A stretch of DNA of 64,000 nt from Candidatus Bathyarchaeota archaeon (lineage in GTDB: Archaea; Thermoproteota; Bathyarchaeia; 40CM-2-53-6; RBG-13-38-9). The notes under the pieces are model-generated. The model ran no database searches and was not told where the DNA came from. It was given only the letters and a program-made list of their open reading frames with translations. Both the position numbers and the translations under genes were made by a program. Below, one piece after another: positions 1 through 64,000 of the stretch. The DNA is taken from the NCBI GenBank assembly GCA_963807605.1, contig CAWECG010000004.1, positions 480,001-544,000 on the forward strand. Direction: 5' to 3'. Position 1 is the stretch's first letter. The number at the start of each line of letters is the position of its first letter.

Positions 1-1322
1 GGCTAAAGCCGTGGGCTTCCTGTTTCAATGACCGAACTTGCCTCCTCTCTTTTGCGGTAGAGGTATAGGTTCAATCTTCGCAGGCGTAGATTCGGGTGTG
101 TCCCACCCTAGTCGATTCAGAATATTTACTGCGGAATTCCAGTCTCTATCCTTCATGAGTTCACAGTTTGGACACAGGTGCATCCGCTCGGAAAGGTTCT
201 TCGGTACTGGAAATCCACATCTTGAACATTCTGTAGTTGTGTCACGTGATTCAGCAAATCTCACGTTCTTACCAGCGTATTCTGCTTTGTAAGAGGTGAA
301 GGTTTGTAGTTGATGCCATGAAGCGTCTGCTATTGATTTGGCAAGATGATGATTTCGTATCATGTTTCTTATTGATAGGCGTTCAAATGCTATTAGGTCG
401 AATCTATTCACGAGCGTATGGCTTAGCTTATGGTTGAAGTCTGTTCTCTGCAAGCGCACTTTGCGATGGACTCTCGCCACCTTGATGCGTTGTTTATCTT
501 GATTATTCGATTCTTTCTTCTTTCTTGATAGTCGGCGTTGCTCTCTCCTCAACCTTTTTTGCATCTTCCGTAGGTATTTTGGTGGCTCTATCTTCTCGCC
601 ATTGTTCAGGGTTATGAGAGATTTCAGACCGACATCAACGCCGACTGGGTTCTTTGGATGTCTCGTCTTTACTACTGTGAGAGGTATCTCCACTGGGAAG
701 CATGCATACCACCTGTCAACGTCTCTGCGGATGGTGCAAGTCTTCACTGTTCCTTCTATAGGTCTGTGTTGTACAATTCGTATCGCGCCTATTTTTGAGA
801 GAAACAACTTTCCAGTCGTTAGCTTGCATCCGTTCCCATATTGTGGGTATGTGAAACTGTCGTACTGGTTGCGTCCCTTGAAGCGGGGGTATCCGACCTT
901 GCCATTCCACTTGCCTTCTTTCTTCTTTCTTGCTCTATCAAAGAAAGCGTTGAAAGTCCTCTCTATGCGTAGAGCGACGTCTTGCAAGACTTGTGAGTGG
1001 ACATCTTGGAGATAGTGGCTGGTGTTTTTGGCGTTTACGAGTCCTCGTTTCTGCTCGTAGAAAGATGGTGATCTTCCGTCGTTTCCATATTTGTCTCTGC
1101 GTTCCGCAAGCATAAGGTTATAGAGGATTCGACAGGTGTTGAGTGTCTTTGCGAGTTTTTCCTCTTGGTCCCTGTTCGGATAGATGCGGTACTTGTAGGC
1201 TAGAAGCATCACAGCACCTCACAAACATATGTTGACCTAAAAATTTAAACATCTGGCGTCTCGCTCTGGAACGCAATTCATCCCACCGCTAAAGCATGTG
1301 GGGTTTCTTGCTCAAATCCTCT
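1..1322 (-). mobile_element. IS200/IS605-family TnpB-only element, family A copy 1 (right end runs off window start)
   Basis: Near-identical to 55207-56543 in inverted orientation. Shared sequence begins at TTAG (1323-1326, minus). Left-end hairpin CCCAC..GTGGG. No tnpA. Confidence 0.93.
25..1212 (-). CDS. tnpB: RNA-guided endonuclease TnpB (family A)
   Basis: AYKYRIYP N-terminus; RuvC motifs GVDVG, IAFERL, DRDWNSA; Zn ribbon CSRCG/CPNC. Confidence 0.96.
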   Translation of the reverse strand: MMLLAYKYRIYPNRDQEEKLAKTLNTCRILYNLMLAERRDKYGNDGRSPSFYEQKRGLVNAKNTSHYLQDVHSQVLQDVALRIERTFNAFFDRARKKKEGKWNGKVGYPRFKGRNQYDSFTYPQYGNGCKLTTGKLFLSKIGAIRIVQHRPIEGTVKTCTIRRDVDRWYACFPVEIPLTVVKTRHPKNPVGVDVGLKSLITLNNGEKIEPPKYLRKMQKRLRREQRRLSRKKKESNNQDKQRIKVARVHRKVRLQRTDFNHKLSHTLVNRFDLIAFERLSIRNMIRNHHLAKSIADASWHQLQTFTSYKAEYAGKNVRFAESRDTTTECSRCGFPVPKNLSERMHLCPNCELMKDRDWNSAVNILNRLGWDTPESTPAKIEPIPLPQKRGGKFGH

Positions 1323-1389
1323 CTAAGAATGCTATAATTGAGTAGGGTGTTCGCATCTCGCTTCACTGCAACATCTTGAAGGCTGAACG

Positions 1390-1818
1390 CTAAGGTTTGC
1401 CGATTCTCCAGACGATGTCACCGAGGATCTCGGTCAACCTAGGTTCGTTCCTGACGATATCGGTGGAGGTGACAATTCCAACTAGCTTCCTATCTCGCAC
1501 CACAGGCAACTTCTTGATGCGTCTATCAGCCATAATCTTAGCCGCTTCTTCAATGCTGACTTCCTCATTTATTGTTAAAAGGGGACTGGACATAATCTCC
1601 TTCGCCTTCATAGACTCACCTGCCAGATTCACCTCAAGAACTCGGCGGAGTATGTCTCTCTCGGTAATTATTCCCGTGGGCTTTTCTCCTTCAACAACCA
1701 CCAGTGAACCGATATCGAACTTGTTCATCTTACGAACTACTTCAGTGACCGTGGAGTTGGTCCTCACGGTCTTTACATTCTGACTCATTACATCTCTAAC
1801 GAGGATTACGCCTTCCAT
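1390..1818 (-). CDS. CBS-pair domain protein
   Basis: Two CBS repeats (VRDVMS..GIITERDI; KEIMS..GIVTSTDI). Confidence 0.93.
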   Translation of the reverse strand: MEGVILVRDVMSQNVKTVRTNSTVTEVVRKMNKFDIGSLVVVEGEKPTGIITERDILRRVLEVNLAGESMKAKEIMSSPLLTINEEVSIEEAAKIMADRRIKKLPVVRDRKLVGIVTSTDIVRNEPRLTEILGDIVWRIGKP

Positions 1819-2020
1819 GATTGTATGAAATAGGAACCAATCTCTTTATTCTTTTCCATTTGTGCCAAGTCCTAGATCGACAATATCTGACCCGCCCCGC
1901 ACCGCACCGTAAAAAAATGCATGCCTCAGCTCAGTTTATGCCGTGTCCGCACAGGAAAAAGATCATTCAGTGGTTCCGGCGCGTGCTGATGTCATGCTTC
2001 AATCTTGGAACATTTACAGA

Positions 2021-2773
2021 CTAAATTATCAGGCCTCCGCTGACAACAATCAGTTGGCCCGTAACATAATCGAAGTCCTCAGAGCAGAGGCTGAGAACAA
2101 CACGGGCAACATGTTCCGGAGTACCTAAGCCCATCGGAATAGCTCCAGCCACACTCTCAAACTTCTCAGAAGGCATTGCTCTGGTCAATCTCGTATCGAT
2201 TATCCCAGGGGCGATAACATTTACGCAGACATTGTAGGAAGCCAGATCCCTCGCCGCTGATTTCGTAAAAGAGATCACGGCAGCCTTCGACGTCGCGTAG
2301 TTTATCTGTCCGAGATTGCTCCCGAGGCCCGCCATACTGGATAGGTTCACGATCTTTCCATAACGCTGATTCTTGAAATACTCGCAGACAGCCTTGGTCA
2401 TTAGAAACGTTCCTTTTAGATTGACATTCAAAACTAAACGCCACATTTGATCATCCATTTTGTGGATGACTTTATCCTGAGTTGTCCCAGCGTTATTGAC
2501 CAAAATGTGTAATCCTCCGAGTTCTTTCTTGGCCTTCTCTACCATCCCTTTGCAACTCTGCCAATCAGTCACATCACCTTCTTGCCTACCTGCCGACACA
2601 GCAACCTTTGTATTGTTTCTCATAAGCTCCTCAGCTGTGGCTTCTGCAACCTCGGAGTCAATGTCATTCAACAGAAGGGAAGCACCTTCCTTTGCGAGGA
2701 GACTGGCAATACTCTTTCCTATGCCTCGCCCTGAACCTGTGACTATTGCCACTCGACCTTCGAGTCGTTGCAT
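2021..2773 (-). CDS. SDR oxidoreductase, FabG-like (3-oxoacyl reductase family)
   Basis: TGSGRGIG, NNAG, YATSK motifs. Start moved to ATG 2773 downstream of a GAGGTGA RBS. Confidence 0.92.
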   Translation of the reverse strand: MQRLEGRVAIVTGSGRGIGKSIASLLAKEGASLLLNDIDSEVAEATAEELMRNNTKVAVSAGRQEGDVTDWQSCKGMVEKAKKELGGLHILVNNAGTTQDKVIHKMDDQMWRLVLNVNLKGTFLMTKAVCEYFKNQRYGKIVNLSSMAGLGSNLGQINYATSKAAVISFTKSAARDLASYNVCVNVIAPGIIDTRLTRAMPSEKFESVAGAIPMGLGTPEHVARVVLSLCSEDFDYVTGQLIVVSGGLII

Positions 2774-2783
2774 GTAATTCACC

Positions 2784-3542
2784 TCAGAAATTGTAGGTGT
2801 CCAGTCCATAGTCGACGTTTATCGCTTGCCCGTTGATTGGTCTTCCATCCTCTGAGGCCAGAAAGAGAATGACCCGCGCGACCTGTTCAGCAGTAACATT
2901 GGTATTCGCCAATTCGACCTGAGTCTGCCTAAACTGATCCTTCAAGCTTGAGCTTAGACCTTGATCACCCTCGACGACTGGCCCCGTACAGACCGCTGAA
3001 CATGTAACTCCCCATCTGGACCATTCTCTACTTACAGACTTCATAATCCCCAAAACGCCGCCCATGGATGAAGAATAATCAATCATTGCTGCACACCCAC
3101 TCCTGGCGGCTATCGAGGAGACCAAAATCACACTTCCACGCTTTTTTTCCCTGAAACACTCGTAAACACCCTGAAGAGCATGGAAGACTGTCGTAAGATT
3201 CCTCTCCATCAACATGTCAATATCTTCGACACTAGATTTTTCCATCTCCTTTCCGACTGAACTTCCCTCATTACAAACCAGAATATCTACAGAGTTGAAT
3301 CTATCAACAACCGCCTTTGTAAGCTGAATACCAGCCTGAGCCTTACACAGATCAAAATTCGTAGCCAAAGCCCTAGAGCCCAAGCTCTCCTGAAGAGACC
3401 TTATAATTTCCTCTCTGGCATCATTCATGGCAACGTTAGCATTCTCTTCGTGGAAAAGACGAGCAGCAACTTGACCTACACTCCCCGCAGCATTAGTAAT
3501 CACAACTGTCTTACCTGCAAATCTTCCCGGACTAATGCCCAA
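2784..3542 (-). CDS. SDR-fold protein with degenerate catalytic and cofactor motifs
   Basis: SDR layout, but TNAAGSVG, CNEG and YSSSM replace TGxxxGIG, NNAG and YxxxK. Confidence 0.85.
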   Translation of the reverse strand: MGISPGRFAGKTVVITNAAGSVGQVAARLFHEENANVAMNDAREEIIRSLQESLGSRALATNFDLCKAQAGIQLTKAVVDRFNSVDILVCNEGSSVGKEMEKSSVEDIDMLMERNLTTVFHALQGVYECFREKKRGSVILVSSIAARSGCAAMIDYSSSMGGVLGIMKSVSREWSRWGVTCSAVCTGPVVEGDQGLSSSLKDQFRQTQVELANTNVTAEQVARVILFLASEDGRPINGQAINVDYGLDTYNF

Positions 3543-3703
3543 AACGCACTCCGCCCCTCAATACTCTCGATAGAGACATTGAGAACTAGACAATATGGTA
3601 AAGGGTTTTGCGGTTCAGACGCATTTGTACTGACGATATGCCTTAAAGGAGGTCCAAGCAACTCTCAAGTTTGAAATGGTAAGCTTCAAAGGTTGATCCC
3701 GAG

Positions 3704-4348
3704 TTGAACAAGACCGTTTTTACAATAGTATCGATTGTTCTCATCTCCCTCGTCATACCCGTTGTTAGCGGTGCTCAATCAAATCAGAAAGCTCCAGACT
3801 TCCAGCTCACTGATATCCATGGAAAAACCTTCTCCCTCTCCGATTTCAAGGGCAAGATCTTCTTATTGGAATTCTTTGCTAGCTGGTGTGGTCCTTGTAA
3901 GACTCAGCTTACGGAGCTGAAGGCCATCAGAACAGCGTACCCGCAGGAGCAGTTAGCAATGGCTTCCATAAGCTTCGACCCTGCCACTGATACTGATGAG
4001 AGCCTGAGCCGCCTAGCCGATAATGTTAGTGCGACATGGATTCTAGCTAGGGATACTACAGGCATAAGCGACGCTTATAACGTCAACATCGCTCCAACCA
4101 TATTCTTGATCGACAGAACAGGTTTCATTCGTTATACACACATGGGATTCACAAAATCCAAAATCTTAACACCGGAGATCGATCAGCTGACCTCAGAGTC
4201 GCCTCCACCCATATCACCGAAATCACCGTCGGGGGGCGACACAACATCCTTACTTTTAGTGGTAGTCGTCATCATCATGGCAGGCAGTGCGATATTAGCA
4301 ATAAGAAAGTGGAGGCCCCGACAGAAAGCTCGAAGACCCAAGCGCTAA
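3704..4348 (+). CDS. TlpA/ResA-like membrane-anchored thiol-disulfide oxidoreductase
   Basis: APDF..LSDFKGK, FASWCGPC, signal peptide, C-terminal TM with basic tail. Confidence 0.92.
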   Translation: MNKTVFTIVSIVLISLVIPVVSGAQSNQKAPDFQLTDIHGKTFSLSDFKGKIFLLEFFASWCGPCKTQLTELKAIRTAYPQEQLAMASISFDPATDTDESLSRLADNVSATWILARDTTGISDAYNVNIAPTIFLIDRTGFIRYTHMGFTKSKILTPEIDQLTSESPPPISPKSPSGGDTTSLLLVVVVIIMAGSAILAIRKWRPRQKARRPKR

Positions 4349-4349
4349 C

Positions 4350-5674
<1,325 letters not shown>

Positions 5675-5732
5675 ATAAAAGACTGAAGGATCCACAATTT
5701 CAATGCATTCATGACAAGGAAGGATAGGAAAG

Positions 5733-6026
5733 TCATTTCGATCTATAAGCTTGGGCAACTGCTTCCACGACTGCCTTTGCGAAATCCTCTGGAGCAGCTC
5801 CTACCAAAACATACCCCTTTCCTAAGAAACTCAGTACATGGCTACTAATAATCTCTGGTCGTGCTCTCAACATAACGAGTTCCTTTTCCAGTTCCTGAAT
5901 TCCATCCTCTGGGTGCAGGAAGAAGTCTCCAGTGATGACTACGTTCTCCACAACTCCTCTATCGACGGTGCACTGAACCCTGATCAGTTTGCCACCGGCG
6001 ACCTTGATTTCAGATCTTCCTATCAT
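5733..6026 (-). CDS. Lipoate-protein ligase C-terminal subunit (LplB-like)
   Basis: GGKLIRV..ITGDFFLHPE; directly downstream of lplA. Confidence 0.9.
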   Translation of the reverse strand: MIGRSEIKVAGGKLIRVQCTVDRGVVENVVITGDFFLHPEDGIQELEKELVMLRARPEIISSHVLSFLGKGYVLVGAAPEDFAKAVVEAVAQAYRSK

Positions 6027-6031
6027 CTACG

Positions 6032-6817
6032 TCATCTCCTGAAGATCCACTCTGGATTCGAATACTTCCCTTTGCTAAGATCTTCGGCGAGTGTAATCTC
6101 TTCCTTTGTAAGGCTTCCGTTGGCCAATCTGAGATTGAGTGCCTTTTCAAACCCTCTTTCGAGCGATTCGGCGACATCTTCCAATGATGGTTTCTTTGAC
6201 AGTTCCTTCTTCAATGTAGTAACGCGCTGTTGAGCAGAAACGATCATCTTGTCACGTATCTTCTCATCAGAGACTCTAAGCAAGTTGAACATCTTCTCCA
6301 AGTCGGCATCGACAAGGATGGTGCCATGCTGCAGTACAACACCAAGTCTCCTTGTTTGGGCGTTACCAGATATCTTTTTGCCACCAACCATTATGTCGTT
6401 GACTGCGTGAAACGAAGCATCGACGCCTAAGGATTGGAGACCACTGATTATGCCGCCGCAGATCACTTCATACGACCTTATGATGTCTTTCGGTATGGAT
6501 AGCTCATCTTCGCCAGCAATCAGACTGTACGTAACTTCTCCCAGACTATCATGAAAAACCGCCCCGCCACCAGTAATTCTCCGTACAACATCGACTCCCT
6601 CAGCCTTGCAAACATCAAGATTGACTTCAGCTTCGACGCTCTGAAAAAAGCCTATAGACACTGCAGAGGGATTCCAGCGATAGAACCTGATTGTGTTGGG
6701 ACTCTGTTTCTTGGAACAGGTAGTCAAGATCGCTTCATCAATGGCCATGTTCATGGCTGCATTGTTCGCTGAGAATTCAAGAAGACGCCAGTCAGATGTC
6801 GTATCCACCATATTCAT
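6032..6817 (-). CDS. lplA: Lipoate-protein ligase A catalytic subunit
   Basis: NMAIDEAI, RRITGGGAVFHD, GKKISGNAQ, QHGT. Confidence 0.94.
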   Translation of the reverse strand: MNMVDTTSDWRLLEFSANNAAMNMAIDEAILTTCSKKQSPNTIRFYRWNPSAVSIGFFQSVEAEVNLDVCKAEGVDVVRRITGGGAVFHDSLGEVTYSLIAGEDELSIPKDIIRSYEVICGGIISGLQSLGVDASFHAVNDIMVGGKKISGNAQTRRLGVVLQHGTILVDADLEKMFNLLRVSDEKIRDKMIVSAQQRVTTLKKELSKKPSLEDVAESLERGFEKALNLRLANGSLTKEEITLAEDLSKGKYSNPEWIFRR

Positions 6818-6896
6818 TCGTGCTCAACACACACGCTCAACCTAAAATATTTAACTAGATGTGCATAAGGTCCAGCTATCGGTTGGAAGGGGGAGA

Positions 6897-7868
6897 TTGC
6901 CGAAATTCATTGAGCGCCTAATCGACAGCGACATCAAGGCTGAGTTGCTAATGCTCTTCCATCGCAACCCAAGCTTGAACGTTGCTCTCGAAGATTTGGT
7001 TACAAGAATTGGCAAAGACGCCTCCCTGGTACGAAAGGATGTTGAAGAGTTCGTTCACCTTGGTATACTGAAAGAGAGTAAGAACTATCAACTCAATGTG
7101 GAGAAGGATAAAGAAATCCAGGACCTAATCGCTGTTCACTTGGCAGGCGAAACCAAGATCGAGGAACCTGAAATCACGAAATACAGATCGACTACCGGCA
7201 TACCCTTTCTCGATGAACGATTGTCAGGCGGCATCCCACCGTCATCGACTATTCTCATCATGGGAGATCCCAACTCTGGGAAAGAACTGCTGGTCTATCA
7301 GATAATCGCGGAAGTCCTCAAGAACAACAAAGCCGTTGTCTACGCGGCCTTCGACGATTTTCCAGAAAGAATCAGAGAGTCCATTGGAAGGCTCGCCCCC
7401 CAAGTTCTGAGTAAGGTCGATACCAAGTTTCTGTTCATCGACTATTACTCGAAACTGGTGGGTTCGGAGAGCCTTGAGAAGTACAGTGGGGATCCGTCGA
7501 ACATAATGGAGCTGGCGATTACGATAACTCGACTTCTCCCCAAGGAAGAAGGATTGCTTGTCTTGGACTCGGCCTCAACTCTTTTTCAAAGTGCGGGTGT
7601 CAAATCATCGATCGAGCTTCTGCGGAGAGTGATAGCGAGGGTGAGGAAATCAAAGGCAAATTGCTTGATAAGTATGACAAGAGGAGCCTTTCATCCCGCC
7701 ATTGTCGCGGCAACTCAAGATCTTGTCGATGGAGTAGTGGAGATGAAGGTTGAAGAGATTCAAGGAGCTCTTAAGGCGCAGCTTAGAGTGGCAAAGATGA
7801 GACATGCAAAGTGTGATACTTCCTGGATCTCCTACGAATTTACTCCAGACCAAGGATTGCGAGTCTGA
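6897..7868 (+). CDS. KaiC/RAD55-like ATPase with N-terminal winged-helix-like domain
   Basis: TGIPFLDERLSGGIP, Walker A GDPNSGKE, Walker B LVLDS, VAKMRH. Probable TTG start after GGGGAG. Confidence 0.85.
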   Translation: MPKFIERLIDSDIKAELLMLFHRNPSLNVALEDLVTRIGKDASLVRKDVEEFVHLGILKESKNYQLNVEKDKEIQDLIAVHLAGETKIEEPEITKYRSTTGIPFLDERLSGGIPPSSTILIMGDPNSGKELLVYQIIAEVLKNNKAVVYAAFDDFPERIRESIGRLAPQVLSKVDTKFLFIDYYSKLVGSESLEKYSGDPSNIMELAITITRLLPKEEGLLVLDSASTLFQSAGVKSSIELLRRVIARVRKSKANCLISMTRGAFHPAIVAATQDLVDGVVEMKVEEIQGALKAQLRVAKMRHAKCDTSWISYEFTPDQGLRV

Positions 7869-7903
7869 GGAGAACACTACGAACTCATCTGGACAAAGAA
7901 TCT

Positions 7904-8305
7904 TCATGTTGGAAGGACGAACGGTCCTCTAGAGAGGGCGCGCTTCTTCAATTCCGCTATCGCCAATGTGAGGCCGCCGTTACAGATTTCACCGTGTTCT
8001 GCATCGAGATTATCAAGGAGGTTGTGTGTGATTATTCGTTGGATCACCGTCCCTCCCTTGCCGAATACTTTGTCGATTGCCTCACAGAAGAGATCGGGCT
8101 TGGTAGCAACATCGCCTCTTCTAAAATCAAAGTTTTTCAGCAAATATGAGTAGAGAGCTTCAGTTGCCTTCCCACCTAGGATTGAGGTCAAGATGTCTTC
8201 GACGACTGCAGTCACCAGATCCTCGGGGCTTGACAGGCGCACTACACCTTCGGTTCTGTTGTCGAACGGTTTGTGTTTTGGGCGGAGGTTCAACTGTTCG
8301 GTCAT
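7904..8305 (-). CDS. DUF3227-like small protein
   Basis: ILGGKATEALYSYL..F.EAIDKVFGKGG pattern typical of archaeal KaiC-associated small proteins. Confidence 0.65.
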   Translation of the reverse strand: MTEQLNLRPKHKPFDNRTEGVVRLSSPEDLVTAVVEDILTSILGGKATEALYSYLLKNFDFRRGDVATKPDLFCEAIDKVFGKGGTVIQRIITHNLLDNLDAEHGEICNGGLTLAIAELKKRALSRGPFVLPT

Positions 8306-8321
8306 TTCCGACCGGTAACTC

Positions 8322-8774
8322 CTATGGATTAATAGGGTTCCCCAGACCCCAGATGGACTGTTCCAACGCGTGAAACGTCAGCTCATCTCTGCCCATGAAA
8401 TAACCCAATAAACACCGGGGAACATCCGAGTCAGGCTTTTCAACCTTAAGAGCCTCAACGAAAGCTTCGCATGCATACTTCGGCCACGACTGGATCAGAC
8501 TGAGAACTGTTTTATGAACGAAGTCTCTTTCATATTCTTCCTTGCTCTTTATCGGGAAGTATCTTTTTCGTCTTCCACCTCTACATGTCTCTTCTCGAAA
8601 CCGCAGGACGTTTTTCCTGCAGAGGTCTTTGAGATAGAGCAGGATGGCTGTGCGAGAGACACTTCTGAGGCCAAACCTTTCCTTAACATAATTGTAGACT
8701 TCGCTTCCTATGAGACCTTCATCAACCTTAGTCCACAAAATATCTAAAACAACATCTCTGTAATCTTCATCCAA
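8322..8774 (-). CDS. Winged-helix DNA-binding protein
   Basis: SRTAILLYLKDL..VLRFREETCRGGRRKRY wHTH wing. Confidence 0.72.
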   Translation of the reverse strand: MDEDYRDVVLDILWTKVDEGLIGSEVYNYVKERFGLRSVSRTAILLYLKDLCRKNVLRFREETCRGGRRKRYFPIKSKEEYERDFVHKTVLSLIQSWPKYACEAFVEALKVEKPDSDVPRCLLGYFMGRDELTFHALEQSIWGLGNPINP

Positions 8775-8895
8775 CTGTGAGGAGCCCCGCGCCCATTTTG
8801 AAACAATAACTGCTAGCTTTCACTAACACTTTAACTTGGCGAATCCCACAATCCCACGACTCGATGAATCTCACAATCCCGCTTCACCACCGGGC

Positions 8896-10323
8896 TTATC
8901 TCCTTGCACGTATTCTCGGATTCAAGACCTCATCCATAGTGTTGCCTATGAATACAAAGGAGATCGAGAGCATTGTTATAGCAACTCCAGGCGGGATGAT
9001 CCACCACCATGCAAGGTTCTGGAATGCACCGAAGGCGTTGGCTGAGTAGAACATCCTCCCCCAGGACGCGGTATTCGGATCGCCGAGCGCAAGGAAACTC
9101 AGCGCCGCCTCCGTTATGATTGCTCCAGGAATGTAGAGTGCGATGCTAGCGTACGCCAAGGGCAGGACGTTGGGAAGTAGATGTCTCAAAATTATCCATC
9201 TGCTTGAGGAGCCGATGGCTCTCGAAGCCTCAACAAACGTCGCCGTCTTAAGCTGGAGAACTTGAGCTCTAACCAACCTGGCGAATCCTGGCCAACTCAA
9301 TATTCCGAGCAGAAAGACTATGTTCCAAATATTTCTCCCGAAGAGTCCACTTAAGATCATCAGCATCGGCAGGCCCGGAAGGACGAGCAAGACATCAACC
9401 AGCCTCATGGATGCTTCATCCGTTATCCCACCTTGGTAACCCGAGACTAGGCCGACACCAAGCCCTATGAATACAGAAAGCAGAGCTGCACTCACGCCTA
9501 TCAACAAAGACACCCTCGTGCCGTACAAGAGCTGAGCGAATAGGTCAGCACCCAATTCATCCGTTCCAAGGACTCCATGGACCCTTCCAGGCACATGAAT
9601 CACCAGTCTACTCATAGTGACATTCAAAATTGAAGGACCAGCCGTAGATCCGTTTGCTTGGAACCTAATCATTAAGGAATAGATACCCTTCTTTGAGAAG
9701 ACTCGTACAGCCACGTTCTGGTACCATTCAAGCCCCAATTCAGCTTTATACTCGAAGGGTAAACCTTTCGAGTCAAGGTTCAGTTGCGAAGGCTCCAAGG
9801 GCCCTGTTCTGGGACCGCTACTCCAGATCATAAACCGCTTCGAGCCCGGATCGATTATGAATACCTGAACTTGATAGGTGCTGTTCTTTACAGCGTTAAA
9901 CCGGAAGTCTGTGCTGACTTGAAAGCTTAGAGGAGGGGCGTACTCGTATCCGAATTGGTGAGTCATTTCAGCATTCGCTGACACCTTCGATCCGTTGGAT
10001 GTCAAGAAAGCAAAAGTCAATGGATCGCTGCGCATCACTTTGAAAGGCTCTTCCGTCCTGATGCTCCAATTACCCGCATCTGCCTTTGGAGACACGGAAA
10101 AATCCATTGTACTCGGGAAGTCCCTGTATTGAGGGAGTATTCTATACCAGGAGGGTAGCGCTAGGCCTTCCGCGAGAAACCTGCCACCCAAAGGATCATA
10201 AGGCGTCAAGACCGGAGCGAAGATCGCTACGAATAGGAAGAATGCCAGTATGGACAGCCCAATCAGTCCCAATCGGCTTCTTCTGTAAGATGACCAGAAT
10301 CTCCGAAGGGTACTTCGTGACAA
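8896..10323 (-). CDS. oppC: Oligo/dipeptide ABC permease (OppC/DppC) with large extracellular insert
   Basis: LGTDELGADLFAQLLYG, EASRAIG, ITEAALSFLALG. Confidence 0.93.
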   Translation of the reverse strand: MSRSTLRRFWSSYRRSRLGLIGLSILAFFLFVAIFAPVLTPYDPLGGRFLAEGLALPSWYRILPQYRDFPSTMDFSVSPKADAGNWSIRTEEPFKVMRSDPLTFAFLTSNGSKVSANAEMTHQFGYEYAPPLSFQVSTDFRFNAVKNSTYQVQVFIIDPGSKRFMIWSSGPRTGPLEPSQLNLDSKGLPFEYKAELGLEWYQNVAVRVFSKKGIYSLMIRFQANGSTAGPSILNVTMSRLVIHVPGRVHGVLGTDELGADLFAQLLYGTRVSLLIGVSAALLSVFIGLGVGLVSGYQGGITDEASMRLVDVLLVLPGLPMLMILSGLFGRNIWNIVFLLGILSWPGFARLVRAQVLQLKTATFVEASRAIGSSSRWIILRHLLPNVLPLAYASIALYIPGAIITEAALSFLALGDPNTASWGRMFYSANAFGAFQNLAWWWIIPPGVAITMLSISFVFIGNTMDEVLNPRIRARR

Positions 10324-10334
10324 TCAATTCATCC

Positions 10335-11321
10335 TCAGTATCTTATCCTGGGGTCCAACAGACCGTATGCCAAGTCTACTACCAAGTTGGCCAAGATCGT
10401 TACGAGGCTGAGAAGGAAGAATGTCCCCTGCATTACAGGATAATCGTTTTGCAGGATTGCCTCGTACAGATAGCGTCCTATTCCATACCAGCTGAAGATA
10501 GTCTCGGTAAGTACGGCTCCGCCCATTATTCCTGCCAGACTTAATCCAATCATAGTCGAGATGGGGGGCAGGATGCTTCGCAAACCGTGGTGGTAGACTA
10601 TTGACCGAGAGTCGAGGCCCTTCGCCCTAGCCGTTACAATGTAATCTTGCGTCAGGACATCTATCATCAGGTTCCGTATTATCAGGGTATATCCGCCGAA
10701 ACCAATTATCACCAAAGTGATCATCGGCAGGGTGAGATGCCACAAAACGTCAAGAGCATAACTTACAGGGTCTGTTGGTGGGGGTCTCGACACGGTTCCT
10801 GCAACCGGAAAATTGATGAGACCACCGGTTTTTATTGGTAAGTAGTAAGCAAAGACCATTAGAAGCAGCAGGCCAAGAAAGAAGGTTGGCAACCCTTCGG
10901 TCAAGAGACCGAAGGTTACGCTTCCAACATCTCTCTTCGACCCTCTATGTGAAGCGGCAGAAACACCCAGAATTACTCCCAATATTATAGTCAAGATTGT
11001 TGAGGATCCCATCAAAAGAATTGTGTTTGGAAGTCGTTCCATTATTTCGTCAGAGACGTATCTCTGGGAGATGAAGGAGATGCCGAGTCTTCCGCTGAAG
11101 AGATTGTACAGATACGTGAAGAATTGCTCATAGAGGGGCCTATCCAGTCCCCAGAGTTGCATTAGAGCTTGCCTAGCCTCCAATGGGAGGTTCGGGCTAA
11201 CAAAATATGTGATTGGGTTGCCCGGCATGACCCTGAAGATGAAAAACTGTAGGGTAACGGTCACTATCAGAACAATGAACGTGTTTATGATTCTTCTCGT
11301 TGCATAGGCTTTGAAGCCCAT
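10335..11321 (-). CDS. oppB: Oligo/dipeptide ABC permease (OppB/DppB)
   Basis: MPGNP, DYIVTARAKG, TETIFSWYGIG, DPRIRY. Confidence 0.95.
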   Translation of the reverse strand: MGFKAYATRRIINTFIVLIVTVTLQFFIFRVMPGNPITYFVSPNLPLEARQALMQLWGLDRPLYEQFFTYLYNLFSGRLGISFISQRYVSDEIMERLPNTILLMGSSTILTIILGVILGVSAASHRGSKRDVGSVTFGLLTEGLPTFFLGLLLLMVFAYYLPIKTGGLINFPVAGTVSRPPPTDPVSYALDVLWHLTLPMITLVIIGFGGYTLIIRNLMIDVLTQDYIVTARAKGLDSRSIVYHHGLRSILPPISTMIGLSLAGIMGGAVLTETIFSWYGIGRYLYEAILQNDYPVMQGTFFLLSLVTILANLVVDLAYGLLDPRIRY

Positions 11322-11329
11322 CCAAGCAC

Positions 11330-13187
11330 CTAGCTATCGATTGCGCGTTTCATTCTACGTCGCTTAACAAGGATAGTCCCTATTGTCACCAAACAAACTA
11401 TTGCCACAACTTCGACAACAGTGACCTGTGAGCTTGGAGGATTCGATTGCGCCTGCCCTGTCTTTTCTGTCTCCGGACTTGTCAACGGAAGTCTCTTAAA
11501 GTAGCCTGGGTTAGACTTCAGCCTCCAGAATTCTCCGGGTTTCTGTTCGGTTAGCATAAACGGCCCTGTCCCAACCATCTTCGTGAGTTCAGGTTTGAGT
11601 GGATTGGGTTCCCTGTCAGGCTGGAAGGTCCGCCAATCAGATACGTTCTTCCAGATGTGCTCAGGTAAAATTAGGATCCCGCCTGCATCTATCAGATTAA
11701 AGATGCTGGTTCCATTCATTATAATCTCAACAGTGTAAGGCGTCGGGTTGGAGACCTCTATGATTCTCTCTACTGTAGAAAGGAAGCTGGGGATCTTATT
11801 CTTCTTAACATATTCTATGGAAAATCTTACGTCACTAGATGTGAACGGCTCACCGTCCTGCCACGTGGCATTATGTACTAGGTTGAAGGTTATCCTCTGG
11901 CTTTTCTTGCCACTAGTGTCTACTGATGTGATATTCCAGTTCTCAGCGAGATAGGGTACCGGGTCGCCGGTCCCCGGGTCTGATGCAAGCAAGGAGTCAT
12001 AGATGAGAGTGATTATCTTTTGTTCATAGGCGCCAGTTCCGTAAAGTGGATTTAGCGTCCTCACCCTTCCCCCAAGGTCGACTTTGATTGATCCTCCGCG
12101 TTCTACGCCTGATTTGTGGAGATTTAGATAGGTCCAGAACGACCCAGAGGTGAAGTACCCAATTCCCGTCTGCTGGATCATGCCTTCCCACCCCTTTCTG
12201 TAGGCTTCAATCTCGTATCGTGAGTAGACGGGAACTCTAGCTGCCAAGTCAGCAATGATCGCCTGCGCTTGCCAGATCGCCGAGTTAGCCGCATCCTCTG
12301 TCGCAGACTCGAACCTGAATTTGTATAGGAGGTTATCAAGCTCAGGGTCTCTCACTCCAGGCGTATTATCACCGTCTGGAACATCCAGGCTAGAATCATA
12401 ATAGTCGTAGAGCCACCTCGGGAATCTCCCCAGGTTGGATACGCAGAGAAAGTACATATCAAAATTTCTCTCGGTCATAACCCTCGTTTGTAGCGCGTCG
12501 AAGGCGACACCCTCCTGATATACGTCGAAACCGATTTTCTGCATTTCTTCAACGATTAACCTTGCTATCTCGTAAGAGGTAGGTGCCTCTTCCTGAGTTG
12601 GGGAGAGGAAACTGATCCTGCCCAAAGGCTGTCCGTCGGGGCTCAATAGTTTTCCATCTTTAGACCAGCTGTACCCTGCGGCGGAGAGAATCTCTTTCGA
12701 CTTCGACGGATCATAAGGGTAGATGTCAACATTCGGATTGTGCCATTTGCCAAACGCTGGCGAGGTCTCATACAACATCGGAGTCACAATTATTCCTTCG
12801 AAAAGGTTGTCAGAGATTTCCTCCCTTGGCACCAAACAGGCTATGGCTTTCCTCAGTTGCTTATCACTCAACGGTGCCTTCCTTGTGTTGAAACCGACAT
12901 AACAATAGTGGGTCTGAGAAGTGCAAGTTATGTTTATGTTAGGATCTGCTGAGATATTCCGCGACGTCAGACGGCCGGGCAATGTCTGACAGAACATCGG
13001 TGTCCCCTTTTCGGATAGCTGCGACAGACGCCTCAGGAGTACCCTGATAGACAAACACAATCTCATCCAGTCTAGGACCATTGATCGGATAACTTAACGG
13101 TGCCTCACCCTTAGAAGGTACAACAGCCACGTAGAGGCTTTGAGTTAACAGTAGAATCAGAAAACAACCCGGAAGAAACTTAGACAA
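11330..13187 (-). pseudogene. oppA: Peptide ABC substrate-binding protein (family 5), frameshifted at ~12960
   Basis: Signal peptide from TTG 13187 (RBS GAGGAGGG). DIARPSDVA joins NISADPN if one G is removed. C-terminal TM anchor. May be a sequencing indel. Confidence 0.85.
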
Positions 13188-13261
13188 CCGTGTTCCCTCC
13201 TCATTTTGATCAATTATTGAAAACGGTTTCTTATCACTATCTATGCCTATATGCGCTTTAC

Positions 13262-14629
13262 ATTGAACTAGCAAGAAAACCCACCCTTCAGGAGTGGGAT
13301 GAATTGCGACCAGAGTGAGACGTTTGGGGCTTAAATGTCTGGTGTTTCAATAATAATGCTGGTAGTTTCATGCGGAGAACTAACACCTTCATCCTTGATT
13401 CAACGGTGGAGCAAGAGAGGATACTGAGGGATAGAGCTACCAACTGTGCTAAATTTTGGAATGAGGCAACCTACCGCAAAAAACAGGCATACATGAACTA
13501 TCAACCGATAGACTGGGAGTGCAAAGACCTCTATCAAAAGTACACACCACTAATCGATTCAGCGACAACACAACAAATACTCCGGAAGAGCAATGAGTCT
13601 TGGAGGAGCTTCTTTGCCCTCAAGAAGATGGAGCAAGAAGGTAAACTACCTCCAAACATTGAGAAAGTATGTATGCCTGGATACTGGAAGCGAGATGGAA
13701 AATACAGGCTAATGATGGTTCTGAGAAAAGACTGCTACAGTGTAAAGGATGAAGTAATGAGACTGCCAAAGAAGTTGAAGATACCCATCCGAGGCAAGCC
13801 GAGATGGAGTGGGAAGCAGGGAAAGGCCGAGGTCATCTATGATGAGGTTGATGGGAAGTGGCGTGTCTTTCAGGCAGTTAAGGTTAGGCCATTATTCAAG
13901 CCGAAAGGCTCCAAGACATGCTACATCGACATCGGTATCATTAACCTGTTCACCATTTGGCTTGAAGGATGGAGGCAACCAATAGCATTCAGCGGGAGAA
14001 ACCTCCTAGCAGTTTGGTGGTACTGGGTCGATAGAATAGCAGAATGCCAGAGCAGACTTGAAACAGTAAACGGCAAGAAGAGTTCAAAGCACCTCAGTAG
14101 ACTGTACAGGGTGAGGCAGCGGAGATTCCGACAGGCCATCAACACCATGATAAGAGTCATGGTAAGAGACCTCTACGATCTCGGTGTTTCAAAGATTGTG
14201 ATAGGAGACCTAACAGGCATCAGAGACGGCAACGATAAAGGAAAGAAGAGCAACTCGATGATCCACAACTTCTGGAGCTTCAAATACACTGTTCAAAGGC
14301 TAAGGTGTACAGCACAGGAATATGGCATCCGAATCAAAGAGGTTAGTGAATACAAGACCTCAAGTAGATGCATAAGATGCAGCTCAGAGAACATTGAGAG
14401 AAAAGGCAGACTCTTCAAGTGTCTAGAATGTGGATTGGAAGCTCATAGAGATGCTATTGGCGTCTTGAACATGGCGAACCTCTACGGAGGAACAGCTATC
14501 AGGGTGATGACACACCCTAACCTTCTAAAGTGGGATGGAATGAGGTGGCAGCCTAGAAGGGCAGTGACCCACCAACCAATGAACATGATAGAAGCTAGAA
14601 TCCCCTGTCTTTAGGCAGGGGAGTGTCAA
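13262..14629 (+). mobile_element. TnpB-only IS200/IS605 element, family D copy 1
   Basis: Starts after TTAC (13258-13261). Ends GAAT-hairpin-AGTGTCAA. Homologous to 45103-46487 and 63301-64000. Confidence 0.93.
13370..14614 (+). CDS. tnpB: TnpB (family D, rearranged RuvC-II)
   Basis: YIDIG, IVIGDL, VSEYKTSS, CIRC/CLEC, HRDAIG. Confidence 0.94.
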   Translation: MRRTNTFILDSTVEQERILRDRATNCAKFWNEATYRKKQAYMNYQPIDWECKDLYQKYTPLIDSATTQQILRKSNESWRSFFALKKMEQEGKLPPNIEKVCMPGYWKRDGKYRLMMVLRKDCYSVKDEVMRLPKKLKIPIRGKPRWSGKQGKAEVIYDEVDGKWRVFQAVKVRPLFKPKGSKTCYIDIGIINLFTIWLEGWRQPIAFSGRNLLAVWWYWVDRIAECQSRLETVNGKKSSKHLSRLYRVRQRRFRQAINTMIRVMVRDLYDLGVSKIVIGDLTGIRDGNDKGKKSNSMIHNFWSFKYTVQRLRCTAQEYGIRIKEVSEYKTSSRCIRCSSENIERKGRLFKCLECGLEAHRDAIGVLNMANLYGGTAIRVMTHPNLLKWDGMRWQPRRAVTHQPMNMIEARIPCL

Positions 14630-14656
14630 AAGATCAAGATACAGAAGAAGACTAGG

Positions 14657-15631
14657 TTGTCTCGGAAGCCTCATTTAGACAAATTCCTCCTTGAAGTTGA
14701 CTCATTAAGAGTTAACTACTCCACAGAACGAACGATCGTGAAGGCAGTTGATGAAGTAACTTTCGGGGTTCCTAGCGGTGAGGCCTTTGGTTTAGCTGGC
14801 GAATCGGGTTCAGGAAAATCAACAATTGCCCAGACCGTACTCAAGCTCTTGCCGACAAACGCGAAGATCGAGGCGGGAAGGATCATCTTCGATGGGGCAG
14901 AAATCCTGAAGATGAACGATGAAGAATTTAGGACCAAATATAGGTGGAAACGCATCTCAACGGTGCCGCAGGCAGCTATGAACGCCCTAACACCGGTTCA
15001 CAGGATCAATAGACAGATAGCTGAGGCTATTACCACGCATGAGCACGTGAACACCGTCGAGGCGCTTTCAAGAGCCAGCGAACTTCTAGAAATGGTAGGG
15101 ATACGAAAGGAAAGGGGTTCAGACTACCCACACCAATTCAGTGGCGGCATGAAACAGAGGGCTGTGATTGCTATGGCCTTGGCCTGCAACCCAAGCCTTC
15201 TTGTCGCGGACGAACCCACCACAGGACTCGACGTCATAACTCAGGCAGAAATTCTTCAGCTCCTGGAAGACCTGAAGTCAAGGCTGGGGCTATCACTCAT
15301 CTTCATAACCCATGACCTGTCGATCCTCCCAAACCTCTGCGATAAGATAGGGATAATGTACATGGGAAAGATGGTTGAACAAGGAGATTCAAATTCATTA
15401 TTCATCAATCCAACCCACCCGTATACAAGAGCGCTCCTAGCTTCCTTCCCCGATATTGAGAATAGCAAAGAGAGGCTGAGAACGATGCCAGACCCCCTTC
15501 CTCCGGTAAGAGAGGCACAAACTGGATGTCGATTCTCCCCAAGATGTGAATTCAGATTTGACCAATGTCAAAAGGAGCCGCAGCCACGTGAGATTGCGGA
15601 AGACCACTTCGTCTTATGCCACCTAGCCTGA
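14657..15631 (+). CDS. oppD: Peptide ABC ATP-binding protein OppD/DppD
   Basis: GESGSGKS, YPHQFSGGMKQR, ADEPTT, C-terminal GCRFSPRC. Confidence 0.95.
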   Translation: MSRKPHLDKFLLEVDSLRVNYSTERTIVKAVDEVTFGVPSGEAFGLAGESGSGKSTIAQTVLKLLPTNAKIEAGRIIFDGAEILKMNDEEFRTKYRWKRISTVPQAAMNALTPVHRINRQIAEAITTHEHVNTVEALSRASELLEMVGIRKERGSDYPHQFSGGMKQRAVIAMALACNPSLLVADEPTTGLDVITQAEILQLLEDLKSRLGLSLIFITHDLSILPNLCDKIGIMYMGKMVEQGDSNSLFINPTHPYTRALLASFPDIENSKERLRTMPDPLPPVREAQTGCRFSPRCEFRFDQCQKEPQPREIAEDHFVLCHLA

Positions 15632-15644
15632 AGGCTCTGAATCT

Positions 15645-16466
15645 ATGTCGACAGTTATGATCAAAGTCCTGAACCTCAGGAAGTCTTTCCGGAAAACGGG
15701 AACCCTACTCGAGACAATGAGGGGCAAGACTGAGTATGTCAAGGCTGTCGACGATGTCACGTTTGAGATTCCTAGAGGAGAGATTCTAGGACTGGTAGGT
15801 GAGAGCGGGAGTGGTAAGACCACTCTGGGCAGAACAATACTTAGACTTGAGGAACCTGACAGTGGACACGTCTACCTCGATGGATTGGACTTTACGTCGG
15901 TAAAAGACTGGCATACGATGAAAGATTTTAGACGAAGAATGCAGATGGTCTTTCAGGATCCCTTTGAATCAATCAACCCGAGAATGAAGGTCAAAGATGT
16001 GGTAGAAGAGCCTCTGCATGTTCACGGCATTGGAACAGCAGAGAAAGAGAGAGTTCGACTCATCACCGAGACCTTAAGAGATGTCAAGATTACTCCACCT
16101 GAAGATTTTCTCGACAGATATCCTCACGAGCTAAGTGGCGGCCAGAGGCAGAGGGTCGCCTTGGCAAGGACCTTGGTACTCAAGCCCAGCTTTATCGTAG
16201 CCGATGAACCAGTCTCAATGCTTGATGTATCGGTGAGGACAGACTTGCTCAACCTGATGCTTGATCTCAAGAAGAGGTACAACCTAACTTATCTATTCAT
16301 AACGCATGATCTCGCCGTTGCGAAGTATATCTGCGATAGGATCGCAGTCATGCAGTTCGGGAAGATTGTTGAATCGGGTCCCGCACTTGATGTAATACAC
16401 AACCCGCAACATCCATATACAAAAGCGCTCAGAGCTGCCGTACCCGTCATAAAACACTATTCGTAG
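15645..16466 (+). CDS. oppF: Peptide ABC ATP-binding protein OppF/DppF
   Basis: GESGSGKT, YPHELSGGQRQR, ADEPVSMLD. Confidence 0.95.
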   Translation: MSTVMIKVLNLRKSFRKTGTLLETMRGKTEYVKAVDDVTFEIPRGEILGLVGESGSGKTTLGRTILRLEEPDSGHVYLDGLDFTSVKDWHTMKDFRRRMQMVFQDPFESINPRMKVKDVVEEPLHVHGIGTAEKERVRLITETLRDVKITPPEDFLDRYPHELSGGQRQRVALARTLVLKPSFIVADEPVSMLDVSVRTDLLNLMLDLKKRYNLTYLFITHDLAVAKYICDRIAVMQFGKIVESGPALDVIHNPQHPYTKALRAAVPVIKHYS

Positions 16467-16570
16467 ACGAGCAGTAGCTGATTTAATCTAGGCTGAGCAA
16501 TTTCTAGGCGTATTGAGAAAGTGTTCCATGGGGTCAAGGCAAATCAAGGCTTATTAGATCATGCTCGTTT

Positions 16571-18043
16571 ATGACGGAGAGCATGGCTTCGCGGACGACT
16601 TCCACAAACGCAAATGAGGCGAAGATTGCAGTCAGGAAGCTCTTTGAGCCGGAAAGCGTTGCAGTTGTAGGAGCATCAGACGACCCAGCGAAATTCGGGT
16701 ACCTCCTGATGAGTAACCTCATCGACCTGGGTTATAGTGGAAGGATCTATCCGGTGAATAGGAATAGAGAGTCCGTTCTTGGAATGAAATGCTACCCTTC
16801 AGTCAGCGTAATCTCGCATAGTATTGACACTGTGATAATCATAGTTCCAGCCCAATATGTACCGCAAATAATTAAGGAGTGCGCGGAGAAAAACGTGAAG
16901 GGCGCAATAGTCTGTACATCAGGTTTCAAAGAGGCAGGCGAGAGAGGAGCAGAACTTGAAAGGAAGATGCTCGAAATTGCCAAGGCAGGCAGGGTCAGAA
17001 TTGTAGGACCCAACACGACAGGCTTGCTAAATGTATACAGTGGATTCACATCAGCATTCGTCAAGATATCAAGACCCAGAAGAGGCAACGTATCGATAAT
17101 CTCACAGACGGGCATGTTCGCCTCAGTTCTCTTGGAGCACATTCTTTCAACACAACCTTATGGTCTAAGCAAGGTCGCAGGTCTGGGTAACAAGGCGGAC
17201 CTCGACGACGCTGACATTCTTGAGTATTATGATGACGACCCAAATACGAAAGTCATCGCCATCTACGCTGAAGGGATAAAAAATGGGAGAAGATTTCTTG
17301 AGGTAGCTAGAAGGGTCGCCAAAAGGAAGCCGATACTTATACTGAAATCTGCGCGATCTCAATCAGGCGGAAAGGCAGCGCTTACTCATACAGGCTCGCT
17401 AATGGTGAGAGACGAGATCTTCGAGGCAGTTTGCAAGAGCGCAGGTCTCATGCGGGTGGAGGACATTGAGGAATTACTTGACCTCATTAAAGCATTCGCG
17501 CTACTTCCCCAACCCAAAGGTGACGGAGTGGGGGTGATAGCCTACACAGGCGCTGGCTGCGTGATGAGTGCTGATGCAGTTGAGAAGTACGGTCTTCGCT
17601 TAGCTAAACTCTCAGCGGAGAGTATGGAGAAACTGACACGTTACACGCCTGAGTTCGGCATAGTATCCAACCCGCTCGACGCAGAACTTGTCCGCCAAGG
17701 CATCGGGAGTACTGAAGGCTCACTTACTCTCGCTCTGGAAACCTATCTGACAGATCCAAACGTGGACATGTTATCACTGGTAATGGTCGGCCTCACGAAA
17801 GAGAGCAAGATATGGGATGTAGACGTCAGGAAGGTCTTCTCGAGCATCAAGGAGAAATTCCCAGATAAGCCAATCGTGGTGACAAATCTTGCTTCGAGAG
17901 AGATTATTGAGGAATACCGTGAGACACTCGAGGAACTTGGGATCCCCACATTTCCCTCCCTTCTCAGGAATATTCGTGCTCTAAACGCGCTTAGGAGGTA
18001 TTACGGGAGAGCCTCTCCTTCGCAAGAAGAACTCTCGAGTTAG
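16571..18043 (+). CDS. Acyl-CoA synthetase (NDP-forming) alpha-subunit family
   Basis: SVAVVGAS, YPVN, GPNTTG, GNKAD, phospho-His motif THTGSL. Confidence 0.92.
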   Translation: MTESMASRTTSTNANEAKIAVRKLFEPESVAVVGASDDPAKFGYLLMSNLIDLGYSGRIYPVNRNRESVLGMKCYPSVSVISHSIDTVIIIVPAQYVPQIIKECAEKNVKGAIVCTSGFKEAGERGAELERKMLEIAKAGRVRIVGPNTTGLLNVYSGFTSAFVKISRPRRGNVSIISQTGMFASVLLEHILSTQPYGLSKVAGLGNKADLDDADILEYYDDDPNTKVIAIYAEGIKNGRRFLEVARRVAKRKPILILKSARSQSGGKAALTHTGSLMVRDEIFEAVCKSAGLMRVEDIEELLDLIKAFALLPQPKGDGVGVIAYTGAGCVMSADAVEKYGLRLAKLSAESMEKLTRYTPEFGIVSNPLDAELVRQGIGSTEGSLTLALETYLTDPNVDMLSLVMVGLTKESKIWDVDVRKVFSSIKEKFPDKPIVVTNLASREIIEEYRETLEELGIPTFPSLLRNIRALNALRRYYGRASPSQEELSS

Positions 18044-18056
18044 GGAAGGTGGAAAC

Positions 18057-19229
18057 TTGTCCAAACCTCTTGAGGGAGTTGGCATTCTTGATCTATCGCG
18101 CCTGAACCCCGGTGGTTACTGCACCATGATCTTAGCAGACCTTGGGGCTGAAGTCCTCAAGATCGAGCAACCAGGCGTCGGAGACTACATGAGAACCACT
18201 CCGCCTCTGATCGGTAGCCAAAGTGCAATGTTCCTTACATTAAACCGGAACAAGAAAAGCCTCACCCTGAACCTCAAGTCTGAGAAGGGCAGAGCGATCC
18301 TCTACAAACTGCTGAACAAATATGACATCGTGGTGGAGAGTTTCAGACCTGGGGTGATGAAGAAACTTGCGGTTGATTATGAGACCCTGAAGAAGATCAA
18401 TCCGAGAGTGATCTACTGCCCAATAACGGGATTCGGCCAAGACGGGCCCTATAGAGATCTAGTTGGACACGACATAAACTACCTCGCACTTGCTGGAGTC
18501 CTGAGTCTGACGGGTGAAGAGGACGGCCCACCAATAGTCCCAGGAATACCTATCGCAGACATAGCGGGCAGCATGTTCGCAACGATAGGCATACTCGCGG
18601 CCCTAAGTTCAAGAGAAAAGACCGGGCGCGGCCAGCTTGTTGACATCTCGATGTTTGATGGAATGGTCTCATGGTTGACTATACAAGCGGCAAGATATAT
18701 TGGCGAAGGCAAGCCCCCTGAGAGGGGGACCTTTCCAGCAGGCGGAGAACTGTTCTATGACGTGTACGAGACGAAGGACGACAGATACATCGCGGTGGGG
18801 GCGGTTGAAGAAAAATTCTGGCAGAACCTCTGTCAAGCCATCGGTACAACAGAGCTAATGCAGTACAGACCTTTCAAGGATCGGAAGACAAAGGAGGCTC
18901 ACGAGAGGCTATCACGCGTATTCAAGACCAAAACGAGGGATGAGTGGTTCAGCCTTCTGGGGAATAAAGAAGTATGCGTCACACCTGTTAAAACCCTTGA
19001 TGAGGTCTTCTCGGATCCCCACGTGCAATACCGGAAACTTGTCTTCGACTTGAATTGCCCCGGGTCCGGATTGGTCAAACAGCTTGCCCTTCCAATAAAG
19101 TTTAGCGAAACACAGCCAGTTCTGAAGAGCCCACCTCCCACACTGGGTGAACACACGGAGTTAATCCTGGATGAACTAGGCTACACGCACACTCAAATTG
19201 AACAACTAAGAAAGGAAGGCGTAATCTGA
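18057..19229 (+). CDS. Family III CoA-transferase (CaiB/BaiF, AMACR-like)
   Basis: LADLGAEVLKIE, NRNKKS, GHDINY, ADIAG. Confidence 0.94.
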   Translation: MSKPLEGVGILDLSRLNPGGYCTMILADLGAEVLKIEQPGVGDYMRTTPPLIGSQSAMFLTLNRNKKSLTLNLKSEKGRAILYKLLNKYDIVVESFRPGVMKKLAVDYETLKKINPRVIYCPITGFGQDGPYRDLVGHDINYLALAGVLSLTGEEDGPPIVPGIPIADIAGSMFATIGILAALSSREKTGRGQLVDISMFDGMVSWLTIQAARYIGEGKPPERGTFPAGGELFYDVYETKDDRYIAVGAVEEKFWQNLCQAIGTTELMQYRPFKDRKTKEAHERLSRVFKTKTRDEWFSLLGNKEVCVTPVKTLDEVFSDPHVQYRKLVFDLNCPGSGLVKQLALPIKFSETQPVLKSPPPTLGEHTELILDELGYTHTQIEQLRKEGVI

Positions 19230-19778
19230 CTAAGCTGTGACGATGCTCATATGGTTGTGAAGAAGGTTTCTAAGCAGATTCCAATCGAGGTCGGTCTCAA
19301 GGCATCCATCTCTTAACAGGGGTAATCCCTGACCTACTATTCCAAACTTCTCACAAACGAAGCTCCCCATTACAAGCTCCTTTAAACAGCCCGCAACGAG
19401 ACAGACTCTAGGCTTCAGCCTGATGAGAGCTTTTGGAACTATGCTCCCACCAGAGATTATCATGGCTTTTTTGTACCCTAAGGCTTCAGCCTCTCCGATG
19501 AGCAAACCGAGTTTGCACCTTCCACAATTGACACACTGATAACCATACTCACTTGACTTTGCAGGACAGTCTCTTGACCTAAGACACTGGGGCAGAAGCA
19601 ATATCCTCTCTGAATAGAGAGTCTTGGTGAATCTGTCTCGCCCCGCGTTATTCTTCGCCTCTACGTAGAGCTGTAAAACCCTTTCCTCGTCTACCCCCAT
19701 CCTTGTTGCAATTCTCTCAAATCTGCTGAGAGCTATCTCACTAAGCCTCAACTTTGCGAGCTTCTCAATAGCACGCAT
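19230..19778 (-). CDS. DUF116-family Cys-rich protein
   Basis: LLLPQCLR..C..CVNCGRC, GGS, ACLKEL, GCLET. Confidence 0.85.
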   Translation of the reverse strand: MRAIEKLAKLRLSEIALSRFERIATRMGVDEERVLQLYVEAKNNAGRDRFTKTLYSERILLLPQCLRSRDCPAKSSEYGYQCVNCGRCKLGLLIGEAEALGYKKAMIISGGSIVPKALIRLKPRVCLVAGCLKELVMGSFVCEKFGIVGQGLPLLRDGCLETDLDWNLLRNLLHNHMSIVTA

Positions 19779-20010
19779 CAGAGTGCTTTCTCGATTCAGT
19801 AATCATCATCCTCTTGCTCATTCTTCGCTACTGCTGATTCATCCATCTTGTCCGGACTGAAAATGGACATCTACGCTGAGATAGAGGTGCGATCCTAATA
19901 GGCTTTGAGAGAAACGTCCTTTCTCCAACCCTATGACAACTGTTATAGCACGCACTGCGCTAGATCGGAGAGCTAGAGACTCGAACTCGAAGCAAAGGAT
20001 CCTCTCTGGT

Positions 20011-20262
20011 TCAACATCCTCCGTACCACTCCTTACTCTTCTCCGATTTGCCGAACCTAGAAACAAGTACTATACTTATCAAACCTCCAATGTATAGTGG
20101 AGCGACAACCAGAGCGAAGTAAAAGCTTCCTTGAAGAAGTACAACAACCAAGAGAATAGAAACGCACCAAACGGCTACGTTACCAAACACTACTGCTCCG
20201 TGACATCCTCCCACGGCTAAAGCCGTGGGTTTTCTTGCGCATTTTCTATAACTCAATTTCAA
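20011..20262 (-). CDS. Small two-TM membrane protein carrying a 16-aa IS-derived in-frame insert
   Basis: Two hydrophobic helices. Residues 6-21 (RKCARKPTALAVGGCH) are the translated 48-bp mini-element. Confidence 0.65.
   Translation of the reverse strand: MKLSYRKCARKPTALAVGGCHGAVVFGNVAVWCVSILLVVVLLQGSFYFALVVAPLYIGGLISIVLVSRFGKSEKSKEWYGGC
20200..20247 (-). mobile_element. 48-bp collapsed family-B element (left-end tip + single hairpin + right-end tip)
   Basis: TTAT|AGAAAATGCGCAAGAAAA-CCCACGGCTTTAGCCGTGGG-AGGATGTCAC. Both tips match the ends of 4350-5674. Confidence 0.95.
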
Positions 20263-20296
20263 TGTTTATCGCTAGTTCACAAATTGGGATAGATAT

Positions 20297-21641
20297 GTGA
20301 ACTTACCCACCCCTGAAGGGTGTGGGCTTCTCCCCTTGCGGATAGAGAAGTTCCTGCTTCAGCGACGAAACATGCCCACTAATAATAGTGGGCACAGGCT
20401 TCATTTCCACAGGCGTGCATTCGGATGGTTCCCACCCTATTCTTTCCAGTCCTAAACGCCTTATATTGAGTGATGCATTGAAGTCTCTATCAATCTTTAG
20501 TCCACAATGGGGACACTTGTGTATCCTCACTGCAAGAGGTTTAGGAACCTTAGCGCCACATCCGCTGCAATCCTGGCTGGTGTTCTGGGGTGGTACTTGG
20601 ATTCGTAGTTTACAGGCGGTTTCAGCCTTGTACCCTACCATCATTCCAAATCTTCCCCATGAAGCATCAGCCATATTCTTGGCATTAGGGATCTCCTGCA
20701 TCAAATCCTGAATATTCAGATCTTCCATGCAGATTACATCGTGTTTGTCAACGTAGTATCTTGAGAGTTTGTGTAAGAAGTCATTTCTGCAATTTGTTAT
20801 GTCCTCATGGATTGATGCAACCTTGACCTTCTGCTTCATCCTGTTTCTTGATTCCTTCTTCTTTCTTGATAGTCGCCTCTGCTCTCTTTGGAGTCTCTTC
20901 AGTTTTTTGTTGATGTTATGTGGATGAGGGGTCACTCTTCCATTAGAATCGTAGGCATAGTTTACTATGCCACATCTATCCCAACAGTTTTGCTATTGTC
21001 CGCTGGCTCAGTATTTATCGGATGGTCGTATTCAATGGAGGTTATTGCATACCAATTGTTGTTTGCAGAATGTTTTATGATAACCTGTTTGATCTCACCA
21101 TCAATCTCTCTATGCAGTCTGACTGGAATTTCTCCTATCTTGCTGAGGTGGAGTAATCCCATCTGTCGTATCTGCTTGGCACCATGCTTGATTAAGAATC
21201 CAGATTGGTTGTAGATGAAGGCCTTGAACCATCCACGTCCCTTGAATCTTAGCCTCCCAACCTTCCTGCCTTTCTTCTTCATCTGTGAGAGTGCCCTGAG
21301 ATTAGAGTACAGCTGGTAGAGGACGTATTGCCGTGTCTTTGAGTGTAGCTTCTCAAGCTCAGGCTTGTATTTGCATAGGGCAGGGATCATCTCTTGTAGA
21401 AGTATCCTGTCTGGCGTCTTTACACTGCACCTAACTATTCCCAAGAAGTAGTTGTAGAGCCACCGGCAAAGCTCAAGGATTGCAGACATCTCCTCCTCTT
21501 GTTCCCTTGTTGGGTAAAGCCTATAGCGCACTGAAGACTGCATTGTACTCACTATATTTTTTGTAAACTCCGCTTATAATGCTGATACCAGTTCGCTTTC
21601 ATCCCACCCCTAAAGGGTGGGGGATTTCCCGCTCACCTTTT
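20297..21641 (-). mobile_element. TnpB-only IS200/IS605 element, family C copy 1
   Basis: After TTAA (21642-21645, minus). Right end GAAG-hairpin-TAAGTTCAC. Confidence 0.93.
20303..21552 (-). pseudogene. tnpB: tnpB (family C) with 1-bp deletion in the RuvC-I motif near 20972
   Basis: GATGTGGCATAG here versus GATGTTGGCATAG in the two intact copies. Confidence 0.9.
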
Positions 21642-21783
21642 TTAATGCTTAGTGCACGATGATCGGTCCTGCAGCGGTTAAGTCTGTCTCCGCGCAGGCA
21701 AGACCAGTCATATGGCGGGAGCCAAATACCGGATGTGCGAAGAAGATATCTATTTGAACATGGGAACAGTGGTTGAGTAGACT

Positions 21784-22191
21784 GTGTTCAAACTTGACAT
21801 TGAAGAGGCTCTGAAAACTGCATCTGCCACAATACTCATCCTAGTCTTCGCCGCATCATTCCACCAGAACGCCCCACAAGCACCTAGACCCACCCCTGAT
21901 AAGTCCATGAGGTTGATCATCTTTCCTGCTAGGCCAATCCACGTAGCCATTCGGAGAAATACGACGATTCTTGATTTTGATTCTAACTACAACATAATCC
22001 AAAACAGACACACCACAATCGAATTAGCACTTAACGAGAAGAGCTCCGCTCTTTTGAGAGTATCAAAACCGGCGGACTTAATCTGGGGCAGGGATCTGGC
22101 AATTAGGCTACAGAATGGGCGAGCTGACTTGCTCTTGGTAGCGAGGAGGCAAGAATGCGCAGTAGACCTGGGGGGAGAAACTATCAGTTGA
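21784..22191 (+). CDS. Hypothetical protein with N-terminal hydrophobic segment
   Basis: 135-aa ORF whose stop overlaps the next start (TTGA). No family recognised. Confidence 0.5.
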   Translation: MFKLDIEEALKTASATILILVFAASFHQNAPQAPRPTPDKSMRLIIFPARPIHVAIRRNTTILDFDSNYNIIQNRHTTIELALNEKSSALLRVSKPADLIWGRDLAIRLQNGRADLLLVARRQECAVDLGGETIS

Positions 22192-22754
22192 GTCACGAAG
22201 ACACCATAAGGAAGCTAGCGGAGATGAAGGCGTACGTTGAGAAAAAAGTCTCAGAGCTAAACCAAGAGAGTGCTGCGCTGAGTTCCTTCTTGGAGGTAAT
22301 TGATGATCTACTGGCCGAAAGAAGTTTTAGAAGAATAGACATTTCCAAAGAGCACTTAGAGCCTGTAACCCCTCAACATCTCAATCGAGAAAAGGCACCT
22401 ACTCACGAGACCACGATTCTCGCAGCAGAAGGAGCTCAACTCGGAGAAATACATATTGAAGATGACAATGTAACCCTGATTCCGCGTGAGGATATCAAGT
22501 TCGACGTGAACTCTCCACCCCTCCGAGCATTCCTGCTCGCCAGAGTCCTGGAGCCCATGAGAGTCAAAGATGCCGAGTTAGTTAAAGAAGGAAGGCTGCA
22601 GCAAGGAAAGGCACTCACCTATGCAATTGACCAAGACAAAGGAATTCTGCGATCATTAGTCGTCCATAATTTTGGTGATGAAAAAAGACTTTCAGAACTC
22701 AGAAATGCCTTTCGCTGGACATTCAGGAGAATGTATGAGAAAAGCGCTAAATAA
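22188..22754 (+). CDS. Conserved-looking archaeal hypothetical protein (N-terminal coiled coil)
   Basis: Coiled coil, then FDVNSPPL..FL..LRNAFRWTFRRMYEK. TTG start after GGGGGGAG. Confidence 0.75.
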   Translation: MSHEDTIRKLAEMKAYVEKKVSELNQESAALSSFLEVIDDLLAERSFRRIDISKEHLEPVTPQHLNREKAPTHETTILAAEGAQLGEIHIEDDNVTLIPREDIKFDVNSPPLRAFLLARVLEPMRVKDAELVKEGRLQQGKALTYAIDQDKGILRSLVVHNFGDEKRLSELRNAFRWTFRRMYEKSAK

Positions 22755-23000
22755 GCAGAGTTGACTCGATTTCTAGCCTCGAACATTATTTGGATAATCT
22801 CGCGGCAGCATGGAAGCCCTAGAGACAGTCGACACCGTCAGATTAGTATTTGCCACTATCCATCCTTCTCACTTCAACGCTGAGACGTCTGACAACGATT
22901 TTTATTACACTCGGTCACCTCTGAATGATTCTCTCAAAAGAATTAAGTTGACGTAAAGCACAGTAAATGTTGGATACAACACATTAGGAATGATAACTGT

Positions 23001-23429
23001 ATGGCGAATTGGAGAGAGGATCTGAGAAGAACTTTCGAGAATAAAGATGTTCAAAAGAAGAAGAGAAAGTCGGAAACAGAACTTTGGGAAAGGAAGGTTC
23101 AAGACTTCTTCTTATCGACGGTCTCTGTCGCGTTTGAAGAGTTGAAAACTGAACTGGAGAAGTACGGAAGAGAGGTAAGTGTCCGGTGTCTGAAGAACTA
23201 TGCGTCAATAGAGGTGCGGCTGGGAGACATAAGAGAATTGCTCTATTCCTTAAGAGTAGAGTCTTATGATCGTCCCTTGGTTATCGTCGACGCTCACTCG
23301 ACAGACAAAAATACTGAAAAAGGATATGTAACGACGAGTTTTATTGGTCCTGATTATTCCATTATTTCCAAGGAACAGATAATTCAGGGCTTTTTGGACA
23401 CGTATGAGAGAGAGATCCTGAACGAATAG
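23001..23429 (+). CDS. Hypothetical protein
   Basis: 142-aa ATG ORF with natural globular composition. No family recognised. Confidence 0.65.
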   Translation: MANWREDLRRTFENKDVQKKKRKSETELWERKVQDFFLSTVSVAFEELKTELEKYGREVSVRCLKNYASIEVRLGDIRELLYSLRVESYDRPLVIVDAHSTDKNTEKGYVTTSFIGPDYSIISKEQIIQGFLDTYEREILNE

Positions 23430-23563
23430 TGAGTATTAGCCCGCGTTCCCCTTTCGTGACACTAATTACCTTAATTGAACACTACTAGCCTTGAAAACGA
23501 TCAAAACAGAAGGCATTCAGGAGAAAGTTGCAGAACAGCCTTGCCGGATAAGTTGAAGGATTG

Positions 23564-24905
23564 GTGAACTTACCCACCCCTAAAGGGTGTGGGCTTCTCC
23601 CCTTGCGGATAGAGAAGTTCCTGCTTCAGCGACGAAGCATACCCACCAATGGTGGGTAGAGGCTTCATCTCCACAGGCGTGTATTCGGATGGTTCCCACC
23701 CTATTCTTTCCAGTCCTAGACGCCTTATATTGAGTGATGCATTGAAGTCCCTATCAATATTTAGCCCACAATGGGGGCACTTGTGTATCCTCACTGCAAG
23801 AGTCTTAGGAACCTTAGCGCCACATCCACTGCAATCCTGGCTGGTGTTCTGGGATGGTACTTGGATTCGTAGTTTACAGGCGGTTTCAGCCTTGTACCCT
23901 ACCATCATTCCAAATCTTCCCCATGAAGCATCAGCCATATTCTTGGCATTAGGGATCCCCTGCATCAAATCCTGAATATTCAGATCTTCCATGCAGATTA
24001 CATCGTGTTTGTCAACGTGGTATCTTGAGAGTTTGTGCAGGAAGTCATTCCTGCAGTTTGTTATGTCCTCATGGATTGATGCAACCTTGACCTTCTGCTT
24101 CATCCTGTTTCTTGATCCCTTCTTCTTTCTTGATAGCTGCCTTTGCTCTCTTTGGAGTCTCTTCAGTTTTTTGTCGATGTTATGCGGATGAGGGGTCACT
24201 CTTCCATTAGAATCGTAGGCATAGTTTACTATGCCAACATCTACCCCAACAGTTTTGCTTCTGTCCGCTGGCTCAGTATTTATCGGATGGTCATATTCAA
24301 TGGAGGTTATTGCATACCAATTGTTGTTTGCAGAATGTTTGATGATAACCTGTTTGATCTCACCATCAATCTCTCTATGCAGTCTGACTGGAATTTCTCC
24401 TATCTTGCTGAGGTGGAGTAATCCCATCTGTCGTATCTGCTTGGCACCATGCTTGATTGAGAATCCAGATTGGTTGTAGATGAAGGCCTTGAACCATCCA
24501 CGTCCCTTGAATCTTAGCCTCCCAACCTTCCTGCCTTTCTTCTTCATCTGTGAGAGTGCCCTGAGATTGGAGTACAGTTGGTAGAGGACGTATTGCCGTG
24601 TCTTTGAGTGTAGCTTCTCAAGCTCAGGCTTGTATCTGCATAGGGCAGGGATCATCTCTTGTAGAAGTTTCCTGTTTGGCACCTTTACACTGTACCTAAC
24701 TATTCCCAAGAAGTAGTTGTAGAGCCACCGGCAAAGCTCAAGGATTGCAGACATCTCCTCCTCTTGTTCCCTTGTTGGGTAAAGCCTATAGCGTACTGAA
24801 GACTGCATTGTACTCACTAAGTTTTTTGTAAACTCCGCTTATAATGCTGATACCAGTTCGCTTTCATCCCACCCCTAAAGGGTATGGGATTTCCCGCTCA
24901 CCTTT
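23564..24905 (-). mobile_element. TnpB-only IS200/IS605 element, family C copy 2
   Basis: Same ends as the other C copies; TTAA at 24906-24909. Confidence 0.93.
23570..24817 (-). CDS. tnpB: TnpB (family C), intact
   Basis: GVDVG, ICMEDL, DRDFNAS, CSGCG/CPHCG. Confidence 0.96.
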   Translation of the reverse strand: MSTMQSSVRYRLYPTREQEEEMSAILELCRWLYNYFLGIVRYSVKVPNRKLLQEMIPALCRYKPELEKLHSKTRQYVLYQLYSNLRALSQMKKKGRKVGRLRFKGRGWFKAFIYNQSGFSIKHGAKQIRQMGLLHLSKIGEIPVRLHREIDGEIKQVIIKHSANNNWYAITSIEYDHPINTEPADRSKTVGVDVGIVNYAYDSNGRVTPHPHNIDKKLKRLQREQRQLSRKKKGSRNRMKQKVKVASIHEDITNCRNDFLHKLSRYHVDKHDVICMEDLNIQDLMQGIPNAKNMADASWGRFGMMVGYKAETACKLRIQVPSQNTSQDCSGCGAKVPKTLAVRIHKCPHCGLNIDRDFNASLNIRRLGLERIGWEPSEYTPVEMKPLPTIGGYASSLKQELLYPQGEKPTPFRGG

Positions 24906-24922
24906 TTAATTTGACCGGCAAG

Positions 24923-25675
24923 TTAAGCGACCTCTGAAGAAGACTTGCCACTAGCGTACGGTTTACCGACAGTCCTTTGTGTATTAATCTTCCTGATCAG
25001 GACCGGAAGTTCTGCGACGGATTCCAAGATGTAGTCTGCTCCTATTTCGATCAGTTCTTCCTTGCTACCAAGTCCTGTAGTGACTCCTACGGTTGTCGCT
25101 CTAACATAGTTGCCAGAAATTATGTCTGCTACACTGTCACCGACTACAATAGCCTCTTCGGGGTTCACACTCACGCGTTCCATTGCTGAGGTAATGTGGT
25201 GAGGATGCGGCTTGACCTCCACTGATGATCCTCTTGAGGCGAGTAACTCGAAGAATCCCGCGATACCCGTCCTCTTGAGTGTGATAGTCGTGGATCTATC
25301 TCCGTCGGCAGTAAAAAGTACCAGTCTCAGACCCATTCTTGTCAAGTCTTCAAGTGTCTCTCTGACGCGTGGTAGGAGTTTAGTTCTTTCTGCAGCTCGC
25401 AACTCATACTTCTCCAAAATTCCCAGTAAGCCTTCGTGAATTTCTTTGTATGTAGTTTCCAATTTACCGCGACCACTGAGAAAAAGTCTGATTTCTCTGT
25501 CCATTACAAAGATGCTATCATTTGGTGTGAACTTCAGGTCTTGTGGAAGAGCATAGCTCTCAAGAAATTTCAAAGCCTTTGACCTGGCCTTCAGATAGTC
25601 GATGCAGAACTCTACCAGGGTTCCATCAAGATCCAGGAAGATGACTTTGGGAATACATTGATTCTTTATGTTCAT
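24923..25675 (-). CDS. HAD-superfamily hydrolase (phosphoglycolate phosphatase-like)
   Basis: DLDGTL, KPHP, VGDSVADI. Confidence 0.93.
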   Translation of the reverse strand: MNIKNQCIPKVIFLDLDGTLVEFCIDYLKARSKALKFLESYALPQDLKFTPNDSIFVMDREIRLFLSGRGKLETTYKEIHEGLLGILEKYELRAAERTKLLPRVRETLEDLTRMGLRLVLFTADGDRSTTITLKRTGIAGFFELLASRGSSVEVKPHPHHITSAMERVSVNPEEAIVVGDSVADIISGNYVRATTVGVTTGLGSKEELIEIGADYILESVAELPVLIRKINTQRTVGKPYASGKSSSEVA

Positions 25676-25728
25676 GATGGATCATTTCTCCGGGATTCTT
25701 GGTCGATAAGGTAAGAGGCGATCGCTCG

Positions 25729-26961
25729 TTAGTCTGCATGAGACTTTCTTTGATGTGCAACTCTCTCTATCAGCTCGGCGGCGGTGTTTACTGGATCGAG
25801 CTTGAGAGCAAGGTTACCTAAGCTCTCTGCCTTCTGTCTGTACTCGCTTGAGTTGAGAATCGTAGTCAGACATCTCAAAAGACTTTCATCGTTCAACGCT
25901 CTCTGATCCAGCATAACGGCTACGCCAAGTTGTACAGCTCTCTTTGCGTTTCCATATTGTTCTGTATGGTCCGGAGTCGGGATGAGTATGAGAGGTTTGC
26001 TGAAGGCAACAGTCTTTGTGACTATTCCATGTCCTGACCTGCTTATGACGACATCAGCCGCTTTGAGCAGTTTGAAGTGTGTCTGGTCGTCCACCCATTT
26101 ATAACTGCGGACATTCTTCGTAATAGTTGGTATGGTGCTTCCTTTTGGATTCCCGCGAGATATTATGAACTCGTAGTCTTCAGGCATCGTTTGAAATAGG
26201 TCAAAGATGGCTTTAGCCAAGTACTGCCTTTCCACCCTTGGCCCACTTACTGCTGCGTAAACTATGGGGAGTCCTGTTGCAAGAGATAACTCCTTGATTA
26301 TCGCGTCTCTGGTGGGAAGATCTTGAGGAGATCTGTTGACAATAGGCCCAAGATACCGCACCTTGCTTCTGTATCTGCTAGGGATTGCCAGATTCTCTAG
26401 AGATATCGTATTAGGATATGGGAAATCTGGAATGAGTATGAGCTTGCTCTGCGCCCAGACGCCGCCTATAATGGTCCTGACGAAGATCCAAAAGACATTC
26501 GCCTCAAAGAAGAATAACCTATCCATAAGGGATTGCTTTCCGACGCTTGGTTTGCGAACAATTTCCACTCTGAACTGATTTAGCATCAACACTACCGGGA
26601 TTCCTAGGAGTCTTGCAGCGACTATTGACGAAGCGCGTGAGTCAGAGAAAACGACATCTGGCTTGAACATCTTCATGTTTCTAATCTCGACTCTCACCTG
26701 TTTCAGAAATCTCCGAAGACCTAACGAGAGGCCACTCCTAGCTGCTGTCTGTTTGAAGTCGACGGTGCCGTCGCTCTGAACTCTGAATCCGATAGACACA
26801 CTCTCTACAAGCTTGAATCCTCTTGCCTTACCATATGCCAAGCCGTCAAGATAAGTAGAGAATACAGCTTGTGCCCCTCTTGACAGAAGTTCTTCAACTA
26901 TCGGTGTCGTTCTGGTAATGTGTCCCAGACCTATCCCAGAGGGCGAAACATATACCCTCAT
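25729..26961 (-). CDS. GT-B glycosyltransferase (MurG/GT28-like)
   Basis: GIGLGHITR, ISRSGHG, HTEQYGNA. True ATG overlaps the upstream stop (TGATG). Confidence 0.9.
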   Translation of the reverse strand: MRVYVSPSGIGLGHITRTTPIVEELLSRGAQAVFSTYLDGLAYGKARGFKLVESVSIGFRVQSDGTVDFKQTAARSGLSLGLRRFLKQVRVEIRNMKMFKPDVVFSDSRASSIVAARLLGIPVVLMLNQFRVEIVRKPSVGKQSLMDRLFFFEANVFWIFVRTIIGGVWAQSKLILIPDFPYPNTISLENLAIPSRYRSKVRYLGPIVNRSPQDLPTRDAIIKELSLATGLPIVYAAVSGPRVERQYLAKAIFDLFQTMPEDYEFIISRGNPKGSTIPTITKNVRSYKWVDDQTHFKLLKAADVVISRSGHGIVTKTVAFSKPLILIPTPDHTEQYGNAKRAVQLGVAVMLDQRALNDESLLRCLTTILNSSEYRQKAESLGNLALKLDPVNTAAELIERVAHQRKSHAD

Positions 26962-27593
26962 CACTGATGCGACTCTTGGTGTACCCTCTCTACAAGACCT
27001 TTGGGCTCTCTCTCCTTGAAGACGGCTGCTTGGAACTTGAGAACTTCCGTGCCCTTCAGAAGCCACTCATCCGGCGGCAAACCCGCTTTGAGGCAGCAAT
27101 TAGTTAGAAACTCCTGACTATCCCATCCCCATTCCGGTGCAACTTGCGGGAGTAGCAAGCCCCGGCACGCGCCTTTACTTACTATAAGCCCATCCACACC
27201 TACAACCACGTGATTCGGGAGGTCTTCAGGTTTCACTCTAATCTCTTCGGGAGTCGTCAAAACACTAACTTCCACAACAAGATCTCTTTCGAGTTCCTCC
27301 AATGTTACCGGATTGAATCTTGGGTCGCCAGTTGCGGCCTCTATCGCTGACAGTATTGTTGCCTTTACAAGTTGCTCGGTTGGAGTAGGGAAACCTATGC
27401 ATCCTCTCAGCTCGTCAGACACATGATTTGTCAGTGTCACAAAGACTCCACGTTTCTGTGTGAGGTCTTCGGGGGTATCTGGGGGCGGAGTGAGTATCTT
27501 CTTTTCCGACAAGTATTTGGAGATCGCTTCTCTTGAGAGGGCCACTAGAAATCTTCCTTCTTCTACACTTAGGTGGTCCGTGAACTTACCCAC
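26961..27593 (-). CDS. AMMECR1-family protein; 5' end displaced by IS, first codons IS-derived
   Basis: GVFVTL, LRGCIG, DPRF, GLLLPQV, CLKAG. Confidence 0.93.
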   Translation of the reverse strand: MGKFTDHLSVEEGRFLVALSREAISKYLSEKKILTPPPDTPEDLTQKRGVFVTLTNHVSDELRGCIGFPTPTEQLVKATILSAIEAATGDPRFNPVTLEELERDLVVEVSVLTTPEEIRVKPEDLPNHVVVGVDGLIVSKGACRGLLLPQVAPEWGWDSQEFLTNCCLKAGLPPDEWLLKGTEVLKFQAAVFKEREPKGLVERVHQESHQ

Positions 27594-28925
27594 CCCTGAA
27601 GGGTGTGGGCTTCTCCCCTTGCGGATAGAGAAGTTCCTGCTTCAGCGACGAAGCATGCCCACTAATAATAGTGGGCACAGGCTTCATTTCCACAGGCGTG
27701 CATTCGGATGGTTCCCACCCTATTCTTTCCAGTCCTAAACGCCTTATATTGAGTGATGCATTGAAGTCTCTATCAATCTTTAGTCCACAATGGGGACACT
27801 TGTGTATCCTCACTGCAAGAGGTTTAGGAACCTTAGCGCCACATCCACTGCAATCCTGGCTGGTGTTCTGGGGTGGTACTTGGATTCGTAGTTTACAGGC
27901 GGTTTCAGCCTTGTACCCTACCATCATTCCAAATCTTCCCCATGAAGCATCAGCCATATTCTTGGCATTAGGGATCTCCTGCATCAAATCCTGAATATTC
28001 AGATCTTCCATGCAGATTACATCGTGTTTGTCAACGTGGTATCTTGAGAGTTTGTGCAGGAAGTCATTCCTGCAGTTTGTTATGTCCTCATGGATTGATG
28101 CAACCTTGACCTTCTGCTTCATCCTGTTTCTTGATCCCTTCTTCTTTCTTGATAGCTGCCTTTGCTCTCTTTGGAGTCTCTTCAGTTTTTTGTCGATGTT
28201 ATGCGGATGAGGGGTCACTCTTCCATTAGAATCGTAGGCATAGTTTACTATGCCAACATCTACCCCAACAGTTTTGCTTCTGTCCGCTGGCTCAGTATTT
28301 ATCGGATGGTCATATTCAATGGAGGTTATTGCATACCAATTGTTGTTTGCAGAATGTTTGATGATAACCTGTTTGATCTCACCATCAATCTCTCTATGCA
28401 GTCTGACTGGAATTTCTCCTATCTTGCTGAGGTGGAGTAATCCCATCTGTCGTATCTGCTTGGCACCATGCTTGATTGAGAATCCAGATTGGTTGTAGAT
28501 GAAGGCCTTGAACCATCCACGTCCCTTGAATCTTAGCCTCCCAACCTTCCTGCCTTTCTTCTTCATCTGTGAGAGTGCCCTGAGATTAGAGTACAGTTGG
28601 TAGAGGACGTATTGCCGTGTCTTTGAGTGTAGCTTCTCAAGCTCAGGCTTGTATCTGCATAGGGCAGGGATCATCTCTTGTAGAAGTATCCTGTCTGGCG
28701 TCTTTACACTACACCTAACTATTCCCAAGAAGTAGTTGTAGAGCCACCGGCAAAGCTCAAGGATTGCAGACATCTCCTCCTCTTGTTCCCTTGTTGGGTA
28801 AAGCCTATAGCGCACTGAAGACTGCATTGTACTCACTATATTTTTTGTAAACTCCGCTTATAATGCTGATACCAGTTCGCTTTCATCCCACCCCTAAAGG
28901 GTGGGGGATTTCCCGCTCACCTTTT
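27580..28925 (-). mobile_element. TnpB-only IS200/IS605 element, family C copy 3, inside AMMECR1 codon 9
   Basis: TTAA at 28926-28929. Removing the element restores the host reading frame. Confidence 0.94.
27586..28836 (-). CDS. tnpB: TnpB (family C), intact
   Basis: Same motifs as 23570-24817. Confidence 0.96.
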   Translation of the reverse strand: MSTMQSSVRYRLYPTREQEEEMSAILELCRWLYNYFLGIVRCSVKTPDRILLQEMIPALCRYKPELEKLHSKTRQYVLYQLYSNLRALSQMKKKGRKVGRLRFKGRGWFKAFIYNQSGFSIKHGAKQIRQMGLLHLSKIGEIPVRLHREIDGEIKQVIIKHSANNNWYAITSIEYDHPINTEPADRSKTVGVDVGIVNYAYDSNGRVTPHPHNIDKKLKRLQREQRQLSRKKKGSRNRMKQKVKVASIHEDITNCRNDFLHKLSRYHVDKHDVICMEDLNIQDLMQEIPNAKNMADASWGRFGMMVGYKAETACKLRIQVPPQNTSQDCSGCGAKVPKPLAVRIHKCPHCGLKIDRDFNASLNIRRLGLERIGWEPSECTPVEMKPVPTIISGHASSLKQELLYPQGEKPTPFRGG

Positions 28926-28958
28926 TTAAGATTGGATGGCGCTTTTCTCAATATGAAT

Positions 28959-29426
28959 TCACTCCCTAGCTTTCTCTAAGGTCTCCTTTATCTTTCTCCA
29001 GTGGCTTCCTCTCCAGTAGACCTTTGAGCAAGAGGAGCTTGTACATATCCAGAACCTCTTGTATGTTTGATATGTTCGTTTTGGAATCTTGCCTTCAACC
29101 GAGTCTTTTGCCACACGAGCTAAGATTGACCCACATGTTGGGCATCTTGACCGCATTTGGTTGAAAATCAAAGGAAGCTTCAGTTTCTTAGATAGTCTCG
29201 ACAGGGACTGAACAGTTGAGGTCTCCTTTACAAGTACAGCCTTCACGCCTCTTCTCTTAGCCAATCTGAAAAGCTCCACGTCGGCTGTCAAAAGGATCCT
29301 TTCCTCAACCATTGATCTGCGGATCAGTTCGGTATCGTCCTTGACTGGTGCGTACTCAACATCGTAACCTAGAAGCCGCAACCATCTCGAAATGTTTCCG
29401 AGCATTCCATTCGCAAGAAACTTCAC
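28959..29426 (-). CDS. Mut7-C (PIN-like) RNase domain protein
   Basis: KFLANGMLG..WLRLLGYD, RCPTCG, KVYWRGSHW. GTG start overlaps the pyrC stop. Confidence 0.9.
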   Translation of the reverse strand: MKFLANGMLGNISRWLRLLGYDVEYAPVKDDTELIRRSMVEERILLTADVELFRLAKRRGVKAVLVKETSTVQSLSRLSKKLKLPLIFNQMRSRCPTCGSILARVAKDSVEGKIPKRTYQTYKRFWICTSSSCSKVYWRGSHWRKIKETLEKARE

Positions 29427-30769
29427 CCGGGTGCACGCTCCAGGACTTGGCCTACTCCTGGCGGCGCAACGATCTCCCCATTTTCGAATACCATCTGACC
29501 GCCTACAATAACCTTTGAGACTTGGCCTTTGCACCTGTAGCCTGCGAAGGGGGAGTATCTGGCTTTGCTATGAAACTTCTCCGGGTCGATGACGTACTCC
29601 TTTTCGAGATCGATGAGTGTGATATCAGCATCAGCTCCCTCTGTCAGCCCCATTTTTCCTTGGAGGCCGAAGATCTTGGCGGGCCTATGTGCTAGAAGCT
29701 CAACCACTTTTGAGAGGGACAGTTCTCCCTGACTTACCTTGGTAAGCAGTAGGGGGAGGGTGGTCTCTAGTCCTGGCATGCCGGGTTTAATCTCCCTGGC
29801 GTCGGGAGAGCTCTTCTCCGCCAAAGAGTGAGGCGCATGGTCGCTTGCGATCGTTGTGAATTCAAGACTCAGGAATTCTTTCCAGAGGTTTCTTACCTCT
29901 TGAAGATCCCTGAGGGGAGGATCTGACAAGGCCCAACCCTTCAATTCGTCCTGGTTCTTTTTTGAGAGGAGAAGGTGATGTGGAGTGGCTTCGCAGGAGA
30001 CTTGCATGTGTACGCTTCTTGCTCCTTTGATCACATCTATGGATGATGCTAGACTCATATGACACAAATGGACTGTTGCACCAGACTTTCCCGTGATCTC
30101 AAGTATCCTTTTGACGCCTTTGAATTCAGCATCAGGCCCATGAACGTAGGAGTAGTCTTCCAGTCTGAGCGGTTTACCTTTGAACTTTGACATTCTCTCC
30201 TCGATGGTTGCCCTATCCTCTGCGTGAACTGAAATTGGGATCTTCAGCAATGCGCAGGTTGAGAAGGCATCCGTGATCGCAGGGTCGCTGTTTGTATCTA
30301 TTGCAGCCTGAGCATCATTAAGGTACAATTTGAAGGAATACGCGCCCATGTCTCGCATTTTCTCCAACTCTGTTGGATCACCGACCAGCCCCGCATGAAA
30401 TCCTAAGTTCGTGACGATCTTTCCTATCGCTGCGTCGCGTCTTAGCCTGAGATTTGCAGCGGAGTTTGTGGGAGGGACATTGTTCGGCATGTCAAGTACA
30501 GTTGTGAAACCCCCCGCAGCAGCAGCGCAGGTTCCGGTGTAGAAGTCTTCTTTGTAGGCGAGTTGGAGATCGCGTAGGTGGACGTGCGTATCGATGAGGC
30601 CGGGGATGGCCACAAGGCCCTTAGCATTATAATTCTGCTGCGCCCGCGGTAAGCTAGATGTCTTCCCTATCTTTGTGATCTTGCCTTCTTCGATGCTTAT
30701 TCCGCCTTCAATCAGATCGTTGCCGACGAGAAGTCTGGCTCCGACAATGTTCGCGTCGGCTTCAAACAT
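29423..30769 (-). CDS. pyrC: Dihydroorotase (cyclic amidohydrolase family)
   Basis: PGLIDTHVHLR, AAAGGFT, DMPN, EATPHHL, SDHAPH. Confidence 0.88.
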   Translation of the reverse strand: MFEADANIVGARLLVGNDLIEGGISIEEGKITKIGKTSSLPRAQQNYNAKGLVAIPGLIDTHVHLRDLQLAYKEDFYTGTCAAAAGGFTTVLDMPNNVPPTNSAANLRLRRDAAIGKIVTNLGFHAGLVGDPTELEKMRDMGAYSFKLYLNDAQAAIDTNSDPAITDAFSTCALLKIPISVHAEDRATIEERMSKFKGKPLRLEDYSYVHGPDAEFKGVKRILEITGKSGATVHLCHMSLASSIDVIKGARSVHMQVSCEATPHHLLLSKKNQDELKGWALSDPPLRDLQEVRNLWKEFLSLEFTTIASDHAPHSLAEKSSPDAREIKPGMPGLETTLPLLLTKVSQGELSLSKVVELLAHRPAKIFGLQGKMGLTEGADADITLIDLEKEYVIDPEKFHSKARYSPFAGYRCKGQVSKVIVGGQMVFENGEIVAPPGVGQVLERAPG

Positions 30770-30893
30770 CGGAGTAACCTCTGGCAGCGTCGTCTCTTAC
30801 CAATCTAATTAGATCCTTCGCCACAATCCTAGAAACTGAGAAGTGGATATCCATGATAATGAATGGAAATGGACTTATCGCTGAGAGCACCTG

Positions 30894-31475
30894 CTAGTGC
30901 GCCTTCGTCTCCTCCTCCACATCAGACAGGCAGTCGTCGCAATAAAACTGCCCGTCATGCTGGATCAAAGTATCCGACCAATCACCGCAGTCATCACAGT
31001 ATCCCGCCAATCTATTCGGTGTTCTGATTGACTCAGGGGACACAAGTCTCGACCTCTCCGTGAGGACATCGATCATGGCGGGCATTATTCTAAGAATGTC
31101 CTTGCTCGTTATTATTCCCTGAAGCTCTCCTTTGCCGACAACTGCAAGCCTTCTGATCTCGAGTCTACTCATTTTCTTAGCGACCTCTATGATGCTTGCA
31201 TCCCCGTCTATTGTGGCCAGCGGTCTGCTCATGACACTTGAAACGGTGACCTCCCTTGGATGAAGATCTTTTGCGATTACTCTGGTTGCCAAGTCTCTCT
31301 CGGTGATTATTCCTAGGGGTTTGCCTGCTTCATTAACAACTACGACTCCGCTAACTCCTGTCTTCTCCATGAGTTGAGCAACTTTCACTGCACTCTCCTT
31401 GTCTCCTACTGTAAAGACAGGCTTCGACATAACATCCTTCGCTGTGGCGACAGCCTCATCTCCCTCGATTGCCAT
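30894..31475 (-). CDS. CBS-pair protein with C-terminal Zn ribbon
   Basis: Two CBS repeats plus CDDC..CDDC. Confidence 0.92.
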   Translation of the reverse strand: MAIEGDEAVATAKDVMSKPVFTVGDKESAVKVAQLMEKTGVSGVVVVNEAGKPLGIITERDLATRVIAKDLHPREVTVSSVMSRPLATIDGDASIIEVAKKMSRLEIRRLAVVGKGELQGIITSKDILRIMPAMIDVLTERSRLVSPESIRTPNRLAGYCDDCGDWSDTLIQHDGQFYCDDCLSDVEEETKAH

Positions 31476-31515
31476 GATCGATCCTCTCTTTGCGAAGATA
31501 CGACGGAAGAGTTGT

Positions 31516-33531
31516 TTATAGTATTTTTGGAAAGATCCTTCCTCGATAAACTATGTCGCCCCTACCGGCAGGGATCAGTCTTGCCGCCTCATCGGGGGGG
31601 AGACGATTAAGCTTATCTCTAATGAACTCAGGACTTGAATTCTTCAGGATCTCGATTATGCTCTTGGCTAATCTTCCTGAAGAGGTCCGCCCAGGGACGA
31701 CCTCGACATAGGCGGTTGACTGTTTTTTTATTGTAGAGGGGGGACCTGCAATGAGTCTTATCTCCCCTTCCTCTGCTTCTTGTTCGACTCCAATAGCCAT
31801 CTTCAACTCTATCCCTCGGATGTAGTTCCTCTTTCCGGTCATCATGAACTGCCCCCTGCCGAGGTATTCTCCGCTTGGAGCTTTGGTTCCTACTTGTTGT
31901 GCGCTAACCCAGTATACGTCAACCGAGCTAAGGTTCAGAGACCACGCTTTACTCCTCGAAGCGGCTGCCTGCGCGGCTTCCGATAGTGTGGATTCAGGGA
32001 CTACTTTATCCTCGGTCTTGATTATTGTGAAGGGGGCACCGTGGATCTCTGCGTGAAAAACCAGATCGTTCCGCTGGAGATGGCGTCGTATAAGTAGATC
32101 ATTAGTTGAGGCATCCTTTCCTGCTAACACGAGAAATCCGTCGGAACTCTTGAACCAGTGAAATTTCTCATACCAAGCTCTCTCTCGAATGGGTGTTGGA
32201 ATCTTGGCCTGTGCCTTCCTGAGAGCTGCCCTAGACGAGAGATCCTGGATCTTAGACTCTATTTCGCTAGTCGATTGTTCCAGCCCTTTGAGTTTTTGGA
32301 CCGCCTTCTTCGCAGCAGCGTAGTACTCTTTGGCGACCTGCTGAGGGCTCTTGTCTAGACGTATTTGAAGGGCCACACCCTCAATGCTGAGTTTCACTTC
32401 GTCTAGCAGAATCTCAAATGTTACCTCCGATTCTAAACCTGGAATCTCTCGGCTCACCACTTGATTGAGTTCTTTGATATTAGATTCCTTGTCCCTAGCT
32501 TTGTAGATAGCCTGCATAAGCCTGGTTATGGTGTGGAAATGTTGGTAGATGATGTCGCCTCTTTCTCTGTTTGTTTTGATCGTCTCTTGAAGTAATATCC
32601 TCTGTTCTGCTTGTTCTTTCGAGACGCGCCTTAGTCTTGCTTCTTCCTCTTTTTGAACGGTCTGAACTTTCTCGAGTTCAATGGTAGTTGCTTGCGTTGA
32701 GAAGAATTCATCAACGACTTCATTATATGTCTTGAATTGCGTGAAGGTTTTCCCTTCGTATATCTTCAAAGGAAATGGGATGGCATCAATAGGATTGCTC
32801 TTATCATCTGTTATAATAGCAGGCTCAAATTCCCTTTCGATTATGCGGCGTTTGAGAATTACAAGTGATCGGGCTATCCCCTTTACTTGAGTTTCATTAA
32901 GATCCTTTGCAGGTAGTTTGTTGTCGATTCCTGAATGAAGCAGGATCTCTTCAGCGTAGAGAGGGCCTAGGGAAACGAGGGACATTAATGCTTTCAAACA
33001 TGTAGTATCACCGGTTTTCTTGATTGCTTCTAGTTCATCAGACTGCATGCTAAGAGGGTTCAGTCCGCTCAGGGGGGCAGGTCGGTAGGGTTCATTCCTG
33101 ATTACATCTCTGTCGCGCATTCTTGCATATCTTAGGCTGAGTCGGACCCTATTCTCGGGGTCAACGACTATCAAGTTCCCTCTTCTGAAGACTTCGGCAA
33201 CAAGAAGAAACTTCCCTTCACCGGTTGATATCGTCAAAGTGACCACCCTGTCGAACTCATGTTGCTCAACAGTCTGGATGGTCCCATCAACCAGGTATTT
33301 CCGCAGGGCCATGCAGAAGTTGCTTGGCTTCTGTGGAATTGGATAGTCGAATCTAGTGAGATGTATTCTTCTCTCAATCTCGACCAGAAGTCTGAGATTG
33401 TCTGGTCGTAGTCTGATTATGAAGGTTTTTGGAATAATGTGGTAAATGTTATCTAGCCGTTGCCCAACTATTTTGTCTGCCAATTCGAGGGTAACGACCG
33501 CAATGTCCACACTTGAGAGAGCATCTTTCAT
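31516..33531 (-). CDS. rqcH: Ribosome quality control protein Rqc2/NEMF (archaeal RqcH)
   Basis: FCMALRKYL, FDRVV, WYEKFHWF, AGKDA..ND, SGEYL. Confidence 0.93.
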   Translation of the reverse strand: MKDALSSVDIAVVTLELADKIVGQRLDNIYHIIPKTFIIRLRPDNLRLLVEIERRIHLTRFDYPIPQKPSNFCMALRKYLVDGTIQTVEQHEFDRVVTLTISTGEGKFLLVAEVFRRGNLIVVDPENRVRLSLRYARMRDRDVIRNEPYRPAPLSGLNPLSMQSDELEAIKKTGDTTCLKALMSLVSLGPLYAEEILLHSGIDNKLPAKDLNETQVKGIARSLVILKRRIIEREFEPAIITDDKSNPIDAIPFPLKIYEGKTFTQFKTYNEVVDEFFSTQATTIELEKVQTVQKEEEARLRRVSKEQAEQRILLQETIKTNRERGDIIYQHFHTITRLMQAIYKARDKESNIKELNQVVSREIPGLESEVTFEILLDEVKLSIEGVALQIRLDKSPQQVAKEYYAAAKKAVQKLKGLEQSTSEIESKIQDLSSRAALRKAQAKIPTPIRERAWYEKFHWFKSSDGFLVLAGKDASTNDLLIRRHLQRNDLVFHAEIHGAPFTIIKTEDKVVPESTLSEAAQAAASRSKAWSLNLSSVDVYWVSAQQVGTKAPSGEYLGRGQFMMTGKRNYIRGIELKMAIGVEQEAEEGEIRLIAGPPSTIKKQSTAYVEVVPGRTSSGRLAKSIIEILKNSSPEFIRDKLNRLPPDEAARLIPAGRGDIVYRGRIFPKIL

Positions 33532-33838
33532 TCTGCAATCACCTAGGGGAGCAACGACTAAGTCTGGACGTTATAGGCCTTCCACATTTGTTTATTGGTC
33601 TAGATTCGGATTGGGAATTCTTGCTGCACTGCTCTCTTATGGTTTGCACTTGAAGGGTTCAAGTGGCCTAACCATGGCAACATTCCTCTATTTGCTCTCG
33701 ATTATAGTGGTCAGGCGCCTCTACTTGAGTGAGAAGTCTCTTCAAACAGGCGGCAAAACAGTGATCTTAGGACTGGGAACCTATATCTTCGCCTGGGCGG
33801 CGATCTGGATTTTTCTCTACACTCTCATGCCGTACTAG
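33446..33838 (+). CDS. Small 3-TM membrane protein, EMC6/Rab5IF-like (start uncertain)
   Basis: YWSR..LG..A, three hydrophobic helices, GLGTYIFAW...Y. Confidence 0.6.
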   Translation: MLSSRCPTILSANSRVTTAMSTLERASFILQSPRGATTKSGRYRPSTFVYWSRFGLGILAALLSYGLHLKGSSGLTMATFLYLLSIIVVRRLYLSEKSLQTGGKTVILGLGTYIFAWAAIWIFLYTLMPY

Positions 33839-34232
33839 CCGGGGACTCTTCCGAGCTGACTTCAGAGTCTAGTTCTGTCTCCCTAGCGGTCTCAGAGCGG
33901 TTCCAAGGCTTTACTTCTTCCAGCGTCACTGTGTAGTCTGTAAGGGCTGTGAAGTAGCCTTTATCGTAGTCAGCGTGAAGTTCATTTGTTGAGTGCTTCT
34001 TAAATTCTTCTTTGAGCTTCTTAACTATGTTCTCATCTAGCTTGATCCTCTGAAGATAGAGATATCTACCGTCGTTTGACCTTAAAGTTAGGAGTAGGCC
34101 TTCTAAGGCTTTGAGGTATCCCCGGTTCCATTCAGAGTTGTCTAGGACGCCTTTTAATGCCTCGATTTTTTCCTCGCTCTCTTTGAGTCTCCGCTGAGCA
34201 ACAGCGTTAAGATAAGGGGTGGCTGCTTCCAG
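33825..34232 (-). CDS. Hypothetical protein downstream of radA, missed by the ORF track (non-canonical start)
   Basis: Hand translation gives 135 aa with no stop: LEAATPYLNAVAQRRLKESEE..EWNRGYLKALEG..HADYDKGYF..STA*. Candidate starts CTG 34232 or ATA 34247. Confidence 0.8.
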   Translation of the reverse strand: MEAATPYLNAVAQRRLKESEEKIEALKGVLDNSEWNRGYLKALEGLLLTLRSNDGRYLYLQRIKLDENIVKKLKEEFKKHSTNELHADYDKGYFTALTDYTVTLEEVKPWNRSETARETELDSEVSSEESPASTA

Positions 34233-34243
34233 GTTCGAAGGTT

Positions 34244-35251
34244 TTATTTCCCAGCTTCCTCCTCGTCGACATCTTCTATCCCGTTCTCCGTGATCTTGAA
34301 GAGTCTCTCACCCTCTGGCAGGTAGGGGCTGGAGACGAGTCTTGCGATTCTGACGGGGCCGCTGGCTGTCCTGCGTAAGAAGATCCTTGTGTGGCTTGTG
34401 TGTGCAACTATATGTCCGCCAACAGCCTCAACGGCCATGGCGAAGAAAGCATCTGGCCTTGACATCACTTGATTTGTTACTACGGCCACTGCGTTGAAGG
34501 CCCTTGCCAGTCTCGAGAGTCTGTGCATATGTTTGTTTATCTTTTGCTGTCTCTCAGCCAGCATTTCCCTTCCCAGATACTCGCTTCGGAAGTGGGCTGT
34601 CAATGAGTCTATTATTATGAGGCGGATGTTGTTCTGTTTTATTATTTGGTCAGCCTTCTCGAGGAGAAGTATTTGGTGGTCGCTATTGTATGCTTCTGAG
34701 TAGATTATGTTCTTTGCGACAGTCTCCGGCTCCATACCAAGGTGTTTGGACATTCGCACTATCCATTCGGGTCTGAAGGTCTGTTCTGTATCTATGTAGA
34801 GTGCTCCTCCATTCAGGCCTCCTTGGTCAACCGGCTTCTGAACATTGACGCAGAGCTGGTGGCACAATATTGATTTACCGACACCATATTGCCCATAGAA
34901 CTCAGTGATCGTCATGCTCTCCAAGCCGCCACCTACCAGTTCATCAATAGTCTTACTTCCTGAGCTGAGCCGCAGTAGATTCTCTCGCATCTTTATGAGT
35001 TCATTTGCCGGTATGAAGGATATTGAAATGCTATCTCGTGCTTGAGAGATTATCTTGGCTGCCTGCTTCTCACTTATTCCCACTGGGACTAGCTCTTTCA
35101 CAGTGGCGGTTGCCAGAGACTCGATAGTCTGGTATCCTAGCTCTCTTAGTTTGTCTGCGGTGGCAGGTCCGACTCCTCCAAGATCTTCTATCGAATCGAA
35201 CTTTTGCTTGGTCTCCTCAGTGACCTCATTTGCGCTTTTCTTGGCAGGCAG
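34244..35251 (-). CDS. radA: DNA repair and recombination protein RadA (CTG start)
   Basis: HhH IEDLGGVGPATADKL lies upstream of the track start; Walker A GQYGVGKS, IDTE.TFRPE, IIDSLTAHFRSEY. Confidence 0.96.
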   Translation of the reverse strand: MPAKKSANEVTEETKQKFDSIEDLGGVGPATADKLRELGYQTIESLATATVKELVPVGISEKQAAKIISQARDSISISFIPANELIKMRENLLRLSSGSKTIDELVGGGLESMTITEFYGQYGVGKSILCHQLCVNVQKPVDQGGLNGGALYIDTEQTFRPEWIVRMSKHLGMEPETVAKNIIYSEAYNSDHQILLLEKADQIIKQNNIRLIIIDSLTAHFRSEYLGREMLAERQQKINKHMHRLSRLARAFNAVAVVTNQVMSRPDAFFAMAVEAVGGHIVAHTSHTRIFLRRTASGPVRIARLVSSPYLPEGERLFKITENGIEDVDEEEAGK

Positions 35252-35451
35252 TTTATCTTCACCTCAATAAGATTTTGTAACTTCTGTCTTCGCTGGATCC
35301 GGGGCAGAATGTTCTCTACTTCTAGACTGTTTGAGAGAGCGGATATAAGAGGAAGAGTGGTCTGAAAGTTCTTCCCATCCTGAATTCGGAGTTAGACGCT
35401 TGTATTTGTTCATTGTACTATACTTTTACCTTCTCAGTCTTGCGCGTGTTC

Positions 35452-36201
35452 TTACCTCATTCCACGACCGCCGCCTACTGTAAGAACCTCGCCCGTGATG
35501 AAGTCTGATTCCTCAGATGCCAGAAAGAGCGCCGCATATGCGATTTCATCAGGCTTTCCTATCCTCTTCATGAGCGTCTCATCGATGACTCTATTCTTCC
35601 ACTCAGGAGTGAAGAAAGTCACCATATCAGTCTCAATGACTCCAGGAGAGATTGCATTGACGTTGATGTTTGGCCCCAAGTTTACCGCCAGTGAACGTGT
35701 CAGACCAATTACTCCAGCTTTGGACGCTACGTAAGGCGTGTTTCCAAGGGCTGTCCTCTGAGCCAGTCCGCAGACCGATGCTATGTTGACTATCTTGCCT
35801 CTCTTCTGGTTGAGCATGATCGGTGCAACCTCTTTACAGCAGAGGTAGGCGCCTTTCAGGTTGATGCCCATCGTCTTGTCCCAAATCTCTTCTGTGGAGT
35901 CAAGAAAGGTCGCTGGAACTAGTATCCCCGCGTTGTTGACGAGAATGTCTATTCGGCCGAATTTTTCAATGGTTTTCTCAACCATCCTCTTGACTTGGTC
36001 TGCCTTGGAGACATCGCCCTTCACAAGTAACGCTTCCCCCCCATTCTTCCTGATCTCTTCCGCTAGGCTTGTGGCCTCTTTCTCGGATCTGCTGTAGTTA
36101 ATTACGACTTTGGCTCCTTCTTGAGCGAAGAGTCTTGCTGTCGCGCGGCCGATTCCACGGCCGGCGCCTGTTACGATTGCAACTTTGCCTTTCAATCTCA
36201 T
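35452..36201 (-). CDS. SDR oxidoreductase, FabG-like
   Basis: TGAGRGIG, NNAG, YVASK. Confidence 0.94.
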   Translation of the reverse strand: MRLKGKVAIVTGAGRGIGRATARLFAQEGAKVVINYSRSEKEATSLAEEIRKNGGEALLVKGDVSKADQVKRMVEKTIEKFGRIDILVNNAGILVPATFLDSTEEIWDKTMGINLKGAYLCCKEVAPIMLNQKRGKIVNIASVCGLAQRTALGNTPYVASKAGVIGLTRSLAVNLGPNINVNAISPGVIETDMVTFFTPEWKNRVIDETLMKRIGKPDEIAYAALFLASEESDFITGEVLTVGGGRGMR

Positions 36202-36502
36202 ACATTACACCCGGATCATAAGTTGAGCAGGAAGCATGGTCTTTTCTAGACGCTTCTAAAGCTTTCGAGAGAACTGCTGGCAGAGTGGTGAGCGAGCGCG
36301 TGGTGACGAGCGCCTCCTATCTCACAGGGACAGAATGAGTTTACCAGTCATAGTGTCCAAGAACAGAGTTCCAGTATTGCCGACGGATAGCCTCCACTAG
36401 AACTCGTGTATGTTTGAATTCTCACAATTCTAGGAGGAACTCGTCTTCTTGTAGACGTGCTTAGCAGCTACGGCAGGGAGGTGCCGTAAGATCGGACACA
36501 CA

Positions 36503-37048
36503 TTACAAACCGCGAGCCAATTCGTACGCATCTTCACTAATCTTTTCAAGCTCTGTCTTTGTGGGTTTTCCTCGTATATCCCCCATTCTGCCTTTGGTGC
36601 TCAGCTCCTCAGATCCATGAAACTCACCAAGCACACACCATTCACCAACTGACGTGAAACCAAGATGCTCGAGGAATTGCCCCATGATCTTGCAGACAGG
36701 GATGGCTTCGTTCATTCCCGTATGGGGACCCGAGTATGTACAGAATGGCAGCACATATTTCCCAGAAATTGCAGGTGAGCCAGTCTTAACCAATCCTTTG
36801 CCTCGATAGTACTCATGCTTCTTCATCAAGAAGTCACTGACCGATTTCATCGGCTGCCATTGGTACGACGGTGAACCGATACAGACGAGATCAAAATCGA
36901 AGTAGCCTATATCCCCGGCATCCGCCGCCTTCCGGAGGAGAACACCCACTCCTGCTCGTTCCAACCCATTCTTTATTGCATGAGCGACCTTCTCCGTGTT
37001 GCCACCCTTTGAATCGTATATTATGATCGCTTGTTTCAAACTGTCCAA
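36503..37048 (-). CDS. Flavodoxin-family protein
   Basis: IYDSKGGNTEKVA, GSPSY. Confidence 0.88.
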   Translation of the reverse strand: MDSLKQAIIIYDSKGGNTEKVAHAIKNGLERAGVGVLLRKAADAGDIGYFDFDLVCIGSPSYQWQPMKSVSDFLMKKHEYYRGKGLVKTGSPAISGKYVLPFCTYSGPHTGMNEAIPVCKIMGQFLEHLGFTSVGEWCVLGEFHGSEELSTKGRMGDIRGKPTKTELEKISEDAYELARGL

Positions 37049-37403
37049 GACACCTGTCGAAGATTTGATTCAGAAAATATAGGTACGCTTGGAGAATGAT
37101 ATAAGCGGAATGCTGCACTCGCAAGTTACGGACACTACTTTGGTTACGCGAGCTATGACAAGCGCTTTCTTATCTGGGTCAATCGATCTAATCATGTATC
37201 TTAATTATTCAAGGGAGGTTTTGCAGGACCATCGTGGGCATTATCGAGAAAGCGCTCGCGTAATGGCCGATCTACGCTAGACTCAATTTGGCCAAAGCTC
37301 TTCAGTAGAGACTCGTGGGCATGACGTGCGCCAAATCCGTCTACCTTCAAATTTCAGAATGTCTATTCATCGTTGAAAAGCGCTGCCGGATTCCATGTTA
37401 CAG

Positions 37404-39977
37404 TCAGTTTCTATTTAGGATCTTTAGTGCTAGCAATGGGACGAATAGGGATCCTAGAATTATAGTTGATAGAACCAGAATCGAAGAAGTAATCATAATC
37501 AGAGTCGACATGTAAGTGAGCAGGCCGACTGTCAAGAGTAAAATGGAGAACACTAAGACCAAGGCTGTCCAAGTGAGCAGTCTTTTACATCTCTTCTGGC
37601 CTGCTCTTCTGGACGCGACGGCCAGTACCGGACCAAGGTAGATGATACCAATCAAAAGACTGGCGATGAGTCCTGCAATTGTAACCGCAACCTCCGGTGC
37701 GAATGCTAGGTTCGTATATGATATCTCTGACAAATGGAGAATGCCCAGCAGTGGGAGAAGGAGAACCTTGATAGGATCCCTCACCGAGGGAGTCTGCACG
37801 ATCCAACTGGCGACTTTAGGGCTGAACGAGTAGTACCAGGTGTTGAAGACTTTCATGAATTCTGTGCCTGCAACTGTTGAGAGCACGAGATTATCCCGGA
37901 AACCTCTTAGGAACTGTACCTCTGGGGCGAGTTCAGACCCGTAGGTGGCGGTCGCGATTATGCATTTACCGATTGAGGAGGTCTTGTTGATCACGTCGAG
38001 CCCTAGAGGAGTTGTATGAGTTTTGCTGGCGCTGGATGCCGTTAAAGTCAAACTGTAAAGTCCAGGACTGGTCGAATTGCTGGTTTGAATTGTCAACTTG
38101 GTGTACACGTAGCCACCGGAAAAAGGAGCGATAGCTGGATTTGTTATTGAATAGGTAACGCCGGTTGGGACATTTTGAAGTGCAAGATTAACTGTATCTG
38201 TAAAACTGTTTATTGAGACTACTTGAATTGTGGCCGTACCGGAGCTATTCTGAGTAACCGAGAGTGTAGCGGGTAACACGTATACTGAAAAGTCAGGCGC
38301 ATTAAGCGTGCTAATAGTAATTGTTACTTGAGAAGACTTTGAAGAGACGCCGGGGCTGCTTCCAGTTACTGTGATGTTGTATGTGCCGGGGATGGCATCG
38401 GGAGCAACTGAGACATTTAGCGTTGACTGCACAGGTGAATTAGGATTAGGGGTTACACTGCTGGGTGAAAATACGCCGGCGGTTCCCGGTGGATTATTCG
38501 TCAATGCCAGCGATACGGGAGAATTGAAGTTGTTGAATGAAGTTACTGTGACCGTGAATGTTGTGGAGCTGCCTCGAAAGGCATTGTTCGCAGTGGGCGA
38601 TGCTGAGAGGGTGAAGTAGGGTGTTGTTGACTGGCTGACAGTAACAGATGCGGTTGCACTATGTGTGAGAGAGCCCCCTGTGCCAGTTACAGTAAACTGG
38701 GAAGCTCCAGTAGCAGTGCTTGAACTGGTCGATATGCTCAGCATGATTGGGATGCCTGCGCTTGTCGGAGTGACACCATTGCTGTTGAAGGCAGCTGTAC
38801 TTCCGGTAGGAATACCTGAAATACTCAGAGTTACAGGTGAGGAGAAGCTGCCACCAGAGAGCAACATCACCGTATAGGATGCTGTTGAGCCTACGACTAC
38901 GCTCTGGGTAGGCGGAGTTACTCCTATACTGAAATCATTTCCTGCGAAAACATTTAGGATAACTGAGACTTGGTGTACTGCCGCGGTATCTTGGCCCGTA
39001 ATGGTTACCAGAAACTTCCCGGTTCCAACGCCGATTGCTGTAGAAGGCCTAATTATCAGGTTCAAACGACTGGGCGTACTAGTGTCGGTGACGTTTTGAG
39101 GAGTGAAAGTGTAAGAGGAGCCTGGAGGTAAACCGGTAGCGCTCAAGGTGACAGTACTTACAGTTTGATTCAATATCCGGTTAGGAGTCACAGTAATAAC
39201 GTAGGTTGCTGAGGAGCCCTGAGTTGCAGTATTGGTTCGCGTTAAAGTTTTAAGGAAGAAGTCTGGGGTGCCTATGGGTAGAGTTGGTGGAGTTGCCACT
39301 GAATATTGGTCGCATTGGAACTGCAACCGGTAACTCTTTATATCATCTGTATTTGAAGCGGTAATCCCAAAACTCGCAGAATAAGCGCCAGGCATGTTGG
39401 GGTAAGTTAGGTTAATTGAACTTACGTACGACCAGTTTGCATAATTCACGCTACCAAGGCTATCGTAAAAGGTTGCAATTGCCTGGACAAAAGTCACATT
39501 GTTCTTAGCTGTGTTGCTGACTTGACCACTTAGATGGTATCTGCCTGAATTATCTACAGAGGGTAGGATGTTGTAAGCGGTAAAGTTTCTGTAAGGCACG
39601 TTGTCAAAGACATTCGTGGCAACGCTAGGCGCGTCGAAACTCGGGTATTGGGAGCTTAGAGTACTGTTCGCCAGCATCAAGTCAAAAGGAGCTTTCTGAC
39701 CAGGGATCAATAAATCGACCATGGTATTTGTTGAAACAGGTACAGAGACGCCGCTGGGGAGTCGAAATGTGGTGGAGACTAGAGCGGAAATATTTGTCGA
39801 ACCAGTGTTAGTCACTTCACCGAACACATGGAACCATCCATCGGCGTAAATTCCTCCGGTAGTGTTGGTGCCTACCACCTGCCCTTCGACTCTGCCGCTT
39901 GGCAGTAGAAAAGAAGAGCATCCAAGTAGGACAATAAGTAGAATCAGCCTTTTTGCTAGCTGCATGGCTAAAGCCAC
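37404..39977 (-). CDS. Large Ser/Thr-rich surface protein with Ig-like repeats and CFI-box-CTERM domain
   Basis: Signal peptide, FxLYD-like N-terminal domains, four ~100-aa beta repeats, CIIATATYGSELAPEVQFLRGFRD, C-terminal TMs. Confidence 0.9.
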   Translation of the reverse strand: MALAMQLAKRLILLIVLLGCSSFLLPSGRVEGQVVGTNTTGGIYADGWFHVFGEVTNTGSTNISALVSTTFRLPSGVSVPVSTNTMVDLLIPGQKAPFDLMLANSTLSSQYPSFDAPSVATNVFDNVPYRNFTAYNILPSVDNSGRYHLSGQVSNTAKNNVTFVQAIATFYDSLGSVNYANWSYVSSINLTYPNMPGAYSASFGITASNTDDIKSYRLQFQCDQYSVATPPTLPIGTPDFFLKTLTRTNTATQGSSATYVITVTPNRILNQTVSTVTLSATGLPPGSSYTFTPQNVTDTSTPSRLNLIIRPSTAIGVGTGKFLVTITGQDTAAVHQVSVILNVFAGNDFSIGVTPPTQSVVVGSTASYTVMLLSGGSFSSPVTLSISGIPTGSTAAFNSNGVTPTSAGIPIMLSISTSSSTATGASQFTVTGTGGSLTHSATASVTVSQSTTPYFTLSASPTANNAFRGSSTTFTVTVTSFNNFNSPVSLALTNNPPGTAGVFSPSSVTPNPNSPVQSTLNVSVAPDAIPGTYNITVTGSSPGVSSKSSQVTITISTLNAPDFSVYVLPATLSVTQNSSGTATIQVVSINSFTDTVNLALQNVPTGVTYSITNPAIAPFSGGYVYTKLTIQTSNSTSPGLYSLTLTASSASKTHTTPLGLDVINKTSSIGKCIIATATYGSELAPEVQFLRGFRDNLVLSTVAGTEFMKVFNTWYYSFSPKVASWIVQTPSVRDPIKVLLLPLLGILHLSEISYTNLAFAPEVAVTIAGLIASLLIGIIYLGPVLAVASRRAGQKRCKRLLTWTALVLVFSILLLTVGLLTYMSTLIMITSSILVLSTIILGSLFVPLLALKILNRN

Positions 39978-40370
39978 ATACTCCTTGTTAACTCAAGGCT
40001 ATTTAGTTCTTTTCGCAGGAAGCACGAGCTATCTTTCCACTGGAGCCCCTCCTAGGATGATCTGTTAGCAGTACAAAAAAGCAGTGTCGACACCAAGCAC
40101 AATCAATTAACGGTGGCGTCGGAGCCTGCCCGTTCTTCTCGATTATACGCGCTTAGATCCCGGTAGCACTCCAGAGTTTGTGGTAACTTATCCTTTTGAG
40201 GTTAGGAGAAAAGTGAAGGAGGTCGAGAGAATCATAAGGGGTCTGCGGCAGTCCCGAGGGTTCAACAGCCTCAAAAGAACTTGAGTGATAGAGGCGTACA
40301 ATAAATGGAAAAAGCGGAACAGAGCTCATACGGACGACGTGTAGTGGCCCTGTCCCTTCAGGTCATTGGG

Positions 40371-40817
40371 TTACTTGCCTGCTATACCTAGAATTGCGCC
40401 TATGACTCCAAAGATCAGCGCTATCAGTCCTATCGCCAGCACTACGTAAACCCAGACTACGGTTATGAAGTAGACAACCACCAAGTAGACATTGGCTAGG
40501 GAGCATAAGAATACCATGATCCCGCCTAAAGCTAGGTAGCGCTGCCATATGAGGAAAGCCCCGAGGAAGATGAGTATGCCAAGAATTGTACCCGCCACAA
40601 CTCCGCCATACATGTAAGGAGCTAACCATCCGGGCACGTCACCCGGAAACAGATAGGCTACGAGTGTTGCTGCGATCCCTGCAAGGATTGTTATGATGCC
40701 GGCGATTAGGGATAATGCAAATCCTTTGACGGCTCTAGGCCTCGGAATAAATGTTGGCGGCGGCGGATAACCTACAATAGGAATAGGGATAGCGCGTAGA
40801 AGTTCACGGCTCATCAT
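40371..40817 (-). CDS. Four-TM membrane protein
   Basis: Pro-rich leader then four hydrophobic helices. Confidence 0.75.
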   Translation of the reverse strand: MMSRELLRAIPIPIVGYPPPPTFIPRPRAVKGFALSLIAGIITILAGIAATLVAYLFPGDVPGWLAPYMYGGVVAGTILGILIFLGAFLIWQRYLALGGIMVFLCSLANVYLVVVYFITVVWVYVVLAIGLIALIFGVIGAILGIAGK

Positions 40818-40944
40818 TTTCCCAGCTACTAAGAGTAGTAGGTTGAATAATTCTTAAGACTTTGGATTCTCACAAGTTGCCAGCCTATCGGTCTTAGGTT
40901 CTTTGATCCTTCGTCATGTGTTGAAGATGTTAATCGTCTGAGGT

Positions 40945-42210
40945 TTAGGTAAGTACAAGAACCGCCGATATCAGGAGCACTGCACCGATTATTGTCCTCT
41001 GCACAAGCCTTCCTTTGAACTGGACTGTACTCAGACGGTTGACTTTGATCATGCCTAGCCCTATGAGTAAACCAATCACAATAATGGGCGTGGCCACTCC
41101 CAATGTGAAGATAATGATGTCCATCAACGGAGTAACTGAATTGACCAGCAGGATCAAAAGAAATAGTGCAATGCATGGGAGTTTTATCAGTGAGAATATA
41201 ACGCCGAGGACGAAGTCGTAAACGGGACTGTTCGTGCTTCTGGCTGTATCGAGAAAATTCTTTACGGGTTGGGGGGTTTTGAACAGGGGCACCTTTGGTT
41301 CAATGCTGCTGCCGCCCCCCCATTTTCGGGAATAGATGTCTTGACCAACTTCTACAAAGTAGAGAAGTCCCATGCCGATCAGGATCAAGGCGATTAGCCA
41401 AGTCAGTGATACCAGAGATCCCATTACAGCTGGGTTCGATGCGATTAGAGAGAAGAAGATGATGTACGCGTAGATCAGCCCCAGTGAGATTAGGCCGATC
41501 CTCCTAGCTACGCTTTTGAGTTCAGTCTTTGTTGCGGTTGCAAAGAAGAAGGACACAAGTGCGATCAAGCATGGATTGAAACCAGATATCGCTCCGAGAG
41601 CAAAAACCAGAGGCTGCGAGAACCGCGCTTCCTTCTTCACCTGAACTGGTCGTATCACAGATCCCCTTGCAAGGTAGTAGGCTGCTTTCTGAACTTTCAT
41701 GTCGTCAAGCGGTGGAATAAAGACCATGCCAACTTTCGAGTTATGGATGACAACCACGGTCCCGCCGAACTCGCTTCCGGAGATGTTGAACGCTTTGAAG
41801 TAGGCTTCTCCAACATCCTTCCTTCTGAAGTAGTTGATCGCGTTGATTGTTATCTCATTGTCAGTGAGGTTTCCTTTCCATGTCGGATATGATTTCGTGA
41901 TATACAGGTTCTTTGTGTCCTCGCAAGCGGGGCAACTGGTATAGTAGAGAAATACAATGTGGGTCTTGTTGTCCAAGTTCAGTCCCTTCTGCGGTTCGAA
42001 AAATATGGCAGGGACTCCAAGAATATTCTGTGGTTGAATACCTTCGCTTTGCGGACTTTTGTTTACATTCTTTGCCATCAAGAACCAAGCATTTCCGAGA
42101 GTTGCAACGAGGATAACCAGGATTACCAGTAGGAAAAGAAGATACTTCGCGTTCTTTGAGGACACCTCGCTTCCACATCTCCTTCCGAGTGATCTTCGCA
42201 GGTTATTCAT
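40945..42210 (-). CDS. Thioredoxin-domain/CcdA-like disulfide transporter fusion
   Basis: CPAC domain followed by 6 TM with NPC and LPC. Confidence 0.82.
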   Translation of the reverse strand: MNNLRRSLGRRCGSEVSSKNAKYLLFLLVILVILVATLGNAWFLMAKNVNKSPQSEGIQPQNILGVPAIFFEPQKGLNLDNKTHIVFLYYTSCPACEDTKNLYITKSYPTWKGNLTDNEITINAINYFRRKDVGEAYFKAFNISGSEFGGTVVVIHNSKVGMVFIPPLDDMKVQKAAYYLARGSVIRPVQVKKEARFSQPLVFALGAISGFNPCLIALVSFFFATATKTELKSVARRIGLISLGLIYAYIIFFSLIASNPAVMGSLVSLTWLIALILIGMGLLYFVEVGQDIYSRKWGGGSSIEPKVPLFKTPQPVKNFLDTARSTNSPVYDFVLGVIFSLIKLPCIALFLLILLVNSVTPLMDIIIFTLGVATPIIVIGLLIGLGMIKVNRLSTVQFKGRLVQRTIIGAVLLISAVLVLT

Positions 42211-42278
42211 CTAGGCAATAAGCTTCCAAGCTAAACGTAATGTTCCTATTAGAACCTATTCATACTGTCTGAGCGACA

Positions 42279-43760
42279 TCAATCTAGCGGGCGTACATGC
42301 TGGAAGAACCTACTAAAAGGCTTACTGGTCCAGATTGTCGATAATAGAAGGACAGCGTAGAGTGGAACATATTCAAGCAGTGCAATCGTCTGCGGCTCAT
42401 AATCGAGAGAGAACTGATACAGATAAGGAAGGACTACAACCGCCGTGAAATAGAGCCACCCGACCATTCTCTTGTCAAGCCCTCTTATCGCCAAGAAAGG
42501 CAGAAGCCAGATCAAATACCACTGAAACACGGATGGCGAAAATAGGAGAAACACGCCGAAAATCCAGATCAGACTCTCGGCCAATCCAGTCAGGTTATCG
42601 ACACTCTTCAATTTTAGTAATGTCGCAAAAACGAACATGAAAATCGCATAGTCAAGTATTGTGGCCACAAAAACGGAAGACTGTAGCGGAGCAAGAAGAT
42701 CTTTGACGAGTAAGAAGAGCGAAGGGTTGTAGGTTATGTTCTGAGAGTACCAGACAATCTGATTAAGAAAATTAAGACCCGAAGAAAACAATACCGGAGA
42801 AAACAGAAGCAACGATGAGCCGACAAAGCAGAGAATGAACTCTTTCAAGTGTCTCCTATACGATTTCCCCAAATACTTCAGGTAGACGGGTAATAGCAAA
42901 ATTGGGAAGAGTTTTGACCAGCAGGCAAGCGAATACATAATAGAAGATAGTCGGAAACGCCTTTTCGAAAGAAGGTACAGGCTTAACAACAAGAAGAATA
43001 GTGGCAAAGGCTCGATATGTCCGTTCCCGGCAGACTCAACTATCAGTAAAGGTGACCAAGCGTATACTACCAAACCTGAGAGCGAGAATCTCCCTTTTAA
43101 GCCACGCAGAATAAGCGTGAGAAGGCAGATGTTCAGAAGATCGAAAGTAATCATAGCAGCTTTGATTCCAATAGGATCATCGCCCACTACAGCGTAAGCA
43201 CCGGCGAAGAGGAATTGCGCCACGGGCGGATAAATCGTGAAGGTGCTCTTGAACTCATAATCCATGAAATAGGGAACATTCTTCAGTCCACTTAGCTCAG
43301 GGGAGTCCGGTCTGTAAAGGTAAGGATTCACTCCGTGACTTAACAACCTGCCATCCCAGAGAAACCGCATCATGTCGTGACTAAGACTGGGCTTCAAAGG
43401 CAGCATAATCAGTCTGAAAGCAAATGAGAACAAGAATACCGTGACGACCAAGGCCGGTGATATAGTAGACGGCCCGCGAGCTAGTCTGCTTGAAATCAAG
43501 ACCGATGATGCGTATAGCAAGAAACAGAAAAGAAAGAGCGCAACAAATTCACTTATCTTAGTCGCCGAGTCGCCCAACGATAGGATGGCAGAATATACAC
43601 CAAGCTGGACAAAACCAGAGAGAGCCAGGAGAATAATGTATCTAGATCCGAAGCCCTTCAGGCATGATATGCTGAGATTAGGAGTCCCCCTCCCGTCTAT
43701 GCTGGCGGATACCTTGTAGCGTCCGATACTTGTGGATCTTTCATGACGCTTCCAGCACAT
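42279..43760 (-). CDS. GT-C fold glycosyltransferase (GT87-like)
   Basis: DMMRFLWDGR..GVNPY, IYPP, YAWSPL..GNGHIE, QWYLIW; polytopic. Confidence 0.82.
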   Translation of the reverse strand: MCWKRHERSTSIGRYKVSASIDGRGTPNLSISCLKGFGSRYIILLALSGFVQLGVYSAILSLGDSATKISEFVALFLFCFLLYASSVLISSRLARGPSTISPALVVTVFLFSFAFRLIMLPLKPSLSHDMMRFLWDGRLLSHGVNPYLYRPDSPELSGLKNVPYFMDYEFKSTFTIYPPVAQFLFAGAYAVVGDDPIGIKAAMITFDLLNICLLTLILRGLKGRFSLSGLVVYAWSPLLIVESAGNGHIEPLPLFFLLLSLYLLSKRRFRLSSIMYSLACWSKLFPILLLPVYLKYLGKSYRRHLKEFILCFVGSSLLLFSPVLFSSGLNFLNQIVWYSQNITYNPSLFLLVKDLLAPLQSSVFVATILDYAIFMFVFATLLKLKSVDNLTGLAESLIWIFGVFLLFSPSVFQWYLIWLLPFLAIRGLDKRMVGWLYFTAVVVLPYLYQFSLDYEPQTIALLEYVPLYAVLLLSTIWTSKPFSRFFQHVRPLD

Positions 43761-43818
43761 ACGCTCCCATCTGGTAGTTGGGAATCCGCTTGCTAGATAA
43801 TAGCGTTGGGCTTGAGAC

Positions 43819-44280
43819 TTAGTTCAAGCCCTTTTGGAGAGAAACTCTCTTCCGCGTTAATGCGATCACAAGCAGAAGAGATAATGCAGTGACAAGAGGG
43901 GCTGCATATTGAGGGAATTCGGGTATTGGGACGCCAGACTCCGTCAGATAGAAGTTTAATGGTGTCGTAGACCCATCAGTGACGCTTACCGGAACGCTTT
44001 GTGACTTGCATCCAGGCACGCTACAAGTGACCATATAACTGCCGGACGGTAGGAAAAAGTAGTAGCCCCCACCAGCATTGAATACCACACTGGGAGTAAT
44101 GGTGACACTGCCACCTTTTGCAGTGATGTTTGCCCAACCAACTTGGTTGAGATCTCCCATGTGGTTCTTCACGTACACTGTCCCTTCTATCTCTCCGCCT
44201 TGCGCAACAGTCTTGTCGATACCTAATAAGAAGGCACAAGACAGAACTAATAACACCAGGATAAAAACCGCCCTTCTCAA
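43819..44280 (-). CDS. Secreted carboxypeptidase-regulatory-like domain protein with PEF-CTERM
   Basis: Signal peptide, GGYYFFLPSGSY, IPEFP + TM + basic tail. Confidence 0.85.
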   Translation of the reverse strand: MRRAVFILVLLVLSCAFLLGIDKTVAQGGEIEGTVYVKNHMGDLNQVGWANITAKGGSVTITPSVVFNAGGGYYFFLPSGSYMVTCSVPGCKSQSVPVSVTDGSTTPLNFYLTESGVPIPEFPQYAAPLVTALSLLLVIALTRKRVSLQKGLN

Positions 44281-44451
44281 AATCTCTACCTTACTGAATA
44301 ATCTCTCTAACTGCTAGAAAAACTTGTCTGCAGAGAAGTGGAATAGCTATTGAGTCAACGCGCGCTTCTGGAAAGATCAAGTTTTTGAGATACACTGGCA
44401 GCTTCGATCAAAAACTGGTAGCGTACGATTCGGTGCAGGAGACTGCCGTGA

Positions 44452-45144
44452 TTGATAATACTCAAGGATGTACCCTTGGCATTCAGCATTGACGACGCAC
44501 TGGCTGTGGGAGGCATGAGCCGCGTAGCTGACAAAATACGCAACCTGAGCGTCCTCCTAGAAGAATGCAAGAGTCTTGTCCGACCGGCTGCGGCCTACAC
44601 CTACGTGAAGATCAAGGAAATATCTGACGATGGAATCCTCGTAGAAGACGGCAAAATGCTTAGCAGCAGGAAACTCGCCGAGCAACTCAAATGCGCAACT
44701 GAAATTGCACCCTTCATAACTACGATTGGCCCACACTTGGAGCGAAGAGTAACTTCGATTGCACAAAGCCGGCTTCTCGATTCATGGGTGCTCGACAATT
44801 TAGGAACCTATGCCCTCCGTCTGGTGAACAGACATCTTGAAGAGAAAATCGCCGCTGAGAAAAAATGGAAGATATCAATATTCAATCCTGGATCCACTCC
44901 ATCATGGGAACTTGAACAACAAGAAGTCCTCTTCAGCATATTCCCCAAGGATAAGATTAGAGATGCGATTGGAGTAATCTTGAATGATAAATTCGTTATG
45001 ATGCCTAGGAAATCGATCTCAGGAATCATGGGCCAGACGATACAGGCGTATCATAATTGTTACGAATGCCCGAAGTTATGTGAATACAGACAGAAGCCTT
45101 ACATTGAACTAGCAAGAAAGCTCACCCCTTCAGGGGTGGGATGA
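44452..45144 (+). CDS. B12-dependent methionine synthase reactivation-domain-like protein; last 13 aa IS-derived
   Basis: TIGPHLE, FNPG, IGVIL..MMPRKSISG, CYECPKLCEYR. Confidence 0.85.
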   Translation: MIILKDVPLAFSIDDALAVGGMSRVADKIRNLSVLLEECKSLVRPAAAYTYVKIKEISDDGILVEDGKMLSSRKLAEQLKCATEIAPFITTIGPHLERRVTSIAQSRLLDSWVLDNLGTYALRLVNRHLEEKIAAEKKWKISIFNPGSTPSWELEQQEVLFSIFPKDKIRDAIGVILNDKFVMMPRKSISGIMGQTIQAYHNCYECPKLCEYRQKPYIELARKLTPSGVG

Positions 45145-46487
45145 ATTGCGACCAGTGTGAGACGTTTGGGGCTTAAATGTCTGGTGTTTCAATAATAATA
45201 CCGGTAGTTTCATGCAGAGAACCAACACCTTCATCCTTGCCCCAACAATGGAGCAAGAAAGAACACTGAGGGATAAAGCTACCAACTGTGCTAAACTTTG
45301 GAATGAGACGACATACCACAAAAGACAAGCATACATGAACTATCAACCCCTAAATTGGGAGTGCAAAGACCTCTATCGAAAGTATACACCACTAATCGAT
45401 TCGGCGACATCTCAACAGATCATCAGGAAGAGCAACGAGTCATGGAGAAGCTTCTTTGCCCTCAAGAAGCTGGAGCGAGAAGGCAAACTTCCGCCAAACA
45501 TGGAGAAGGTGTGTATGCCTGGATTCTGGAAGCGAGATGGAAAATACAAACTAATGATGATTCTGAGGAACGACTGCTACAATCTAAAGGATGGAGTGAT
45601 GAGACTACCAAAAAAGTTGCAGATACCCATCCGAGGCAAACCCAGATGGAGTGGGAAGCAGGGAAAGGCCGAGGTTATCTATGATGATGTTGATGGGAAG
45701 TGGCGTGTCTTTCAGGCTGTAAAGGTGAAGCCATTATTCAAGCCGAAAGGCTCCAAGACATGCTACATCGACCCCGGCGTAATCAACCTGTTCACCATTT
45801 GGCTTGAAGGATGGAGGCAACCAATATCATACAGTGGGAGAAATCTACTCTCTGATTGGTGGTACTGGGTCGATAGAATAGCAGAATGCCAGAGCAGACT
45901 CGAAACAATAAACGACAAGAAAAGTTCGAGGCGACTCAGCAAACTCTACAGGATAAGGCAACGGAGATTCCGACAAGCCATCAACACCATGATAAGAAAC
46001 ATGGTAAGAGACCTCTACGATCTCGGTGTTTCAAAGATTGTGATAGGAGACCTAACAGGCATAAGAGAGAACAATGATAATGGAAAGAAGAGCAACGCCA
46101 TAATCCACAACTTCTGGAGCTTCAACTACATCATTCAAAGACTGAAACATACAGCGCAAGAGTATAGGATACGGATCAAAGAAGTCAGCGAATACAAGAC
46201 TTCGAGCAAATGCGTGAGATGTGGGTCAGAAAACATTGAAAGGAAAGGCAGACTCTTCAAATGCCTTAATTGTGGACTAGAAGCAAATAGGGATGCTATT
46301 GGTGTTGTAAATATAGGACTCACTCAGGGGGTTAAGCTCCCTGCGGGAGTCATTAACAGGGCGATGACACGCCCTAACCTTCTAAAGTGGGATGGCATGA
46401 AGTGGGAGGCTAACAGGCCAGTGAACACTAGACCGTTGAACACTATAGAAGCTAGAATCACCCTGCCTTTAGGCGGGTGAGTGTCAA
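45103..46487 (+). mobile_element. TnpB-only IS200/IS605 element, family D copy 2
   Basis: After TTAC (45099-45102); ends TCAA. Confidence 0.93.
45212..46480 (+). CDS. tnpB: TnpB (family D, rearranged RuvC-II)
   Basis: YIDPG, IVIGDL, VSEYKTSS, NRDAIG. Confidence 0.94.
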   Translation: MQRTNTFILAPTMEQERTLRDKATNCAKLWNETTYHKRQAYMNYQPLNWECKDLYRKYTPLIDSATSQQIIRKSNESWRSFFALKKLEREGKLPPNMEKVCMPGFWKRDGKYKLMMILRNDCYNLKDGVMRLPKKLQIPIRGKPRWSGKQGKAEVIYDDVDGKWRVFQAVKVKPLFKPKGSKTCYIDPGVINLFTIWLEGWRQPISYSGRNLLSDWWYWVDRIAECQSRLETINDKKSSRRLSKLYRIRQRRFRQAINTMIRNMVRDLYDLGVSKIVIGDLTGIRENNDNGKKSNAIIHNFWSFNYIIQRLKHTAQEYRIRIKEVSEYKTSSKCVRCGSENIERKGRLFKCLNCGLEANRDAIGVVNIGLTQGVKLPAGVINRAMTRPNLLKWDGMKWEANRPVNTRPLNTIEARITLPLGG

Positions 46488-47003
46488 ACTGACATACTCG
46501 CAAAGGTCTCTTGCCACCTTTCAGATGATCTAAAGAAAAGGATCACGGATTCCATATTTCTTAGAGAAATAGGGAGGTATAAAGGTCCTAGTCGAAGGCT
46601 CCAGACACTCGGCATCCTTAACTTGGCATTGCCAGAACTGATCGAGAAGATCGAGAAGATTGAGGCTGAAGCGGATATCCTCCAGAAGGATAAGATTGAG
46701 CTCAATTCTACAATTAGAAATAATAATGATGTTATTGGAAGTCAGGCTCGTAGGATCAAACAACTAGGGGACGAAAATACGTCACTAGCGTCGGATCTCG
46801 TTCGGACGCGTAAAGCGTCTATGGACCTCTGGCAAGTCATGGTCAAGTTTTCGGAGATCTCTTTTAGGTCTGATATGGCTGACCTTGAACAGACAAGCAC
46901 TTGGTTATCGTTAGTTCAGGTTAACGAGGCAATAGCAAAAGATCTATCGTCAGTTCTCATAGCTGTAAAACCTGAAGCCCAGAAGCATAGAGATTATATA
47001 TGA
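46488..47003 (+). CDS. Coiled-coil coding region; frame open from the IS right end
   Basis: Track ORF 46623-47003 extends 45 codons without a stop to the IS boundary. Confidence 0.55.
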   Translation, partial: TDILAKVSCHLSDDLKKRITDSIFLREIGRYKGPSRRLQTLGILNLALPELIEKIEKIEAEADILQKDKIELNSTIRNNNDVIGSQARRIKQLGDENTSLASDLVRTRKASMDLWQVMVKFSEISFRSDMADLEQTSTWLSLVQVNEAIAKDLSSVLIAVKPEAQKHRDYI

Positions 47004-47193
47004 TCGCCAGAAACCCCTGATAACCGCAACGAAAGAGCAACTCAACACAGCCAAACAATTGCTGAAACAACCCTGAATGTGTTCTGGCCTCCTCAGAAAC
47101 ACGTAGTAATCTCGCAGGAACAAATTGCATGTGAGTTAACCCTGCTCCTTTATACGGGTCTCAGCCAGTCTACGCGCGGGGCTTGATTGTCTA

Positions 47194-49122
47194 TTAGTTT
47201 ACTATTCTAAGCTTGCGGATGTCTTCGGCGATTTCATGGAGTCCGAGTGTCTCAAGTTTCTCGGGTTTCGGTAAGCCCGTAGCTACTTGCCATCCGCGTG
47301 CATCATAGTATTCGTCGAGTATTCTGTCAAATCTCTCCTGGTCGACCACAGCTCCTCCGCTCGGTCCTCCACCCATGAGGGGTTCCTCAAAGAATCTCTT
47401 GGGTATAGTATCGTCCTTCCTAGACGCTCCCTCTCTCGCATTGAAGGCTTTCTCAATGTTGAAGACCCGTTCACCTGCGAGCAGCATCTCCTCGACGCCA
47501 AGACTTGACCCTGTAATTGTGTTGTAAAGGCGAGTTGCTATATCCAGGCCTTTCCTTCGAAGGTATTCAAATGTGGCAGAGCGGTAGTAGGCGAACTTGC
47601 AGAGGCCTAACAGGTCTCCTATTGTGACGAAGTCCTCGCTCCATTTGACGAGCCTCCCCTTACCTTTCACGCCGTTCCTGATGTCAGCGGCTTCTTCACT
47701 TCCAAACCACTGCTTCGCTTCAGTCGGTGTTGCAATCTCCTCAATGTAGGGGTTTGATCTGAGATGGTCCGCTCCGCGAGTCCCTGTTGCATAAGAGACT
47801 GCCCTAACAGGCATACCTCTTGGGTCACCGGCACTCATCTCAACCCCTTTTATTTGCATAGCAAATCGTTCAGATCCCTTGCCAATCTTTGAGGCTGCTC
47901 TGAGAGTTCCCTCAGCCAAGAGGTCACCTAAGTTCTCCCTCAACGCAATCCTTCTTGTGAGCTCAAGCATCACATCGGCATCCCTGAACTGCAACTTCAA
48001 TCCGGCGGTATCATCATCGGTGAGTAGACCTTTCTCATAACACTCCATGGCGAATGCAATTGTATCTCCAGTGCTCTCAGCATCAAGACCGTACATATTG
48101 GCCTGCATGGCCTGGTAGATTATGGACTCAGCATCGGTTACCCCGCAGGTGATTGCTCTCGCGATGGATTCCCACTCCATTTTAGCAACAGTGCCTGCAA
48201 ACCGTCCGGAGTTTATCCGGAACTCCCTTCTACACATCACAGAGCAGTTAGGACACGATGCAGCCTTGATAGTGTACTTATTCCTTAACAGGTCAGGATC
48301 AACACCACTCCAATCGTACGGTCCAATCCTCCAGTTTTCTGCACCGTGAATCCCAAACTTGGCCCGGTGATAGATGAACCGAGGAGTACCATACTTCTTG
48401 GCTGGAGGAACGTACGGATCCGCCGAAATGACATCCAGGTAATCTTGGACGGCTGCTTTGAAGCCTGCAGTATCTCCCAACCCAATGTCCTTATGCCCTC
48501 TCGCTGCGATCGCCTTTAGGTTCTTAGCGCCGAAGACAGCACCGCCGCCGCATCTGGCATGTGCTCCCAACCCACCGTCAGTCATTACGGAGGCGTAACG
48601 AACTAGTTTCTCACCCGCCGGGCCTATAGTTACAGTTGCGAGATCAGGGACGTCAAGTTCTTCCCTTAACGTCTTATGCGTGTCCGCGGTCAGTCTTCCC
48701 CAAAGCTTTGATGCATCGCGTATCTCCACGTCATCATCCTTTATGGCTACGTAGACAGGGTTTGATGCTCGCCCTGAGACTATCAGACAATCATATCCGC
48801 AATGTTTGAGGTTGGCGCCCAATAGTCCGGAGGAGGTTGCATCTCCGTGAAGGGAGCTCAGGGGAGACTTGAAAGTAATAGTGGTTCTGCTTGCAGCTGG
48901 GGCCGCTGTTCCCGTCAGGGCTCCAGGGGTCAGAACCATGATGTTCTCAGGCCCTAGAGGGTCGATTCCGCGCTGCACTTCCCTGTAGAGTATGATGGAG
49001 CCGAATCCTCTTCCACCAATGAATTTTGCGGCAAACTCCGGATCAAGATCTTCAATTCTATGTCTGTCTCTTGAGAGGTCTATTCTCAGGATCTTTCCAG
49101 CGTAGCCGCCCTTGAACGCCAC
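47194..49122 (-). CDS. aor: Aldehyde:ferredoxin oxidoreductase family (W/Mo-pterin)
   Basis: GYAGKILRIDL, FKSPL, IGPAGE, GAKNLKA, CPNCSVMC, RGADHL. Confidence 0.93.
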   Translation of the reverse strand: MAFKGGYAGKILRIDLSRDRHRIEDLDPEFAAKFIGGRGFGSIILYREVQRGIDPLGPENIMVLTPGALTGTAAPAASRTTITFKSPLSSLHGDATSSGLLGANLKHCGYDCLIVSGRASNPVYVAIKDDDVEIRDASKLWGRLTADTHKTLREELDVPDLATVTIGPAGEKLVRYASVMTDGGLGAHARCGGGAVFGAKNLKAIAARGHKDIGLGDTAGFKAAVQDYLDVISADPYVPPAKKYGTPRFIYHRAKFGIHGAENWRIGPYDWSGVDPDLLRNKYTIKAASCPNCSVMCRREFRINSGRFAGTVAKMEWESIARAITCGVTDAESIIYQAMQANMYGLDAESTGDTIAFAMECYEKGLLTDDDTAGLKLQFRDADVMLELTRRIALRENLGDLLAEGTLRAASKIGKGSERFAMQIKGVEMSAGDPRGMPVRAVSYATGTRGADHLRSNPYIEEIATPTEAKQWFGSEEAADIRNGVKGKGRLVKWSEDFVTIGDLLGLCKFAYYRSATFEYLRRKGLDIATRLYNTITGSSLGVEEMLLAGERVFNIEKAFNAREGASRKDDTIPKRFFEEPLMGGGPSGGAVVDQERFDRILDEYYDARGWQVATGLPKPEKLETLGLHEIAEDIRKLRIVN

Positions 49123-49692
49123 CTATTTGACCTCCTTGCCCAGACTCCTTTGCAGGGAGAATGCCCGCTCCCGTTCAAGAAACCTGGCTTCATGGCGAGA
49201 TCCTGTCAAAAGAGTCTCATCACGTGCCAGCGAGGATGCGAACATAGTTCTCCGGGCATTGATGGATTTCACGCCTGAAGTCTCAACCATGTGAAGTACC
49301 TTGCTTGGGCAGTACTTCGCACATTCAGGAGAACCGCTGCAGAGATCGCACTTAAGAGCCTTAGACGTGATAGGATCCTTGGTTATGGCGCCGATTGGAC
49401 ACCATTCTAGGCACACGCCACAACTTGTGCATCTCTCCTCATCTATTACTACGGCACCTGTCTTTTCGTTGAGCTTGATCAGATCGAGCGGACATTTTCC
49501 TAAACACAAACCACACTGAATGCAGGTCGCAGGAAGATCAAGGCCTCCGTCAAAAGAGACCACCTTGATCCTTGCTCTGTCAGGATTGAATACATTCACG
49601 TGCCTGAGGGAGCACATGAGCTCGCATAAGCGGCAACCGGTACAATGTCCTTCGAGCTCTGATCTGGGGACGTAAAGAATCTGCTTTTTCAC
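49123..49692 (-). CDS. 4Fe-4S dicluster electron-transfer subunit
   Basis: CTGCRLC, CTSCGVC..CP, KCDLC..CP. Confidence 0.93.
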   Translation of the reverse strand: MKKQILYVPRSELEGHCTGCRLCELMCSLRHVNVFNPDRARIKVVSFDGGLDLPATCIQCGLCLGKCPLDLIKLNEKTGAVVIDEERCTSCGVCLEWCPIGAITKDPITSKALKCDLCSGSPECAKYCPSKVLHMVETSGVKSINARRTMFASSLARDETLLTGSRHEARFLERERAFSLQRSLGKEVK

Positions 49693-49826
49693 CGTTTCTT
49701 ATCGCCTTAGCAACTTTGAAGGCAACTCGTAGGACGCCCAATCCCGTATTTAAACAGCTTCGAACTAGAGCGACTATTGTCAAGCGATAGACGAACAGGC
49801 CTCAAATCATAGGGAGCGCTCGCTAG

Positions 49827-50792
49827 TCATTTCCAGATTGTCTTCATGAGCTTGAGTGTCTTGAGGAATCCTGTGTCTCTATCTATTGTGACGTCTTCAG
49901 GTTTGAATTTCGTGTAGTCGTAGAAGCCTTTCCTAGTTTTCATGCCAAGTTCACCTTTAGCAACCTTCTCAGTCATAGCCTTGGGGACCCTTTTTGAATT
50001 TGATAAGCTCGGCAGTATGTACTTCCAGACTTTACAGGAAGTATCTATGCCTGCTGAATCCATCTGGTGAAATGGTCCAACCGTTGCCCATCTTAGACCG
50101 AGAACACTGTTGAGGCAGATGTCGACATCCTCAATGGTAGCAACTCCTTTCTCAACAAGGTAGAAAGCCTCCCTTCCAAGAGCATGTTGAAGTCTATTGA
50201 GCAAGAATCCATCGATCTCTTTCTTAACCACGAAAGGTACTTTGCCGATCTTCTTAATCAAATCGTATGATATCCTGAAGGTCCTGTCTGAAGTCTTCCT
50301 TCCCCTAATTATCTCTACACCAGGGACAATGTGGGGAGGTACGGAGAAATGTGTTCCAATGACTCTATCAGGCCGTTTAAGTCCTTGAGCTATCTTGGTG
50401 ATCATTAGACCCGACGTGTTAGTTGCGAGTATCGCATTGTCAGAAGCGTATTTTTCTAACTGAGTGAAGACTTTTCTTTTCATTTTGAGATCTTCCGTTA
50501 CAGCTTCCGTGACGAAGTCACAGCCTTCAGCAGCGTCTTTGATGCTTGTTGCAGAAGATATCCTGTTCAGCGCTTCTTCAGATTCATTCTCAGTAACAAA
50601 CTCGTTATTGACCAGTGTTCTGAGTTCCGCTCTTATCTGCCTCATTCCCCTCTCTAAGAGCTCGTTGTTAACATCCATCATCGTAGTTGGGTAGCCGTTC
50701 AGAGCGTAAACCTCAGTTATTCCGTGACCCATAACTCCCGAGCCTATTACGGCCATTCTGTGAATCTCTTCAACTGAGTTCATTTGATTCAT
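49827..50792 (-). CDS. 3-hydroxyacyl-CoA dehydrogenase family
   Basis: GSGVMGHG, EAVTE, TNTS, THF, GFLLNRL. Confidence 0.92.
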   Translation of the reverse strand: MNQMNSVEEIHRMAVIGSGVMGHGITEVYALNGYPTTMMDVNNELLERGMRQIRAELRTLVNNEFVTENESEEALNRISSATSIKDAAEGCDFVTEAVTEDLKMKRKVFTQLEKYASDNAILATNTSGLMITKIAQGLKRPDRVIGTHFSVPPHIVPGVEIIRGRKTSDRTFRISYDLIKKIGKVPFVVKKEIDGFLLNRLQHALGREAFYLVEKGVATIEDVDICLNSVLGLRWATVGPFHQMDSAGIDTSCKVWKYILPSLSNSKRVPKAMTEKVAKGELGMKTRKGFYDYTKFKPEDVTIDRDTGFLKTLKLMKTIWK

Positions 50793-50950
50793 TCCTTAAA
50801 TTACGTCTATATCGTCCCATTACTAAATCTGTGTATGCGCCTAGATTATTACTGCTTATCGCACACCAACGTAAACGAGCGGTAGCATACGCTAGAAGAC
50901 GATTATGACGGGGCAAGAGCAGATGATACGTCAGGGGTAACGATCGCAGG

Positions 50951-51708
50951 CTACCTCATGCCTCTTCCGCCAGATACCGTAATGATTTCTCCTGTGATGA
51001 AGTCTGATTCCTGGGATGCCAGAAAGAGCGCCGCATATGCGATTTCATCAGGCTTGCCGTTTCTCTGAAGAGGTGCCTCTTCAATCGGTATCCTTCTCCT
51101 CTCTGGTGGCAGAGAGGCGGACATATCAGTCTCTATCAGACCCGGGCAGATGGCATTAACATTCAGATGGGGACCAAGGTTAACTGCAAGTGCCCGTGTC
51201 AGACCTATGACGCCCGCTTTTGAAGCTGCGTAGGGGACATTTCCAAGAGCTGATTTCTGAGGTAAACCCGAGACAGATGCTATGTTGATTATCTTGCCTC
51301 TTTTTTGGTTAAGCATTATAGGTGCAACTTCTTTGGCGCACAGGTAACTCCCCTTAAGATTTACGTCCATCATTCTATCCCACATCTCTTCTGTGGAGTC
51401 AAGAAAGGTCGCTGGAACTAGTATCCCCGCGTTGTTGACGAGGATGTCTATTCGGCCGAATTTTTCAATGGTTTTCTCAACCATCTTCTTGACTTGGTCT
51501 GCCTTGGAGACGTCGCCTTTAACAAGTAATGCTTCCCCCCATTCTTCCTGATCTCTTCCGCTAGGCTTGTGGCCTCTTTCTCGGATCTGCTGTAGTTAAT
51601 TACGACTTTGGCTCCTTCTTGAGCGAAGAGTCTTGCTGTCGCGCGGCCGATTCCACGGGCAGCACCAGTAACAATTGCAACCTTACCTGACAATCTTTTG
51701 TTTGACAT
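50951..51708 (-). pseudogene. SDR oxidoreductase frameshifted at a G6 (versus G7) run near 51535
   Basis: Paralog 35452-36201 has 7 C on + strand at the same place, this copy has 6. May be an assembly indel. Confidence 0.85.
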
Positions 51709-51771
51709 TTAATATCACATCAGATGGAGTCTAGAATTAGTGGATCCCTATAGCTTGAATGTATTGTCAAC

Positions 51772-52689
51772 TCAACTCTTAGACAGATATCGTTTTGGGC
51801 ATTTCAAAGCTGCTGTATACAACGGATTTGTTATCTGGCTGCATTCGATTTCTGCTACTGATGTCAACAGGAGATTAGCATCCCACATGTCAAGACCGTA
51901 GTCATCCTTTAGCCAAGATATCATCTCTGTCAAGGCAATCCTGATGGTATTCTCCAGCGGTTTGGAGCTTCCAATTGTTATCAAGTACTCATCTGATTCT
52001 ATGCGAGGCCACGAGATCTTCCAATTCTTGATTAGATTTATTGTTAGTTTTGTTTCGGTTGAAACCTCGATTGGTGCGCCTCCAAGTTCTCCGTGTCCTT
52101 GCAGAGCGTGGACATCACCAAGGAACAGTAGTCCTCCAGTGACAAAGACGGGGAAATACAGCTTATTCTTCGGTCGTACTTCTAGGCAATCCATGTTTCC
52201 CCCGTGAGGGCCTGGAACGTTGCTGGGCACTTCTACCTCTGGAGCCGTTCCTATCGTTCCGACCAAAGGTTTCACAGGCAGGATTATCTCTTTTCCATTC
52301 CTCAACGGGAAGTGTATCTTGTTCTCTGTGATCTTGCAGATTTTGATTATGGTTGGGATAGTTTCGGTAAACAAGTTCCAGATGGGGCTGCCCATCTCTA
52401 TGAATCCCCAATCTGAAGTCTGTCCGGTCCAGCCGTATCCTCTTAATATCTTTACGTCTTCTATGATGACTTCTAAGGCGTCTCCCTTCTCAGCATTTTC
52501 GACAAATATTGGTCCGGATAGCGGATTTAGAGGGGGGTGTATCTGGTCTCTGTCATTTACAGAATTGACTCTATTGCCCACATTGTCAAGGGTCTCGATC
52601 GTGACGGTCTCGCCTGATCTTATTCTTAGTTCCGGTTCTATGCTGGGGCTAATAGTGTGGTAGCGCTTTTTTTGTCTTAAGCACGTCAA
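51772..52689 (-). CDS. Acetamidase/formamidase family protein
   Basis: NPLSGPIFV, GPHGGNMD, LGDVHALQGHGE. Confidence 0.92.
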   Translation of the reverse strand: MTCLRQKKRYHTISPSIEPELRIRSGETVTIETLDNVGNRVNSVNDRDQIHPPLNPLSGPIFVENAEKGDALEVIIEDVKILRGYGWTGQTSDWGFIEMGSPIWNLFTETIPTIIKICKITENKIHFPLRNGKEIILPVKPLVGTIGTAPEVEVPSNVPGPHGGNMDCLEVRPKNKLYFPVFVTGGLLFLGDVHALQGHGELGGAPIEVSTETKLTINLIKNWKISWPRIESDEYLITIGSSKPLENTIRIALTEMISWLKDDYGLDMWDANLLLTSVAEIECSQITNPLYTAALKCPKRYLSKS

Positions 52690-52773
52690 AATACTTCACC
52701 ATAATGTTTCTATCTTTTAAATGCGCGATTATCCGAAAAGGCCCGGCGCAGCGACTTATTCAACAGCGGATCG

Positions 52774-54060
52774 TTAAAGCGATCTCTCCATAGCGGCCAA
52801 TATGGCATCCAGATCTTCTTTGCCGTGTGCTGCACAGATTCCGTTATGGAAGAGGAATCCGTCGTAGGTGTATACCCCATTTTCCAGGAGGTTTCTGTGG
52901 AATTGTTGAGATCGTGCCTTGTCGGATTTTGCGGCTAATCTATAATCTACAATCTCCTTGTCGGTGAAGTAGACGCAGAATTGTCCACCTAATCCTATCA
53001 GCTGAGCCGCGAGTTTGCGATCTGCTGCAATTTCTTGAAATCGCTTGGACAGGTACGCTGTGGACTCATTCATCTTCCTCTGGATGTCCCCGTTGCGTAT
53101 CTGATCTAGAGTGGCAACGCCGGCGGCTACGCAAACCTGGCTCCCATTATAAACCCCACCGTACATGACGCTTCCCCCTGGCGCGCATACCTCCATTATC
53201 TCCTTCTTGCCGGCAACAGCACTTATCGGGTATCCATTTGCCATAGCTTTTGCGAAGGTAGCGACATCGGGAGTCACCCCGTAGTACTCTTGTCCTCCAC
53301 CAGGAGCCAGTCTGAAACCTGTTATAACCTCATCAAAGACCAGAAGAATATCGTGTTTTTCTGTTATCTCACGAAGTTGTTTCAAATATCCTTCTTTCGG
53401 CATGACCGCGCCGCTGTTGAAGACAATCGGCTCGACAATTAGGGCAGCAACTTTCCTTCTGTTTTTCTTTATGGCTTTCTCTGCAACTTCTGCATTATTG
53501 AAAGGTATTACTATCGTGTTCTCTTTGGCATTCTCAGGAATGCCTCCAGTGTCGTAGATCTTGTTGGGAGAATCTTTGGGTCCTGCCTTCCTCAAATCTG
53601 GGTGCAGACTGACTATGACGGTGTCACTCCAACCGTGATAGCCCCCCTCCATCTTGATTATTTTGTCTTTCTTGGTGTAACCTCTGACAATCGTCAAAGC
53701 ATGTGCAACTGCTTCGGTTCCGGATAACGAGAACTTAACCATCTCAGCGCAAGGAACGATCTCATGCATTCTTTCAGCTAATCTGTTACTGGTCTCGCTT
53801 TCGACGCCGCAAGTGAGACCCGATTCAAGTTCCTTTCTCACAGCGTCGGTAACAATGGGGTCTCCATGACCTAGGATTAGAGCCCCATAATTCACTACGC
53901 AGTCAATGTAAGCGTTCCCGTCTATATCGAAAAGCTTGGAACCCTGGCCTCTCTCAAATACATATGGAAATGGTTCCACGAATCTTATGTTTGAATGAAT
54001 GCCACCTGGAACGATTTTGCTCGCTCGATCGTACAGCTCTTTCGTTTTCGGCCTATCCAT
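52774..54060 (-). CDS. Class III PLP aminotransferase (GSA-aminomutase-like)
   Basis: DIDGNAYID, SGTEA, GGYHG, FDEVITGFR, FAKAMANG. Confidence 0.92.
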   Translation of the reverse strand: MDRPKTKELYDRASKIVPGGIHSNIRFVEPFPYVFERGQGSKLFDIDGNAYIDCVVNYGALILGHGDPIVTDAVRKELESGLTCGVESETSNRLAERMHEIVPCAEMVKFSLSGTEAVAHALTIVRGYTKKDKIIKMEGGYHGWSDTVIVSLHPDLRKAGPKDSPNKIYDTGGIPENAKENTIVIPFNNAEVAEKAIKKNRRKVAALIVEPIVFNSGAVMPKEGYLKQLREITEKHDILLVFDEVITGFRLAPGGGQEYYGVTPDVATFAKAMANGYPISAVAGKKEIMEVCAPGGSVMYGGVYNGSQVCVAAGVATLDQIRNGDIQRKMNESTAYLSKRFQEIAADRKLAAQLIGLGGQFCVYFTDKEIVDYRLAAKSDKARSQQFHRNLLENGVYTYDGFLFHNGICAAHGKEDLDAILAAMERSL

Positions 54061-54159
54061 GATAATTCACAATTTTTATGTCGTAAGAACGGCACATATT
54101 TAAGACTTGACCGTACGAAGCTCATGTCAAGCCCATCATTTCACCGAGGAGATAGGAGA

Positions 54160-54924
54160 ATGCCCGCAAACCGATTTGGTCTAGAAGGAAAGGTGGCCAT
54201 CGTTACTGGGAGCGGTCGAGGGATCGGGAAAGCCATCGCACTTGGGTTAGCGGAAGGTGGGGCTGACGTTGTGGTTTGCTCTCGCACGCAACCGCAAATA
54301 GAACGTGTGGCGCAAGAGATCCGAAGCCTAGGGCGAAAGGCCTTGCCAATAGTTGTTGATCTGACGAAAATGTCAGATTTGGAGCGACTGGTGGAGGAGA
54401 CACTAAGAAGCTTCCAGCACATCGACGTACTTGTCAACAATGCGGGTTATGCTAATCTAGCTCCGGCTGAGCAGGTGCAGGAGCGGGACTGGGATTGTGG
54501 GATGACTGTGAATGTCAAGGCTCCTTTCTTCCTTTCTCAGAAAGTTGGAAGGATAATGATCCGACAGGGAAAAGGTGGCAGTATCATAAATATCACCTCT
54601 GAGGTCGTTGAGAAAGTAGAGCTGAACGTTGGCTCTTATTGCCCCAGCAAGGCAGCTCTAAACAGTGTAACCAAGGTTCTAGCCAAAGAATGGGGCAAAC
54701 ACAAGATCAGGGTAAACTCCCTAGCCCCCTGTTTTGTTGACACGGAGCTCAATGCGCCGTTCTTCGCACAGAAGGAATGGTACAAATCAAAATTAAGTCT
54801 TGTTCCTCTGGGCCGTCATAGTGTTCCAGAGGATCTGGTAGGAGCAGCCATCTTCTTAGCCTCGGATGCTTCCAGCTATATTACAGGGACAACTCTACTG
54901 GTAGACGGAGGACTTACTGCCTAG
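54160..54924 (+). CDS. SDR oxidoreductase (KduD/gluconate 5-dehydrogenase-like)
   Basis: TGSGRGIG, NNAG, YCPSK. ATG 54160 after GGAG. Confidence 0.92.
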   Translation: MPANRFGLEGKVAIVTGSGRGIGKAIALGLAEGGADVVVCSRTQPQIERVAQEIRSLGRKALPIVVDLTKMSDLERLVEETLRSFQHIDVLVNNAGYANLAPAEQVQERDWDCGMTVNVKAPFFLSQKVGRIMIRQGKGGSIINITSEVVEKVELNVGSYCPSKAALNSVTKVLAKEWGKHKIRVNSLAPCFVDTELNAPFFAQKEWYKSKLSLVPLGRHSVPEDLVGAAIFLASDASSYITGTTLLVDGGLTA

Positions 54925-55277
54925 CGCTCTGGTATTCTCCGGCACGGATCTCCATATTACCTGATTCGCCTAGGATTTGAGCAAGTTCATATTTTCTCCG
55001 CATCCTTTTGGCAGCCCATCCTCCCCCTCGTATTGACATATCGTTTCCAGCCAGAATCCTGAAGCAGCCAGTCTCGGCGCTACAATCTGAGCAGATTTCA
55101 GGTGGAGATTAACCTGTTTCTTTGGCTGCTTTGTTAACCTTCGATAGTATTCTCAGATTCCGGGATGAATCGAATAGAGTCCCATCTCATCGTTGAACTT
55201 AATTAGAGAGGATTTGAGCAAGAAACCCCACATGCTTTAGCGGTGGGATGAATTGCGTTCCAGAGCGAGACGCCAGA

Positions 55278-55290
55278 TGTTTAAATTTTT
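55278..55290 (+). promoter_or_regulatory. Putative archaeal TATA box of tnpB
   Basis: TTTAAATT ~35 nt upstream of the start, conserved in the A and B left ends. Confidence 0.5.
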
Positions 55291-55316
55291 AGGTCAACAT
55301 ATGTTTGTGAGGTGCT

Positions 55317-56504
55317 GTGATGCTTCTAGCCTACAAGTACCGCATCTATCCGAACAGGGACCAAGAGGAAAAACTCGCAAAGACACTCAACACCTGTCGA
55401 ATCCTCTATAACCTTATGCTTGCGGAACGCAGAGACAAATATGGAAACGACGGAAGATCACCATCTTTCTACGAGCAGAAACGAGGACTCGTAAACGCCA
55501 AAAACACCAGCCACTATCTCCAAGATGTCCACTCACAAGTCTTGCAAGACGTCGCTCTACGCATAGACAGGACTTTCAACGCTTTCTTTGATAGAGCAAG
55601 AAAGAAGAAAGAAGGCAAGTGGAATGGCAAGGTCGGATACCCCCGCTTCAAGGGACGCAACCAGTACGACAGTTTCACATACCCACAATACGGGAACGGA
55701 TGCAAGCTAACTACTGGAAAGTTGTTTCTCTCAAAGATAGGCTCGATACGAATTGTACAACACAGACCTATAGAAGGAACAGTGAAGACTTGCACCATCC
55801 GCAGAGACGTCGACAGGTGGTATGCATGCTTCCCAGCGGAGATACATGTCACAGTACTGGAGACGAGGCATCCAAAGAACCCAGTCGGCGTTGATGTCGG
55901 TCTGAAATCATTCATAACCCTGAACAATGGCGAGAAGATAGAGCCACCAAAATACCTACGGAAGATGCAAAAAAGGTTGAGGAGAGAGCAACGCCGACTA
56001 TCAAGAAAGAAGAAAGGATCGAATAATCAAGATAAACAACGCATCAAGGTGGCGAGAGTCCATCGCAAAGTGCGCTTGCAGAGAACAGACTTCAACCATA
56101 AGCTAAGCCATACGCTCGTGAATAGATTCGACCTAATAGCATTTGAACGCCTATCAATAAGAAACATGATACGAAATCATCATCTTGCCAAATCAATAGC
56201 AGACGCTTCATGGCATCAACTACAAACCTTCACCTCTTACAAAGCAGAATACGCTGGTAAGAACGTGAGATTTGCTGAATCACGTGACACAACTACAGAA
56301 TGTTCAAGATGTGGATTTCCAGTACCGAAGAACCTTTCCGAGCGGATGCACCTGTGTCCAAACTGTGAACTCATGAAGGATAGAGACTGGAATTCCGCAG
56401 TAAATATTCTGAATCGAGTAGGGTGGGACACACCCGAATCTACGCCTGCGAAGATTGAACCTATACCTCTACCGCAAAAGAGAGGAGGCAAGTTCGGTCG
56501 ATGA
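55317..56504 (+). CDS. tnpB: TnpB (family A), intact
   Basis: Near-identical to 25-1212. Confidence 0.96.
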   Translation: MMLLAYKYRIYPNRDQEEKLAKTLNTCRILYNLMLAERRDKYGNDGRSPSFYEQKRGLVNAKNTSHYLQDVHSQVLQDVALRIDRTFNAFFDRARKKKEGKWNGKVGYPRFKGRNQYDSFTYPQYGNGCKLTTGKLFLSKIGSIRIVQHRPIEGTVKTCTIRRDVDRWYACFPAEIHVTVLETRHPKNPVGVDVGLKSFITLNNGEKIEPPKYLRKMQKRLRREQRRLSRKKKGSNNQDKQRIKVARVHRKVRLQRTDFNHKLSHTLVNRFDLIAFERLSIRNMIRNHHLAKSIADASWHQLQTFTSYKAEYAGKNVRFAESRDTTTECSRCGFPVPKNLSERMHLCPNCELMKDRDWNSAVNILNRVGWDTPESTPAKIEPIPLPQKRGGKFGR

Positions 56505-56560
56505 AACAGGAAGCCCACAGCTTTAGCCGTGGGAGGATGTCACATTCTTATCTACCAACG
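56380..56560 (+). ncRNA. Predicted omegaRNA/reRNA (5' boundary approximate); equivalents expected at every right end
   Basis: Known TnpB architecture: scaffold overlaps the tnpB 3' end and right end, guide is the flank after TCAC (ATTCTTATCTACCAACG). Confidence 0.55.
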
Positions 56561-57024
56561 AATCAATAATCTCCTCTCTTCTCTTTCCAAGAAGACGCGC
56601 GCGCCAAACTGGGGGATACAGCCTTCGGCTACCCACGAGAAAGTCAGCACAGCCATAAGAGATGACTTGTTTTTCTCCACACGCTCTGCAGTTTTGGCGC
56701 TAAGGCAAAGAACACCATTTGATAATCTCCGCAGATCAGCGAGAGCTAGGAAACACCAGAGCCCGTAACCCTCCGAGCTGTTCTGATTTGTCATCGGAAT
56801 CATATAAGGCCAGACAGGAAGAACCCTTGCTTGAGAGTGGCTTCGCTTGCGGTAACAGTTCACTTAGCTGACGGATGATCAGGCGAGGAATAAAATGTCG
56901 ACAAACGTTGAAGCCGATAAGTCAGTCATGAAGATAAATGTTCTCGTAATCTGATGGGCTTCACGCTGTCTAGCGCGCCTATGTTACGACCTTCGCCTAA
57001 TGATCGGCAGTACATCGATACTTT

Positions 57025-58239
57025 TTACATAGGGTATGGTGCCCAGAGAAATTGATGCCAAAGAACAAGGCAATGAATGTAAAAGAGGAAGAGTATTAGA
57101 ATTAATACGAGTATGTTCTTTATCTTGACATTCAACCATATTGGAAAAATAAAGGATGTATAACGAATTATACCATTAGTGTACCCGAATAGTATGATAA
57201 GCATGAACATGGCTATTGAGTAGACTGCGAGTTTCCAATCGATTTTGTAAGAGCTTATGGCGAAATATCCGATCAAGACTATGAAGGCTAAGGCGTATGC
57301 ATGGAAGTAGTGAAAGAAACTTATAGGTCTGGCCGATGTGAAAATTGGAACTATAAAGTCTCTGAACCAATAGTTGCCGAAGTTTATGCGTGAAACTTGC
57401 CATGTCGCCGTATTCAGCTCCAGAACAAGTCGATTCGCTAGGCCCTTCTGGATAAAGGAAAGCATTACTGCAAACAAAATGAATACAGGTATCGATGTAA
57501 GGAGGGCATCTTTCCATTTCCTACGGATGAGATTATCTAACAAAATGGGCAAGACTATTAGAACTCCATAGGTTTTGCTTAGTACAGCAAGTAAAGAGCA
57601 GAGACTTGAAAGGAGCGCTTTGTCTTTTAGATGGAAGTATCAGGAGGTCAATACAGCAAAGAGAAAAAGAGACTCAGAATATGCTACCGTTGTAAATAAG
57701 AAAATGTAAGGGAAGAATGACATGACAATTGTGCTTCCTAGGGCCTCACCTTTTGTCATATAACATTCAGCGATAGCTTGGAAGATCGGCAGCGAAACAA
57801 AACCAAGAATTACGGAGATCAAGAAGGCTGAAAGCCAAAAGTTGCCCGAAGCGTATCCAAAGACTCTGATTAGAAATGGGTAGCCGGGAAAGAATGTTCG
57901 ATCCAGTGAGAATGATAAACTCTGAGCCATACTAACATACCAAGACGTATCCCAAGCCATGAAAAGGTACAGCCACCGAGGCTCTATCGGGCCCCATATA
58001 TTCATCCACGGCGTTCCGAAGATGCCGTCCTGAAGCGACTTATTATATGTCCAGATGCTACCAAGAATCTTGAAGACGCCCACCAAGATGACGGGAACAG
58101 CAAAGCGCACCCTGCTTCTCATGAGGAGTCCTGAGATGCGCGGGAGAATATGCCTATCAAAACGCAACATGGACAAGGCAGATCTCCATACCTGACCCAG
58201 CTGTACAGAGTACGTCAGCAACCAGACCAGTCCCCTCAT
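57025..58239 (-). pseudogene. PIG-V-like GT-C mannosyltransferase interrupted by an in-frame TGA (57640-57642)
   Basis: AWDTSWY, FFPGYP, AYSESLFL. The two ORFs share a frame with 29 open codons between them. Confidence 0.8.
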
Positions 58240-58490
58240 CAGCGTAGAGCTACTTATCTCTTCCCTTAGTTGATTGAGCTGAGAATTTGTCGGTTACCTG
58301 TCTGAGTTGTAGCAACAATAGATTCAGGTTTACCCTTCATCGCCCGCGTCACGGACGCGCGTGCTATGGCAGAGTTTCAAGAACTCGATTGAATACACTC
58401 AATGTTGGGAATGTCGATATCTCAATATGACTATGGATAATAAGGCTAAATAACGCTGCCTCACCACCAATAATAATAGCCGGCTTCAGT

Positions 58491-59885
58491 TTGGTCAAAA
58501 CATTTCGGAGTGTCGGCACACAATTAGACAACGAACAGTACAACAAGCTGATCCAACTCATTATTATTATTTTCATGGCGTTCTTGCTGCGTTTTCTACT
58601 CGCTACGTCTGCGGCACTTGACTATGACGAGGCATTTACGTATGCGCCAGCGGCTCAATCATACTTGAGCGGAATTTGGACGGCAAACATTGGACACCCC
58701 ATGGTAATGAAGCTCCTCTTTGCCGGCAGCACCGTGCTTTTTGGCGCCAACGGAAAAATTGTGTTCCTGTTCCCGTGGTTACCTGAGAATATTGGCGCAA
58801 TTCGTCTCGTCTCCGTGATAATGGGCACGCTGACAGTTCTAATCGTCTACTTTCTAGCTAGAGATCTGGGCTGTACGCATACGGGTGCAATCATTCCATG
58901 CATTGTACTGGCCTTCGACCCGATCTCAATTGCAGAATCATCGTATGGTCTGTTGGACCCCGGAATGACTTTCTTCTATATGTGTTCGGTGCTCTTCTTC
59001 CTTCGATATATCAAAGGAGGGAAGACGATACATTTCTACCTAAGTGCAGTCCTGTTTGCGTTGTCAATCGCAAGTAAGTATTATGCGTTCATCGGCATTT
59101 TCGTGCTGCTAGGAATTCTGCTTTATAAGAGGAGACTTCAATCGGAATGGAAGTCAATGGCGGTTTATTTCTGGATCGTTGTGTTCGTGGTTTTTGCGGT
59201 TCAGCCTTATCTGTGGTCAAGCCCACTTGTCCATCTCTCACAGGTTTGGATATACAACAGAATCCATCTTACAGTTGGTCATCCAGTCAAGGTTCCTGGA
59301 AATCCATTCTTAATCCCCAGACAACAATTATCGGGGTTGCCTTGGCCGCACGTCGACTCAAACCCACTCTCTTCGAAACCTGACTTCTATGCGGACCCAT
59401 CGCAGGCTGTTCAAAGCCCGTGGTGGTACATGGTCTACATCCAAGCGATGTACAGCACACCATTCGAGATTCTCGTCTATCCGCTTGCCCTGTACAAGAT
59501 TGGCATATCAATCATCAAACGCCGAGTAACCGATCTGATTGCGATAGGAACACTATTGACCTCAGTCCCACTTCTTTACTTCGCTCTGCAAACCGTTAGA
59601 CTCCCTCAATACGGCATTCTCATGAGCACTTCATCCGTAATCCTGACCTCGATAGTTTTTCTTCATCTTAACAGAGGACGCCAACGGTATTTCCTAGTCT
59701 CGCTGACGTTCCTCCAGGTAATCTGGACCCTTATCTTCTTCCTGACTTCTGCTAATCGCTTCACTGGATGGGAGTTCTACTATACCCCACTTACACCGGT
59801 GCTCGCTCACCTCTTTCATTTGTTGTACACGCGGAGTGCTTCTTCTCTTCTTATGGTCTCTTTCAAAAACGCCCTAACTCTGTAG
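58491..59885 (+). CDS. GT-C glycosyltransferase (PMT/ArnT-like)
   Basis: YDEAFTY, GHPMVMK, RLVS, ASKY; polytopic. Confidence 0.85.
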   Translation: MVKTFRSVGTQLDNEQYNKLIQLIIIIFMAFLLRFLLATSAALDYDEAFTYAPAAQSYLSGIWTANIGHPMVMKLLFAGSTVLFGANGKIVFLFPWLPENIGAIRLVSVIMGTLTVLIVYFLARDLGCTHTGAIIPCIVLAFDPISIAESSYGLLDPGMTFFYMCSVLFFLRYIKGGKTIHFYLSAVLFALSIASKYYAFIGIFVLLGILLYKRRLQSEWKSMAVYFWIVVFVVFAVQPYLWSSPLVHLSQVWIYNRIHLTVGHPVKVPGNPFLIPRQQLSGLPWPHVDSNPLSSKPDFYADPSQAVQSPWWYMVYIQAMYSTPFEILVYPLALYKIGISIIKRRVTDLIAIGTLLTSVPLLYFALQTVRLPQYGILMSTSSVILTSIVFLHLNRGRQRYFLVSLTFLQVIWTLIFFLTSANRFTGWEFYYTPLTPVLAHLFHLLYTRSASSLLMVSFKNALTL

Positions 59886-59960
59886 GCAGTACCACAGATG
59901 CCCTTAATTGGTATAGCGCGCTCGCGCTAGAGGCCTTCACATAGGCGCTAACACGATAAT

Positions 59961-60884
59961 CTATTTGAAGATCATAAACACGGGATGATTACTGGTCAGT
60001 GGCTTTATCCCGAATTCTTGCCTCATGCTGTATGAGACGTAGGCGTCCGCTAGGGCGCATGCGGGATATATTTCAGCAGCTCTTTTTGCAGGACCGTATA
60101 GTAGGAAATTGGCGCCCATCACTATTGGGGTTACGTGAGCTACTGCATTGTTGATCCTGTAAGCTAAGGGGTCTTGCTTCTTTCTGGAGACCCATCGGTC
60201 CACTGCGTTGTGGACCCCCGCTCCTGATGGGAGACCGAACTCCTTTTTCACCGTGTAGCAAGCTTTAGCGACGGGCCCCGGATCAGGAATATCAAGGACT
60301 GTTGTGTCGACCAGCATCTTCTGGACTCCGGCCTCTGACGCGACACTGATCAAGCCCTTTCTTTCTGGTGAGTCTCTGAGCGTTGATAGTTTGCCAGCGA
60401 TCGTCATGTTCCTAGAATTGTAAGTCAGTAGAATAGATGCCGTTATCTTGGCGTCCTTAATAGCATCCAGCTCTTCAGGTTTAGCCTCTGGACTTATTGA
60501 GTTGAATACTGCTCTGTCTGAGAGGCCGATCTCACCCACGTGTTTCGTAGCTGTGGCTCTGACTGCTGCAGTGGTGCCGTCTACCAAGAATGGTCCTTCA
60601 ATCTTCTCTGAAACGAAATCTATGAACTTCGCGATGGCCTTCGGCCAAGCTCCACAAACATCGACTATTCTAGGATTTCCAGTCTTCTGCGACATCTCTG
60701 CTTCGGCTCGGAGTATCTCCTCGGCCTTAACCTTGTCGAAGGTTCCTTCCTCCTCATTATTGATGATTTTGTCGCCATGGTAGAATATGCTGCCGATCAT
60801 TACTGTAGGAAGCTGACCAGGTTGTCCTCCGATCTTCACGCCACCAATGTCAAAGATCTTTTGTTCTTTTTCAAATTTGAACAT
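59961..60884 (-). CDS. mtrH: Tetrahydromethanopterin S-methyltransferase subunit H family
   Basis: MFKFEKEQ..GGQPGQLPTV.IGSIFY, TGNP, G..HNA, GANFLLYGP. Confidence 0.9.
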   Translation of the reverse strand: MFKFEKEQKIFDIGGVKIGGQPGQLPTVMIGSIFYHGDKIINNEEEGTFDKVKAEEILRAEAEMSQKTGNPRIVDVCGAWPKAIAKFIDFVSEKIEGPFLVDGTTAAVRATATKHVGEIGLSDRAVFNSISPEAKPEELDAIKDAKITASILLTYNSRNMTIAGKLSTLRDSPERKGLISVASEAGVQKMLVDTTVLDIPDPGPVAKACYTVKKEFGLPSGAGVHNAVDRWVSRKKQDPLAYRINNAVAHVTPIVMGANFLLYGPAKRAAEIYPACALADAYVSYSMRQEFGIKPLTSNHPVFMIFK

Positions 60885-61065
60885 GTATCTCACGTTCTTT
60901 AATGCGTCGCAGCAGATTGCTCGTAAGGGGGTGTACGTTGATATACAAATCTATTAAAACTATTTGTAGCATCCGAATGCGGGGTGCTCTTCTGACCATG
61001 CGTTTTCACCTCTATAGACAGAAATAATATATCCAAAGCTGGGTTGTAGAATCTGGGTAAAGAGT

Positions 61066-61947
61066 ATGAATAATATTGACATAGTCTCAGACTTGATTCG
61101 AGACTCGATTGACGTTCACATGCATACGGCGCCAGACGTGCACCCTAGAAGTGTAGATGATGTCGAGGCAGCAATGCAGGCAAAGCAAGCGGGCATGAAG
61201 GCAATTCTGATAAAGTGTCACCACACCAACACCTCTGACAGAGCCCAGATCGCTAGCAAAGTCTCAGGCTTTCCTGTGTTTGGAGCAGTCACTTTGAATC
61301 ATGCGGTTGGAGGCCTGAATCCGGATGCTGTCTTGGCTGCGATAGAGATGGGGGCAAAAGAGGTGTGGATGCCAACGATCAATTCTGTCCCCTTCCTGAA
61401 ACGCGCTGATTCCGTGCCCGCGCTTGCAAAAGCGATCCCTGAAGGGACAAAGGGAATAAGCCTCATCGATGAGAAGGGAAGGCTGGTTCCGGAACTCTAC
61501 CGGATTATTGAGCTGGTGGCGAAACACAAAATAGCCCTTGGGACTGGTCACGTCTCACCAGAAGAGGCCAAAGTACTGGTAGACGAGGCTAGAAGGGCCG
61601 GGGTTGAGCGTATTCTTCTGACACACCCTACCATAGACTTCCTGGATTACTCTAAGGAAGCAATGAAAGAATTTGCGAAGTTGAGCGTACTTATTGAACA
61701 CGACTACGTAATCTGCACAAAGCAGGTCAGAGACTCTGTTCCGCCCAGCCGGCTGGCGGATGCAATAAAGTACGTCGGGGCTGAGAACTGCATAATGGCT
61801 ACTGATGGCGGCCAGAAGATCAACCCGCCACCGGTGGAAATGTTCAGGCAATTCATCTCAGACATGCTGGAGAATGGAATAAAGAAGGAAGAAATCAGAT
61901 TAATGATCTCTGACAACCCAGCAAGAGTTTTGGGACTGAAAACCTAA
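61066..61947 (+). CDS. DUF6282-like amidohydrolase-fold metalloprotein
   Basis: DVHMHTAPD, IKCH, VWMPT, TGH, THP, TDGGQ, NPAR. Confidence 0.85.
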   Translation: MNNIDIVSDLIRDSIDVHMHTAPDVHPRSVDDVEAAMQAKQAGMKAILIKCHHTNTSDRAQIASKVSGFPVFGAVTLNHAVGGLNPDAVLAAIEMGAKEVWMPTINSVPFLKRADSVPALAKAIPEGTKGISLIDEKGRLVPELYRIIELVAKHKIALGTGHVSPEEAKVLVDEARRAGVERILLTHPTIDFLDYSKEAMKEFAKLSVLIEHDYVICTKQVRDSVPPSRLADAIKYVGAENCIMATDGGQKINPPPVEMFRQFISDMLENGIKKEEIRLMISDNPARVLGLKT

Positions 61948-62000
61948 GTCGTGCATTGCTTGCCCATACTCTGAACCGTTGATTGCTAAGAGGTGGATTC

Positions 62001-63293
62001 ATGACGCAGGTATCAATTCCATATGGCGAAGACAGGCTCAAGCTTGGGGTAGAAGACAAGCATCTAGTTACAGTTGCAGCACCGAGGCAAACCCGGCCTA
62101 TTAGCGATCTCGACACGGCTGTGATGCAGGCTCTTGAGAGGCCTCTCAGAAGTCCGAGCTTCAAGAGTCTTCTTGGTCCAGACAAAAAGGTTGCGTTGCT
62201 AATAGACAACTTTGCACGGCCGACACCAGAACATTCGATTCTACCGCCAATTTTGAAGGCAATCCGAGATGCCCGGGCTGAACCTTCAATAATTGTCGCA
62301 AATGGTGGACTAAGAGCCACCACAGATGATGAGCTTGAGGTAAAGCTTGGAAAGGAGATTCTCAAAAGTGGAATTCCAGTGATCCAAAGCGTCGCGAAGC
62401 GCAAGGAGGATTTTGTGTTTCTCGGTGTTACAAGTTACGGAACACCTGTGGAGGTCAACAGAGCATTTCTCAACGCAGATGTCAGGTTAGGCATACACAC
62501 GACACAGATGACTTTGTGGGGGTATGGTGGCGGGGGCTCAATCGTCCTGCCTGGAGTCTCTTCATTCCAGACCATAGAGTGGAATCATCGCTTGGCTATC
62601 TCTCCAAGATCGATAGAGCCAGGATACGTTGGGGAAGAGAATCATATGAGAAACGATATCGAAGAGGCTGCGAAGCTCGCTCGAATTGACATAGTCCTTA
62701 ATGCGGTCCTCGATGTTGATGGCAATGTTGTCGATATGGCGGCCGGAGCCTCTCGCGAGTCACATATGGCCTCCATAGAAAAATTTGATGAAATATACTC
62801 CTACCCGGTAAACTGGTCAGACAAGGTGGATATTTCGATAAGCGGGTCCTTAAGCTGGGATAAGTACCTGGCGCATTCCTGCTGGCCCATCTCAACATTG
62901 GATCCCGTGACTAAGGATGGTGGGACAATAATCTTGGCGACGCCTAGCCCGGGAGGCTTGGCGCATTTCTCCTACATACGGGATTATCTTCCTGCCACGG
63001 AAGAGAGTTGGCGAAGACTCCTAGGCGATATCTTCAATGGTAAACAGGAGCTCTGGCATGCTATACTCTGGTACCCGATCCACTGCGTCCTCCAGAAAAA
63101 GAAGGTCATAGTCGTAACTGGAAAAGATAACGTCAAATCACTAAACGATATGGGGATCGAGTCGACAATCTCGATTGATGAAGCTTACGATCTTGCGCTT
63201 GGTAGGAGCCCGAGAGACGCCAAAGTTCTAGTCGCTCCTTACGGCAAATGGATGAAGCCAAAGCGTCTAGGGTCGAAGAACTCTTCTAGGTAG
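62001..63293 (+). CDS. LarA (lactate racemase) superfamily protein, divergent
   Basis: ALERPL, D..RPTP, LGVTSYGTPVEVN, LPGV, NH, MRNDIEEAA. Confidence 0.85.
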   Translation: MTQVSIPYGEDRLKLGVEDKHLVTVAAPRQTRPISDLDTAVMQALERPLRSPSFKSLLGPDKKVALLIDNFARPTPEHSILPPILKAIRDARAEPSIIVANGGLRATTDDELEVKLGKEILKSGIPVIQSVAKRKEDFVFLGVTSYGTPVEVNRAFLNADVRLGIHTTQMTLWGYGGGGSIVLPGVSSFQTIEWNHRLAISPRSIEPGYVGEENHMRNDIEEAAKLARIDIVLNAVLDVDGNVVDMAAGASRESHMASIEKFDEIYSYPVNWSDKVDISISGSLSWDKYLAHSCWPISTLDPVTKDGGTIILATPSPGGLAHFSYIRDYLPATEESWRRLLGDIFNGKQELWHAILWYPIHCVLQKKKVIVVTGKDNVKSLNDMGIESTISIDEAYDLALGRSPRDAKVLVAPYGKWMKPKRLGSKNSSR

Positions 63294-63300
63294 CGTGTGC

Positions 63301-64000
63301 TTGACACTCCCCTGCCTAAAGACAGGGGATTCTAGCTTCTATCATGTTCATCGGTTGATGGGTCATAGCGTTGTCGCGCTCCCACCTCATTCCATCCCAC
63401 TTTAGAAGGTTAGGGCGTGTCATCGCCCTGTTAATGACTCCCGCAGGGAGCTTAACCCCCTGAGTGAGTCCTATATTTACAACACCAGTAGCATCCCTAT
63501 TTGCTTCTAGTCCACAGTTAAGGCATTTGAAGAGTCTACCTTTCCTCTCAATATTTTCTGACCCACATCTCACGCATTTGCTTGAAGTCTTGTATTCGCT
63601 GACTTCTTTCACTCTTATGCCGTATTCTTGTGCCGTACACTTTAGTCTTTGAATGGTGTTTTTGAAGCTCCAGAAATTATGGATCATCGAGTTGCTCTTC
63701 TTGCCTTTGCTATTGTCCTCTCTAATGCCTCTCAGATCCCCTATCACAATCCTTGAGAACTCCCAGTTCGTAGAGGTCTCTTACCATGCTTCTTATCATG
63801 GTGTTGATGGCCTGTCGGAATCTCCGCTGCCTCACCCTGTACAGTCTACTGAGGTTCTTTGAACTCTTCTTGCCGTTGATTGTCTCAAGCATGCCCTGGC
63901 AATCCGCTATTCTCCTATTCCAGTACCACCAATCAGAGAGTAGATTTCTCCCACTGTATGCTATTGGTTGCCTCCATCCTTCAAGCCAAATGGTGAACAG
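63301..64000 (-). mobile_element. tnpB: TnpB-only element, family D copy 3 (partial; tnpB frameshifted near 63757)
   Basis: Right end TCAA at 63301-63304; homologous to D1 and D2; runs off the window. Confidence 0.92.

Follow-up and report, generated by a model that had tools for sequence, protein, structure and literature searches.

The window analysed here, a 64,000-nt stretch of an archaeal genome (G000:C4:480001-544000; assembly of 2.65 Mb in five contigs, 47% GC), carries several families of tnpB elements that lie side by side behind different TTAN tetranucleotides. The host is probably a bathyarchaeon, since most of the named close homologues of a housekeeping permease come from Ca. Bathyarchaeia. 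This arrangement raises two linked questions: is the last base of each target set by a single base in the left end of the element, and do four co-resident families with four different targets divide the genome among themselves?

Four families of tnpB-only elements

Nine tnpB copies from four families (A to D) and one 48-nt mini-element are present in the window (Table 1). A sequence-only reading had listed these copies with their targets. The targets held, but the list needed correction: tnpB is full length in only six of the nine copies (B1, C1 and D3 are broken), the left end of D3, which lies just outside the window, follows CTAC, and the mini-element is built on a single fused hairpin. The latter joins the 5' part of a B left end to this hairpin and a right-end tail, and it is a PATE-like core deletion.

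Table 1 Elements of the window with their tnpB genes, targets and left-end guides
Feature	Coordinates	Strand	tnpB	Target	Guide	Remarks
A copy 1	1..1322	(-)	25-1212, full length	TTAG 1323-1326	AAAC 1303-1306	1337 nt; ends 14 nt before the window
B copy (B1)	4350..5674	(-)	+1 frameshift near codon 85	TTAT 5675-5678	AAAA 5657-5660	
D copy 1 (D1)	13262..14629	(+)	13370-14614	TTAC 13258-13261	AAAA 13276-13279	
B mini-element	20200..20247	(-)		TTAT 20248-20251		48 nt
C copy 1 (C1)	20297..21641	(-)	frameshift near codon 190	TTAA 21642-21645	AAAT 21624-21627	
C copy 2 (C2)	23564..24905	(-)	23570-24817, full length	TTAA 24906-24909		
C copy 3	27580..28925	(-)	27586-28836, full length	TTAA 28926-28929	AAAT 28908-28911	
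D copy 2 (D2)	45103..46487	(+)	45212-46480, RuvC-II rearranged	TTAC 45099-45102	AAAG 45117-45120	
A copy 2	55207..56543	(+)	55317-56504, full length	TTAG 55203-55206	AAAC 55223-55226	
D copy 3 (D3)	63301..64000	(-)	broken			continues to 64685 past the window; variant left end after CTAC
Segment inferred to be inverted	46488..63300	(.)				~17 kb; between D2 (left breakpoint) and D3 (right breakpoint)

The anatomy of the elements can be read directly. They are 1324-1386 nt long, tnpB is the sole gene and runs into the right end, and tnpA is absent in cis from all four families, in agreement with their earlier description as non-autonomous. The hairpins are subterminal at both ends, and terminal inverted repeats are absent. 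Each left guide tetranucleotide forms the 5' foot of a hairpin and lies 13-16 nt after the target TTAG, TTAT, TTAA or TTAC. The guides first noticed by eye (AAAC in A, AAAA in B, AAAT in C and AAAG in D) were recovered letter for letter on the element strand, as was the deviating guide of D1, where the hairpin is also one base short; decay after insertion most likely accounts for this guide mutation. At the right ends, GAAG accompanies TCAC in A, B and C, and GAAT accompanies TCAA in D, as had been proposed.

A tblastn search of the whole genome returned 39 tnpB loci, and the 36 with both ends constitute the counted set (A 2, B 9, C 9 and D 16, with full-length tnpB in 2, 4, 7 and 11 copies, respectively). 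About a dozen single-hairpin mini-elements elsewhere in the genome obey the same targets. Hairpin ends, a fixed tetranucleotide target, guide complementarity and tnpB-only content place A-D among IS200/IS605 elements of the IS1341 type. With such ends, they do not fit IS607, in which the partner is a serine recombinase and hairpin guides are lacking; the sole resolvase gene, at C4:618 kb, lies next to a different tnpB.

Covariation of guide and target

According to the sequence-only reading, the fourth guide base is complementary to the fourth target base. This relationship is observed in 34 of the 36 two-ended elements, and the genome-wide flanks proved to be family-specific: A inserts after TTAG (both copies), B after TTAT (seven copies, with one each after TTAC and TTAG), C after TTAA (eight copies and one imperfect site) and D after TTAC (15 copies, with one after CTAC). 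This covariation bears out IS608-type pairing between guide and target as the rule that sets the target.

Another important question is whether the rule extends beyond this genome. Scanning public genomes and metagenomes for the motif yielded 224 distinct left ends with AAAN guides, and the rule was scored on the 181 that have a single upstream TTAN. It is obeyed by 171 of them (guide/target base A/T 23, C/G 7, G/C 32 and T/A 109). Counted as end types, 102 of 110 obey, compared with 39.7 on average in 100,000 permutations, none of which exceeded 61. The covariation is not due to chance, and the base-4 rule is a family-wide property across bacteria and archaea. The rule itself is already known from the IS608 mechanism and from bacteria; the present set is a new and unusually complete example of it.

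In structural work on IS608, guide base 4 reportedly pairs with target base 4. We consider it likely that A-D are four independently acquired, non-autonomous elements with IS608-type targeting, served by TnpA in trans and by TnpB cutting of empty sites. Each end would fold into a hairpin of single-stranded DNA, to which a Y1 TnpA provided in trans would bind, and the bases at the hairpin foot would choose the cleavage tetranucleotide through pairs carried over from the IS608 geometry (guide 1 with target 2, guide 2 with target 1 and guide 4 with target 4). The families have AAA in common and differ at guide base 4, which would direct insertion after TTAG, TTAT, TTAA or TTAC. Reports on IS608 describe pairing of A+16 with T-3 and of A+17 with T-4, triplets that involve the two bases after the hairpin, and predictable retargeting upon guide changes (PMC5934647, PMC3201880). 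The post-hairpin bases observed here, AT at the left ends and AG at the right ends of A, B and D, fit the known base triplets. TnpB together with an omegaRNA from the right end most likely cuts the empty site, with the insertion motif as TAM, and thereby restores the element.

TnpB nucleases

The TnpBs of all four families contain PF01385 and PF07282 and score above the NF040570 cut-off, and a RuvC triad and a C4 zinc finger are present. The triad reads D-E-D in A, B and C, which are typical TnpBs; the family A protein matches ISDra2 TnpB (PDB 8H1J) with an E value of 7e-57. In D, RuvC-II is rearranged: the glutamate position is occupied by glycine, and an alternative glutamate downstream, ahead of the zinc finger, aligns with that of Fanzor2 L79 (PDB 9B0L). 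By motif, as distinct from tree placement, the D protein resembles the rearranged clade RIIr-5 (Altae-Tran et al. 2023, PMC10691335). The four families look like separate arrivals, since their TnpBs are mutually only 17-41% identical and the closest relatives of each sit in other genomes.

Near codon 85, the B copy of the window has a +1 frameshift that recurs in four others, so that five of the nine B copies share it; an intact B tnpB lies at C4:586440-587633. The frameshift does not look like an assembly artefact. We considered whether it could be a long-read error at GATC, and no systematic error was seen: 2-3 of 37 single-base indel calls touch one of 296 GATC sites (56.7 kb, with overlapping loci counted twice).

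Does the protein also follow the target base? Among 47 TnpB-like proteins with readable ends, the target base is the same in all 151 pairs that are at least 50% identical, against ~35% of the pairs below 50%, the pairs being related. One guide mutation could retarget an element, yet the target base stays constant, which indirectly suggests that the TnpB protein reads the target-adjacent base. An archaeal TnpB with the TAM TTTAA is tolerant at some positions and sensitive at the target-adjacent base (PMC11043419). In Geobacillus, TnpB2 has the TAM TTTAT and IscB the TAM TTCAT, each identical to the flanking motif (10.1101/2023.03.14.532601). It is plausible that the TAMs of A-D equal the insertion motifs TTAG, TTAT, TTAA and TTAC, as the sequence-only reading had predicted. 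An Rfam search of the window gave no match.

Source of the transposase

If A-D carry no tnpA, which enzyme moved them? A single TnpA shared in trans had been suggested, and the genome was searched for Y1 tnpA. Only one Y1 family was found, with four copies in the assembly, all of them broken: the copy at C5:72 kb has a frameshift just before the catalytic Tyr, both HUH histidines are missing from the copy at C4:558 kb, and the two further copies are truncated. Relatives carry intact homologues, ~88% identical, as tnpA-only elements, among them a copy at G012:C74:2538-3008. The tnpA-only element inserts after TTAG and has similar hairpins. Its own left end, with a 9-nt spacer and a different stem, speaks against a donor role for A-D, as does the broken state of all four local copies. 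Of the possible TnpA donors, this element, of which four remnants are left, appears the most likely. In Geobacillus stearothermophilus, one TnpA excises all five ISGst families, and a guide swap has been demonstrated (10.1101/2023.03.14.532601); by analogy with this system, a shared donor is likely, and mobilisation of all four families by one TnpA is plausible.

The alternative is that each family had its own transposase, lost or never resident in this genome, and that the families had multiplied before their arrival or owed their mobility to different TnpAs. Such a history would account for the lack of any intact tnpA, and it agrees with the limited cross-reactivity of TnpA (GstTnpA is inactive on IS608) and with a further Y1 family, 65% identical, that occurs in relatives. 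At 94% completeness, the assembly could also lack another transposase. The ends point the other way, as hairpin and spacer architecture is very similar in all four families, A and B have end and 5' sequence in common, chimeric ends exist (B', below), and the remnants found here come from only one Y1 family. We regard separate transposases as unlikely and prefer the shared donor.

Coverage of all four target bases

The sequence-only reading had further proposed that A-D form an orthogonal set that partitions target space. As an explanation, this would mean that the four families were selected to divide the TTAN targets, avoiding competition or cross-cleavage. All four bases are indeed present, each family is faithful to its own base, TTAG is the rarest class in the public data (7/181), and none of 150 other genomes of the class that were searched showed more than two target classes, most of these assemblies being fragmented and losing repeats. 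Targets, however, are far from limiting, with 12,768-18,612 sites per motif for a few dozen insertions (<0.2% of sites used). Nor are the classes exclusive: TTAG is used by the tnpA element as well as by A, and TTAC serves two or more D end subtypes as well as the end that the chimera B' received. Ends recombine between families, and a fifth class exists, represented by three IscB-related elements with a GAAA guide and TCAT. In Tengunoibacter, several co-resident families all use TTAT. Moreover, four to six families drawn from the observed frequencies would cover all four bases with a probability of 0.02-0.19, even without correction for the many windows that were screened. Partitioning was not borne out; selection of the four families to divide the genome is unsupported, and we judge it improbable. 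The co-occurrence of all four bases would instead be a by-product of a heavy element load.

Comparison with known systems

The general picture, IS608 chemistry combined with co-residence of the ISGst type, is already published. ISGst1-5 of G. stearothermophilus are five co-resident IS605-family families with TnpB or IscB, mostly without tnpA, with similar ends, clade-specific motifs that covary with the DNA guide, and PATE minis (Meers et al. 2023, 10.1101/2023.03.14.532601). The present elements share with them the co-resident tnpA-less families, the covariation of guide and target and the mini-elements. They differ in their archaeal host, in the use of all four position-4 bases and 4-mer motifs, in that every local tnpA is broken, in the rearranged RuvC-II of D, and in being known from sequence alone.

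IS608 of Helicobacter pylori (PMC3201880, PMC5934647) uses the words of family D (left guide AAAG, target TTAC, right guide GAAT and end TCAA), and in both elements the left hairpin is followed by AT and the right one by AG. IS608 differs in being autonomous, with tnpA and tnpB. A-C depart from it in guide base 4 and in their terminal TCAC. An account of Haloquadratum walsbyi reports, in the relevant passages, 29 IS605-type families, many of them tnpB-only and co-resident, with all tnpA copies of one strain being pseudogenes, and haloarchaeal PATEs, terminal-only minis of ~50 bp that arise from deletion between two palindromes (PMC3119063). The IS1341-type load with only dead tnpA and the terminal-only minis are alike in that account and in our genome; the same passages do not map guide bases onto targets.

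The set illustrates the rule neatly in nature, as a single archaeal genome contains each of the four possible letters at one guide position. It also comprises four compact nucleases (394-422 aa) with different predicted TAM-adjacent bases, including the rare TTAG class and an enzyme with a rearranged RuvC, and could serve as a ready panel for studying how TAM recognition by the protein stays in step with a guide that is read at the DNA level.

Empty alleles and the origin of base 4

Is the fourth base host DNA or the first base of the element? Ten sites were compared with orthologous contigs (85-97% identical) and with contigs of public runs. The family base was present at the predicted position in all ten empty alleles, either before the right flank or at the joint, and the insertion motif was present in all ten as well. 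Three of the empty sites, those of C2, D2 and a C copy at C4:560 kb, are clean and show no target duplication; for C2, comparison with the orthologue L013 reveals a clean insertion with the four host bases retained. At D2, contigs from three runs of one study join position 45102 to position 63300 on the opposite strand with 0 shared letters, so that the joint falls directly after the C of TTAC. This joint implies an inversion of ~17 kb, for which we infer recombination of D2 with D3, its counterpart in inverted orientation. L335-L337 were also searched for empty sites, and none was found.

Within one genome, aligned copies alone cannot place the boundary of an element, and that of C lies inside an A run, but the notion that base 4 is the element's own first letter, with all families targeting TTA and a purely internal covariation, is refuted by the family base at ten of ten sites and by the contig joint exactly after the C of TTAC, and it retains hardly any probability.

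GTDB relatives, at ~70% identity, were too distant to serve as a source of empty sites. Restoration of reading frames across joined flanks was likewise uninformative; its lone apparent success, D2, was coincidental because the true empty allele joins the left flank of D2 to the right flank of D3.

Replacement deletions

A separate observation emerged from the same ten sites, compared mostly with one orthologous sample. At six of them, the element replaces 86-802 nt of host DNA between two cognate motifs: 311 nt at A copy 1 (TTAG/ATAG, versus L315), 86 nt at B1 (TTAT/CTAT, versus L011/L315), 100 nt at D1 (TTAC/TTAC, versus L011), 114 nt at a C copy (TGAA/TTAA), 116 nt at a B mini (TTAT/TTAT) and 802 nt at B' (C4:553.7 kb; TTAC/TTAT). 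A seventh site is complex. By chance, an exact motif is expected at ~0.3% of positions, and a three-of-four match that includes base 4 at ~4%. In the orthologue, part of the missing stretch is coding, and loss in this genome is therefore the likelier direction. B', with TTAC and AAAG on a B body, had been a candidate for a naturally retargeted B element; the orthologue has TTAT before the right flank, with the 802 nt missing here, which identifies B' as a chimera.

The symmetrical product implies two nearby insertions resolved into one. One suggestion, which we hold to be less likely than not, is that the elements usually move by jumping over a short distance, after which TnpB cuts the site left empty and the break is repaired from the sister copy; the final copy would then replace 0.1-0.8 kb between cognate motifs. 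In the model that we prefer, the hop would take place on single-stranded DNA at the fork; recombination would come next, perhaps set off when TnpB cuts the site that the element has left. IS608 is known to target the lagging-strand template (PMC5027513). Rival routes are exchange with an upstream target through TnpA and ordinary recombination of adjacent copies, and B', which needs two different elements, favours recombination. A literature search on flanking deletions by IS605 elements returned no relevant report, which is weak evidence of absence. The replacements may reveal an undescribed outcome of cut-and-copy repair, and they mean that rejoining the two flanks of an element often fails to give the ancestral site. 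If the suggestion is true, TnpB elements would regularly produce small deletions, whose sequence signature could be read wherever two genomes are compared.

Replacement of host DNA at element sites

Comparison of the source assembly (G000) with orthologous sequences from relatives (L011, L315 and L333) revealed that at six of the ten sites, 86-802 nt of host DNA lying between two cognate target motifs had been exchanged for the element, and in four of these six replacements the loss amounted to 86-116 nt. The sites are listed in the table.

Coordinates of replacement sites, IscB-related elements and tnpA-element ends
Feature	Coordinates	Sequences or remark
Replacement sites in the window	1322/1; 5674/4350; 13262/14629	compared with L011, L315, L333
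Replacement sites outside the window	G000:C4:553.7, 560.5, 563.5 kb	compared with L011, L315, L333
IscB-related elements (GAAA/TCAT)	G000:C4:566.7 kb; C4:629.4 kb; C3:1150.8 kb	L316, L317
tnpA-element left ends, mini or partial	G000:C5:37.2 kb; C5:73.6 kb; C1:372.9 kb	3/3 after TTAG

Larger differences were found relative to the strains in sequencing runs X1, X3 and X4: an inferred 17-kb inversion between inverted D copies (window 45103-63300), and a 5-kb segment bearing family A copy 2 (window 54925-59954), in place of which those strains have 57 other letters.

Target classes, ends and cargo genes

The IscB-related elements constitute a fifth target class, with guide GAAA and target TCAT. 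In two of the three, AG follows the hairpin, as the triplet rule requires when the guide begins with G. At L081 and L250, in other Bathyarchaeia, the cargo downstream of A-like left ends (TTAG/AAAC) is a nuclease-like protein so remote that it forms a long branch in the tree; this arrangement suggests that ends move between cargo genes. B-type ends are joined to dead tnpA remnants (G000:C4:557.0-558.9 kb and C5:72.2-73.0 kb), and L333 indicates that the original site of the B copy at 557 kb was TTAT. A +1 frameshift near tnpB codon 85 is common to five B sites (window 4350-5674 and four other copies) and may mean either that a lineage with a dead nuclease has spread or that gene conversion has occurred.

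Distribution of tnpB loci

Approximately 240 kb of contig C4 (G000:C4:480-720 kb) holds 27 of the 39 tnpB loci, 22 of these 27 on the minus strand, a bias with which lagging-strand targeting would fit. Several remaining loci lie close to contig ends (C1, C3 and C5), and together with the C4 cluster they perhaps represent one element-rich chromosomal zone. A different tnpB adjoins a serine resolvase gene at G000:C4:616.8-618.5 kb, probably as an IS607-type element. The window also contains two short-chain dehydrogenase paralogues (35453-36198 and 50952-51696), parts of which are 75-94% alike.

Follow-up and report, generated by a model that had tools for sequence, protein, structure and literature searches.

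A 48-nt, apparently core-deleted remnant of a TnpB element within the reading frame of a small membrane-protein gene in a Bathyarchaeia genome

Results

Anatomy of the insert

The window analysed here, a stretch of 64,000 nt (C4:480001-544000) from a 2.65 Mb genome in five contigs whose nearest named relatives are Bathyarchaeia MAGs, carries an 83-aa ORF with a TTG start that reads MKLSY-RKCARKPTALAVGGCH-GAVVFGN. Within this ORF lies a 48-nt insert that consists of 18 nt of left tip, one 20-nt hairpin and 10 nt of right tip of a TnpB element (Table 1). Read along the minus strand (20251-20200), TTAT is followed by AGAAAATGCGCAAGAAAA, CCCACGGCTTTAGCCGTGGG and AGGATGTCAC, and then by the flank GGAGCAGTAGTG. 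The left 18 nt together with the hairpin match the left end of a full family-B copy in the same window (5637-5674) at 100%, and the right tip is identical to the right tip of that copy and to all other right tips; the right hairpin of this copy is one base off the hairpin of the remnant. The ORF of the full copy matches OrfB_IS605 and Cas12f1-like_TNB in Pfam. The initial annotation of this DNA had described a left and a right tip joined through one shared hairpin after TTAT, a description borne out by the exact match to the full family-B ends. For the 27-nt core of the hairpin region, 0.00 chance occurrences are expected in the window, and the hairpin is predicted to fold as single-stranded DNA with -10.3 kcal/mol (z = -3.4). 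The four nucleotides 5' of the single hairpin, read directly, are AAAA, the guide of left ends, and not the GAAG found in right ends, as the annotation had likewise stated.

Table 1. Features at and around the remnant (window coordinates)
Feature	Position	Strand	Remarks
TTAT, target/TAM of family B	20248..20251	-	directly 5' of the remnant
Left-end tip AGAAAATGCGCAAGAAAA, 18 nt, last 4 = DNA guide AAAA	20230..20247	-	identical to window 5657-5674
Single hairpin, 20 nt, 8-bp stem, TTTA loop	20210..20229	-	common to left and right ends
Right-end tip AGGATGTCAC, 10 nt, ends in cleavage motif TCAC	20200..20209	-	identical to window 4350-4359
Small two-helix membrane-protein gene, 83 aa; remnant between codons 5 and 6	20011..20262	-	homologues, dN/dS
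Full family-A TnpB element, tnpB frameshifted, after TTAA	20297..21641	-	lies 49 nt upstream of the TTAT next to the remnant; missing from L011
Reference full family-B element, 1325 bp	4350..5674	-	source of the tip sequences

Both tnpB and the omegaRNA region are absent from the 48 nt, which therefore do not form a working IS200/IS605 element. The insert has a near-terminal palindrome, lacks terminal inverted repeats and a target duplication, and is too short to code, which are the hallmarks of terminal-only PATEs. Sequence comparison supports its classification as a core-deleted, terminal-only derivative of the 1.3-kb family-B IS200/IS605-type TnpB element, that is, a PATE-type “solo hairpin”.

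The host gene and its insert-free relatives

The remnant occupies exactly 16 codons of the ORF, stop-free and on a codon boundary, as originally claimed. Among its three sense frames, the 48-mer has a single open one, namely the one that reads the TAT of the target as a codon, so that the prior probability of an in-frame, stop-free outcome was 1 in 3; because the remnant is 48 nt long and the TAT is read as a codon here, this one open frame is the frame in use. Orthologues lacking the 16 residues, for which the annotation had proposed a search, do exist (P0002, P0003 and P0005), which disposes of one ground on which that reading was to be refuted. P0002, from a JGI metagenome, has 67 aa, is 87% identical to the product of the ORF and lacks precisely the 16 residues, and an exhaustive profile-free search yielded two further relatives, P0003 (67 aa, 54% identical) and P0005 (64 aa, 43% identical). 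All these insert-free homologues (64-67 aa) retain 4-6 residues ahead of the first hydrophobic helix, and the KSKEWYEG tail is conserved. Over the 62 codons shared with P0002, synonymous and non-synonymous changes number 10 each (dN/dS 0.22), and 13 of the 24 differences fall at third codon positions. Given the insert-free homologues, the conserved tail and the dN/dS value, the ORF is, on this comparative evidence, a real gene, which now encodes 16 additional residues immediately ahead of its first membrane helix. A GTG start 3' of the remnant, which would place the 48-mer in the leader, was considered and is unlikely in view of the residues that the homologues keep before the helix.

The 83-aa protein has no family in Pfam. 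Without the insert (window 20011-20199), it forms with P0002, P0003 and P0005 an uncharacterised family that has two hydrophobic helices and the conserved KSKEWYEG C-terminus and likewise lacks a Pfam family. Separately, six stretches of a 2544-aa protein (P0004) match the small-protein query.

The metagenome contig that carries P0002 (L011), derived from a relative that is ~88-93% identical, aligns with the window on both sides of the remnant and presents an empty site, …GAGTTAT|GAAGCAGTGGTG…, without the 48-mer and without a target duplication. Comparison of TTAT|GAAGCA in this contig with TTAT[48 nt]GGAGCA in the window places the insertion 3' of the TAM, with no target-site duplication, and the clean empty site thus substantiates the earlier claim of insertion after TTAT. 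The family-A element next to the gene is also missing from L011. Synteny between the two ends just past the stop of the small gene (window 20004 / L011:1038), beyond which L011 continues with a BcrAD_BadFG gene and this genome with DUF116. At the syntenic loci of relatives from other genera (L006-L010), DUF116 directly adjoins a 199-aa gene (window 22155-22754), and because the small gene is absent there, these loci are uninformative as empty or full sites.

In L011 (780-800), the insertion point of the family-A element (TTAA|ATATC) falls within TTAAATAT, ~30 nt upstream of the TTG. This sequence is probably the TATA box of the small gene, and it is split in our genome by the family-A element (TTAA|ATAT), which makes normal expression of the gene doubtful; expression may now depend on read-through from the family-A element.

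Remnants and full elements across the genome

Six family-B remnants are present genome-wide (C3:2179, C3:10003, C3:13989, C4:500200, which is the one in the window, C4:560463 and C4:723194), all of them after TTAT and with unrelated flanks; three of the six are 100% identical to each other. The eight full family-B copies measure 1324-1325 bp, share 90-96% mutual identity and are preceded by TTAT in seven cases, with an intact 401-aa frame in four; in one of the eight (C4:586420-587743), the left and right hairpins are identical 20-mers. Family A is represented by nine full copies and three remnants (C1:598463, C3:1145595 and C4:611770), each of 48 nt (18 + 21 + 9 nt) and each after TTAA. For family D, which targets TTAC and has unlike hairpins at its two ends (CCCACCCCTTCAGGGGTGGG vs CCCCTGTCTTTAGGCAGGGG), we found ~12 full copies (12 left and 12-14 right ends) and not a single remnant. 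Thus, the families with like or near-identical end hairpins, A and B, show 9 remnants against 17 full copies, compared to 0 against 12 for family D (Fisher p = 0.036, a value that is indicative only, the counts being small and the copies related).

The family-A remnants all differ in the 5' hairpin arm, the three variants being CCCCCACCC, CCCACACCC and CCTACACCC, each of which recurs in a different full-length left end, and in the family-B remnant at C3:10003 the 3' arm is GCCATGGG, which otherwise occurs only in right ends. No reciprocal junction (right-left flank plus left-right flank) was found in this genome.

With respect to coding context, six of the nine remnants are intergenic, and the one in the window is alone in lying in frame within a likely gene. 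The remnant at C3:10003 alters the C-terminus of a 135-aa membrane ORF, which it enters 6 codons before the end and in which its own frame stops after 10 codons, and the family-A remnant at C3:1145595 cuts, in antisense, an open frame of 282 aa (ORF of 267 aa) for which Pfam has no family. The enrichment for in-frame coding positions that was to be looked for according to the initial annotation is accordingly absent (1/9 in frame).

Several further features of these copies were observed. At C3:10003-10050 (L114:1504-1551), ATTCAT replaces GAAAA 5' of the hairpin and is the exact complement of the ATGAAT found 3' of the hairpin in full left ends, so that this variant looks like a templated “quasi-palindrome correction” of an extended left-end stem. 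Four of the nine remnants (C4:500200, C4:560463, C3:13989 and C1:598463) lie 6-110 nt from the end of another IS family, with ~5% expected for each, and two family-B remnants follow a family-A right end of like orientation at distances of 49 and 58 nt; that these two represent one duplicated block was rejected, the spacers being unrelated. It seems that elements insert preferentially near one another, a behaviour also reported for Haloquadratum. Every remnant on C3 and C4, as well as nearly all full A, B and D copies on C4, is on the minus strand (C4:480-725 kb), a strong strand and regional bias of the kind that insertion into the lagging-strand template should produce.

Copies in other assemblies

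A 240-nt Logan contig from a peat metagenome (X1 record 3) contains the 48-mer with its TTAT at 0 differences. On one side, this contig has the left flank of the C3:13989 remnant, and on the other side, TTTAC followed by unique sequence, without the family-D element that adjoins this remnant in our genome. These flanks indicate that the C3:13989 remnant is common to another population and older than the family-D insertion. The whole 48-mer with TTAT also occurs between other flanks (X3 record 12), and the 48-mer alone after yet a different flank (X1 record 4). These contigs argue against an assembly artefact and are neutral between deletion and mobility. The junction pattern had 0 matches in metagenome_contigs, genome_contigs and the genomes of 40 relatives; the right tip alone was found at 18 metagenome loci, all of them ordinary right ends of full elements. 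Among public sequencing runs, none holds the window stretch (shares 0.05-0.07), and metagenome contigs cover only its repeat parts.

DNA guides, TnpA and TnpB

Four co-resident TnpB families have the targets TTAT, TTAA, TTAG and TTAC. The left-end motifs pair with guides (window 5657-5660, 21621-21624, 55223-55226 and 45117-45120) as TTAT/AAAA, TTAA/AAAT, TTAG/AAAC and TTAC/AAAG, and the right-end motifs as TCAC/GAAG and TCAA/GAAT, such that in all four families the guide and the cleavage motif covary at their fourth bases, which pair with each other under the IS608-type rule. The remnant has one hairpin preceded only by AAAA, which leaves TCAC without its guide, and therefore cleavage at its right end should fail. 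With only the left-type guide, the remnant is probably not excisable by TnpA, that is, it would be “locked”.

Genes for the Y1 transposase TnpA are present at four places in the genome (among them C5:72411-72749 and C4:558457-558810), in two of them with open frames, and have hairpins of their own (CCCTGAGCTTTAGCTCAGGG) unlike those of family B. One such gene (C4:558331-558810, L013) has its own right-end hairpin, ends in …TAATTTAG, and abuts a family-B copy with an altered first base and TAM (TTTAG|GGAAAATG). This composite, IS605-like arrangement may be the source of mobilisation in trans.

In the system examined by Meers et al. (2023), excision requires both ends together with a matched TAM and guide, and TnpB cuts the scarless donor joint, in which the TAM is directly followed by the flank (PMC10055086). 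For the TTAT joint at the site of the remnant, the corresponding TnpB guide would be GGAGCAGTAGTGTTTG. Because the TAM and this target are now 48 nt apart, the remnant is probably not recognised by the TnpB guide RNA and would hence escape re-cutting. Deletion of the core also removes the omegaRNA of the locus itself, so that such an escape matters only while other chromosome copies carry the element.

Origin of the remnant

We consider it probable, from the sequence of the tips and hairpins, that the remnant arose by slippage or recombination between the end hairpins of an inserted full family-B element. In this scenario, the small membrane-protein gene would have been interrupted by a full element that entered it 3' of TTAT, between codons 5 and 6. 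Slippage or recombination between the subterminal hairpins of this element, identical 20-mers that form direct repeats at a distance of 1277 bp, would subsequently have deleted tnpB, the omegaRNA region and one copy of the hairpin, so that TTAT and the old flank would now enclose the two tips joined by the other hairpin. The proposal that hairpin recombination deleted tnpB was already part of the initial annotation and gains backing from a control within the genome itself, where families A and B, with like hairpins, leave remnants and family D, with unlike hairpins, leaves none. Together with the arm variants and the lack of a reciprocal junction, this contrast favours repeated homology-dependent deletion over a single spreading mini-element. 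The two-step history is nonetheless inferred, since no genome or contig was found in which this site holds a full-length family-B copy, and the companion claim, that deletion “reopened” the gene, presupposes just such a full-length intermediate.

A different history, named in the initial annotation as a refuting outcome and regarded by us as unlikely, starts from one core deletion in each family that gave rise to a single-hairpin 48-mer; moved since then in trans by a Y1 TnpA, the 48-mer would have inserted directly into the gene after TTAT. Such a mobile mini-element would account for six copies at unrelated sites that all follow the TAM and for the further copies with other flanks in metagenomes, and two of the TnpA genes in the genome do have open frames. 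It would also explain the intact gene by one event, whereas insertion of a full element would have knocked out a conserved gene first. The three identical family-B remnants, set against 90-96% identity among full copies, would equally fit recent copying of a mobile mini-element, with the caveat that the tips are more conserved than the element interiors. The possibility was raised by Dyall-Smith et al. for six strain-specific 52-bp copies in Haloquadratum (PMC3119063). However, the remnant has the left-type guide only, leaving TCAC unguided under the covariation seen in all four families, and the experimentally tested system excises only when both ends are intact (PMC10055086). The variants of the family-A remnant hairpins, which match different full-length parents, point to separate origins, the copy numbers of the 48-mers (6 and 3) are low and do not exceed those of the full elements, and the junction pattern went unmatched in the two large contig collections.

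Deletion in place might, alternatively, have been selected as a host escape from TnpB-enforced retention, with the in-frame 16-residue insert kept because it restored or improved the gene, a reading that we hold to be quite improbable. Consistent with it, the 48 nt part the TAM from the former guide target, which must be adjacent for TnpB to cut (PMC10055086), the gene is conserved with its frame intact, and the insert adds Arg and Lys N-terminal of helix 1, which probably suits the topology, the C-terminal tail being basic as well. Against it stand the single in-frame case among nine remnants, the loss of the guide RNA encoded by the locus, which confines any benefit to cells with the element on other chromosome copies, and the apparent TATA box split by the family-A element, as a result of which the gene may not be normally expressed. 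There is little to suggest that the in-frame insert has been under selection, and the best reading of its being in frame is a tolerated accident with a prior of 1 in 3, not an adaptation.

That a full element merely collapsed through its 20-nt repeat during assembly is barely credible. Nine such junctions from two families occur in this five-contig assembly, in which over 40 nearly identical insertion sequences are resolved, a repeat of 20 nt is shorter than the usual assembly words, and in the independent peat contig the sister remnant is bounded by unique sequence on either side.

Discussion

The mechanics inferred from the resident families resemble IS200/IS605 transposition of the IS608/ISDra2 type, which Barabas in 2008 and He in 2015 are said to have described. 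As in those elements, the TAM lies 5' of the left end, there is no duplication, the hairpins are ~18 and ~10 nt from the cleavage sites, the 4-nt guides at the foot of the hairpins covary with TAM and TEM, and TnpB would target the joint of TAM and flank. Unlike them, the remnant is probably a dead derivative, without tnpB or omegaRNA and with only one hairpin and guide. With the REP/REPIN sequences moved by RAYT, also a Y1 transposase, the 48-mer shares a short, GC-rich single hairpin, an IS200/IS605 derivation and dispersal in the genome, but it lacks the GTAG/CGTC tag, forms no inverted doublet, has a low copy number and bears the tips of a resident TnpB element. The comparison with solo LTRs is apt in that the interior would have been lost by recombination between two terminal direct repeats, with one repeat left at the site; in this case, however, the repeats are 20 nt instead of hundreds, the unique outer tips are kept, slippage or short-homology deletion is the likely route, and the element belongs to another class.

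The closest precedent comes from Haloquadratum walsbyi, where Dyall-Smith et al. (2011) described the reduction of ISHwa23, an IS1341-type element encoding TnpB, from 1500 bp to a 52-bp terminal-only PATE, by deletion via the near-terminal palindrome, which forms a 19-bp direct repeat, and of HqIRS46 likewise via a 22-bp repeat (PMC3119063). Four cases of a full element in one strain and its deleted form in the other were documented, and the authors proposed repeat-mediated deletion as a defence while leaving open the mobility of the 52-mer (PMC3119063). The parallels with our remnants are extensive: in both cases, the element is archaeal and TnpB-only, its direct repeats are formed by a near-terminal palindrome of ~20 bp, the product (~50 bp) combines the two tips with a single palindrome, the target is not duplicated, and the genome has several copies. 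The differences are that the host here belongs to Bathyarchaeia, that the product is 48 bp and not 52 bp, and that a small gene contains one of the copies in frame. The evidence also differs in kind, as Haloquadratum offers a sister strain with the full element at the site and our analysis an empty site in L011 and, as control, a family with unlike hairpins. The remnant is thus the Haloquadratum phenomenon in another archaeal class, and the idea of deletion as defence has already been published (PMC3119063).

In the literature searched, we found no paper that ties TnpB homing to repeat-mediated core deletion. Viewed jointly, our observations could be read to mean that hairpin-to-hairpin core deletion is the main route by which this probably polyploid archaeon removes TnpB elements, that unlike hairpins, as in family D, are an evolved counter-move, and that remnants occasionally donate 16-residue inserts; we advance this composite reading tentatively, as a possibility that we ourselves consider doubtful. 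If true, core deletion would owe this role to being the only loss that TnpB homing cannot reverse: scarless excision would be re-cut and repaired from a sister copy, whereas a 48-nt remnant, which parts TAM and target and is devoid of the right guide, would be permanent.

The present findings extend a little-cited haloarchaeal observation of 2011 to Bathyarchaeia and add an internal control that is new compared with the earlier work, namely that remnants occur for the families whose end hairpins are alike and not for the one whose hairpins differ. For genome annotation, such 48-mers are easily overlooked, yet they can add, truncate or cut coding sequence. In light of TnpB homing (2021-2023), the remnants may be seen as a form of element loss that would lie beyond repair by the guide-RNA nuclease, which bears on the balance of gain and loss between hosts and TnpB elements and on why some elements retain dissimilar end hairpins.

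Follow-up and report, generated by a model that had tools for sequence, protein, structure and literature searches.

A TnpB transposon in codon 9 of an archaeal AMMECR1 gene carries a candidate replacement start codon at its right end

Introduction

When a transposon parts a conserved gene from its native start, is the gene lost, or can the element itself provide a new start? An operon of a Bathyarchaeia archaeon raises this question. Here a TnpB transposon sits in codon 9 of AMMECR1, a single-copy gene in this genome, and a GTG in the right end of the element lies in the host reading frame. Insertion sequences can drive their neighbours via outward or hybrid promoters, and ribosomes that meet a premature stop may start again at an AUG, GUG or UUG close by. 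The reading that we tentatively favour, on sequence grounds and at a little under an even chance, is that a recent in-sense insertion fortuitously brought this GTG into frame, allowing a restart coupled to tnpB translation to yield reduced-function AMMECR1 and the glycosyltransferase (GT) downstream. A plain knock-out is a substantial possibility: the insertion would then be a recent, unpurged disruption that leaves no meaningful AMMECR1 and is polar on the GT gene, the GTG being a coincidence. All coordinates are positions within the window, i.e. the whole 64,000-nt stretch of DNA that was analysed; operon and element are on its minus strand.

Results and discussion

Insertion site and empty alleles

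The native 5′ end of AMMECR1 lies apart from the rest of the gene, beyond the left end of the element:

28959 to 29426, minus strand: Mut7-C RNase-domain gene, upstream in the operon (PF01927, 1.1e-39); at its start, a GTGA overlap with the dihydroorotase stop
28959 to 28965, minus strand: native AMMECR1 Shine-Dalgarno GGAGTGA, which includes the Mut7-C stop TGA and lies 7 nt ahead of the TTG
28926 to 28951, minus strand: orphaned native AMMECR1 5′ end (TTG, codons 1-8 and 2 bases of codon 9), ending in TTAA at 28929-28926
28883 to 28951, minus strand: hybrid mini-ORF of 22 codons (MRKAPSNLKKGEREIPHPLGVG*), read from the sequence, running from the native start into the left end of the element
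27580 to 28925, minus strand: TnpB-only element of IS200/IS605 type (IS1341 group), 1346 bp, delimited by nine copies and by empty sites, with no target duplication

An earlier note on this DNA had described a GGAGTGA ribosome-binding site and a TTG start at 28951, and had stated that the joined flanks read MRKAPSNL-K-DHLSVEEG in frame, with the insertion in codon 9; all of this holds in the sequence, the GGAGTGA lying at 28965-28959. The 3′ end of the 16S rRNA reads ...GGATCACCTCCT. The element is lodged between TTAA and GGAC, following the TTAA and ending on its right in its own TCAC. These boundaries, also proposed earlier, are borne out by exact empty sites in three metagenome contigs of related strains. 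In a soil-metagenome contig of ~97% identity, position 27579 is joined straight to 28926, 1346 bases being absent without ambiguity, and in two JGI contigs AMMECR1 is uninterrupted and both flanks tile exactly on each; none of these sites has any duplicated base. The boundaries are thereby confirmed in three independent ways, by the ends shared among nine genomic copies, by the soil contig and by the JGI contigs.

Because there are nine near-identical copies and the occupied site occurs in this assembly only, a repeat mis-assembly, or a minority variant, might have put the element here. Both junctions, however, are exact at TTAA with no base lost or duplicated, the difference from the empty sites is precisely 1346 bp and the genome was assembled in 5 contigs, making such an artefact extremely unlikely. 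The presence of the insertion in the assembly consensus also counts against a plain knock-out. On the other side, a look-up for exact matches to the hybrid protein (210 aa) returned no record, no second sample with an occupied site was found and the related strains seen all carry the empty site, as would suit a disruption awaiting removal. Moreover, the empty-site gene contains a single TTAA, so that the position of the insertion, and hence its phase, was forced; with priors of 1/3 for an in-frame GTG and 1/2 for the sense orientation, this too favours the knock-out. An exact empty-site reference together with so clean an insertion makes the locus a good test case for expression work.

The TnpB element

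Within the element and at its right flank the following features were found:

28887 to 28905, minus strand: left-end subterminal hairpin (CCCCACCC TTT/A GGGGTGGG), centroid fold -15.2 kcal/mol
27586 to 28836, minus strand: tnpB, intact, 416 codons, with HTH, OrfB_IS605 and Cas12f1-like TNB domains from Pfam and sequence
27588 to 27610, minus strand: right-end hairpin (GCCCACACCC UUCA GGGGUGGGU), fold -15.4 kcal/mol, with the GTG in its 3′ arm, kept in 9/9 copies
27560 to 27579, minus strand: putative omegaRNA guide (GGACCACCTAAGTGTAGAAG), placed from the element boundary and established TnpB biology (PMC10278001)

The nine copies share the same ends at 94.5-100% identity, and the TTAA flank is clear in six of them. 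The tnpB product matches PF12323 (HTH_OrfB_IS605, 4.6e-11), PF01385 (OrfB_IS605/RuvC, 1.8e-23) and PF07282 (zinc-finger TNB, 3.7e-20), with the D-E-D and CxxC motifs of TnpB visible (GVDVG, MEDL, DRDFNAS). No Y1 TnpA lies inside the element; of four PF01797 matches in the rest of the genome, two fall in long open frames. The element thus belongs to the TnpB-only IS200/IS605 elements of the IS1341 group, relatives of ISDra2 and IS608, with which it shares a single tnpB with HTH, RuvC and zinc finger, a subterminal hairpin at either end, insertion 3′ of a tetranucleotide that is not duplicated, a tnpB 3′ end that enters the right end and so overlaps the guide RNA scaffold, and Y1 transposases in trans. 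Its two hairpins are related in sequence and each folds at a predicted energy of about -15 kcal/mol. In itself the element is no different from others of its group. Unusual are the site it occupies, codon 9 of a gene that is both conserved and single-copy, and the match between a GTG at its right end and the host reading frame.

TnpB cleaves its own mRNA, and the scaffold that it binds covers the position of the GTG here (PMC10278001), which counts against the restart. A structured region is predicted at the 3′ end of the element (fold, z = -3.25), whilst an Rfam scan of 26900-29100 gave noise-level matches only, with no omegaRNA model and no intron. The predicted guide would coincide with the 20 nt that open the remaining AMMECR1 coding sequence, its bases falling in codons 5-12 of the hybrid ORF.

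The copy in AMMECR1 has one private substitution in 1346 nt and is, by that measure, the youngest of its family. With so little change there may have been no time yet for selection to act, and an intact ORF is therefore uninformative, a point in favour of the knock-out. Compared with the empty-site strain, AMMECR1 shows 11 synonymous and 4 non-synonymous substitutions, the 4 at variable columns. This ratio would speak against the knock-out, though most of the changes probably predate the insertion; since they are not assignable to post-insertion time and the element has a single private change, they hold no power on selection.

The hybrid AMMECR1 reading frame

Three features bear on where translation of the remaining gene might begin:

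27591 to 27593, minus strand: candidate GTG restart codon in frame with AMMECR1, its first base 5 nt ahead of that of the tnpB stop
26961 to 27593, minus strand: hybrid AMMECR1 ORF (PF01871), 210 aa, MGKFT plus DHLSVEEG..., its first 14 nt derived from the element
27543 to 27545, minus strand: alternative internal GTG (Val17), with AGGAAG 7 nt before it; its use drops the conserved LSVEEGRFL, and the related empty allele has GTC here

The earlier note had pointed to an in-frame GTG at 27593 overlapping the end of tnpB, and the overlap is indeed present, 8 nt long (GTGGGTAA), in the context GTG GGT AAG TTC AC/G with the tnpB stop TAA at 27588-27586. Its further statement that an ORF beginning MGKFT-DHLSVEEG keeps the whole domain is equally sound. 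The hybrid ORF matches PF01871 at 1.9e-52 over profile positions 1-168/168, the conserved motifs LRGCIG and LLPQV are present in the alignment and PDB 1VAJ is matched at 1.9e-62, making it an AMMECR1 ORF (PF01871 / TIGR00296) with a full-length domain. Its predicted N-terminal peptide is (M)GKFTDHLSVEEGR.

Comparison of ortholog N-termini, which the note had proposed, shows that the replaced residues fall in a region variable in both length and sequence among orthologs and solved homologs; the N-termini of the PDB homologs 1VAJ and 1ZQ7 are equally short. The closest ortholog has a TTG start and reads ..PNSRLKDELSLEEG, and the JGI gene caller, too, begins the empty-allele protein (P0001, 214 aa) at a TTG in this position. 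Downstream of this variable region, the segment LS.EEG..L is conserved in every ortholog aligned and in the solved homologs. This segment weighs on a further reading, in which expression starts at Val17 (27545), independently of tnpB translation, and gives a protein lacking 16 residues. The well-spaced, SD-like AGGAAG and a Pfam profile that begins at residue 17 would fit such a start, yet it loses the conserved segment, its codon is not a conserved start given the GTC of the empty allele, and at 41 nt past the tnpB stop it is too distant for reinitiation (PMC10666635). We consider it highly improbable.

As for the GTG at 27593, it is part of the right-end hairpin in 9/9 copies and also encodes part of the TnpB C-terminus, as a coincidental start codon would. 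It lies in the 3′ arm of the -15.4 kcal/mol stem, the nearest GGAG is 19 nt upstream and there is no well-spaced Shine-Dalgarno, again in line with the knock-out.

The operon and the coupling geometry

Directly downstream of AMMECR1 lies the gene that an upstream disruption might also affect:

25729 to 26961, minus strand: family-28-like glycosyltransferase (GT) gene (PF04101), whose ATG shares 1 nt with the AMMECR1 stop (TGATG)

AMMECR1 is present in 22/22 good relatives, and the order Mut7-C, AMMECR1, GT is conserved in 19 relatives and two JGI contigs, to order level; the 1-nt overlap of AMMECR1 and GT is likewise called in L068. So conserved an operon, around a single-copy gene, argues against a tolerated knock-out. 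The junctions of the operon are themselves overlapping stops and starts (GTGA, TGATG). On the sense strand no oligo-T terminator (T5+) occurs between 29540 and 25700 (~3.8 kb), which is permissive only for a shared transcript.

Termination-reinitiation couples translation at overlapping gene pairs (PMC6728339, PMC10666635). The tnpB and AMMECR1 frames are co-directional, and their overlap of 8 nt is within the coupled-pair classes -1, -4 and -8. Like such pairs they combine a short phase-1 overlap (-8 nt) with a GTG start, and the operon has its own GTGA and TGATG junctions. They differ in that this pair was made by transposition rather than evolved, and in that its start is inside a strong hairpin. 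Moreover, -8 is the weakest of these classes, reported to be less efficient (PMC10666635), and it is not enriched in this genome, where 5 pairs at -8 nt, a background level, compare with 108 pairs at -4 nt; -4 nt overlaps with GTG or TTG starts are abundant. The geometry is nevertheless real: an 8-nt overlap, no T5+, a TGATG junction to GT and a guide within the remaining coding sequence.

A possible route to rescue

From the observed anatomy, boundaries, empty site, frame and intact domain, we infer read-through transcription, reinitiation and protein function as follows. A TnpB-only element would recently have inserted in the sense orientation at the single TTAA of AMMECR1, severing the native Shine-Dalgarno, the TTG start and 8 codons, with the GTG of its right-end hairpin falling in phase with the remaining gene by luck. 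Transcripts from a tnpB promoter or from the upstream operon would read out of the element, as they must if the flank is to supply the omegaRNA guide. Ribosomes completing tnpB would unfold the hairpin and stop at the TAA, and some might reinitiate at the GTG to make MGKFT-AMMECR1, the TGATG junction then handing them on to the glycosyltransferase. The allele would be one of reduced function rather than null, its output tied to tnpB translation and competing with the binding of TnpB to the same RNA as guide. Functional rescue via the GTG at 27593 is plausible on this basis, and we take the in-frame fit to be luck rather than an evolved trait of the element. The restart is weakened, and the knock-out helped, by the hairpin-intrinsic GTG, its stem without a spaced Shine-Dalgarno, the unenriched -8 class, the single TTAA, the youth of the copy and the use of the GTG frame at none of the other family sites (see below).

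Several known systems offer comparisons. In IStrons an IS605 or IS607 element is fused to a group I intron, and splicing repairs the mRNA (PMC10690162); they resemble the present case as TnpB transposons inside host genes with a built-in limit to damage and a conflict with guide-RNA production from the same transcript, but no intron is found here and the proposed remedy is a translational restart with a new N-terminus. In Halobacterium, tnpB genes have sense-overlapping RNAs (PMC4615843). Insertion sequences with outward promoters likewise give expression signals to a disturbed gene, whereas this element would donate no promoter but a start codon that is coupled to its own ORF. If rescue is real, it would be a splicing-free route by which RNA-guided transposons occupy conserved genes cheaply, complementing the introns of IStrons, and would link host-gene expression to tnpB translation and omegaRNA biogenesis on one transcript. 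It would also bear on how TnpB elements persist in many copies in compact archaeal genomes, and on the annotation of 'interrupted' genes.

Start codons at the right ends of other elements

The earlier note had proposed testing whether intragenic insertions of this family favour the GTG frame. That frame is used at 0/11 other distinct sites of the family. None of the nine family copies sits in a gene interior, compared with 51% of TTAA sites, and the two copies that do lie in genes are at their tips; the absence of family insertions from gene interiors otherwise speaks against a tolerated knock-out. Exact-pattern scans for the right end recovered four metagenome contigs and one Bathyarchaeia genome contig, representing three distinct sites, a number too small for a within-family frame test; the GTG-frame ORFs are short in all three.

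Right-end start codons might instead be an adaptation that makes insertion into or ahead of genes less costly, in which case rescue would be systematic. Each of the three main IS families of this genome has a start codon a few bases short of its tip (GTG..TTCAC, GTGTCAA, ATGTCAC), and in one family-B copy, which lies inside a Shine-Dalgarno, the ATG is in frame and precedes the native TTG by 4 codons. Across all TnpB elements of the genome, 13/37 have a co-oriented ORF no more than 100 nt downstream; of these 13, seven are in frame and five open. The in-frame excess (7/13) is, however, not significant (p = 0.10), the start codons double as hairpin and TnpB C-terminus sequence, and the open frames before a GT2 gene and two other genes are chance-open 5′ leaders, for GT2 by ortholog N-termini. 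An evolved property is thus very unlikely. A wider version is also unlikely, namely that TnpB-only transposons routinely soften their own insertions through a right-end-hairpin start codon overlapping the tnpB stop, which would relaunch host genes hit near the 5′ end; one RNA would then be tnpB mRNA, guide precursor and host mRNA, and host output would read the balance of tnpB translation against TnpB-RNP assembly.

The GT2 gene, on contig C1, had appeared to be split by an element at its start and relaunched from a right-end ATG. Ortholog N-termini put its native start ~70 nt downstream, and the open frame upstream of that start is leader sequence that stays open. A thymidylyltransferase-like gene and an amidase downstream of two family-A copies likewise seem to have such leaders, judged from their own sequence only.

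Insertion of a TnpB element into AMMECR1

The source genome, a Bathyarchaeia MAG, comprises 2.65 Mb in 5 contigs. AMMECR1 lies in an operon whose genes are joined by overlapping stops and starts (GTGA, TGATG), with all features on the minus strand:

Upstream of Mut7-C (-): dihydroorotase gene, GTGA overlap with Mut7-C
28959-29426 (-): Mut7-C gene
28965-28959 (-): native AMMECR1 Shine-Dalgarno sequence, GGAGTGA
From 28951 (-): native AMMECR1 start TTG and eight codons, TTAA at their end
28925-27580 (-): TnpB element, 1346 bp
Down to 26961 (-): remainder of AMMECR1, stop overlapping the glycosyltransferase ATG as TGATG
From the ATG in the TGATG junction (-): family-28-like glycosyltransferase gene

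An earlier note had placed the insertion in codon 9, with GGAGTGA, TTG 28951 and the joined flanks in frame, and exact empty sites and an ortholog confirm this. On a soil-metagenome contig with flanks ~97% identical, position 27579 abuts 28926 and exactly 1346 bases are absent, with no ambiguity. A related population, represented by two JGI contigs, likewise has an uninterrupted AMMECR1 in the same gene order (protein P0001, 214 aa, 91% identity, start called by JGI as TTG), and the window flanks tile on those contigs base for base at TTAA/GGAC. The closest genomic ortholog starts at TTG and reads ..PNSRLKDELSLEEG, the joined flanks giving ..PSNLKDHLSVEEG. The element belongs to family C, of which the genome holds nine full copies (94.5-100% identity), preceded mostly by TTAA and with common ends AAAAGGTGAGCGGG... 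and ...GGGGTGGGTAAGTTCAC. Shared ends, exact empty sites and the ortholog start therefore establish the codon-9 insertion and the native start, as well as boundaries at TTAA/TCAC, which the note had drawn in the same way.

The element carries one intact tnpB of 416 codons (Pfam domains HTH, OrfB_IS605 and TNB), no transposase gene, and G+C-rich hairpins predicted close to both tips. Two more family-C copies lie within 8 kb in the window, at 23564-24907 and 20297-21645; tnpB is broken in the latter (open frame of 229 aa), and one of the two sits directly 3′ of the HAD hydrolase gene with which the AMMECR1 operon ends. Solo left-end matches (39 nt) occur at C3:1145595-1145642, C1:598463-598501 and C4:611779-611817; the first is overlapped by a right-end match and looks like a collapsed, terminal-only remnant.

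A candidate start codon at the right end

As the note had pointed out, a GTG (27593-27591) in the AMMECR1 frame overlaps the end of tnpB. It lies 14 nt before the tip, and the tnpB stop TAA begins five bases further on, which makes an overlap of 8 nt (GTGGGTAA). A TGA 17 codons upstream closes its frame, and no other ATG, GTG or TTG falls between the two. The hybrid product of 210 aa exchanges MRKAPSNLK for MGKFT and, in agreement with the note, keeps the whole Pfam AMMECR1 domain, with LRGCIG, LLPQV and other conserved columns retained in the alignment. Orthologs differ in the length and sequence of the replaced stretch, and ahead of the Ser9 equivalent there are only 7 residues in the solved homolog 1VAJ and 2 in 1ZQ7, so the hybrid protein should fold.

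It is quite possible that some MGKFT-AMMECR1 is made through coupling to tnpB, as a fortuitous allele of reduced function. Somewhat more doubtful, yet a serious alternative, is an allele that is just recent and in effect null, its in-frame GTG a coincidence. In 9/9 copies the GTG belongs both to the right-end hairpin and to the last TnpB codons (..RGG*); it was not acquired for the AMMECR1 site. The empty-site gene contains a single TTAA, so that position and phase were forced once AMMECR1 was hit. Only orientation (1/2) and phase match (1/3) were left to chance, which could easily have produced the fit. Moreover, with one private substitution in its 1346 nt, the fewest in its family, this copy is the most recent insertion, and its undamaged hybrid ORF is therefore uninformative. 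The 11 synonymous and 4 non-synonymous differences from the empty-site strain (the 4 in variable columns) probably for the most part predate the insertion. Five of the differences from three metagenome strains fall in a single 28-nt stretch of AMMECR1 (27177-27204; four synonymous, one Ser/Gly), which suggests a small recombination tract, not independent mutations.

Against a null allele, AMMECR1 is single-copy and was found in 22/22 good-quality relatives, and the Mut7-C, AMMECR1 and glycosyltransferase trio is conserved up to the taxonomic rank of order. Furthermore, long-ORF interiors contain 51% of the 6384 TTAA sites in the genome but 0/9 family-C copies. The two intragenic copies are both at gene tips. 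The other one interrupts a cofC-like gene (PF01983, 8.2e-38) 15 codons short of its stop (C4:560569-561914, L005:1502-2847, outside the window). There the TTAA is in the same codon phase, and the left end donates a new 14-residue tail and stop.

Possible coupling to tnpB

The GTG sits in the 3′ arm of a ~-15 kcal/mol stem, the closest GGAG being 19 nt upstream, and would be usable only by a ribosome coming through tnpB. A -8 overlap counts as compatible with termination-reinitiation (PMC10666635, PMC6728339) but is described as less efficient than -4 or -1 (PMC10666635), and the five such pairs in the genome, tnpB/AMMECR1 included, are at background level. TnpB produces omegaRNA from its own mRNA (PMC10278001), so transcription past the tip is required for the guide; AMMECR1 translation would face competition from TnpB, through its binding and 5′ processing of that RNA (PMC10278001). 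The hairpin, the background level of -8 overlaps and this competition fit a coincidence or a null allele. Continued expression is favoured by the single copy, the conserved trio, the overlapping junctions, the transcription past the tip that a guide requires, the compatibility of -8 overlaps with reinitiation and the absence of sense-strand T runs of at least 5 from 29540 to 25700. Co-directional ORFs overlap by -4 nt in 108 pairs, more than half of them with TTG or GTG starts (TTGA 42 and GTGA 21, against ATGA 45), so reinitiation at non-ATG starts seems routine in this archaeon. The coupling inferred in the note is geometrically sound and in line with gene coupling in this organism.

Right ends of other TnpB elements

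At the other eight genomic family-C copies and at three further public-contig sites, the frame of the GTG stays open for 30 codons at most, which speaks for coincidence. Three other readings (an internal start, an artefact, or a trait that such elements have evolved) are unlikely even together. In the copy at C5:67145-68489 one nucleotide is deleted close to the 3′ end of tnpB, which therefore runs through the right end to a flank TGA overlapping a TTG. An NAD-dependent epimerase/RmlD-like gene follows this element after ~35 nt.

The survey took in all 39 of the genome's TnpB genes, and 37 elements were typed; the three main families each end with a start codon near the tip. Thirteen of the 37 are followed within 100 nt by a co-oriented long ORF; 7 of these ORFs share the frame of the right-end start codon and 5 are open from it (p = 0.10, not significant). 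Three of these five were rejected as donated starts: native starts lie farther downstream, the element is in the leader and the frame is merely open. GT2 was ruled out by ortholog N-termini, the thymidylyltransferase-like gene and the amidase on their own sequence only. A family-B copy (C5:60350-61678, L043:350-1678) is inserted inside the Shine-Dalgarno sequence (AGGA/AGG) of a nucleotidyl-transferase gene whose likely native TTG lies 11 nt downstream; the right-end ATG of the element (ATG TCA C/) precedes that TTG by four codons, in frame. The literature searched yielded no account of a start codon being donated by a TnpB element. AMMECR1 is the only true coding-sequence interruption near a 5′ end among the elements surveyed. 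About 28 of the 39 TnpB genes are packed in one 240-kb stretch (C4:480000-720000) that includes the window.
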